Source: Saccostrea echinata
Taxonomy: Eukaryota
DNA length: 64,000 nt
Assembly (NCBI RefSeq): GCF_033153115.1
Contig: NW_026889765.1
Coordinates: 24,304,001 to 24,368,000, forward strand
Reading direction: 5' to 3'
Numbering within the stretch: position 1 is the first letter of the stretch; every line of letters starts with the position of its first letter. The position numbers and the translations under genes were made by a program. The notes beneath the pieces were generated by a model. The model saw only the letters and a list, made by a program, of their open reading frames with translations. It was not told the origin of the DNA and searched no databases. Positions 1 through 64,000 of the stretch are shown here, piece by piece.

Positions 1-744
1 TTGGATTTAAATAAAATGCTACAAATATGAGAGACTGTTAGTAATTTATTGGTTTGTTTTAGAGTTGGAGCTTGATCTGTGAAATATTTTGATATATTTA
101 AAATTGAAAATATCACAAATATATGACATATCGAAAATTTTGTTTGGTTGTTGTTGTTTTATTTTGGGGTTTTTTTCGTAAGAAAATCAGTCACCGAAAT
201 CTGTTGGAGATGGAGTTTCTAGATCTATTTAATTAAAATATACTATATGTGTGTAAGTGAAAAGGCAAAAGTACATAGTGATGTTTGAATTCCCAATATT
301 GTGAATGTAGTGATGAAAAATAAACTTATTCTTTACCTACTTGTCCAGCAAAACTATTTCTCCTCAGCAGTTGTATGGCAACAACATAAAGAATTTTTGC
401 AGGGTTTCCAGATAGTTCCCTTTCGAATTTTATGAAATAAATGATATATATTATATCATATTTATTTATTAATTATATATCAACTAAATAATATTTAAAT
501 AAAATAATATCTTTTATTCATTTTTGTCATCTGGGCCAAATGCTTAAATAAGTATATCTGAAAAATGATGAAAGTGTTCTACATAAAGTTATATTTCTAC
601 AGTTTAAAACATGGTATATTAAATGGATGTTCACATAGTAGGAATGATAAAAACCATTTTAACACAAAATCTTCTCAAGTGATTTTGAACAAATTCAATT
701 ATATCAATATTTAAAAAGAATAGGATTGTTTTTAAAGCACAGAT

Positions 745-897
745 ATATGTGGTAAAAAGAAAAAAAAAGAAGAAAAAAATGTAATTGGCCTCGAATTTTT
801 ATTATAGATCTAGGTCATTTGAATATAAATTCGAGGCCAATTACATTTTCTTTTTTTTTCTTTTTTTTCTTCTTTTTTTTCAATTTTTACCACATAT
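745..897. repeat. Palindromic foldback/MITE-like element
   Basis: Left arm ATATGTGGTAAAAA..A-tract..AAAATGTAATTGGCCTCGAATTT is the reverse complement of right arm AAATTCGAGGCCAATTACATTTT..T-tract..TTTTTACCACATAT, around a ~25-nt loop. Confidence 0.7.
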
Positions 898-999
898 TAT
901 ACATGTATATATGAAAATGTGCGAATTTCGAGATATAAGTAAAATTGAAATGAAAAGGCACATGTAAAATGGTAATATAACTCGACTCTATCATTATAA

Positions 1000-2075
1000 A
1001 GTCGCATTTGTCAATATTCCTATATCAACAAGATCACAAGTCATTCCCCCAGTGACCTGCCACCGACCTTCGCTAGTGTTTCAGCTGCAAATTAGAATGG
1101 AGACTGCTTTTCATGAAATATAATTCCAAGATAAACAGTCTGCAATTTCTCACTTCCAATCCTGAATTGAAACTGCGTGGTTGGTTTGGTTTGAACATAT
1201 TTTTTGTATAAATAATATACAAATGGTTTGAACACAAGTTCTAACAACTTACGAGGTTCTCACCATAAATGGATACAACTGTCAAGGTCTATATTATAGA
1301 GAAAAAAAAAATATTGATATATACAAACATATTTGTTTTAAACATACATTCATTACATGATAAATATATAACTAACTAGAGTTTTAGTGTAAGGCTGTAA
1401 TAATTAATTGAATCTTCCAGAATCTCTTATAAATTTTTGTACAGATTGAAAAATATATTTATTGATTTCAACATTTTGTGACTCATCTCCCCACAGAAGT
1501 AGGTGACAATCAATAATATTCAATTTAGTGTTTGGTTTAATAAGACACAGTAGGTTTCTTAATAGTTCCTCTCTAGCATGTTGATATTTGTTACATACAA
1601 CTGCGTGGTTGATGTCCCTTACGATTATGCACAACATTTGACTTTTCGCTGTTAACACTTAATCGCCATTTTATACACCAATCATAAAATAGGTCCAGTA
1701 AAACTTGCATATCATTTCATTTTCTGTTAATAACACGATATCTTCTGCGTATAAAAGCAAAGAAACTTTCTCATCATTGATTGGAATTCCAGTATTTGTT
1801 TCCTTAATATTCACAGCTAAGTCGTTAATGAAAATTGAGAACAATGTAGGTGATAAAGTATCTCCCTGACGAACCCCGATTTTACTTATAAACCAATTTG
1901 TATGAAAATTATTCAAGCGCACACATGATTCAATCTTCAGGTAAAGGTTAGAAATAGCATTATACACAAACCGTCAATTCCATTGAGCCTAAGTTTATAT
2001 TGTAACAGTTGCCTGTCCACCAAATCAAACGCTTTTTGAAAATCTATAAACGTTGCGAATGTCGACTTTTTCAGA
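1000..2075 (-). mobile_element. Decayed LINE (CR1/L2-group) reverse transcriptase fragment, interrupted by a younger LINE
   Basis: ORF 1967-1671 has RT motifs GVRQGDTLSPTLFSIFINDL and LLYAEDIVLL (YADD degenerated). FIDFQKAFDLVD lies upstream (~2010-2050). RT thumb-like YLGIIFHEK..LAKVGGRSLG resumes at ~1170-1040, beyond the insertion. Frameshifted. Confidence 0.85.
1184..1598 (-). mobile_element. 5'-truncated LINE 3' end with 13-bp TSD
   Basis: TSD AACTGCGTGGTTG at 1171-1183 and 1599-1611. Encodes an ORF2 C-terminus (LLLWGDESQNVEINKYIFQSVQKFIRDSGRF), then a 3' UTR and a short CAAAC-like tail. Confidence 0.8.
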
Positions 2076-2964
2076 GATGATAAATCCTTAATTTTATTTA
2101 ATTTATGAAAATTCGGAGCATTTGGAATGTTTATTTTGCTGCATTTGAGAAGGCGTTTTTTATGTATGGCACTGGATACTTTAACTAACGCTAATTGCTG
2201 CTTGGCTATAATTTGAAATTAATCTATCTATTCCTTTATCTTATTTCATGTTTATTTTGAAATATTCATTAAAACAAAAGACACACTGACAACGCGATAT
2301 TACGTAGATAACATGGAAAAAGGTTAAAATATTTTGTTTTGTCCCCAACATTAAGAAGGTTAACCTGTTTAATTAGAAGAATATCAAATCAATCCCCTCT
2401 AACAATAGTCTAAATGTCTGTTTCTAATTATCCATGCATAGTTGGGAAATATCTGACTATCAAGAGAGCCAACAATAAACGATTTCTTAGTACTTCGATC
2501 ATACTTACATATATTTGTAGCATAGATTTACTTGAAAAATTCCATTATACTGAGGCTTAGCTGGTGCAATACTTTAACTGTGTTATTCTCTTTAATAATA
2601 AAGGCAATTTATTATACTTTTTAGTTCAGTTGGAAAAGCAACATTACTCAATTAATAAGCAATTCCTAAATGAAGACACCATACCTTTTTTCACGAAGTG
2701 ATCTCTTGTATTTATTTCAAGGAGTCTATTTCTAGGGGTCTAGGGTGATCTTTGAAATCAATTTCATGAGTATCTTTAAAAAAAAAAAAAAAAAAAAAAA
2801 TTATTTCTCAGAAATAATTTATTAATAAAAATAAATATTAGCAAATAAAAGACGTCGGAGATTCATTGCAAGAATTTTGAATTATGTTTTGCAAAAAAAT
2901 ATAAATTTCAAGACTTTCCTAACAACTTGCTCGAAACATTTTGAAAAATTCAAATTCTTTGAGA

Positions 2965-3070
2965 AACAAGATGTGTTAGTGAAACAATGATGCCCCCGTA
3001 TGGCAGCTTATGGCAAAGGTTAAAGTTTCTCAAATGCAAGTCAAACTCCAAGGTCAAGGTCAAGAAATAA
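2965..3070 (-). mobile_element. Helentron/HINE-like fragment
   Basis: AAACAAGATGTG..GATGCCCCC end followed by TCAAGGTCAAGGTCAA motifs, like the longer HINE copies in this window. Confidence 0.4.
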
Positions 3071-3469
3071 AATTTAAATGGAAAGTTTATCCTTTCCAAA
3101 AGAAGATATTGGTTTTAACATGGTACTTGTCTAGCGATTTGTAGGTAATATAAACGAAAACAAACGATTCAATCCGCAGAGTTTCCTTACTGGTCAAGAC
3201 GTAAGGTAAAATCTTAAAGTACATAACTATCACGGTTATGACATTGACACGATTTCACTATATCTACTGAATATATATACCTGTATAATCTTGATCGCTG
3301 AATGGTTGTTTGAGTTGAGTCACAGATATCATAAATCTATAGCGCATCATCAGCATTATGCATAAGTAGTGAATGGCTTGAACGGTTTATTGACTGATGC
3401 AAGGGTAAGGGTTAAAAGTCACGTTTTGTACTTACTGTAATTAGAAATAATTACTTCAGGATCTCATAG

Positions 3470-3640
3470 GCAAACAGGTTTCATCATTATGAGCACCTTA
3501 TTACATCTGTTGGGACTAAATGTGGTGTCCTGAAATGTCCACCTTATGTCGGTGGAAGAGAAGTAATATATATAATCATATAATTGATTAATAGCATTAA
3601 TTATTTGAGCGGAAATAAATATTTTGATGGTATGGTATTG
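3470..3640 (+). pseudogene. Orphan last-exon and 3' UTR fragment of a short-chain collagen C4-like paralogue
   Basis: Translates YEHLITSVGTKCGVLKCPPYVGGREV versus FEHYFNPVGAKCGVMKCPPYVGGREVMCAVCSK in the gene at 8907-9127. The terminal MCAVCSK is missing. Downstream 3' UTR (..TTGATGGTATG.TATTGT) also matches 9140-9210. Confidence 0.8.
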
Positions 3641-3978
3641 TGTTATCATGTCAATAAAATGTTATCATGAAATAAAGTTCAATAAAATAAACTGAGAAAA
3701 AAAAGAAAAGTAAGAATTCTGTAAGTATATAGAATTTGCTGGAAAACAATCTGGGTGCTGCATTAACATGCCTGCTAATATATTGATATGTGATTCCAAT
3801 ATAAAAGGCTTATTCATCATATCATGGGAGAAGCAGAGAATAAACTAAGAAAGTACTGACATGACATATATGACATATACATGACTGACACATGTTAGTC
3901 TTTAATTTGTCTTGTATTTGACGCTGTGGATTAATTACGCAGCTTTGTTAAGGCTTTCCGAAGGCTAATACATGTATG

Positions 3979-4264
3979 TTTGTTTTTTGTACGTTGTTTA
4001 ACGTCCCTCTCGGGAATTTTTCACTCATATGGAGAAGCCACCACTTGCCGGTGGAGAGCTGCAAGTTTTGTCCTATACTCGGCACTTACGGCCATTGAGC
4101 AGTGAGGGATCTTTTTCGTGCCAGCACCACCTCGGTTTATATGGTCTCATCCGAAGGACCGGTCTTCACGTCCCACAGTGGGATTCGAACCCGCGACGTA
4201 AGGATCTACTCCTTACGCCGCAACTCTAGAGCAGACGCTCTAACCACTGCGCCACGCGGCGACT
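3979..4264 (-). mobile_element. tRNA-derived SINE with Deu/Nin-type core
   Basis: Minus strand has A box TGGCGCAGTGG, B box GGTTCGAATCCC, core CGGATGAGACC..AAACCGAGG and a simple CAAA tail. TSD GAAGGCTAATA(TG) at 3960-3978 (interrupted by CATGTA) and 4265-4277. Confidence 0.9.
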
Positions 4265-6802
4265 GAAGGCTAATATGAGATACATCCTTACTCTTTAATT
4301 TCAAGCGAGGTTTTGATTTTAATTTGTTAACTTTGTATAAATGCCAATTTGCAAAGGGACCCATAAGGTATTAATTGTTATAAAGAAGTTTTGTGATGCT
4401 ACGTGACTTAGTTGATTACGTCACAGACACTTATAATTTTTCTTAAATGTTGCACAAAAATCGCATCGTCGTAAGTGCATGACAAAATTATTGTGAACGT
4501 TTTATTTTATTCATAAGTCGATCAATCTTATTCTAACGTATAACAATATAATGTGCTGGGGCAAATCTGAATTTTATTTGTAATTAAAGTAAATAATTTA
4601 TGAGAACACAAAATAGGATAAAATGTCCACTATTCATCGCAATTTATACAAAAAGGGATATGTTACATACAATCCCCCAGCATCCAGATTCAGTCAGCGG
4701 ACATAACTCTATTACAGATTAATTCACACAGAACATCTCAATATATCCTTATTAATCGCATGTGCCAGTCTATTATATACATATATAAATTATATCTCTA
4801 TATATGGATATGTAATGGGGAACTTTTCATATTAAATCCTTTTTATGTTATTATTTGAATGCGCTTAATATGAAACAACGATGCTGTTTTGCAAAAATTC
4901 ACTAAATCACAGCACATTTAACCTTATAACAACATTTTAGACACTTGAATTGAACATGACCATAAAAAATATTTCAACATGTCATATGAACTGATTTCTG
5001 TGCTATTTTACGGACTGTTTTATCCTAGCAACGTTACTGTAGACTAATTTTTGCATTACCCTGTAGTGTAATTGCCTTTTTCTTAATAGAACAATAATTA
5101 TTTTAGTCTATCCTCTCCAGATACCTTAAGATTGCAATATCATATACTAGTTCCATGTAACCATTTACTTATTTATGACGTCAAAAATATCTTCATCGTT
5201 GGAAAAATTGTGAGATATTGGCGCATGGTAGCAAAATGTTGGAATAGATATTGACTTCGGAAAAAAAAACATAATTGGAAAAAATCTATCACTGTCTAGT
5301 TCATAAGCTGCTTTGAAAAAAATAATTGTAAACAGGAAAAAAAACTGATTATGATATATAATACGTAAAAGGAAAATGACGTTGTAAATAACGAAGAAAC
5401 CTGGATGAAATGGCACGCTTTAGGAATTAACTTTATGAAATGTGTACAGCCTAATATTGCATCGACGAGTAAAATCTTGGAATGCAGTTTGGAATTATAA
5501 AAACAGCTTAAGTCTATATGCAGCTAACAAAGAAATACATACCTTAATTCTTTTTCATATCATAATTTGATTAATTCTATGAATTATAGAAAATGATATT
5601 ACAGTTAAAATGGATTGTGTGTAAAAGATATAAGCCTTTGTTATTTTTTTTTTTCAATGGAAACTTATTTGATTAAAATCTGTAGATATGTCAGTAAATT
5701 TATTTGGAAGGAACAAAGGGCTTTAAAAATGTTTTCTGCATAAATTTTGCAACTGTAGTCCTGAAAATATAGGATATAAAAAGGAGCAAATACATGTAGC
5801 ATGATATTAAACTTAAGAGTACTATGTTTGGTGTATCATTACATTTAAATCTAATCTCTCCGTGAAACATCTGGAAAACGAGAAGCATTTATAGTATCAT
5901 ATTTTCTTTTCTAACCATCAAGTATAATATATATAATACGTTAGTATGTATTATATTCTATAAAGCCTACCTTCAATCCTTACACCTTTTCTATATTTCA
6001 AGGCTTAATTCTTTAAAGGTAGGAAAACATCAAACTTTTTTTTAATATTAATACTTAAAAGTATGAAAGAGTAACGTAATATACATTGCCATCATGCTCA
6101 ATTTATTTACGATTATATATACAAGCCTTCTCTGTCGTTCTACAAAAACGTGAGTAAAACATTTTTTAATGTCGCTACTAAATATACCGTTTTATCAATA
6201 TTATCATAATTTAAAAAATCGATTTCAATTCTAAGATTTTACTAAGACTTTACAAACATAGTTAACGTGGTTTTGTAAATGTTAAACGAGAAATAGACAG
6301 TTAAAGTTCTGACGTGAACAAAGAATAATGTTTTAAAAAACCTATAAAACCCATTCCCCTTCTTATGTTACATTTACAATGTTTGTTCACATTCATTTAT
6401 GACATTAAAATTCATCTGCCATACAAATACACGTAAAAGTTAAGGTCAGACGACACGTTCCTCGAATATCTGTTTTGTGTCTTTTCACAATGTATAGAAA
6501 ATTTTCATAATTATAATTATTTTGCGGTATTTAAACTGTTCTTTAAATGTCTTTTAAAATACACCAAAAAATGTGATATTGACAATTCAAGAGATTTCCC
6601 AATAGGATTATATAGAAAACACCATCATCTGTTATGCCTGGCAAGGTACCTAAAATTTTGGGAGGAAACTTGTTAAAGTAGCAATACTTCAATGACAAAT
6701 TCTTGGGAAAAATTATACATATATATTGGTGAACATGTCGTCTGACCTTAAAGAACATTAAAAGATCACGTTTACTTATCACGTGTTTATTTTATTCCTC
6801 AG

Positions 6803-9127
6803 ATGATTGGTCTTCTCTCCTTCCTTTTGTTGCTCCTTCACACAGCAGACGGAGAATCAAAGGCCGGAACTTGTAAAGACATGTTACAGGGCTACCTTAC
6901 AGAACAACTGTCGTCTGCTCTAGAGATAGAATCTCTAAAGCAAGAATTCAAAAGGTTCACTGATGTCATTGATAAATCTGTGAACACATTAAAGGGACAG
7001 GTGGAGGCTAGTCTCAGAAAGGAAGGTACTATGGTTATAAGAGATGCAAGTCCTTTGAATGAAGTCTTCCTTTCAAGATTAAAAATGCTAAATATTTCAT
7101 AGAAAATGCTGCATCCATTTTCCCGTATTTTTTAAATCATTTTTGACAGATAAAAGAAAAAGAAGCAGTGTTTATACAAGATGGGGGAAGAGGAAGTGTC
7201 CCTCTAATGCTGAATTAGTTTTTTCTGGTAAATCAAAGTCTTCAAACTCGTTTGATATACAGTAATTACTTTAAAATAATTAGAGATTAGAGAGGATTCT
7301 TCTAGATCTTTTTGAAATTCCTCTGCATCAAGCAGAGCTAATTTGGCATTGTTCATATATGGGTTACAGGGATTACTGCAGGGACATATCTTTCACAAGA
7401 CTCTTTGAATGTCGACACTCTGTGTTTACCGAAGGACCCAGAGTGGGGAAACAACACTTATTATAGCGATGTTGGAACCCGCCTTTTCGGCGCTTTGTAC
7501 CACACGAGAACCATCAATTATCACCGTAATTCTTTATTTGGTCATGGCGTTCCCTGTGCTGTATGCTTGGTTCATAATAGATCTCTTACAAAAGCATTTC
7601 CAGGTGAGAAACAAATTACAATAACTAGAAAAATTCAGAAATATCAATGACTATAAAGGTACTCACAAGAAATAGAAAACAGCCAGGAATCTCGTTGATA
7701 TTTAAATTACATTAATTAGAAGACAGAGATCTCACTGGTAGACCAATTACAACTACTAGAAAACAGTTATCTCACTGATATAGGCAAATAACAATAATTT
7801 GAGAAAAGTCAGGGATATTACTGATAAAGACAGATTTCATTAACTAGAAAAGGTCAGGGATAATTCTGTTAAAGATAAAATACAATAAAAATAGAGAACA
7901 TTCTGGGATCTCATTGATAAAGGGTAAAAAGAGTGCCTGAAAAAATAAAATTTACAAAGAAAAGGAGAACTCGGAAAAGTTTTTTATTAAAAGTCCACTC
8001 TTTGAACGGAAAAACAAGTAGATGGGAGCCAACTGTCCTTTCTAGATGAAAAAACAAGGTTAACTAAGGGAACTTTTTTGACCTGTGAGTTACTGAAAAC
8101 TCAACACTGCTCAGTTTTAGTTGACAATATATCAAATTTAACTTGGACCCTTTGTGACTGCATACCCATAACAAATGATGTAATTTTCTCGTTTGTCTAT
8201 GTATTATGATGTCATGAATTACATCATTATCCTCAAATACTGAAAATTTCTTCAAAAACAGCCGAAAGTTTACCCTATTTTTCAACATTTTATAGATCAT
8301 TTTTATAGATCACGAAAGAACTTTTTCTGAAGATTATCAAACTTATTCCTCATATTTTCTTTACTGAAGGTAAAAAAAAAATACACCCGTTTTCTGCAAA
8401 ATTTGAGAATATTGCAATTATTTCACAAAGACTGTTTTTAATACCAGACCCCAAGACCATAAAGTGAGAACAGACTTAAGTCAAAATTAAAAATAATAAT
8501 AATAACTTTTGTAATAATATAGTGATAATGAATCAAAAATATACCTATATATTGTTCGAATTTAAAATATTATACAAAACTTTAAAATTTTTATCAAATA
8601 TGTAAAATAAAACTGAAGATATTCAAAATTTTTTTACTTAAGTCTGTTCTTAGTTTATGGTTAAAATTTTGGAGCCTGGACTCTCAGAAGAAACTTTTAA
8701 TAGGAAAGGACAGCACATAGTCTCTACTTTATTTTGATGTTTGAAATATAGGACATGGAGTCTTGGTCAGTTAATGGTTTACTGACAGTGCCGGTTTATG
8801 GATAAAGTAAGCCTAGCTCTTTCCATACTGAATAAGTAAAAGACCTTTCTCAGACAAAAGTGGGGGAAAGAGCAGTACCCCGCCTAACTGTGTTTGTTAA
8901 TTACAGCAAGAAAAACGTGTTATAAAGGCTGGCGACTGGAGTACCAAGGATACCTTATGGCTGGAGCATCATATGTATGTGTGGACAAACACGCAGACAA
9001 ACTACCCGGTGGCAAGACTTATAGATTTGAACACTATTTTAATCCTGTTGGAGCTAAATGTGGTGTGATGAAATGTCCACCTTATGTTGGTGGAAGAGAA
9101 GTAATGTGTGCTGTCTGTTCCAAATGA
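6803..9127 (+). CDS. Secreted short-chain collagen C4-like (NC1-like Cys-rich domain) protein without Gly-X-Y repeats
   Basis: Exons 6803-7025, 7150-7227, 7370-7603 and 8907-9127, all GT-AG phase 1, give one open frame: signal peptide MIGLLSFLLLLLHTADG, coiled-coil-like region, then VYTRWGKRKCP..ELVFSG, LCLPKDPEWG, VPCAVC, FPARKTCYKGWRLEYQGYLMAG, CGVMKCPPY..REVMCAVCSK. An acceptor AG directly precedes the ATG, implying an upstream UTR exon. Confidence 0.85.
7605..7925. repeat. Degenerate ~45-bp minisatellite in intron 3
   Basis: Recurring AAATTACAATAACTAGAAAA..CAGGGATCTCACTGATA-like units, about 7 copies. Confidence 0.55.
8443..8680. mobile_element. MITE-like inverted repeat
   Basis: ACCATAAAGTGAGAACAGACTTAAGT (~8455-8481) mirrored by ACTTAAGTCTGTTCTTAGTTTATGGT (~8636-8661). 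Outer CCAG..CTGG ends. Confidence 0.55.
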
Positions 9128-9299
9128 TGAAATAAATAATATACAATCACATAATCAAACGCATTACTTAATAATTGAACGGAATTTTTATTGATGGTAT
9201 GATATTGTCGTTTTACTTTGTCCAACTTCACATTGAATAGTATGTAGATGAGAAGTAATGTTTACCGTCTGATTAAAACATGATTGTGACGTAAACCTT

Positions 9300-10600
9300 T
9301 TGTTTGTGTTGTCCATTCTATAGCTTAATGTTTAGCTAACTCCCCAAACAATCCATTAAGTTACCTGTAAGTGTCCATTCTTTTTGGAAAATTGTCCATT
9401 CTTTTAAGAATAGACAGTTTTTTCAAAAAGAATGGACAGTTAAAACAAACAGAATGGAGAGTTACAAACTTTGGAATGTGTTCAAGAGGGAAACAAAAAC
9501 AAATAGATTAAATACTTTTTAATTTACATGTAAATTACAAAAAGAACGCGGAGATAAAGTTAATCCAGAACACAATGACTGCACAGCATCCACTCGATTT
9601 TACTCTTTTAAATCCATGAATAATGCACATTATTTCAATACTCAAAACTAAATTTTCACAAAACTTGAATTCAAATGACACAATTTCACATCTGATTAAA
9701 TTTCGGAAAAATCATTCCCTCGAGGAGAATTCATTTTCAGATAGAAGTACGTATAGTACTAGTATATTAAATCCTCCACCCAGAAAATAGCTTGCACCAT
9801 GAACACTACGCTGCTGCAGTAAATATTTCGATAGAAAATAAATAAAAATGCAACATTTCCAAATTTGACTTGAAAAACATTTTCAGGTCGAAGATTGACT
9901 CATGGCTAATATAACACTCAGAACACAATTTGCATCTCACCATTACACTGCTGCAGTTGATATGTCCTCAAAAACAGAATTCAAATACTATATTTCTAGG
10001 TTTGATTCAAATTTGATCATCTGTATCTGTCGTCATAGTTCATTTTTGGGTCCAAATTTGGCTAATATTTCTTTTACTCTTACTTTTGTTTCCAGATCCA
10101 AATATCACTAATTTTGTGCATATTTTGGTTCATTAGAATTTGATTCTGTCATATACTCTCTCCATCACAGGAAAACATGTATGCCTTTACAATGCAAACT
10201 GTAAACTGATTTTGAAGCATCGCATACTTGTATAAATACTAGTATCCCAAAAATCCACCTGTAACTGTCCATTCTTAAGACAAAGACCTTTTGTTATTTG
10301 CATCTGGAAACACAATGGCTATTCAACAAATTGCTCTGCATCCCTAGCTCACCTGTGACTGTCCATTCCGATAAACAATGAACTTGTCATTGTATATCTG
10401 CTACCTGTCATATCTGATACCAGTTTTGTACATTTTTTATTTAATTTTCAGAACAAAGGAAATCATGTTTAAAGTAGGAGAAAGGCCTCAAACTGTTCAT
10501 TCTGTGAGAGAAAGAACTAATCTCGGGCCTACGGCCCTCGATTACTGTAGTTCTTTCTCTCACATAATGGACAGTTTTCGGCCTTTCTCCTTTGCTTAAT
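9300..10600. mobile_element. Non-autonomous Crypton-like element with terminal hairpin
   Basis: 44-bp inverted arms (10476-10519 / 10548-10591) around CTCGGGCCTACGGCCCTCG. The arm motif TGTCCATT/AATGGACA recurs many times at 9310-9460 and 10260-10370. Family assignment is from recalled architecture only. Confidence 0.5.
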
Positions 10601-11886
10601 ATGCTAAAGGGAAAGTATTAGCTGAAAAAATGATTGTTGATGGTTTGAATTCATTTTTTTTCAAACAAAAGAATGTCTCCCCTCTCTAATATTCCTGGCT
10701 ACCACTATAGTGTATATAAAGTGATTTTTCACACTTATCTTTGCATCAGTCAATAAGCCGCTGATTCAAGACATTTTTACTTATGCATGATATTGCTGAT
10801 GCCCTATACAGGTTTATATTTAAATAACTTTCAGGAGATCAAGGTTATTGGACAGGTACGTGTTGTAGATATAGTGAAATCGTGTCAGGTACCCTGATAG
10901 ACCTTTACCTTTGAGATTTGACCTTATTTCTTGATCACTAAGGACACTCTGCGGAATGAATCGTTCGGTTTCGATTTTATGACGTTAAGACAGCTAGACA
11001 ACTACATCAAATCAAATCAATCTTTTCTTCCATTGGCAGAGACCTCCTAGTCCAACATTATTTCTTTGGTAATAGTCAAAATTCGTCCTTTGAATGTGCT
11101 TTTTATTCGGAACCCGAGATCTGATTAGAACAGGAATATCAAGATCATATATATATATATTTTTTTTTTGCCGTTGGCATACCAGTAGGAGAATCAGTAG
11201 CACGCCCACGTTCGCTAGATCTCCCCTTGGATTATATGAGCCAATTCATATTTCAGATCTCAATTTAGTACAGAAAATCAAACTTGGCCGATATAATGAT
11301 AGCTATATATTATTTTGAACTTTTCATCCCTTTAAACACATTTCAAATATATAAATCATGAAGCAACATTGTATATTTACATCCTGGAAATTTCCTGTAA
11401 TTTGGTTACAAATTAATTTAGTTACGCCTTTACCTAAAGATTATAGTGTAGATAATTCCTGTAATTTTAAAGTACGACAAAATAAAAATTAATATACATA
11501 TCAACAAAAAACATTGTTTAATCTTTTCAAATATCAATTTCTTGAACAACAACGAAACACGTGCACCGTAGAAACAAAATTATTGCAATATTGAAAACAA
11601 GATCATTTTGTATACAATTATAGCAGCTCCGGTATCTGGAAAACAACACTAGATATCCGAAATCATAAACAAAAAAAAAAAGAATCTAAAAAAATTATTG
11701 TAGATTAAATTCTGTATGAAAATTAAATTAATGAATATAAATTTAGTTTGATTATCATATCAATAATTCTTTTAAATGCATATGAAATTGCAATATTAAT
11801 TGTTTTTAGTGACATGCAATTTTAATAACGATAAATGAAAAAAGTGTCTCTAATTCAATCCGTCAGGATCCAATGCTTAACATCTT

Positions 11887-12825
11887 TTACACATGATTTT
11901 TCTTACAGTGAATAAATAACCCGGAAGGTTGCTTGAATCTTTTGCTGCAGACTTCACAGGAATAGGGTTCGTCCATTGTGTGACGACGCTCGTGACAGCG
12001 TACATGTGACAACTGGCGAAACGACTTGTGACAAAATTTACAATTGTACGGCCTGGTGTCGGTATGAATTCTTGCGTGGATAATCAAATTTGTCTTGTTA
12101 TTAAACACTCGATAACATTGTTGACACTGAAAGTATTTTTTGCCCCGTTTCTCCAAATGTCTACCTGGTGAGATCGACGACTCTCTAGATATACTTTCCA
12201 TGTCTTTACTTCGAACATTATTCTTGGGACGACCACGTTTTCTAAAACTTGCCGTGTTGTTGTTTTCATCGCTTTCAATTTCAGCAAATGGAGTCCGTTT
12301 TTCTGCATCTAAAAATCTCTGCACTATGGCGCACTGTCTGTCCAACTTTCTTGAACTTTTACCTAATTCATTTACATGCCTATCTGTCATTTGACATGGC
12401 ATTGGTTTTTGCATACAGTTTTCTAAGTTCAATAAATCTGTACAATAACTGTTCTCTGCCTTTTCTGTTTTCGGCGTGAAAGTTGATTTCTCTCTCGTGC
12501 AGTTGCCTGTGCAGTTGCCTTCACCGTCCATGTGATGTATTAGATCCTGTCGTCTGCAAAATCCTCTCGAACAGCACGGACATTGCGTCATCAGATCCGT
12601 CACATGGCGTCGCCATAGGTTTTCCGGTGACAGAAGCGGAACAGAATGACAGAAGAGATGCATGTCCAGTTCTATTTTCCGACAGTATGCTTTTCCGCAC
12701 ACCATGCAAAAATGAAGTTTTCGGCAAATACCAGACCGGACGTGCGACATGTTTTGATTTGAACTTCCATTCATGTTTCTAAATCTGACACTAGATGATG
12801 CTCGATGTTCTTCGGCAAAATGTTT
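11887..12825 (-). CDS. C2H2 zinc-finger protein with AT-hook
   Basis: ORF 12774-11887 has two N-terminal fingers (CMVC..H..H; CPCC..HH..C), an AT-hook RKRGRPK, and three C-terminal linked C2H2 fingers (HTDTRPY and HTMDEPY linkers). The frame stays open to a TTTTTTAG acceptor at 12826, so an upstream exon is likely. Confidence 0.85.
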   Translation of the reverse strand, partial: KHFAEEHRASSSVRFRNMNGSSNQNMSHVRSGICRKLHFCMVCGKAYCRKIELDMHLFCHSVPLLSPENLWRRHVTDLMTQCPCCSRGFCRRQDLIHHMDGEGNCTGNCTREKSTFTPKTEKAENSYCTDLLNLENCMQKPMPCQMTDRHVNELGKSSRKLDRQCAIVQRFLDAEKRTPFAEIESDENNNTASFRKRGRPKNNVRSKDMESISRESSISPGRHLEKRGKKYFQCQQCYRVFNNKTNLIIHARIHTDTRPYNCKFCHKSFRQLSHVRCHERRHTMDEPYSCEVCSKRFKQPSGLFIHCKKNHV

Positions 12826-25764: not shown

Positions 25765-26744
25765 CCACTTATAAATATGTAAAAAAAAAAAAAATGAAAC
25801 CCACAATTTCAACAATATTATATAAAAAATGAGGCTTGAGTTCAAGTCTTAAAGAAAGTGTAGGACTTCTTGCTAATGTCAATTGTTGAACATCGGTATA
25901 CATGTATTTCTGTGTAAAGCTTAATTTGAACCCTTTTACGGTATAACTTCCCCTTCATCCCCATTCCCAACCCTTACTTTTCAATTTACACTGCATGGTG
26001 GTGGGTGATGTTTGCATCGATCTTTTAAACATATGAAATAAAAGATTTCAAAGCTAACATATCAACTGTGCGCGGATCCGGGATTTTTTTCCGGGAAGGT
26101 GGGGGGGGGGGGGGGGAGCAAACTCAAAAAATATGACACGGAAATTGTTAATAAGAAAAAGAGAGCAATTTTTTTTTTTAATCTGCCCGAAACAGGGAAA
26201 ACCTATTTCGTTTGAGTGTGTGTGTGTATATACATGCGTGTATGGGGGGGGGGGGGTGTCGATTTTTCTCAAGCTAATTTAATTCTTCTGATACACGACT
26301 CCCCTTACCATTTCACAATGTGTCCATGTGTTTCCCCGTGGTGGAGTGGGGGTACCAAGGTAACATTTTTTCGTGTATAACATATAATCTAGTGGTAAGG
26401 AAAAGTTTTCTGGTATAGTCTGTGGATGCAACATCAAGTTTGATAAATAAAGGAACCCTTGTCCTACAACGGAAACCTTCACTATATTCAATGCATCTGG
26501 AAATGTAGATCTGATCAAGCTTTCGAAGCAAGTACTGGTAGTGTTCAAACACATCCCTAGATGCACCATCCATGCAAATTTTGTCATCATAGGGCTTACA
26601 TTTAGTTACTCGGAAATGGATCTGCATGCTTCAAATACTTTAACCCGCGGGTCACTCATCCATGCATGCAGGTCACGTCCAACATCCGAAACAAGTCTGG
26701 TAGAGTGCGTCACAAGATGCAAATCATACATGCATATTCTCTCA

Positions 26745-27550
26745 CAAAAGCACATTCTACTTACGAACAACTTCTAAAACGAGACAGGCTTTTGACAAAT
26801 AAGTTGATGATACAAGGATACCAACAGCCAACATTTCGCAAATTCATGGTGGATATGATGAAATTGTTTAAATAAAATCTGTCGTTAGGTCAAATATTGA
26901 CTAGGCCTAATGTCTTTTATACAAAATGTTGGGCCGTTTGTTTCAAACTGAATTTTCTACGGATTTTTGTTTACCCGATCATGACAAGAAGCACAAGGCG
27001 AATGTAACCGGTCAACACGAATGCTTACTACTGGTCACGGTAGCCTAGTGGTAGGGCGTTCGCTTCCTGATGGGGAGGCCGGGGTTCGATTCTCGTTCGC
27101 CACGCCGCGTCAAACCTAAGATGTAAACATAGGTAGTGACTGTTCCTTCGCCAAGCGCCCGGCATTAGAAGTGAAAGTCACGGGTCTTTCGGATGAGACC
27201 TTAAAAACCGAGGTCCCATGTCACAGTAGGCGTTGGCACGATAAAGAACCCTGATTGCTCAATGTCCAGGGATGAGTTCCGAGTATAGGTCTAAAGAAGC
27301 CCTTCATCGGTATATGGTGACGTCTCTATATGAGTGAAAAATTCTCGAATGTGACGTTAAACAACATGCAATCAACGAATGTGACGTTAAACAGCATGCA
27401 ATCAATCAGTCAACGAATGCTTACTCCTCCAAGGCACCTCATTCCACCTCTGTTTTCAGAGGTGGCTCTGTGTTGACTCTGCTCACAATTTGTATTGTTT
27501 AAATGGACTTTTGAGCATGATCGGTGTTCGTTATCTTCACATTTCATTAA
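26745..27550 (+). mobile_element. Penelope-like retroelement 3' remnant, interrupted by a SINE
   Basis: AHSTYEQLLKRDRLLTNKLMIQGYQQPTFRKF resembles the post-RT helical region of Penelope-like elements. The 3' part reads CCGGTCAAC..ATGCTTACTCCTCC.AGGCACCT..CCACCTCTG once the SINE is removed. Confidence 0.55.
27030..27412 (+). mobile_element. tRNA-derived SINE with Meta + Deu/Nin-type domains
   Basis: A box TAGCCTAGTGG, B box GGTTCGATTC, Meta-like AGGTAGTGACTG..GCCAAGCGCCCGGCATTA and Deu-like CGGATGAGACC..AAACCGAGG. 13-bp TSD ACGAATGCTTACT at 27017-27029 and 27413-27425. Confidence 0.9.
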
Positions 27551-29968
27551 GAATTTATCAAAATAGGCCAACGACTAAAAATATATGTGGAAGGCACTGG
27601 AATCCATGGTACTTAATTCCAAAGCATGACTGTTCTCATTAAGGCTTTTATTCGTGCAAATGGAAAGGGGGGGGGGGGTTACTACATAAGTACTACAAAG
27701 TAAAATATTATTCATGAATATAAAAAATATAAAATATTTGCAACATTTATCATGATAGTACTTGAAAAGACAAGAAATATAAAAAAAACAAAAAACAAAA
27801 CAAAACAAAACAAATCAAACAAACAAACAAAAAAAAAACCCAGAGAGACAGATTGACAGTTAGACAAACAAACATCTATAGTCAGAAAAGGTCGTTTGAA
27901 TTGTTCAGGGCTCTGTTGAGTCTAAAGATTCTATAAAAAAGATTCTATAAATCTAAATATTAAAAAAAAAAAGTAGGTCGGAGGTATGGAACTATGACAT
28001 ACAATTCATAGTGTTTTGTTGACATTTTTTTGTAATAAGCAAAATTTTGTGGGGTGTGTGGGGGTGTGTGTGTGTGGGGGGGGGGGGGGGGGAGAGAGGC
28101 AATTTTGAACATTTATAAATAAATTACGGGAAAACATGTTATTAAAGTCATGTATATCTACTTTCTTTAGACTTTTTATACATGGACGCGGAACATTGAT
28201 TCATCCCTGTGCATAATGGTAATACCGTTTACGGCAATATACGGAAATGGTTACAGAAATACATTGAATTTTTTCCCCAATCTCTTTTTTCGCACTTCAA
28301 GGGCATATACAAGAATTTTGATTTATATAGGGTGTTCATTTCGAGTCAGAAAACTTTCCTCCTTATTATAAAACATTCTGACTATCATAACAAAACTATT
28401 TCATAGGGTAAGTAGCCATCAATGAAATACCTACATTTTTAAAGTGAATGTCTACTTTTCTTAAAGATTTTAAGACATGAAATCAAAACAATGCCTGAGC
28501 ATGGTAACACAGGTTTACATGAATACATCTGAAACTTCAAACTTAATTTTACAAGGAGTGCCTCTTTGTACTTGTTCTAAATTAAACTGTATATTTCCTC
28601 ATATAAAACTGAAAGAAAAAAAAACTACAGCATCCATATTTTTTCTATGACTGGATTCACTCCAGGATCTGTTTATTTCCCTCGCCATGACAAAGCCCAT
28701 CCCCTCCACCCCAACCAATTACTTGGAAATTTCTTATCAATTTTCCTAAGTGTCATGTGAACACAAAGCTACAGTAATCAGACAGTTTAGTCATAATCTT
28801 CTCTCATCAGCTTTGGTGGGTATAACAAATAAACATTCTGGTGTACTAAAAAAAAAAAATGAAACTTTGATCTTGACCTTTTGACTCAAATTCGAATGGG
28901 AAAGTTCCTTCTCTGTAGCAGAAATGGTCTCAGGTACTCTATTGTGGTATCTACAACATTGGTAATTTGGTCCTTGACCTTTTCATCCTCAAATGAATTT
29001 GATTGTACTTCCTGTATTGAAAAGTAAATAACCATACAGTAATCCACCTGTGTCCACCTTTTGTTGCAAGTGCAAGCAAACACAAGTTACAATAAATATC
29101 CCTTGCAACTGTTGCAAGGGAAAAAATAAGCCTCTGTAAAATTTTGTGAACAAACTTATCTACCAAGTACTGTATTTAATTACTGACACAACACAATTGA
29201 TAATATTTGATGGTAATTTTAATTAGAATGATATCTGTTCAAATGAACATCAATGGAACATCTTCAATTCTGAGATCAATTTCTTCAAAACGTGAATCAT
29301 TGTCTCAAATATTTTTTGCTGGAAAGGGTAATATTCTGTCTGTTGATAAACTGGAATCTCAATTAAATATTTTTTTTACGTGACGTTCCTAAATATTTAT
29401 CTATGCTAGAAAAAATTCCCAACCTGGGATCATAAACAACTTTTCCTTCAATTGAAATTTCTGTTGTAAAAATTACATTTGCATAGTTTTACAGTTTGTA
29501 CATGTAAATAACCATAACATTTCCATTTGTATCTAAAATTTTAAAATGGATTATCTAACATGTGAGGAATAATCTTTTGCAAAGAACTTTTTCATAATTA
29601 TACATGTATTTCCATTTTCAAAAATCACTACAAAATTGGTGATTATAAAAGGAAACAAGTTTTTTAATGGTACAAGTAAAACATTATGCATATACTGTAC
29701 ATGTATTTCAGTAAAAAAAAATTTACATGTAGTATAAAAATTTTTTTAAAAATTCCTTCACATTGGAGCTTTAATAACAGAGAAGTTTCATTTCATAACT
29801 TCTTGCAATTTCCTTTATTCATGTACACCTGAGTTTTTTAACAGACTAGGATAAAATTCTCTATTACATAAAAGATAAAACCTTAGATACTACAATGTAT
29901 CCCCATACATTAAAACTGTTGACATTTAAAGGTGATGCTGCCATTTTCAATAATTTTTCTCCATGAAG

Positions 29969-32900
29969 TCAAGATGAAAAGAAATCTGCTGAGACAATCA
30001 TATCACATGCACTAGTATAATCTAAAATGTCCTTGGAAAAGTTCCTGAAGTTCCTCAGTAGGGTCTGGTCCTTCTTTGTGTTACGTTTGTAGCGTTTTCC
30101 CCTGATAAGTTTATCTGCTAAGTAATGTAGCCAGAACACATTGGTCTGGGCATGAAATGCCTTCCAGTCATTTCTGAAAAAAGATTGAAGTAGAAATGGT
30201 GTGTTTTCAGACATGATTCTATGAGGATGGGAGAAATAAACAAAAGGGGCATTTAAGAGCCCTCCCTGAAAATATTCCCATATTTCATATTTGCAGATTT
30301 GCACGAGTCAAGTAGTTGAAAATTTGAAGTAAATCAATAAAATATACAAGTGAGGAAAAAAAATAGATGTAAGACTTATATTTAAAGAACTTAAACTTAA
30401 GACAATTTAACTTACTTGTTAAGCTCCCTCATTTTCCTGTAAATATCAAATTGATAATCTCCTGTTCCTTCAAATAGGCTCTCATCCGTGGAGAGATCAG
30501 TGTAGATAGTGCAGCCATCTAAATTTAAAAAAAAATTATCAATTTACACAACAGGTTCAATGTTAATATTTTTTGGTTTGCACAAGAGTTTTCCCCCTCC
30601 CATTCCACGGAGAGCAAGAGTTTTTTAAAGTGAAAGCATTCGCAAATCTATTTCCTTTACACCATGTCATATAGACATACACGTATATAAAAGCTAACAA
30701 AAAGCACTTACCCAAGAACATGTAATCATACAAAATTAGCACACTCAATACATAGCAGCAATAAATTAGCGTAATAATAATTGACCACATTTGGAGATTT
30801 CTTATATATGCATTTGTTTGAAAAATGTATGATGAATTGCAGACAAGAAGCAGAGAGAAAGGTTCTTAAATATGAATACCTCTTAATTTGGTACATTTAC
30901 AGTAACTTGACACCTGTAAATCACCTCACCTTTATCAAGCCTAGACAAGGTAAAATCTATAATGCTGACATGGACTCCATGTGATTCCACTTGGAATGTC
31001 TGTCCAAGCACAACGTACTCATGAACTTTGACCCCTGTTTTCTTGACCAATACATTTCCCCAGTGAAGATCTCTATGTTCAAACTGGAGAGCCTCCTCAG
31101 CGACTGCCAGGGAAAACATCACTTGTTCAAACACACTCTTGGCCTCAAAGATATTGTTGAACTAAAGAAGAAAATAACGAGACATATTCTAGACAAATAA
31201 ATTAAAAATGCAGGGGTTTAAAGGACAGTTGTCCAAGGTCTAGGACCTAAAGTTTATGGGGTGGACTGGCTAATTATCACCCTCATATAGTCTGTCGGGC
31301 TAGTGGTATTAAGCATAAAAAAAACATTTGAATAGTACATGTATAAAAATAAAAGCATTTCTGATGGAAATGTGTTCTTTTTATTTCTTATTAGTTGGTT
31401 CAGAAAGTGCACTTTAAACACTACCTTACTCTAAGAGTACAAGTCACATCACGATTGCAAGATTACAATTAGTGTAATACAAATATGAAACATGTTTAAA
31501 GCATCAGTTTGATTACCTCAGATTGTCAGCATGATACAGAAGTCATACACATTGAAAAAAAAATATTTGTTGCCAAATATATGGCTTCCTTTGGATATTT
31601 TACTCAGCATGATCTAGTCTTTCACTAAAAGTCAATTCATAATGAAATTTTTGTTTTTATTTGAAAAGTTTATAAAATATTTCCATGTACCTGAGCAGCT
31701 TCTAGGTCCTTCCCTCCATCAGCAAACTCAAACATAATAAATAACTGATCTTCCTTAAACATATCTGTAATAAGAAACATACACCCATAATAACATTTTA
31801 TAAAAGTGATTCAAACTCCCTAAGCATGCTAAGACTTATATGTTTAATAATACAACATGAGCCAGTGTAATTTTCTATCACTATCCATGTTGAGAAAATC
31901 TGCATCAACTTCAATGGTTTTGCATTCATCGATGTCAAAATATTTCTCAAAAATTTGTCTAAATAGTCAAGCTCAATTTACATATTTCTCTAATAGTCTT
32001 TTAATTTTGTACTATGTTTAATCTATGCACATGTACATGTCTTACTAATCATGCAATGTTAACCTCTACACAATATTTTTCTTATTAGTATTATTTGGCC
32101 CTGTTGGATAATTCAGCCCAAACAAGATATGTAAAATATTCAGAAAGCTATCCTTGGACTAGAAGCTTTATAACAAAAGCTGCAATATCAGTTTAATTAT
32201 TAACTTATGAATTCTTTGAACAAAAAAGTATTGGAACTTTAAGCTCTCTGACCATGCTTGAAAAAAGAGCAAATACCAGAATGCTATGTAGGTCTCTATA
32301 TCAAATTAAATTAAAGCCATGAACTGACAGGCAAAATAGAAAAAAAATTTAAGCCATGATCAACTTTGTTCAGGCTAATATGTTGCTTGAATTATTATAA
32401 TATCTTACCTTATTCGAGTAAGTAAAATTGAAATTATGGTTCTCAGACCAATTTTCTTAAAAACAGATTAGGGAGGCATATTTTTTCCCATTTTTATCCG
32501 CGATAAACTATATATGAGAAGCAATTTTTTTTTCCAGAATTTTCTATAAAATTACAATGAAAATTCCTCCTATATAATAATACAGGAGTCATTCTGTAAA
32601 TATATTAAAGATCTCACAAAAATACGAAATACATGAATATGCATATTTTTCAAAATTTCAATATTTTTCATGGAAAAAGTGTCTATGTCTGATAATGTAA
32701 ATATCCATTCTTATTCTAAATGGCTACTGGAAACAAAAATTGCGTGCAACACTACAAGGAAATGAGGGTGGAATTTTTTTCCTTCGATAAGTCTCCATAT
32801 TAACTTTTTATTTTGTTGAAAATATGAAAAAATTGCAATGTGACTACCTCAAAACAGAGGCCCAAGAACCATAATTTTAATTTTATTTAGGCTTATCATT

Positions 32901-35900
32901 TTACCTGGATTATCATTTTCTGAACCCTTTTCATCATGAAATGTATTCCATTCACTTAAAAGCTTAGATGGATATCTTCCTTTTACACACGAAACCCTGA
33001 AATAAAAAAAAGTTATAAAACCCATTTTTTTACTTAAGAGAGCTATAAGCAGAAAAATGGATAAGTTGTAGTGTTTGTATTAAATTTCCTTTAATACATT
33101 GACCTTTATACATGTAATGTTGATTTACTTAATTTCTTTCAGAAACACAGACTGAAGAAACTTCATGTACTTGTGCATTTACAATGATCAATTTGTGTTA
33201 CATTTTAGAAAAAAAACATTACCTACACAACAAAGCCCCAAAACACGTATAATTATTATATTGAATAAAACATGCAAATTACCTTTGGACTTCACAAAAG
33301 TTCTGTGTGTAGCACATATCATTCTCTCTTAGCAAACTCAATTCTCTGAAGAAAAAAAAATATTCAAACATTTTACAATTATAATATGTTTATACATCTT
33401 TATAGCTCATCATTTCTTGCAAATTTTTATACACTGCAAGATAAGAATTGCTTGGAATTTTATTTAAATAGCCAATTATCAAATCTAAAAGAGATCATAC
33501 ATACACAGAAATAACAATTTCTGGTAAAATCTCATCAAATGATTTCTGTTTCTCATCGTTGACCTCAAAATCCCCCTCAACTGGAATAATCTGGACAAAA
33601 CAATTTCACATTTCATATGATGATAAATCCACATAATGATCCCAGGAATATAATCTAATTAATTTTCTTATTTTACTTGACCACAAATTTTTTTCTTACA
33701 TAGATAATAATATTTATATTATAGATTCAACGATGACATCAATTCAATATTAAATTAAACAGTACACTTTTAAGGAACAGTCAGTAAATTTCTAAAAAGC
33801 AGTCTTGACTATCATATATATATATATATACATGTACATTTACTATATATAATATTACGAGCTATAGATTTTGTTTTGAACATGCTCAGCTAACCTTTAG
33901 GGCTACAGAGTTATTTCCCCTTTTTGTCCGGAAAACCTCTCCATATACGCCCTCCCCAACCTTTTTGCACTGCCTCATCATACTAGAATAAAAAAAAAAT
34001 TTCCTTGTTTCCAAATAAAGAATAGGAAAAAGATATGAAATTTAAATGGGTAAGTGGACATGTGAAATTAGAATACAATTTATTTTTTAAGACCAAAAAT
34101 AATTATATAGATATAAAATGCTTCTATCACTGAACAATTACTTATCACAAAATATTTTTGAGGGAGAAAGAGAAAAAAATTGATATTCCCTCATACTCAC
34201 GTGCTACTTATACAGGATTGAAATGTTTCTATATCCTTCTGTTGGCACACTTCCAAAACTCTGGAGCAGGGAGAGGTTGGGGTTAGACTCTTTTTCCTCT
34301 GTGGGGTCAAGATATCCTGGAAATATATTTAATTTGACTTGAATTATATGTAGGATATCATCCTATGAATATGCTAAACTTGAAATGAATATATACATGT
34401 ATGTAAAAAGATGAACAACATATCAATTCTGAGAATTGATGATTTTTCACATACCTGTCTACTTAAAACAATTGTATAAATCAGTATTTTTTTTACCAAT
34501 TTGTCCATAAGATTTGACTTTTCTACTTTCAATGCTTTTGCAGAAAATATAAGTAATTACACCATGTCACATAAAATGGAAACAAATCAATGTTCAGACT
34601 AAACATGCTGAATGTATTTACTGCATTAAACTCACAAAGTGGGATCTATTGAGCAGACTCCTGTTGACTGACATGTCAGGACCACCCTCATTAATTGACA
34701 TATCAGGATCTTCTCCACTGACTGGCACATCAGAACCTCCACTGGAAGAGAGAGATAAGTGAGCAGTGAAGAAATTGTCATCTCCAGAACTGGCCAGCAT
34801 GAACTTCGTTACGTTCCTCTCATCCTCCCCTTCATCCTCCTGCTCCTCCTCTTCGCTGTTTTCCGTACTTTCTTCATCATTATCTTCTTCACTAATCTTA
34901 CTTAAATTCTCATCAGAATTTTCTTCTGTATCCTCTTCTTCTTCCTCCGAATCATTGTCACTTTCATCATCTTCTAAAGATTCTGAACCCTCTAATTTAG
35001 ATTCTGCAGTCACACATTTTAAAGAATTTTTCTCGTCAAAGCTACTAAATAGACTGTCTGAATGATTAAAATTTGACTGTTTTGAGGTCCGATGAGACAC
35101 ATGCATGGACAGAAAACTCTGTCTTAATTTCTCAAGTTGTACTATGCATGGGTTAACGGGACTTTCATTCTTGGAATTCTTTAACGCTGATTTACTGGTA
35201 TTGCTGGAATCCGATATATTACATGATGGCACATTTGAAACACGGTCATGAGCATAAGAGCTTTGTTCCATATGAACAGATGGTGATGATGGCACATCTT
35301 CATCGACATGGTCAATAATTGATAAATTATTGATGTCGTTTGCTGAACATGTCCGCTTGGCACAAGGGGTACTAGTTTCTATTTTACTTTTACTTCGTAA
35401 ATAACGTGGGGAAAATATTCCACCATTCTTGAGCTGACTGTTATTCTGAGCGGGGGACCCTGAGATCACAAGACTATAGTCATCAAACTCGCTGAAGTTT
35501 GTCACAGAGGAAAGAGAGTCTGACTTCTGATTGGTCTGAAGTTCTTCCGTTTTGGGGGCTCGCTTTCGTTTGCCACCGTATTTAGGTTTGTCCTCCACTG
35601 GCTCTTCCTTGTAGTTCCTGTCTTTTAGAGCTCTCCTTGGTCGACGTGATTGGAAAAGGCTGTCACTTCCTGTACTGGAACAGCTATCCTGTGGGTAGAA
35701 GACATTTCAAATCAAACATCTGGATAATTACTCAGTACACATTGGAAGCATCAAAAGAAGATAATGCTATTAGAGAAAATGCCAACCTAGTAATTGAACC
35801 TACAGTTCTACATAAAATGCATAAATTTAATATACACTATAACATAAAATGCATTTAATAATAACAACATTTGTATGTTTCCTTTTCTCAAGAAACTTTA

Positions 35901-37129
35901 AATGATGGGGAAATTTTCAAAATAATTTCCATATACATGTATCATTGATAAATGTAAACTTTTTGAAGTGATTTAAAAAAAAAGAGAAACATCACTTTTT
36001 GTTGATATAAAATAGGTCCTTAGCAATACATTGTAGTTTGCTTACCCCTTCAGAGCCAAGCTTTTTCTGGAGCAGCCTCTTGTTAGTCATACGTCCTGCA
36101 TTCTCTTTGTTATAACCTCTCAAGCTTTTCTTTGTGCTACAAATTGTAACTTGATAATTTAAAGCTGTTACTTGATATGTTAAATTTCTTATGATCATTG
36201 TTCATGTAGAACTTTACTTTTTTAAAATTAAATTTCAAAACCAGAAAATCCAGGTTTGCGGTTAAAATTTTTATTTAAGAAGTGTCTCCAAATATACCAC
36301 TTCACATGTAGAATTGCCTTGCATGGCTAATATTAAAGATAAAATATGTAAATGAAAATCAAATTATAAATTTTAAGGATTTTCTATACACCAATGAAAA
36401 TATATTTTGGACATTGAGAAAATCAAAGAGTTCAAAGGTGTAAATACTGATTTCTTTTTCCCTTCATATTCAACATAGGAAACTGCCATTTACTCCCATG
36501 AATAGTGTTTAATGACAAAAAAGTATTGATGAATAAAAATCTTTGTTGCTTACGTAAATTGGGAAAATACTTACAAGAGAAGGTCTGCTTTAATTTATCT
36601 TGACCATATTTTTGTTAAAAAAATCTTGAATTGATTACAAATAGGATAACACAATGTAAATAAATTTTAATTTTTTTTTAATCATGTTAACTTTGGATCT
36701 AAGCACAGATCACTCTAAGAGCATAAAAATACCACAGAATTAAAACTCTTGTGTGCAGTGAATACTCTAGATAGACATGATAGAGGATTCTACAATAATA
36801 GAATAATAAAAATTGCTCTCACAAGTTTTAGTGTGAAATAGCATGAAAACTGTGAACAATCTAATAATATATTGATGTTATTAATAAAAGCACATGATCA
36901 TTATTCATATACATGTATACCTTCTGGTTATTGGTCCACTAAACAAACTGTCATTTATAGTGTCCTGGTTTGAGAAATCCAGGCTTGATCCATGAGAGCT
37001 GCTACTGCTAAAAACGCCAGCACCCAACTCTGTTTTTTTCTCGTCATCAGAACTCCAAATGTCTGCAGCTATGACCCTTTGTCTGTGTCTGCCATAAGTT
37101 TTTATAGTGTTTCTCTTTGCTCGACTCAT
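29969..37129 (-). CDS. HASPIN: Serine/threonine-protein kinase haspin (histone H3 T3 kinase)
   Basis: 12 GT-AG exons with consistent phase: 37129-36921, 36136-36046, 35688-34636, 34316-34201, 33982-33895, 33590-33505, 33345-33283, 32996-32905, 31764-31691, 31161-30930, 30518-30416, 30173-29969. Motifs KVGEGVYGEVF, VALKIIPVEG, ILPEIVIS, FEHRDLHWGNVL, IIDFTLSRL, GDYQFDIYRKMR, TNVFWLHYL. Long acidic N-terminal region. Confidence 0.95.
32410..32895. mobile_element. MITE in haspin intron
   Basis: AAAATTGAAATTATGGTTCT (~32424) mirrored by AGAACCATAATTTTAATTTT (~32865). Confidence 0.55.
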
Positions 37130-37384
37130 TTTGCCTAAAATTATGAAAAAAATTTCACCATATCCTCAACACAAGGCTGGAAAAACAGGTAACAGTAGGT
37201 ATAGTCTGCAGTGAGGTTCAGGGTGCATTTTTCTCATTTAGATTTATTTCTCTTCATTTTAATACATCTTATAAGGTACCAAGAATGCAAGGCATTCTAA
37301 ATTTATTTACGGTAGACTTAACCTGTTCCCAGATCCATAAGATCTGTCCGCTCATTGCACTATCACCTAAGATTTACATCATTC

Positions 37385-37620
37385 AACTGATAAGAGTTAG
37401 TCTTGCACACCACTTGACTAATTAGGGTTAGTTTTGCACCCACCTAAGAGATCTGGGTTAGTTCTTGCACAAGTATTTGACTGATTAGGGTTAGTCTTGC
37501 ACCCATCCAAGAGATTGGGGTTAGTCCTTGCACACTATCTGACTGATTAGGGTTAGTCTAGCATCAGCCCGAAAGATTTGGGTAAGTCCTCACATACAAC
37601 CCCCGAGATTAGGATTAGTG
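37385..37620. repeat. ~62-bp minisatellite (two ~31-bp subunits) containing TTAGGGTTAG
   Basis: Units TGACTGATTAGGGTTAGTCTTGCACCC..AAGAGAT.GGGTTAGT.CTTGCACA, about 3.5 copies, in the intron upstream of the haspin ATG. Confidence 0.75.
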
Positions 37621-38075
37621 TCTTGTTCTTTCAATTATTGAAGAAATTCAGGTGCATCTGTAATTTTTTGCAAAATCTTTCACACCTTCTTGGTTTGTTC
37701 ACATGATAAAATGGTTAAGTATGAAAGAAACGGCACTAAGCAAGTGCTTCATCTGTTCATTGACAATTATTCTTGACAATTTTTCACTGAATAAACCAGA
37801 ACACAGAACAATATTTATTGACATTTTTTTTATGAATGACGTTAAAAACTTTGTTTAAAAACAACCGTAGGCCTACAATTCGATTTTGAAGTCACAAAGG
37901 CCCAAAACCTCATACTAGTCAAAGTCATACTTTTATTTGATTTTGAGCACTCTTATATATCATGTATATATATTGAACTCACATATAGTGACACTTAACG
38001 CTTTATTCTACACCAGTAAGGACATTCTGTATTTACTTTAAGCATGTTAAGGTAGCACCTGAGCCTAAGCTGATT

Positions 38076-38525
38076 TAAACAATAAAATGCTTTCTTTGGT
38101 GTTAGGACAGGAATCCGTGTCTTAGCTGTTGCAGAAAAAATACATAACCCGCGTAAGCGGACTTTTTGAATTTTTTTTCTGCAATAGCTGCGATGTTAAT
38201 TCCCATACTATCAAAGAAAGACATTTTATTGTTTATATTTATATCTTCATAAAAAAAAAACATTCAAAGTAAATTAAATATGTTAAATATTGTATTATAG
38301 ATGTGTATGTTATTGTATGCATAATTGATGGAAAAGCCGTAGCTTAAGGGCTTGCTTAGTGTTGTTTACTGACTGATTAACAGCAATGTTTTTTTTATAA
38401 GAAATAAAGGAAATAATATTCAGTGGATGTAAATATGAGGATAATTAATGTCAGTTGTGGCATTTGAAATTCAACAGTTCAATGACATCGGATCAAAATG
38501 TCGGGTATGGAAATAAAATTATAAA
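38076..38525. mobile_element. Crypton-like non-autonomous element with ~75-bp terminal inverted arms
   Basis: TAAACAATAAAATGCTTTCTTTG..TTGCAGAAAAAA..CCGC-GTAA-GCGG..TTTTTCTGCAA..CAAAGAAAGACATTTTATTGTTTA (38076-38235). The right boundary is approximate. Confidence 0.55.
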
Positions 38526-38859
38526 CAAGAATGAAATAAATACGTCATTTGTATCTCTGATGTTAACCCTCGATGTAACTTACATGGAACACAATCTAAA
38601 TATGCAAAACGTTGGTAAGGAATAAGGCTGCAATCATCTGATCATGTCGATCTGTCAATTTCTTACAACGTGAACGTCACTTTTTCTTTAGCCTATTTAT
38701 CTTTTAAAAACGCTTTTAAATGCATAATGCATGATTGTGAAAACTTCTTTAACGCGTAAAACACACTCCTGTACATCTGTGTGTTAAAAAGCTGAGAAAC
38801 TCAGAAAGGTATGAAATCAAATGACAAATGTTTTCATTTTCATTTTTTCCTTCCTTTCA

Positions 38860-38965
38860 AATCAAAAATGGCGGTGCTATTTGTTACATCATACATGTTT
38901 GCCGATTGGTTGAAAATTATCAACTAAAATCAGATTATGATGATGCACTACGGATTTCCGGGAAA
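38860..38965 (-). promoter_or_regulatory. Candidate haspin promoter
   Basis: YY1-like AAAATGGCGG (~38865), CCAAT box (GATTGG ~38904) and ETS-like TTTCCGG (~38955), upstream of a minus-strand GTAAGT donor at ~38583 that could close a 5' UTR exon. Confidence 0.35.
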
Positions 38966-40164
38966 AAAGAGAAGCCTTCATGACCAACCTGTTGATGCAT
39001 TAACTGAAAACTTCCTTAACGAATGAGTTTTACTTGGACTTGGGATGAAAGAATAATGCTTTCAAAAATAGAATAATTCATAATGGACATCTCGGGAAAA
39101 CATTATGTACAGATCCTGGCTTTCTATTTAGGAAATTCAAGGAGTAAATTACATAAACTTGTGGTTTAATACTCTTTAAAGTCTCCTTAGACATTTAGTG
39201 TGCAAAAGTTTAGCAAAAAAAAGCATAGGGTGAGTTTATATAATGTTGTTTCTATCAGAGCATAGGTAGTATTTCACCATGTAATGTATACCTTTTTTCG
39301 TTCGTTGATTAGAGTTGTCTTTTCTTTAATTGTGATTTTGATAGGTGGATCCAAGATTATTGGAGTAAAAACGAGCTTTTTGGGAATGGTTTGCGTTACA
39401 TACAAAATACATAACATGACATAAAGCTACATGAAAAGTAATGTACTGAACCCCCCCCCTTTCACCCCTTAACATGCCAAGAAATACAATAACGCATTTT
39501 TTTCCAGTCTAGATTTAGGGTGAATCCAATAAAAACTTAATTAATTAACACTAATCACTGATTAAAACTAGGAAACTAATTCTTATTATATTTTCTTTGA
39601 GCATGTTGAGGGTGTGTGTGGGGGGGGGGGGGGGCTTTCCATATATGATGTGTGCTCAAACACGCAAAAAAGCAATAAATTAAATAAAACCTTTAACAAA
39701 TGTTTGAAACTGCGAATTTAAGTTTTCTTTTGTTATTAGAAAGCAAAGGTCGGGTTTATGGATGACACGCATAGCTGAGCGGATTTTTTATACACTATAA
39801 CTTATTAATAGTACTTTATTCCTAGCATACCATACCTATTTTCATATAATCGGCACTTAACGTTAACTTTTATTACATTTAAATTAAAATCAGAATGTAT
39901 AGATAATATGTCAGGTGCTAAGCACGCAATATTTAAACATTATTTTTGCAATGCTTTTCCAAGGTATATAGTTATAATTCTGCATGATAATTAATACGAG
40001 TCTGTTTAAGTATTTTTGATAGATGAAATATTCTAGTCGAACATTTTAAAAACGCGTTTTTGTGATTTGTGAGCGGGATGTGACTGATTTGATGGAGTTT
40101 GGTCTGATTTTGATCCAAGAATGACATTCAGCCGATGCAAAATGATTTACAATGTTAATATAAC

Positions 40165-40191
40165 CAGGGACCTATAGTATATAGGTCCCTG
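40165..40191. mobile_element. 27-bp micro-MITE / palindrome with 7-bp direct repeat
   Basis: ATATAAC|CAGGGACCTATA-GTA-TATAGGTCCCTG|ATATAAC. Confidence 0.7.
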
Positions 40192-40639
40192 ATATAACAA
40201 GCTAATTTATCAATGTGAGGGCCTGTGGGTACCGGGGGTTCTGCGCCCCCACCCCCAATAGAAAACAAAGGTAATTAATAATAATGAAAAGACGTGCCTC
40301 TTCAATGATTTTGCCAGTGAACATGTAAGAAATAAATCTAATTTACAATTATACGCCCCTCTCCCGAAAAGGGAACGTCAAATTTCCCCTTTTCTTTTCA
40401 AAAGTTTCTGTTAGACCCTCCCTCACCCCTCCCCAAAGAAATTGTTTCCTGTGGACCGGTTTTTTTTTTTTGGTCTTGTATATCTTTCAACTGATTTAAT
40501 AGTAGACATAAATGATCTTGATATATAAATATCATAGTTTAATTGTCCCTTCCATTTTTTCTCTAGGCCTCTTTCATGTATGTCATGTATGTTGCACGCT
40601 ATTGTTAGATTGTAAATAATTTTGTAGATACTCTGTAGA

Positions 40640-42256
40640 ATGTCTGGAACCAGCGCCATAGCTCTAATACAGGGCGCCAGTCGCGGAATCGGACTTCAGT
40701 TCTGCAAAACCCTGTTGCTGCGCAACTCTGCAACAACCGTAGTAGCAACGTGCCGTGACCCAAACTCATCAAGCGAGCTGGCTCAACTGAAGGTCAACAA
40801 TGATCGCCTCCATGTCTGCAAGTTAGATGTCACGAAAGAAAATGATATTTCGGACGTTTCTAAATATGTAACAGAAAAATTCGGTAAATTAGATTTGCTT
40901 ATCAACTGTGCAGGGATGTTGCATCCGAGTGGAAAGGGAGAGACAAGTCTTAGAAGTGTTGATGGACAGGTAACAGTTTGTTTTTTTGTTTAATTGCTTA
41001 TATACTGGTTGATATCTATTCATGTAAACCTCATATATACTTAGAATATTTCAGACCCGTTTAAGAACCGAGGGGGGGGGGGGGTTGCCGATATAAGTAC
41101 TACAAATGTAAAACGAAGTTTTGTAAATTGGTTGAAAATCTTATATACTCTGCCTCTTTCGGAAGTTATTTTCATATACATGTATACTGTCGACATGTAA
41201 AAGAAATTAAAATCCTTGTTTATTATTTTTATTTGTTTTTGCTGAATTGGTTAATGAATACTCTTTTACTCTGGTACTTGAAAGTTTTATGACATTTTCA
41301 GGATTTGCTTCTCACACTGCACACAAACGCAGTTGGTCCACTGTTGATGGCAAAGATGTTCAGTCCACTACTACTGAATGGTAATGGTCAGTTTGGTGTC
41401 TTATCCGCTGACCCTAAGGCCACACACTGCGGCATCATCGCCAATATGTCTGCTAAAGTCGGCTCCATCACAGATAATGGTATAATCTAAAGCTACCTTT
41501 AAAAACATGTATATTATTCACCGTTTCTGTGAAATACTAAATTTGTTTTATCGTTGTAAATGACTAAATGTATAAAGTTACCAGTACAAAATTAAAGGAA
41601 TAAACAATCGGCATTACTTTGCAAGGAACATTGAAATAAATGTTTATCTTATATTGTAATATCAATACTTTATCTACAATGCATAGAAAATATATTTAGC
41701 AATTCCATCTACATGTATGCGAGTGTATATGAACTCTGCATGGCATTTCAGTAATGAATGTTGCAATTCATCAAAAAACCTCACAGACTGGTTACTTTTA
41801 ATTAGAATAACTTATTTTGTCATTTAAACTTAAAATCAATATCTTGCACCATTTATGAAAACTTCTGTACATGACTGTGTCAGTTTCTTCAGTAGACTTT
41901 TAATTCTTGAAAACCCCATAGGTATATTATCACAAAATGATCCAGCCCATGTTGTATAATTTTTTATTTCCCCAGGTCTTGGAGGTTGGTACAGCTACAG
42001 AATGTCTAAAGCAGCCCTCAATATGGCCACCAAAAACCTCAGTATAGAATTTGGACGAGGGAGGAAAAAGATTATCTGTGTATCGCTTCATCCTGGCACA
42101 GTAAATACAGACTTGTCCAGACCTTACCACAAAAATGTGCCAAATTTATTCACCACTGAATACTCTGTTGACTGTTTGTTAAAAGTAATAGATTCATTAA
42201 CTGTAGAGGACTCAGGAAAATTCTTCACTTATGACAGGACTGTGTTGCCTTACTAA
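40640..42256 (+). CDS. C-factor/CsgA-like short-chain dehydrogenase/reductase (~262 aa)
   Basis: Exons 40640-40969, 41302-41479 and 41976-42256. Rossmann GASRGIG, LDLLINCAG, NMSAKVGSITDNG, catalytic YSYRMSKAALN, LHPGTVNTDL. Confidence 0.92.
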
Positions 42257-42639
42257 ATTTGGCAGTACAAATGGTTTACGAATCTCACATATTTTCATAT
42301 ACTTAAAACGTGATTAAATTATTCTACACGTACAGTCATGTATTTGTGTTTGTTTTGATACAAATTAAGCATCCTCTACAGTGTCTCAAATTTTAGAAGG
42401 GAATCCATCGTCTGAAATAGACCGACAGAGCATCTGTATTTAAATTTAAATGACAGCGTCAAAGGCATGGCTTAAACAAATAAATATACATTGAGATAAT
42501 TCTCTCTTTTACTTTCTCAATATTTCAATGAAATGTTTTAAATGTCAAATATACACGTTCTATGAACAAATGATACTTCACTCTACAGCCTCACAAAAAA
42601 ATGACAATACAGAGTAGGGACTGGATTGTACACAGATGT

Positions 42640-45600
42640 CTATTTTGAATCTTTCTTATTTTGATCGTCTTTTTTACTTCCATCTTTAGTCATGGAACTA
42701 ACAGCGCTCTGTATAGCTTCATCGTGGGGGTCCACCCCTGGGAGGTTTTCTAACACCTGCTGAAGGAAGGCGGGGTCATTCATCACATCTGAATAGTCCT
42801 CATCTGCCTGTTGTGGTCAAAAATAAACAACAGATGAGAAAAAACAATGAAATTAAAATTGGTAAAGGCCAAGAGTCAATCAGCCATGATTCAAACAAGC
42901 AAGGTCAAGAGTCAATCAGCCATGATTCAAACAAGCAAGCTACCATACTATGACTGATGCAAACACAAACACAAAACTTTGTGCTTCACTTGTACAATTT
43001 ACTAATAATTAGTAATCAGAGGCAATATTTAATATCCATGAACCATGAAAAATAACACTTTATGATTATTACTTGCATCAATAATAATGTATAGTGTATA
43101 TAATCAATATATCATTATAAACATACTGCTTTTTTATCATCGGCTGACTTTTCTTCATTATCGACATCCATTGGAGCTGGGGTATTTTCAGTTGTCTGAG
43201 CAGCTAAAATAACCAAAAGAATAAAAATTATAAATTTGAAATTCCTCTGAAAAATGTATAACAATTTCTCGCTTATAAGAAGATGGGTGAACATGACGAG
43301 CGAAAAGCCTATAGTGTGACAAACATGAAGGTGAAAAATTAAATTTTAATTATATCAAAAATTTCCTTGATATTTCATCCAACATTAAAATATACTTTAT
43401 GTAAAATCTCTACAATCGGCAAAAATTGAAATTATTTGCTTATGAAATATTATACACACACTAAAGAGGGCAAAAAGAGTCATTTTCTCACACTTTAACA
43501 CTAATTTTCGATATGAGTGGGTTTTCGCTCCATTTTTTTGAAAGTTAATCCTCAAAGTTTGCATAAAAATATACATTTTTTGGTTTCCAAAAATATGGAG
43601 TAAAGACCCACTATACCTTAAAAATATACTTTTTATGACAAAACATTCGCGTCTTTTCGAGAAATACTTGAAGTCCATTAAGTCAAGGATCACATCACAA
43701 ACATGATTTAAACACCACTATTCATCAGAACTTGTGTAGTCTAGTGGTTAGCGTGCTAGTCTCAAAAGAAAATGATACTCAGGGTTTTTATTGCTAGGGT
43801 TCAAACCACACGAATACCACATTATTTTTTAAATAAAAGAATAAATTTTGCCAAGAAAATTTTCCTCAGAAAAGTTTTGTTTATGGAAGCTATTGGCTTT
43901 CTGCATGCTATGTTCACCCATCTCCTTTGTTATCTTTCAAATTATCAGTTTCATTGATAGAATGTGATTACATTGCATTTTATTCTGAATGGTTGCTTTA
44001 TGGATATAATTTCAGTTTATTCATCAGCTGAAATGTACAACACTGGATAAATTGAGATTCTTGTAATTCATCTCATCATTTGGATCAGATTTACTTAAGA
44101 ATATTGTGAGTTATTATTAAATTTTACCAGAATTTGATAGTGACATCTGCATGGCGTACGCTATCTGTTCCTCCTCTGTCATTGAACCAAAGTCTGGAAC
44201 ACTTGGCGTAGGCTGATCCCCAGTCTCTTGTTGTACTGACATTGCCAAAGCCTGCTCCAACATAGCTTCTTCATTGTTTCCTTCATAATCAACAAATAAA
44301 TTAATTTATATTTTTTGCTTGTTTTTGTGTTGTATGCAGCAACTGAGAATGGCAAAGCTCAGGAAGAGTTCTGCATTCTTGCTCTGTAAAATGAAATTTA
44401 CGTAAATTTACTACATTAAATGAATTAAAGTGGTGTTTACCTCCTGCTTCCGTTGGCTGAGACGTGGATTCAGCTGGAGCAGCCGGATTAGCTTTCTTAG
44501 CTTCATCTTCCTGTCTGGCTCTCTGCTCCTCCATGGATACACGTAAAGCCTACAAAACATTCAACCCTCCAAACAATCCACAAAATCATAATCATTCAAC
44601 AAAAGACATGTATTTAAACGATGTATTCTTTGTTAATGCATGTATAATAGTTGCAACATTGCAGAAAAAATATATGTTATTTTACACAATATGATCTTTC
44701 AAATTAACATTTAACAAGCAAGTAATTTTACACCCATTATAAATTAATCATGATTTTTCTAAGATTTTGTACAAGTTATTACCAGTGCTAACTCTGGATC
44801 TTCATTTGGATCCACTCCAAATTCAAATCCAACAGCTGAGAGTCCAGCTCCAGATCCGTCCTCTCCCACAAGGATCGGGGAGTTCATGAGAGCCTCTGAC
44901 AGCATGGGACCAGGAGGGACTGTCACCAAGTGGCAGCTGTAATGTCATCATAAAAGTATAAAACAGCTGATAAAACAGCATAACTCCTGTACTAAAGAAA
45001 TAAATCTCTTTTCACCCCCCCTCCCCCCAACCCCTTCAATGAAATTTAATCCAGCAAGTTTTTATGGTAAAAATACTTTTTTGGGGCACTTTCAGTGAAG
45101 AAGAAATCTCTATGACTGTACATAAACATGTATGTAGGATTGAGAGAATAAAGACAGAGCAATTAAAGAAATTGAACAAAGCACTGAAAATTTGATTGAT
45201 TGGGAAATTTAAAACACTAGTACAAAGACTTGTGAAGTAAAGTCTGTCTACCTGTTTCCGTCTTTTCCATTGATAGTGTTGATAAATGTGGTTAGCTTAT
45301 CTGTATTTAGTTGCTGAAAAATAAAAATTTCACAGAGTAGATGAAAATATTTTCAAAAAATTTCCATGCTGTTTTGATAAATTTGAGAATTTGTTAAAAA
45401 TGAAAGCAAAACAAACAATATCAAATGTTTATATAATGTATATCCATGTAGTACTTCATCAATAATACTACAATACTTTGAACAACAAATGAGTTTTGAT
45501 TTAGAATTCCTTTGAACTAAGGGTTTGATCATCTCAATAAAAAGATTCTACCTCTTCACCAAAATTAATAATGTCAATGTTGACTTTTTCTTTCTTCAGC

Positions 45601-48600
45601 TTCTTTGCCAGCTTCACCATCTGAAAATACCCAAGCAAATAAATCTGAAGACACTGAGCAGCTTCAGAAATACCATACTGAAAGATAAATATGGGAAAGG
45701 AAACATTTTTTTCTACTTACTCTGAAAACTAGAAAACTGACCAGTCAGGAAGGGCCCCGCCGAGGGATAGAAATATAAGAGTGCAGCTTACAGAATGAGA
45801 ATTTTAATTGATTACAAAAATTTAAAAATATATGAAGAAGAATATGCAATAACAACTGTATTTATAAAATTTCAAGATAATTCCTAAATATCTAACAACC
45901 TGTAAAGAGTATCCCTGTACTTACATAAGGCAGTAAAAAACATCATATCTATAATAACTCAATTATATGTATATTCAAACAAGAATAAAGCATGTGTTTT
46001 CAAATATCACCCAGGCTTGACCTTAACTTCAAAACAAACATCAGTTGCAGACAAAGGTTAATTTATCTTAAAGTGACAAATAAAGATAAAGCCTGGAAAA
46101 TTTTCTGCCCAAGACAAGATAATTAATCCCAAGGGATTCATTGTACTGCTCTCTTATCCCTTTCTTCCAAGTTTACAATAAGAACTCTTTCAGTAATGAT
46201 AAAATGAGTTTATTATTGGACTACCCGTTAAAATTAATAGTATTCTTGAATTTACATACGGCAGCCAAAAAAAAAAAAAAGAATAAATAAATAAAATAAA
46301 TAAAAAAAAAAAATTAAAAAAAAAACATATCTTTATGTATATCTTGTTTTTAGAATTCAATAAAATCATAACTCTCATTGTAGATTTTACCAATATAAAG
46401 TATGAACATCATTTAAATCCACATTTCAGAGAATGTAAACATCATTCAGAATTGACCTTAACTTCAAAACAAACTTCATTTGCAGACAGAGGTGTTAATT
46501 AATCTCAATTTGACAGAAACAGATAATGCTTTGGATTTTCTTCAAGAGGAAAGTTAATTAATCCCATGGGACTAGTTGCAGCTTTCATAGTTTACAATTG
46601 GAACATTCTCAGCAGTTATCTCTCTTTGCCCTGGCATTCATTTGAATGTAAAGTTAAGGAATCTACCCCACCACCCCAGTTCCAAACTGGATGACATAGA
46701 GAACCAAACTTAGCATCAAAATATGTCTTACTGCCTCTTCAACCAACATACCAAATTTGAACTTAATTGGTCAACTACAAAAAAAGTTATTAGAAAAAAA
46801 ACAGAAAATTTGTGGACGGAAGAATGACAGACGGACAGACAGACAGAGTGATTACTATAGGGCACCCGCAAATCCTTGCGGGGCCCTAATTAATTTTCAT
46901 CAAGAAAACTTTCCCAGCCTAGTGAGAGAAGTTATACAATCCTAAAACAAATCTTTACTATATTTTGTCTCGGGCTACTGCTTTAAAAGTTAAAAGACTT
47001 GAAGTTCATGGTATCACATACCAGTCAGGGGTGAGACTGAAATCTGTCATTCTGAAAATGACGATTACTAGTCATAAAATAAAATTTTTATTATGACTAC
47101 AACTTGTCATTTTTAAGAAAATGACAAAAAACAGTTATAAAAATTTAGAGAGTTTCTAGAATACCGAGTTACTTCTCTTTAAAAATGTTAGATTCACCAA
47201 CCGAAAAAAGGACAGAAAACATTTCTCAAATACAGTTGACTACATCACTGGTTATGTTGACAGGTCAAAAGACTCAAAATTCCCAAACAAAAATAAGAGT
47301 GAAAGAGTTATTTGTGAATCTATTTGTCCAAAATAGCAAAGAAGACAAAAACGATGATATTTCATCTTTTTTCCAAAATGGAGGGTCTGGGCGCACTGAA
47401 ATATTTTGCTTGTTGCACAGAGCGCACTACTTTTTTTTATGATCTTAACTTTTTGTCATGTTTGTCAAGACTTCTCTCTACAAGTACTCTCTACAAGTAC
47501 GCATTCTTTCAGACGGTATACTAAATGTTTTTACAGGGCTAAAAGCCATGTAAAAGTGGCGCATTAGTTCTCCCAAAAATCGACATTTTACCACTAAAAT
47601 AATAACTGTCACATTCCATGTTGATGTTCTAATGCACATGGTCGGAAGTAATTACTGACCTGGATGAAATGAAACACTCTTCTTTCAGCCTTAAATTCAA
47701 AATTCTCTTTTATATAACCAGGGTAGTAGAATTAGGTTGAAAATGAAAATATGACGATAGTCATATACACAAAAATGACAAAAATACGTAGTAAGTAAAC
47801 ATTACAATTATCCACCACTTTTCAGAATGACAGATTTCAGTCTCGCCCGACTGTATACCAGTACTAGGCCATCTTAAAAAAAAAATGTTTGCTTACCCTC
47901 TCCCTACTCAGGATTAAAAAAAATGAGTAGTTAATTCATGTAGGTAGGGGATTTTTTTTTTTTAATTCAAAAACACTTCCAAATGAGAAGTTAAGATATT
48001 ATATTAGTTGGGAAAACTTCAGAATGTATGGAAAAATAATTTTCCTGAAGGTTGAAAATAAAATTTTGAGTCAGGTCATTTATACCCGGTATTCAGTCAG
48101 GAGAGGGGTAAACAAATATTTTTTTAAAGATGGCCCTATGTACAGCTGTACACTATTCATCTGCTTTCTCTTGATATACGAACAACACTGTTGAATTACT
48201 CTTACCTCTTTTTCATCATCCTCAATAGGGCTGCCAACAAAAACCACAATCCTCATTTTGTGGTTCCTTCCTTGTCTGTGCTTTAGTGCTAGCTACAAAA
48301 AATAAGACATAATATAAAGCCATTACTTGTATGTCTTCTATTTAACAGTAAAAAAAAGTTATTTGATAAGTGGATGTTTGATGTGTATTTAATGACATTA
48401 ATTTTGATATAAAATCCGTATTAAAATGTTGATATATAAAATGTTAAAAAATTGATACTTATTAATTAGATGAAGTAATTATTATTATTACATGAGCAAC
48501 TTTGACTCCAGTGTTGAACTTGATGTTGCCTTTGGGCTGTACTTGATGCAATTTACTTAGAAGACGACCCACATCTGTTGTCAAAGTAACCAAGACATCT

Positions 48601-50605
48601 ACAGAACTGAAAGCAAACCATTATTTCCACATCATCAATAATATCAGGATTAAAAATCTCTTCATAAAAGATTTGTACTTTAAATACAGCATTATTGGGA
48701 GTGAAACAGTATACTGCAGTACTGATTCATTGTGATATTTATTGTCAGTTTCAAACACAGTATAAATTGTCCATTTTCAGTTTGGGCCACATTTTGATCA
48801 GGACAGTTATTCAATTAGGTTTGTCATTTAATATTTCATTAAAACACACTTAAAAGCATGATTAAATTTTAAAAACATGATTTATGAAAACCAACACTCG
48901 ATCCAATCTACAGGTAGTCAATGTCTTCTAGTCAATTTGCAAGGAAACTAGATTATTGCTTATAGTGAAAAAAAAAAAAACACAAAATTAAAACAATTTT
49001 GAATTTTGTTTCTTTCAATCAAAATGTATCAAAATTAAAGGTACCCTGGCAAAATTATACAAGACATATAGTACCATGATAATTAAGTTCATCCTTACAT
49101 CATATAAACCATAGTCAGGGTTTAAAATTCTTTGAAATTCACCAACAAATACATGTATAAACATGTACCTCCCCATAGAAATTAGTCCAACATTATTTTC
49201 AGGGTTGGAGCGAGTTTTGGAATGACACACAAGATTGACAGCATCTTGTTGAGCCTGAAATCGTGTTGGAACAAAGTCTCCATTCCTCATATAATCACTG
49301 CTGTCAACACTGTGAAAGAAAAGGCAGTCTTGTTAAAAACTAAAAGAGAAGTCTGTGATCAGCATTTAATAGTGACAGCATCACAAAACACTGCTTGCAC
49401 TGCAAGCTCTAATGACAATGCCTGGGAGAAGAGAAAATTTCAGACTTTGCACATTGATCCAAATATTTTTCTTCCTGCAGTAACCACTGCACCCACAATT
49501 CTTAGCGAATTGCATCTCGCCACAAACAATGTTCTCGCGGTTCAAGAAGTTCCAAGAAAAAATAAACTCACCTTGATTATAAATAGATATAAAACAGGGT
49601 TGTGATAAAGATCAAAGCGGCTAACCTAGCAACTAGGTGGTAGATATCTATTTCTATTGAACGGACAGTTAACCTAGCTGCTAAGTGTTAAATTTGGAAT
49701 AAAAATACATGAAAAACTTATTTTTGGAACCAAAAAGAGTTTATTTCAAGCAAAAATGTATATGTAAATTTACATTTAATTCATCAATATGTAGAAAACA
49801 ATGTCCTTTTTTGTTAAAATCGTGTGCTTTGCAAAGTTGTAACTAAGGAGGCCATCTTAAATTTGGTACTTAGCTTCAAATATTTATGCTATCTCTCGCT
49901 ATTTAGCGGCTAGACTAGCTCTCCGTTCAAGAGCGTAGCTTTATGCAGATGCTACGTAGCAGCTGTTGAACGCAACCCAGCTAAAATAGTAGATTAAACG
50001 TTCTTAATTAAATTAGCACTGACTTCATAAACTTACATACGTCATGTGACGTCAGAGTCTAGACATAATAAATATCACGTGTGATTGGAAGAGCCTGAAT
50101 TAAATTAAAACCAAAATGTGTAGTTCTGCGCTCACCCTTACAGTCACACTGTCGACATATTATGCATAAAATAATGAACAATTTCCAGTAAAGTGTCATT
50201 GAGGCACTATTCAGAGTCTTAAGCTTATTATTCATGTTATTCTGAGTTGATGACAAGAGAAAAATCAGAGCCCCCATCCTATCCAAAGAAAACAAAGACA
50301 GTGGTCGATGTTCAACTTTATTAAAATTGAAAAAATGTAACAAACAAAACAAAATCGTCAAAACAACAAGTAAGACTTTATTTTCCATAAAGTGCATTTT
50401 CTAACACTCAATTTAGCTTACTCATGACACCAATTCAATAGTCAAACGACTTATTGGTGTATTTCTGATCTATTCTTTCTCCGTGGGTATTTTATGTTAT
50501 CATTTGAACATTTTAAAATGCAAATCCTGATTAAACAGCATCAACAATGAGAAAATAAAGGGCTAACTACATAACTTACCAAACTACTGTGCTTTCCAGA
50601 ACCAT
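42640..50605 (-). CDS. PSMD4: 26S proteasome non-ATPase regulatory subunit 4 (Rpn10/S5a)
   Basis: 11 exons: 50605-50580, 49309-49169, 48606-48492, 48292-48206, 45620-45552, 45313-45252, 44936-44783, 44549-44441, 44280-44128, 43203-43127, 42807-42640. vWA domain [49 protein letters not shown], UIMs ([16 protein letters not shown]; [13 protein letters not shown]), C-terminal [17 protein letters not shown]. Confidence 0.97.
42870..42939. repeat. 36-bp tandem duplication in last PSMD4 intron
   Basis: CAAGAGTCAATCAGCCATGATTCAAACAAGCAAG present twice. Confidence 0.85.
45728..46893 (-). mobile_element. HINE (Helentron-associated) in PSMD4 intron
   Basis: Minus-strand 5' TTAGGGCCCCGCAAGGATTTGCGGGTGCCCTA hairpin plus (GTCT/GTCC)n. 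The matching subterminal AGGGCCCCGC is at ~45751 and the end is CTAGTT. Internal ~435-bp duplicated unit (TGACCTTAACTTCAAAACAAAC at ~46018 and ~46453). Confidence 0.8.
47022..47853. mobile_element. Non-autonomous DNA transposon with ~36-bp TIRs
   Basis: CAGTCAGGGGTGAGACTGAAATCTGTCATTCTGAAAA / TTTTCAGAATGACAGATTTCAGTCTCGCCCGACTG. Flanks CATAC / TATAC. Confidence 0.8.
47867..48135. mobile_element. MITE with GG..CC termini and 3-bp TSD (Zator/Harbinger-like)
   Basis: CTA|GGCCATCTT..TGTTTGCTTACCCTCTCC ... GGAGAGGGGTAAACAAATA..AAGATGGCC|CTA. Confidence 0.8.
49598..49977. mobile_element. Harbinger-like MITE (CAG TSD) in PSMD4 intron 1
   Basis: CAG|GGTTG..CAACC|CAG with internal TAGC/GCTA-rich repeats. 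TIRs are degenerate beyond ~7 bp. Confidence 0.45.
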
Positions 50606-51140
50606 TTTTGCCAGTTATGTCGACGTCGATAAGAATTATAATTCGGATATAACTGGAAAAGAATCAAAATTAATCACAACCTTTATTAAAAAAAAAATTA
50701 ATTTATAAAAAATGTATAAATTTGTAATGTATAAAATAATATAAAATTGAATTATGGACATTTTTTCTTCAGTAAGTGAAATTTTTATAAAGTTCAATTT
50801 TCCGTAAAATTATTTTCCGTACTTTTTATAAATTATCCTGATTATCGCTTACTGCCTTTAAAAAAATTAGAATGTAATATATTTAAATCCATCAGACTTC
50901 ATACAGCAAAAATGTTAAAATATTAAATAAGATGTAAAATAGATGTAAAATATTTTAAATGTATTACTTATTGCTTTCTAGATTAGATAAATCAGTGAAT
51001 ATTTTTTAGAATGATATAGGCGGCATGCAAAAGTAAATTTGTTCATGATAATGATTGCAATGACTGTGGACAACTAGTCAATTTGCCGTGATAATGGTGT
51101 TTTATCAAGTTTTGAACGTTTCAGAAGAATAGATCTGATA
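50606..51140. promoter_or_regulatory. Probable bidirectional promoter PSMD4 / ERI1
   Basis: Divergent start codons at 50605 (-) and 51141 (+), 535 bp apart. Confidence 0.7.
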
Positions 51141-54100
51141 ATGTCATCGATTGAAGAAGCGAAGGGCGATATCGCAACAGACGAGAAGGTTGTTATTGCC
51201 TCGTACAAACTCAAATAAACAGCATGAATCGTATAATAATATCATGATCATAACAATGTATATTGAACGATTATTCTTGTAACTTATTTACTTGGAACCA
51301 TAGGGGCTCGTTTTTAGGATGATGTATTAAGTGATTTTCTATGTCTGCCTTAATATACATCTGTACATGATATACTGATTAAAATAAAACTTGAAAATTG
51401 TAGATTTAAAAAAAAATGTATTTCATCATGTTCAATGCATATAAAAAAGATACATGGGTTGACACTCCATTCAGCTTGGATTCCAGGGTGTGTCTCGGTT
51501 TATACTTGAATTTTATCAATTTCTACATTTTTCCTATTTGTGCTTGGTGAGATCTTGGTCATCTTACACTTGCTGTATAAAAACATACAGTGGACCAAAG
51601 CATGATATCAAAATCAATGAAAGTGAAGATTTCTAAATATAAACAATAGTTTATTTCCAATCAATTCTAAATAGTTAGGATTCATCACTCCCACCGCTTT
51701 TTTTATACTGCATGTTTTACACAGCAAATGCAACTCAGCAGACAATAGAATAATGTTATTCAATCATTTATGCAGAGTGTATATGGCTTGGATCTAAAGA
51801 AATCTGATTTTAATTAGATCAAATCTTGATAACTTCAACCAGTCAATCATCATTAAAATAAAAATAAGTTTTAGTTTAATGAATAACAATTTGCTTTGTG
51901 TCAAAAAATAGGGTAGTGAAACTCCTAAGAAAGTTCACAGAATGAAAGCAAAAAAGGACCAGGTAGATGAAGTAGACCCTGTGTACAAAAAGTTATCAGC
52001 AATAAATGGGGAGATTAATCGCATGTCTTTGAAGGAACTACAGGACAAGTTGACTGAATTAAAACTTGATGCAAGGTATTAGTATATTTGTCAAATCTTT
52101 AACGAGGTTCGCTCCTGAGCTTTTGAGCAGATTCTTATCTTAACCTATATTTAAAAAATTCTGCATAATGTTTTAATTCTTACAATAAATTTGGATTCTA
52201 CAATGCCAATTTAACTATATTCAGTTAAAACTCCATGATTAAATTCCATACCAAACGCATTAAGTGAGGAACTATATTTTGTGGCGGAGGGTTTTTTAGA
52301 AGAAAATGATCATTTTTTCTCTTTCTAAGTATTTAAAGTATGTTAAGTTTGGATTCCTATATTTACATGCAGTCTGCACACATAGTTATTTTGTGCAGTG
52401 GACTGTATTATACTGGTCCTAAATTATCTATTAAATAAACTGTCATGAATTCTATCATCATATTTGATAAATATAGGAAATATATTGTGGAAATGAAGAA
52501 AAAATAGCCCTAATTTAAGCTTAAAATTAGCACTATTTTAGTAATATCTAAAAATTAACATCACAGACCCCCACTTTTAATTTTCTTTTCTGAATATATA
52601 CAATACTTTTAACCATTCTTCTTAAGTTCAGTAAAATGTCATTACTTTCAAATGATTTTTTTGCTTGTTAAATTTTAATGCCAGAAAAATGAAAATGTTT
52701 GAGTGCAAAAAGGTCAAATAATTGAACATGCGGAGTAATTCGAAAATTTCTTCGTTGTTACAAATTTTAATGTGTCTATTTAAGATGAAATAAGACTGTG
52801 TTTGTTAACCATAATTTATTTGAACAAAAAATATTGAAGGAAAAACTTTAAAAATTGATTTATGTGTAAGACGTATTTACAGTGCAAAAAGGTCAAACTA
52901 AATGCTCTGTAGCACCAAAAGAAGCGCATTGACCCCCATTTTTTGTTTTGATTTTTAATAAAGCTATGTGTATAAATTCTAAAAATATACTTGATAAAAA
53001 ATTCTCATTACTTTTGATGGCAGGATCCAACCTCCTTAATAATATTGTTTCAGTTTGGAAAGCACTCATTGTAAAAAATTCTTCAGAGTGTTTTTCAATA
53101 AGGGCATCTGCAAATATAAAAAAAAATGTAATGAAAAGAAATAATTATAGGGATATTTAGCTTAGTACATGTATTTGGAATGAGGACAGAAGAGGGAAGA
53201 TATGTCTTAGTCTCATATACATGCAACAGTAAACATGGTAAAATGTCTGTTTGAATCTAGAATGTGTAAAGTACATGCAACACAAAAGGACTTATTCCCA
53301 GCAGATTTGCTAATCATTATTCTGATATGATTGTTAAGCTTTTCAGCTACCTTTCCTGAATATATAATAATTTTGATCATCTTTTAAAAGTTATGAAGTA
53401 TAGAGAGGCACACCATATGTAATTACTTGAATATGTTAACTTTAAAGACATAGATCTCATTCTAAAGGGCAATTGGAGTATCCCTGTACTGAGAATATAT
53501 AAAGTTAAATGATTTATTGGTAGCATGTCCTCATTTAAAGTGATTTTGTCTGTATCATCATGATCATTATATTGATTTAACCTAGGACTATACATGTAAT
53601 ATGATGTTTGTTTAATTAGAGGTTCCAAAGACATTCTACAGAAAAGACTGAAGATGCATTTCAAGCAGAGGAAGTTAATGAAAGCTAAAATAAAGCCACC
53701 TGTGGAATGTACATATGATTATTTAATTGTCATTGATTTCGAAGCAACGTGTCAAGAGAACAACTATAATTACACCCATGAGATCATTGAATTTCCAGCA
53801 GTGTTAGTAGACTGCCACACCAGAGAAATAGTAAGGACATAATTAACATCATAAACCATGGCCAAAATGTACTCCCATTCTGGCTGTGGTTAAATGAGAC
53901 AAGAATTTTCCTAGCTCATTAAAATTTTGACCAATGCAAGTAAAGCATAGTCAGAAAATAACCTTTGATGAAACCTTTCATTATTCAATCAGAGTTTTCA
54001 TAACATATTGTTTATTGTTGAATTCAATTGCTGCAATATAAACAGTTGTTTTCATTGGTTTTATAACATGCCATCACACATTAGGCATTATTATTCAAGA

Positions 54101-56149
54101 TTATGAGACTTGATGTGTTCAAACAGCCGTGGGTAGGAGAAAGCTATGAATGGATTCTGGACCATGGCTTAAGACGATGGGACAATATATAGTTGTCCTG
54201 AACAAGAAATGAAAATTTTTCTTAGTAGCAGCTAATTTTGATTTGCTGATTTGGTTTCAAAATATTTTTTTTTTATTTTTAAGGTTGATGAATTTCATGA
54301 ATACTGTAAACCTGTTCTTAATCCAAGATTGACAGAATTTTGCAGTAGTCTTACTGGTATTTCACAGGTTTGTTAGAAGGCATTATGATTCAGAATAAGT
54401 TTTATTAAAAACTCCATAAATACAAAACAATATGCAGAGACTTGGTTTCTCAAATTTTAACAAAAATGTCATTTTCTTTAAAATTTTTCTTAAAATATAC
54501 CTTTTGCATCCCCCCCCCCCCCCCAATAAAGTGGAGTGCATGTTTAGAGTTATTTGTGTTCAAAATCAGCCTCTGCAAGAAAATACTGACACATTGCCAG
54601 TCAATTCAAAAATAATTTGTGTCATAAAAACAAACATTTGACATTGTTCAATGCCAACCAAAAATTTGTTATCTCCTAGCAATGAACTTTAAGGGGATAT
54701 AGTAATGTGTATGGGTATCTGCCAATTGTTCTATCAAAGTGTCCTTTTTCATGTGTATCATTTAAAAAAAAATAAGTGCAGGATTTAAATTGGAAAAAAA
54801 ATAGAAGAAAAGATTTGATGTAACTTATTCCAAAGTTGTTCAATTATGAATGTTGGTGCAAAACAGGGTCTTCTCAAGATTTTCAAGGTTCATTTCTGAG
54901 AAAACAACCTGCTTTTCACATGATATAATTTGTCAAATTAAAATGCATGCATCCTGATATCGTAGAATCTGATATGGTATAAAATAATTTAATATAAAAT
55001 TTATTTTGAATACTAGTAATTTGTCTAAATTTTGTAATAAATAGGAAAAAAAAATACCACAGAAAGGTAATATCCTGGAAATTTTAATTAAGGTCCCTGC
55101 GATAAAAGTTTATCATGGCACACCTCAATGCATTTATCTTCCTTTTTCCAGAGAGTTGTAGATAAATCAGATGAATTTCCAGCTGTCCTTGACAGAATGC
55201 AGTCATGGATGACTAGTCATTACTTAGGAATACATCATACCTTTGCCATTGTCACTGATGGGTAAGTTACTATAGCAACTGTATTATGTGTAGACCGGAG
55301 GTGGATAGTGTGTCTTTCTATATTTGATTTTGAGTATATACAGAAGAGGAGTGGATCCAGGATTCTAGTAGTAAAGGAGTGTAACAGTTACTCAATTTTA
55401 ACTTAATGCTAAATTTAACATCATCCATTCATTCTTTTACATAGGTACATGTATATTTTAGATGTATTGATCTTTTCTGGTTGGTATTTAAAGTAAAATG
55501 TAACTTTAAAAAGCTAGATAAGTAAAGAATATGCGATATCTATATAATCGAAGCACGAAATTAACATAAAGACATGACTGTCACTAATCTTGATCATAGA
55601 GGTCAGATGAATCAAATTTCATGAAATATAGTTTGTTGAAATTAATTCTTCCTTATTAATTATTAATTGAATCATGATGTTTATTTGTTTTTTAACAGAC
55701 CATGGGATATGAGTCGTTTTCTTCAAATGCAATGTAATTTGAGCAAGATAACCTTCCCTCATTGGGGAAAAAAGTGGATAAACATTCGCAAAGCTTATTC
55801 AAGCCACTATTCTTGTAAACGTATGAACCTGGAAGAAATGTTGATAAATCTGGGACTTAAATTTGAAGGAACACAGCACTGTGGATTACATGATTCCAGG
55901 AATATAGCCAAGATTGCTATTCAGCTTTTGGAGGATGGCTGTGATTTGGTGAAAAACGAATTTCTGCATGTGGCACAACCTCCACCTGGGCCTAAGGGTT
56001 CCAGAGAAAATGGATCTTGGGGTGGTGACAATAAAACTAGGTCAAAGGAGGAAATTGAACAGAGACTAGAAGCACTTAAGTTAGAATCCAAGAACTTTGT
56101 TGAAGAGAATCAAGATTTATTGGAATACCACAAATTACAGTCAGCATGA
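51141..56149 (+). CDS. ERI1: 3'-5' exoribonuclease 1 (ERI1/3'hExo; SAP + DEDDh exonuclease)
   Basis: Exons 51141-51188, 51912-52075, 53620-53830, 54284-54367, 55152-55261 and 55699-56149. SAP DPVYKKLSAINGEINRMSLKELQDKL..RGSKDILQKRLK. ExoI VIDFEATC..HEIIEFPAV, LTEFCSSLTGISQ, VTDGPWDMSRFL, WINIRKAY, ExoIII HCGLHDSRNIA. The first exon is less certain. Confidence 0.93.
52103..53035 (+). mobile_element. 933-bp TTAA-TSD non-autonomous DNA transposon (copy 1)
   Basis: TTAA|CGAGGTTCGCTCC ... GGATCCAACCTCC|TTAA. Near-identical inverted copy at 61870-63368. Confidence 0.9.
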
Positions 56150-56654
56150 ATAGTTTTGTATGATTGTCTTTAATCCAAAGTGCTAGCAACTTGATGATGA
56201 AGATGTTTGGTTGTCTGATATGAAATGTTGAACATTATGTTTATGATGTTCTGGATACAGTGGATCTGGTGGCAAGAAATATTTATATTAGATAAAGGAT
56301 GTCAAATGTTGCATTTCAATGTTGTCTTTAAATGTATGCTTCATTTGTGCATGTTGTGTCATTTAAGAAATTGGAAAAAAATATATCCTTTAAATACAAC
56401 TCGAACTCAAATTTTATTGCCAACACTGTAGAGGATTAAAAATGACCAACACTGGCATAAACATTTACAATCCTCATATTGATGAAGTTCAACTCCCTTT
56501 AAGAATTTTTTGTTGCTCTAAAGGACACCAGGATTGGGATAGCTGAGGGGAAAAAATTGGAAGGGAATCTGTAAAGATGTCTCGAACATCCGTCAAATTT
56601 AATATAATCCAAATAATTACCAGTCTAACATCAGTCTATCATATATATAATCCA

Positions 56655-57770
56655 AACTAGAGGTACTGCAAGCTCACAGAATAATACCCCCATCCCCACC
56701 CCCACCCCACTGCATTTTTTTTAGTGTCCAAATTTTGACAATGTGACCTTAAACTTGCCAAAAAAAACCTTGGATAAAAAATGACACACCATCTGCTCAC
56801 AAGTAATTTGTAAGTGAAATATGGACATCAATTGTTTTTCCATTAGGAAATTCTAGACCTGTCATGAATTTCACACTTTGACCTTGAATTTGCCACATCA
56901 AGCTTAATTGATTCAAGGTCATGACACCCCTCAAGTCATAAACCATCTTTGTACCAAGTATGGCTATAATGAGCTTCTACTGATTTTACATTTATATACA
57001 AAGTTAAAGTCTGGACGAGAATTTTATACCTTTTTTGCCAGTGACCTTGAACTTGCCAGAATGACTTTGGGTTGTGTTTGTGAGGCATGCTTGGGTCATA
57101 AGCGATCTCTGTACCAAATATGAGCTTCCAATGGGTTATTGCCACAAGAATTTTGTACTTTTCCTACCAATGACCTTGAACTTGCAAGAATGACATTGGG
57201 TGAAGGTTTTGACATGTCTTTGTTATAAACAATTTTTATATCAAGTATGAGTTTCTGATGATTCCACATTACAAAGTTATAACTTGGAAGAAAATTTTAT
57301 ACTTTTTCCATTAGTGACCTTGAACTTACCGAAATCACCTAGGGTGATGGTAATGACACACCCTCTCATCGTAAACAATTTCTGTACACAGTATGAGGTT
57401 CCAATGATTCTCCATTGCTGTTATAGCCCAAACAAGAATTTTATACCTTTTTTGCCTTTGACCTCAAGATCATGACACTACAGTGTACCTCTAGACATGA
57501 AAAATGTCTGTACCAAGTATGAGGTTCCATTGATTCTCTATTAAAAAGATATAACTCAGACAGGAATTGTATACTTTTTCTGTCGGTGACCTTGAACTTG
57601 CCAGAATGACTTTGGGTCAATTTCATTACACAACATTTGGACATTAGCAATCTCTGTACCAAGTATGAGCTTCAAATGATTCTCTATTACGATGTTATAA
57701 CCTAGACAAGATTGCACAGACAGACGAGGTGATTCCACACCCCCAAACATCATTTGCGGGCTATTATGAT
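56655..57770 (-). mobile_element. HINE with internal tandem monomers, inside a ~38-bp minisatellite
   Basis: AACTAGAGG end, repeated GTGACCTTGAACTTGCCAGAATGAC / GTACCAAGTATGAG units, GACAGAC microsatellite at ~57715. Both flanks carry TATAATCCAAAT..ACCAGTCTAACAT.AGTC units. Confidence 0.75.
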
Positions 57771-58005
57771 ATACCAGTCTAACATTAGTCCATCTTATAT
57801 AATCCAAATTATTACCATCTTGCATCAGTCCACCTAATATAATCCAAATAAGCAAATTCAATTAATTGTGATTCCAAATAAGCAAATTCAAATAATTGTG
57901 ACCCCCCTTTTTTCGGTGACGTAGTGGTTGGGATACAATTATTTGTGGCATATTGTAAATATCTTGCTTGTGTATCCTTCAAACATCTTATAATATTTTC
58001 CTATG

Positions 58006-58709
58006 AACTAGAAATAAAAGACATCACAGAGTCAACACATCTGTTTCATATTTGGATATTTTATTAGAAAAAGATCAAGGTCACGAAGTATAAGATGATG
58101 TTTTTTTCTGAAAGTTGTTGTCATAGGTAATGTACATGCATTAGATGAAATCCATATCTTCTATCATTCAAAAGCTACTGCCAATGTAAATAAAATTTGA
58201 AAAAAAAATATAGGTTAAACTTTAAGGTAAAACACCAGGGTGCATTCGGAAAGGTCTTGAAACAGGTAATGCATATGATAAATATAAATGTCCTATCTTC
58301 TGTCATTCAGAGGTTATATGCAATGTTAAAATGTATGAAAATTAGGTCAAACTCCAAGGTCAAGCCATGGGGTTTAAAATCATTAAACATTTGAAAATGT
58401 CTTGTCACAGGTAATGCACATGTCTAATATGAATGCCATATCTTCTCTCCTTCAAAAGTAAGCAGAAATGATTTTTTTTTTTTTGAAAAGTAAGGCCAAA
58501 CTTGAAGGTCAAAGTCACAGGTCAAGTGTCATATAGCACATTCGGAAACTTCGTGCTACAGGCAATGCTTTTACTAAATATGAACGCCCTGTCTTCTCTC
58601 ATTCAAGCTATTACCAATGTTAAAGTTTTTGAAAAAAATAGGGTCAAACCTCAAGGTCACTGGGTCAAATATCATAGCATGTTCGGAAACGTCTTGTCAC
58701 AGATAATGC
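58006..58709 (-). mobile_element. Second HINE-like tandem array (~125-140-bp monomers)
   Basis: Repeated TCGGAAA.GTCTTGTCACAGGTAATGC and AAGGTCAA motifs. Confidence 0.6.
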
Positions 58710-58971
58710 TAGACTCCTGACAAATTTCATTCGATATCTTCGGGCTTGCTTCTCTCATTGAGAAGCACCAATCAAATTGAAGTAGACAGATAATGTTAAC
58801 AGAAAGGAATCAGTTGACACCTTAGTGGACGTGTTACGCATTGTTTTATTCACCGAAAGGCTTAATATGATTGGTTGAGATATAAGAAAAACTATCAAGA
58901 TTTGTAATTTTCCTGAAAGACGTCGCTGCAGTCAGCCCGCAAGATGCCGAATGAAATTTGTCAGGGGTCAA
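58710..58971. mobile_element. MITE with ~35-bp TIRs (Academ-like TAG end)
   Basis: TAGACTCCTGACAAATTTCATTCGATATCTTCGGGCT / AGCCCGCAAGATGCCGAATGAAATTTGTCAGGGGTC. Confidence 0.7.
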
Positions 58972-59494
58972 ACGGCAACGTGTTGACTCAGGACCTCTGA
59001 CGTTGTGAGGATGTGTCGTTGCTAGAAAAAACTTCAGTTGATATTGTGAAAATGCTCGAGATAAACTATGCATAATGATAATGAACCGTGCACACACATG
59101 AATACGTTAAGCACACATTTTATGTATTATGATAATTACAAATTCTCTAAATGTATATCACATTCATGGACTCACTGTATGCCATAAAGCACCTTTTATC
59201 TTGACTTATGGACATATCTTTAAAGGATTACGAGAGGTTAAATTCATATATAACTGCTGGATGTCTGGGCAGCTATTATTTCGTAATTCTTTATTGAATA
59301 TACCAAAATAAATTTAATTTATTAACTAATTTTAGTTAAAAGATCTAAAGATCTAAATGTACACGAACTTCAGGCGAACTAAAAAAATTAATACTTTTTC
59401 CGAGATTTTATTAATATGACTGTACATGGTACATGTTTACTAACTTCCTTCAAAGTAACATCCAAAGGTAAAAAATAACTTTTATTTCAGTTGC

Positions 59495-61834
59495 TCAACA
59501 ACTTATTTCATTGTATTGGTTTGTGAGGAATATGTGAAGTGACGTCACTTGGCCCATGCTGTACAAGCATTCTGGTACTGTTTGGAACATTTTCTGAAAA
59601 AATTAAAGTAAAAATTTTGAATTACATACTAATCTATCACTCGATATGATAATGCTTTATGACAAACAATTATTCTTGAAAAAAAGTGAAGTACTTCTAT
59701 GCTGTAACATATAGACTTAAAACTATCAATATTACCTAATTAACATATTAAGTTACAGTGTGTATAGTTTATTAGTGTCTTACTGAATACATTGTTGGTG
59801 GGATTTTCTCAAAAACTGGTGACCGCACATCAGACACAAAGAACCAGGAAAAGGCCACCAGTTTACCTCTGTCATACATCAAGTAAAATGGCGCCAGTTC
59901 CTCGCAGTACATATCTCGTCGGACATTAAAATGGTACTGGTTACCTATCATCATCAAATAAAGCAATGGATATATTTGTATAAATAAAGAAAAAAGAAGT
60001 ACAATACTTCTTCTAAGTTCATCACAATTCTATGCCCGCATTAGAGGAAGTTCTTTCCAAGAAATATAAATTTTAAATACAGTTGAACTTCGGGATCTCG
60101 AACACTGAAATTTCGAATACCATGGATATGTCTAAGTGAATTGGAAGTCCAAACCCCTTATTTCTTTAAGTAATTTACCCTGGATATCTCGAATCCTCGG
60201 ATATCTCGAAGTTTTTCTCGGTCCTATGAAGTTCGAGATAATGAGGTATTTCGTGAAAAAAAAATGGATTCTACAGTTATATGATTGGACAAGTAACACC
60301 CCCCCCCCCCACGAGGATATAACCTACCTAATCTTGGCATACACTGTCCCTGTCCCCAGAGGGTCTCCCTAATTGTAGTTTCGTCTATGGGCACAGGAAC
60401 GGAATCGGACATGGGATTTGGTCCATTCTGGAAATACAACCCCGTTCCTATCCCCTCCGATACCAGCTGAGACTCTGTTCTTGTAGAGGCACATATTTTC
60501 GCTGTAGTAAAAAAAAATACTATACTTGCAAACAACTGTCAAAGTGTCCTATACAATTTTTGCAAGTTTACATACATGTACATACTTAATTTGTCTCACT
60601 TGCAGGTCTTAACTGATTTTTTTTTTTAATGTTTTTAAGTGAAAAATGTAATATCTGGTATTTTTTTTCTCATCCAAATTGTATAATTTTGGCACACTTC
60701 TTCACATTTCAAAATCTTACAGGGTTCCATGAAATATGCGGTAACGAAGAGTAGGTTTCCTTCTTGGACAAATGGGCGGGGCTTCAGATTTCTTGTTGGA
60801 TAGCCATTGGACAAATTATCTGGGATCTGCAAACATGAAAAAAAAAAAAATAGAATTTTTGCACAATCCTATGAATGGTCACACATATAGTTTACGTCAT
60901 ATCCGTCCCACCTTTAGTTAGCTTAATTTCGGGGGGAAAAGGGCCTGTTCAAGATATTTTTCACAAAATCCCATACACAAATACATTGCAGGTTCTTATA
61001 TACAATACAAAAAGCCAATTCAAATGTTTTCGATATATATGATCTTGCCTTCCTGTACAACTTTGACCTTGTTTTGCACTGAAATATACATATTCTTTTA
61101 TGACCTTGATCTCCTGTATAATTAAGGAATGTTTTTAAGTTTTGTGTGAGTTATTGATTATACCGTGTAAATCACACAGACTTGTCACGTAGGCATATTT
61201 CATGAAACGCGCTAGCGCTTCATGAAAAATATGCCTACGTGCAAGTCTGTGTGATTTACATGTACACACCAATAATTCACACTAAACTTAAAAACATTCC
61301 TTATATTTACATCTTACAAGTTTAAAAGCACAAATAATATACTCAATATTTGAATTTCTCACTGCCCTATATCATTACATTTTTATTTACGTCTGTAGCC
61401 TCATTGTGACGTCACTTTAGCGCGAGTTTCACCGTGTATATTTCTACTCGTGAGTATACACAAAATGACTTTCAAATCAATTTCACAGTTGGCATAGGAG
61501 AAAAACACAGCAAATGTAAATATGTAACCTTGGCTTCACATCTTTTTTTCCCCCTTTTCTACAAGTTTCAAAGAAACTCTGAAGCTTAATACACAGATTC
61601 GTATTATTTTCATCCATTATGTTGTACTATTTTGGAAAGCTCATATCAAAGAAACAAGTTGCATTTCTTTCCATTTACCTTTGAACGCGGGCATTCATAT
61701 TCTATGGACATATTACTTGTTTATAGTCCTTACCCCCGTTTGAAGACCCGCAATAAGACCCTGAGAATCGTAAATGAGTACCACAGCTGGATCGTTGTTT
61801 CTCCAATAGCGCTTGCCAATAAAGTTGACGGATC
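59495..61834 (-). CDS. Uncharacterised protein, 5'-incomplete (five exons)
   Basis: Exons 61834-61734, 60826-60721, 60501-60328, 59944-59784 and 59593-59495 splice in frame: GSVNFIGKRYWRNNDPAVVLIYDSQGLIAGLQTG|IPDNLSNGYP..VTAYFMEP|SKICAST..GTGLYFQNGPNP..WGQGQCMPRL|GNQYHFNVRRDMYCEELAPFYLMYDRGKLVAFSW..|KMFQTVPECL..SLHIFLTNQYNEISC*. Upstream exons were not found in the window. Confidence 0.8.
60079..60256. mobile_element. Tc1/pogo-type MITE
   Basis: TA|CAGTTGAACTTCGGGATCTCGAAC start, internal GATATCTCGAA repeats, inverted GTTCGAGATA near the right end. Confidence 0.65.
61123..61525. mobile_element. Crypton-like non-autonomous element with ~85-bp inverted arms
   Basis: TAAGGAATGTTTTTAAGTTT..GTAAATCACACAGACTTG..CGTAGGCATATTT..GCGCTAGCGC..ATATGCCTACG..CAAGTCTGTGTGATTTAC..AAACTTAAAAACATTCCTTA (61123-61303). 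Confidence 0.6.
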
Positions 61835-61869
61835 CTAAAAGTAGCAAAATTAGTACCATTGTACATTAA

Positions 61870-63368
61870 GGAGGTTGGATCCTGCCTTCAAAAGTAATGA
61901 GAATTTTTTATCAAGTATATTTTTAGAATTTATACACATAGCTTAATTAAAAATCAAAACAAAAAATGGGGGTCAATGCGCTTCTTTTGGCGTAGTCCGA
62001 AATATCTGACGTTTTCCTGGCTTTTTTCATGATTTGATATTTTACGAGCCAGGAAAACGTCAGAACCGGCGCCATTACGAAAACTGGAAATTTCGCCTTC
62101 TCCAACCAGAGTTGATTTTCGATACTGGCGAACCGAATTAAATGCCGAACTCACAGTTTATCAATAGCACAATGCTTCTAGTACTCACCAATATCGATGA
62201 AAAGAAAACACCACTCCACATTATACAGGACTTTAAAAATGTTAAAATGCACAAAATGAAAACAAATCTCGACAGTCAGATAAAATGTTTTCATCGGATT
62301 GTATTTTTTAAAAACGAACCATGAAAACGATGTTGATGAGTACTAAAAGTATTGTACTATTGATAAGATGTGAGTTTGACATTTAATTCGGATCGCAAGT
62401 ATCGAAAATCAACCCGAGAATGCCGCCTCCGGTTGGAGGCGGCGAATTCCCAGTTTAAGTAATGGCGCCGGTTCTGACGTTTTCCTGGCACGTAAATTAT
62501 CAAATCATGAAAAAAGCCAGAAAAACGTCAGATATTTCGGACTACTTTTGGCGCTACAGAGCATTTAGTTTGACCTTTTTGCACTGTAAATACGTCTTAC
62601 ACATAAATCAATTTTTAAAGTTTTTCCTCCAATATTTTTTATTCAAATAAATTATGGGAACAAACACAGCCTTATTTCATCTTGAATAGACACATTAAAA
62701 TTTGTGACAATGAAAAAAATTTCAAATTACTCCGCATGTTCAATTACTTGACCTTTTTGCACTCAAAAAAATTCATTTTTCTGGCATTAAAAAATTTAAC
62801 AAGCAAAAAAAAAATAATTTGAAAGTAATGACATTTTACTGAATTTAAGAAGAATGGTTAAAAGTATCTTGTATATTCAGAAAAGAAAATAAAAAGTGGG
62901 TGTCTGTGATGTTAATTTTTAGATATTACTAAAAAAGTGCCGATTTTAAGCTTAAATTAGGGCTATTTTTTCTTGATTTTTCACAATATATTTGCTATAT
63001 TTATCAAATATGATGATAGAATCCATGACAGTTTATTTGATATATAATTTAGGACCAGTATAAAACAGTTCACTGCACAAAATAACTCTGTGTGCAGGCT
63101 GCATGGAAAAATAGGAATCCAAACTTAACATACTTTAAATACTTCGAAAAAGAAATAATGATCATTTTCTTCGAAAAAACCTTCCGCCACAAAATATAGT
63201 TCCTCGCTTAATGCCTTTGGTATGGAATTTAATCATGGAGTTTTAACTGAATATTGTTTAATTTGCATTGTAGAATCCAAATTTATTGTAAGAATTAAAA
63301 CTTTATGCAGAATTTTTGAAATATAGGTTAAGATATAAATCTGCTCAAAAGCTCAGGAGCGAACCTCG
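61870..63368 (-). mobile_element. TTAA-TSD element, copy 2 (inverted relative to 52103-53035), with a nested MITE
   Basis: TTAA|GGAGGTTGGATCC ... GGAGCGAACCTCG|TTAA. Colinear reverse complement of copy 1 apart from the 61993-62553 insertion. Confidence 0.9.
61993..62544. mobile_element. MITE with ~120-bp TIRs and 9-bp TSD (AcademH-like)
   Basis: CTTTTGGCG|TAGTCCGAAATATCTGACGTTTT ... AAAACGTCAGATATTTCGGACTA|CTTTTGGCG. The empty site is visible in copy 1 (~52905-52930). Confidence 0.85.
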
Positions 63369-64000
63369 TTAAGGAGTTGAACTTTAATTAAATTGAACAG
63401 GATGTACCTAGGTTTGGTAAACCGTTCACATTTCGCAGCAAAATTTTCAGATGTTTGTCTTGATCTTTATTTTTTTAAAAAGGAGGGTTGAATTCATTAA
63501 TTTTACAAAATTTATATTGATTCAAGATTTAATTATTAGTACATTGCGTTGAATAAAATTCTATTTTAAAGTGTTTTTTTTTCATTATGTATTTACCGTG
63601 TAATTAATCAAATAATGGGTGTTTACAAATTCGTCATTTGATTTATCGTTTTGTAAGCAGGAAATGTCACATTACATCAATCAATGAATGTTGATTGAAA
63701 TACCGTTCCTATCGGCACAGATACTTAAACAGGTTAACTTTTAATCCTAATTCTATTGCATGTTATCTCCATATTGTTTGCATTGTTTATGAGGCATATC
63801 TTTAAAATCATTGATATAATGAATTCAAATTTTCTTCAAGTAACGACCCTGTTTTCTTTCTTTCAATATGATAGAATCTTTTTGTATTGATTTTACAAAT
63901 AGTCTCGGTGATCCATGCTTTTTGATTTGCGAATATTGAAGATAATATAAAATTGACATATAAATTAAGTCGATTATAAGACTTTTTAAATCACAGTTCT

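Follow-up and report, generated by a model that had tools for sequence, protein, structure and literature searches.

The 64-kb window (the whole stretch of oyster DNA analysed here) contains five recognised exons (3,042 bases in all), a minus-strand open frame with a VWA-domain-matching part, a tRNA-derived SINE on the minus strand (3978-4264) with a 13-base target-site duplication, a tandem repeat with monomers of about 170 bases, a palindrome at 61115-61311 and 42 exact copies of the octamer TACATGTA. The preliminary description had put the number at about 40 by eye, with 2-3 expected, and the coordinates that it listed agree with the exact count. Copies were found at 900-907, 5791-5798, 9525-9532, 14676-14683, 15057-15064, 15336-15343, 15693-15700, 18098-18105, 18483-18490, 20217-20224, 23263-23270, 23545-23552, 25581-25588, 25899-25906, 29499-29506, 29601-29608, 29698-29705, 29724-29731, 31336-31343, 33109-33116, 34394-34401, 35934-35941, 36910-36917, 41177-41184, 41710-41717, 53166-53173, 53591-53598, 55446-55453 and 60573-60580. 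Four more lie within 152 bases (23768-23775, 23818-23825, 23890-23897 and 23912-23919), and the octamers at 14244 and 14250 (14244-14257) and at 20847 and 20853 (20847-20860) form two stacked pairs, TACATGTACATGTA, confirming the stacking described earlier. The copy at 33829-33836 ends a (TA)n run, and the copy at 49150-49157 is located just beyond the VWA-domain-matching part of the open frame, probably in the intron after its splice donor. The last three are found in the left target-site copy of the SINE (3969-3976), in a tandem-repeat monomer (17517-17524) and in the right arm of the palindrome (61257-61264). None of the 42 sites was inside the five exons, where about 2 were expected, and their contexts were unrelated to each other and mostly unique.

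Dinucleotide shuffles of the window gave a mean of 1.48 copies and a maximum of 6, with 0 of 100 reaching 42, and the Markov expectations from the window itself were 1.8 (order 1), 3.0 (order 2) and 4.4 (order 3). Among the palindromic octamers of the window, TACATGTA was the commonest, followed by AAATATTT (n = 27). In the whole genome (923,105,932 bases), we counted 311,761 copies, one per 2.96 kb or about 0.3% of all TA dinucleotides; its reversal, ATGTACAT, occurred 104,634 times. The spacing of one per 1.5 kb proposed at the outset is correct for the window, but the genome-wide average is lower, at one per 3 kb. An excess over a higher-order background had been set beforehand as a test, and this excess persisted in a separate 300-kb sample of the genome, with 103 copies compared to 7.9 (order 1) or 15.1 (order 3) expected; TACATGTA ranked first in over-representation among the non-simple octamers of this sample and was present at least once in 26 of its 30 ten-kb pieces. 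The control word TAGATCTA remained flat (8 vs 4-6), and no excess was observed in the same sample for AACATGTT (16 vs 16-19), GACATGTC (3 vs 3-4.5) or CACATGTG (9 vs 4-6, counted as no excess). When the window and the sample were combined (364 kb), we obtained 145 sites vs 9.7-19.4 expected. Of the 16 palindromic TA-XYY'X'-TA words, TACATGTA alone stood out in the 364 kb, (TA)4 aside, the runner-up being TACTAGTA (13 vs 4-5), and ACATGT with other flanks showed no excess in the 300-kb sample or in the 364 kb. The stacked word TACATGTACATGTA occurred four times in the 364 kb, and the composite TACATACATGTA with its complement seven times (0.23 expected). The 24 one-mismatch neighbours of TACATGTA were modestly raised (437 vs 367 in 364 kb), as expected if the sites are decaying scars.

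Three sites in the window had been proposed to have a counterpart without the insertion. At the SINE, which was confirmed together with its tail by an 18-copy alignment, the left target-site copy (3960-3978) contains CATGTA and the right copy (4265-4277) does not, a clean gain of six bases at TA. Since the right copy lacks CATGTA, the insertion at 3969 postdates the SINE insertion. The sister monomers of the tandem repeat have AATACATAGG at this position, which makes the site at 17517 a clean gain of six bases as well. At the palindrome (arms first placed at 61123-61303), the two arms are of equal length and a global alignment gave scattered one-base gaps and substitutions around 61257, with no six-base gap in the left arm; this third comparison is therefore unconfirmed. 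Overall, the counts, the excess and two of the three comparisons of the preliminary description were upheld.

Paralogues covered 15 of the 145 TACATGTA sites in the 364 kb: nine were informative, two gave no information and four were identical between the arms of an inverted duplication (92% identity). A six-base gap was observed in six of the nine informative comparisons; four were clean (L006:4696, L009:1459, L017:5044 and L018:3686) and two (W:17517 in the window and L028:3451) were messier in BLAST. Two other comparisons gave different gap sizes (+4 or +8, and +7), and a single one gave a substitution (G/A at L029:3599). TACATGTA thus arises as a discrete insertion of six bases at TA, as had been suggested against point substitution, and TA is found on both sides of the extra bases at W:3969, W:17517, L006:4696, L009:1459, L017:5044 and L018:3686. 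The pre-insertion sites W:4265-4277, L006, L009 and L018 contain no CATG, and at none of these was the inserted unit a copy of adjacent sequence; in these clean cases, the insert is therefore not a local duplication. Slippage is possible for stacked units only (L017:5044). Of the 46 six-base gap events tallied among paralogue indels in general, only 3 belonged to the CATGTA class. Paralogue-aligning sequence makes up 26.8% of the total and holds just 15 of the 145 sites (binomial p = 2e-6); TACATGTA scars are less dense in young repeats.

The SINE family was then used for genome-wide tests at two sites. At site 1, 10,436 copies had an unchanged length and 13 had exactly six extra bases, 8 of which contained TACATGTA; no copy carried a four-base scar of either kind. 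At site 2, TACATGTA was present in 8 of the 26 copies with six extra bases. For the two sites combined, TACATGTA accounts for 16 of the 39 copies with exactly six extra bases. These 16 copies are all at different places, two of them 37 kb apart on one contig, and the gains are at non-repetitive sites. The insertion has recurred independently in dispersed SINE copies. Overall, these results support a recurrent process that writes a fixed six-base insertion, TA to TA-CATG-TA, at independent places.

We compared the context of the TACATGTA sites with that of all TA dinucleotides: A was more frequent at position -3 (0.55 vs 0.38), as were purines at -1 (0.77 vs 0.54), both mirrored on the other side. 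An AT-rich palindromic target preference is a reported property of Tc1 and Sleeping Beauty, and the context of the scar sites may correspond to it. In the 300-kb sample, the words left by a gain of four bases were barely raised (TATGTA 177 vs 136-167, TACATA 199 vs 132-174) and those left by a gain of five bases mildly raised (TACAGTA 47 vs 20-33, TACTGTA 40 vs 20-30). The preliminary description had taken a six-base footprint as established for Tc1/Tc3, which is only partly right: according to a C. elegans study (PMC12632400), 78% of somatic Tc1 excisions leave a four-base scar, TATGTA or TACATA. In the oyster, +6 dominates instead of such a +4-dominated spectrum.

A source for the scars was sought in the 364 kb by scans for terminal inverted repeats (TIRs), repeat boundaries and nested insertions and by counts of the words following TACA. 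No family of the form TA-CA..TG-TA was found in this span, in which element families with less than about 10,000 copies could go unseen. The TA-flanked MITEs found there begin with GG.. or CC.., and a third TIR family, flagged as TA-flanked by the scan, begins with GT..; for its copy in the window, the nested-insertion scan points instead to a duplication that may reach 10 bases. The scar words matching the GG.., CC.. and GT.. elements were not enriched, with TAGGCCTA at 5 vs 1.8-2.6, TACCGGTA at 2 vs 1.5 and TAGTACTA at 4 vs 3.5-5.2. Neither the window nor the 300-kb sample yielded a transposase. A genome search with DDE_3 (PF13358, Tc1-like) gave 828 first-look candidates; all 150 that were scored passed the curated cut-off, many of them with stop-free open frames of 300-390 residues. 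Tc1-like transposase genes are thus plentiful in the genome, and hundreds apparently look intact. The 364 kb hold 145 scars but no CA..TG element; the scars are far more frequent than any candidate source element seen, as had been proposed. The recurrent fixed insertion of the earlier interpretation is therefore retained; its Tc1/mariner writer is not matched by any TA-CA..TG-TA element in the 364 kb.

The best explanation of TACATGTA, and one that we hold to be reasonably probable, is that a cut-and-paste transposon targeting TA leaves it behind on excision, as a mutational scar rather than a functional word. A DNA transposon behaving like Tc1/mariner would insert at TA and duplicate it; if it later left the site in germ-line cells, each of its ends would leave a few terminal bases attached to the flanks, and the break would be sealed by end joining as TA-CATG-TA, a net gain of six bases. 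Each jump would leave one scar at the donor site and the copy number of the element need not rise, so that scars could accumulate far beyond the elements present. The writer would be a transposon whose ends presumably read CA..TG. The near-uniform +6 outcome suggests that the two overhangs pair. A three-base CAT overhang with two-base microhomology, or a four-base self-complementary CATG overhang, would fit this gain, and the non-pairing two-base CA overhangs of C. elegans Tc1 would be a poorer fit to so uniform an outcome.

Some of the same observations could also be produced by the host. The cuts at TA could come from a nuclease directed to TA or from a domesticated transposase lacking mobile DNA of its own, and a fixed repair could write CATG, which would be consistent with 145 scars beside no visible CA..TG source in the 364 kb, and with the unusually uniform outcome at SINE site 1, where +6 is present and +4 absent. 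A preprint on pteriomorph bivalves (10.1101/656579) reports Tc1-like transposase genes without inverted repeats, apparently domesticated, which also speaks in favour of such a process. We nevertheless regard it as unlikely, because transposon excision has exactly this geometry, a duplicated TA with terminal bases, the genome contains hundreds of Tc1-like genes that look intact, and a source family with a copy number below about 10,000 could be missed in 364 kb. To our knowledge, no repair pathway adds a fixed, untemplated CATG. The word could otherwise have been kept or spread by selection, for instance if a protein reading a CATG core binds it. It is a perfect palindrome, of the type read by dimeric DNA-binding proteins, and its copies are over-dispersed along the sequence (mean 4.0 per 10 kb, variance 9.2) and form short-range clusters (13 gaps of 7-150 bases vs 6.6 expected). 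However, a target-site duplication and dead SINE copies have gained the same six-base insertion de novo, the contexts are unrelated, and a word at one per 3 kb across introns, intergenic DNA and repeats would be hard to hold by selection. Selection also leaves the route unexplained, a gain of six bases at TA instead of point changes from near-matches, and we consider it improbable.

An origin in decaying TA/CA/TG microsatellites, whether through point substitutions within (TA)n or through slippage of TACATG units, is largely refuted by the dominance of six-base gaps (six of the nine informative comparisons) and by the independent gains in 16 SINE copies at non-repetitive sites, and we give it very little credence. 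It would draw on the high frequency of TATATATA (717 in 364 kb), on the (TA)n run adjoining the 33829 site, on the G/A substitution at L029:3599 and on the stacked units, which slippage could extend. Only 2 of the 145 sites, however, have ATA..TAT on both sides, and the two-transition derivatives of (TA)4 were not enriched, neither TATGCATA (20 vs 10.5-12.5 in 364 kb) nor TGTATACA (18 vs 8-15 in the 300-kb sample). A sequencing or assembly-polishing artefact is scarcely credible, even if the public runs found are tiny contig sets covering 13-16 of 30 bins: a contig from another data set (X2 record 9, 18342-18495) crosses the 18483 site with 0 gaps, the one-mismatch derivatives of TACATGTA are enriched, and four sites are common to both arms of the 92%-identical inverted duplication and therefore predate it. 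We know of no platform error that inserts CATGTA at TA.

A literature search found no published report of such genome-wide scars, and their scale of about 3e5 is unusual. The closest known systems are C. elegans Tc1 and Tc3 (IS630-Tc1-mariner), in which the scar also lies at TA, with TA on both sides and CA and TG between; following their logic, the oyster scar is what would remain if both ends of a CA..TG element left their last two bases behind, and the many DDE_3 transposase genes of the oyster likewise recall a Tc1/Tc3-bearing genome. In contrast to C. elegans Tc1, for which a somatic scar of +4 is usual (78%; PMC12632400), +6 dominates in the oyster, and SINE site 1 has no +4 scar. The scale of about 3e5 scars also differs from Tc1/Tc3. 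Sleeping Beauty leaves the footprint TAC(A/T)GTA, a TA duplication plus terminal bases whose overhangs pair to give a nearly uniform product. The oyster scar would resemble it in combining a duplicated TA with terminal bases and in being near-uniform, but differs in its size, since Sleeping Beauty leaves +5 from three-base CAG overhangs and the oyster scar is +6 with CATG. In rice, MITE and transposon excisions from named families were surveyed genome-wide between close genomes (PMC4423477). The oyster analysis shares with that survey the idea that cut-and-paste excisions leave footprints countable across a genome; unlike its comparison of two genomes and named families, the oyster signal comes from the k-mers of a single genome.

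We counted 42 copies of the octamer TACATGTA, read here as CATGTA added at a TA (TA-CATG-TA), in the window, at exactly the places given in the preliminary description. A hundred dinucleotide-preserving shuffles of the window gave a mean of 1.48 copies and a maximum of 6, none of the 100 reaching 42. Markov models of orders 1, 2 and 3 trained on the window itself predicted 1.8, 3.0 and 4.4 copies, respectively; orders 5-6 came near the observed number only because they are trained on the octamer's own hexamers and heptamers. TACATGTA was the most numerous palindromic octamer of the window, with a raw count on a par with homopolymer-like words, and the contexts of the 42 copies were unrelated to one another. 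The complete assembly (923 Mb in 425 contigs) contained the octamer 311,761 times, or once every 2.96 kb, and its reversal, which has an equal composition, 104,634 times. In a sample of 30 pieces of ten kb each, cut from 13 contigs at round coordinates (L001-L030, 300 kb; 364 kb with the window), TACATGTA was present 103 times, compared to an expectation of 7.9 (order 1) or 15.1 (order 3), with at least one copy in 26 of the 30 pieces. By z-score it ranked 8th among all octamers of the 300 kb, the seven words above it being all simple-repeat. The control word of the preliminary description, TAGATCTA, occurred 8 times in the same sample for 4-6 expected, confirming that the claimed excess over a control holds under a higher-order background.

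The excess depends on the complete TA-CATG-TA. As observed in the 300-kb sample, AACATGTT (16 vs 16-19 expected), GACATGTC (3 vs 3-4.5) and CACATGTG (9 vs 4-6) were found at the numbers given. Among the 16 palindromic TA-XYY'X'-TA words, the only outliers in 364 kb were (TA)4 and TACATGTA, the latter with 145 copies vs 9.7-19.4 expected. A weak third among these words was TACTAGTA (13 vs 4-5 expected, 364 kb); elements ending in CT..AG may have left it as another kind of scar, far less common than the first. Genome-wide, roughly 265,000 copies of TACATGTA stand above expectation; with 0.0888 TA dinucleotides per base, we estimate that about 0.3% of the genome's TAs, or one TA in some 300, bear the scar. 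The octamer, an excision scar if our reading is right, is the most over-represented complex one of this genome.

The preliminary description relied on three before/after comparisons within the window, two of which stood. The tRNA-derived SINE at window 3978-4264 (minus strand), which has a (CAAA)n-like tail, is flanked by a 13-base target-site duplication with GAAGGCTAATA-CATGTA-TG on the left and GAAGGCTAATATG on the right. An alignment of 18 SINE copies confirmed the element together with its tail and showed the duplication to be correctly placed. Since the six extra bases are present only in the left copy, CATGTA entered after the SINE had inserted. Likewise, AATA-CATGTA-CATAGG in the tandem-repeat monomer at 17517 stands opposite AATACATAGG in two sister monomers. 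The third comparison, at the palindrome arm at 61257, had to be given up: the arms were of equal length over that stretch, and in a global alignment they differed by 1-base gaps and substitutions, without any 6-base gap.

The window and the 300-kb sample were also aligned to themselves (2,850 HSPs), and 15 of the 145 TACATGTA sites lay within a paralogous alignment. Opposite six of these 15 octamers, we observed a 6-base gap at the TA, which was clean at L006:4696 (against three paralogues), L009:1459, L017:5044 and L018:3686, and less clean at window 17517 (5- or 6-base gap in BLAST) and L028:3451 (mismatches alongside). Gaps of other length faced L004:3211 (4 or 8 bases) and L029:3495 (7 bases), and L029:3599 faced a substitution (partner TACATATA). 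Four further sites were identical in both arms of the 92%-identical inverted duplication of L029, and at two the alignment was too poor to read. Because the partner in the clean cases has a plain TA, without CATG, the insert was not copied from adjoining sequence. The L029 duplication is large (L029:63-1686 and 2600-9900), with arms about 91-92% identical over blocks of 0.9-2.1 kb and internal tandem units of about 350 bases.

A blind tally of gaps in the paralogue alignments gave 882 events, 46 of them of six bases, and 3 of these 46 belonged to the CATGTA class; many of the other six-base events are variants inherited inside tandem arrays, which were still counted, so that this tally taken alone is a weak test and the SINE-site counts are a better one. 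Copies of the SINE were found in ten pieces of the sample (L003, L007, L009, L011, L012, L016, L017, L020, L021 and L022), and at least two subfamilies are distinguished in its tRNA-like half. SINE site 1 lies between two short flank words, both of which are kept in about ten thousand copies; it spans five bases and includes one or two TAs. Genome-wide, with the 21-base flank-word pair exact, 10,436 copies had an unchanged length and 201 had 1-10 extra bases. In the first 100 of these 201, additions of +1/+2 accounted for 78 copies, +3 for 4, +4 for 7, +5 for 2, +6 for 6, and +7, +8 and +9 for one each. Exactly +6 was found in 13 copies genome-wide, 8 of which contained TACATGTA, and every TACATGTA match at this site was +6 (8/8). 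Four-base scar variants were not found at site 1, TATGTA giving no match and TACATA two, both +2 and 840 bases apart. At SINE site 2, 8 of the 26 copies with +6 contained TACATGTA, and one further TACATGTA-bearing copy was +8. The 16 copies with +6 and TACATGTA occupy 16 different places; two are 37 kb apart on one contig and may share common descent. By our estimate, a random 6-base insertion would give TACATGTA about once in a thousand cases or more rarely still, and the 16 cases therefore represent recurrent, independent writing of one sequence. Apart from the third internal comparison, the observation is a real and strong one, and direct counts support its central inference, that the same six bases are inserted recurrently at TA.

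TACATGTA was significantly rarer in paralogue-alignable sequence (15 of 145 sites in 26.8% of bases, p = 2e-6), which fits an accumulation with time, repeats that can still be aligned being young ones. Words differing from the octamer by one mismatch, 24 in all, occurred 437 times in 364 kb compared to 367 expected; this excess is modest beside the intact excess of about 126, and most recognisable scars are therefore not very old. Octamers were also stacked, with four double stacks in 364 kb and 85 triple stacks genome-wide. TACATACATGTA together with its complement was found 7 times in 364 kb compared to 0.23 expected. The composite words TACATACATGTA (4 copies) and TACATGTATGTA (3 copies) each had an expectation of 0.1 in 364 kb and resemble either a +6 scar with a +4 event beside it or such a scar with four of its bases duplicated. 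Per 10 kb, octamer density was over-dispersed, with a mean of 4.0 and a variance of 9.2, and neighbouring octamers 7-150 bases apart were about twice as frequent as in a Poisson distribution (13 vs 6.6). Two tight groups of four octamers were seen in the window, at 23768-23919 (152 bases) and 29499-29731 (233 bases). The target context leans in the direction that a TA-targeting transposon might be expected to favor, with A at -3 in 0.55 of octamer sites compared to 0.38 of all TAs (n=32,310), and a purine at -1 in 0.77 compared to 0.54. This context is mirrored downstream; any palindrome counted on a single strand must show such symmetry, which is no evidence in itself.

A DDE_3 model search of the genome returned 828 first-look candidates. 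All of the 150 scored candidates were above the Pfam cut-off, many having open frames of 300-390 residues free of stops, and sets of equal-scoring candidates suggest families of recent origin. In 364 kb, exact-seed TIR, repeat-boundary and nested-insertion scans and counts of the words after TACA found no TA-CA..TG-TA family, a null that rules out families from about 10,000 copies upward, not rarer ones. Pfam scans of 28 open frames from the window and the sample found no transposase. The sole CA..TG candidate, L003:916-1366, proved to be the interior of a larger palindromic repeat (L003:900-1382) whose ends are not CA. This 483-base element has 87-base inverted arms, 82% complementary, with ends GATATG..; a genome search returned 983 first-look candidates, 39 further copies being 92-94% identical, and a clear TA duplication was not seen at the element. 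TA-flanked MITEs of 142-152 bases with ends GGTCAC(C/T)GTGACCT were found at L009:7533-7675, L017:1514-1655 and L017:2323-2474, and another of 235 bases, with ends CCGTATATCCG, lies inside a repeat at L014:8162-8398 with a 2-base TA duplication. These MITEs start with GG.. or CC.., and their predicted scar words, TAGGCCTA and TACCGGTA, were not enriched in 364 kb. A TIR element of 548-553 bases with inverted ends GTCCGAAATATCTG was present at window 61995-62542 and L005:988-1540; for the copy in the window, an overlap of 10 in the nested-insertion scan would suggest a target-site duplication some 10 bases long at most. A third TIR family, starting with GT.., was flagged as TA-flanked by the repeat-boundary scan, and its scar word was likewise not enriched; for its window copy, the nested-insertion scan pointed instead to a possible duplication of 10 bases or fewer. 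Longer retained ends left no sign (TACATGCATGTA 0; TACATATGTA 2 vs 1.5 expected). P elements have ends that read CATG and make 8-base target duplications; they were rejected as a source, 8-base duplications being absent here, and an 8-base target duplication of TACATGTA itself was discarded with 0 occurrences of TACATGTATACATGTA. Palindromic additions of the hAT type were set aside, the pre-insertion sites being without CA.

The window has a G+C content of 29-37% and contains a zinc-finger gene (11887-12774) whose closest named protein relative is from Saccostrea cucullata (77% identity), together with exons of a haspin-like kinase, a short-chain dehydrogenase, an exonuclease and a VWA protein. 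An acidic, serine-rich open frame of 326 codons without Pfam match (34618-35598 and 29969-30304, minus strand) lies upstream of the haspin kinase-domain exon and may be a disordered N-terminal exon of the haspin-like gene. The repeats of the window include the tRNA-derived SINE, several MITEs and an approximately 170-base tandem repeat with poly-C/G stretches (16952-17942; called 'HINE' monomers in the preliminary description), also present in L003, L011, L013, L014, L020 and L026, which is the most repeated family in 364 kb with up to 43 paralogous matches per position.

The attribution to Tc1/mariner excision made in the preliminary description agrees with the TA geometry and with the presence of DDE_3 genes; against it stand the lack of a CA..TG element in 364 kb and a spectrum of +6 rather than +4. 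On balance, we regard it as the best available explanation of the scars and as more likely than not. That no source element was seen in 364 kb speaks for scars written by a non-transposon process or a tamed transposase, which we consider rather unlikely. A selected binding site could raise the octamer count, but it leaves the de novo +6 events in dead SINEs unexplained and is in our opinion very improbable. No more credible is the decay of microsatellites: it is contradicted by the gap data, and sister (TA)4 derivatives produced by two transitions, TATGCATA (20 vs 10.5-12.5, 364 kb) and TGTATACA (18 vs 8-15, 300 kb), were without enrichment. An assembly artefact has a negligible probability, given the sites common to both arms of an old duplication, the decayed one-mismatch neighbours and the agreement of one independent contig. 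That contig spans the octamer at 18483 without a gap; it comes from one of three tiny contig sets of one sample (share 0.08-0.09) that covered 13-16 of the 30 bins of window 18000-23990 and showed no indel at any octamer, a coverage too thin to bear on polymorphism.

For Tc1, Tc3 and their relatives, excision that leaves terminal bases between the retained TAs is established. In the mechanism that we propose, an element with CA..TG ends and a TA target-site duplication would be cut out, a few terminal bases would stay on the flanks, and the joining of the break would convert TA to TA-CATG-TA. Each jump would leave one scar at the donor site while copy number may stay level, and scars could therefore far outnumber elements. 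A uniform +6 would be the expected outcome if the overhangs can pair, either as 3-base CAT overhangs with a 2-base microhomology and one base filled per strand, or as self-complementary 4-base CATG overhangs joined by direct ligation; this idea predicts ends of CAT(G) and a stagger of 3 or 4 bases. We offer as a tentative possibility, which we would not yet favor, that a single cut-and-paste lineage with TA as its target, or a transposase of such descent tamed by the host, wrote the ~300,000 identical scars and that their uniformity comes from self-pairing overhang geometry. If so, excision scars would be a leading small-insertion class and the strongest complex k-mer signal of this genome, and counting them would document past transposition in bivalves directly and irrespective of copy number. 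If the octamers are scars, cut-and-paste transposition in oysters was historically far commoner than present copy numbers imply, and a large share of the 6-base insertions of a very polymorphic animal has a single mechanical cause. Scars per TA, by sequence age, would be a simple measurable quantity for dating transposon activity. Annotation of oyster sequence should not treat TACATGTA as a regulatory motif unless further evidence supports it.

The footprints of excision are well known from textbooks and are usually observed at single loci. In a search with most subscription journals outside its reach, we found no paper that presents TACATGTA, or a footprint of any kind, as a k-mer in excess across a genome, be it that of a bivalve or another. 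To our knowledge, cleavage with self-pairing CAT or CATG overhangs is undescribed for Tc1/mariner elements. The class of mechanism is familiar; this case is set apart by its scale, by a uniform +6 spectrum and by the missing source. In C. elegans, Tc1 leaves a +4 scar in 78% of somatic excisions (PMC12632400). Unlike this mostly +4 outcome, the oyster scars are almost only +6.
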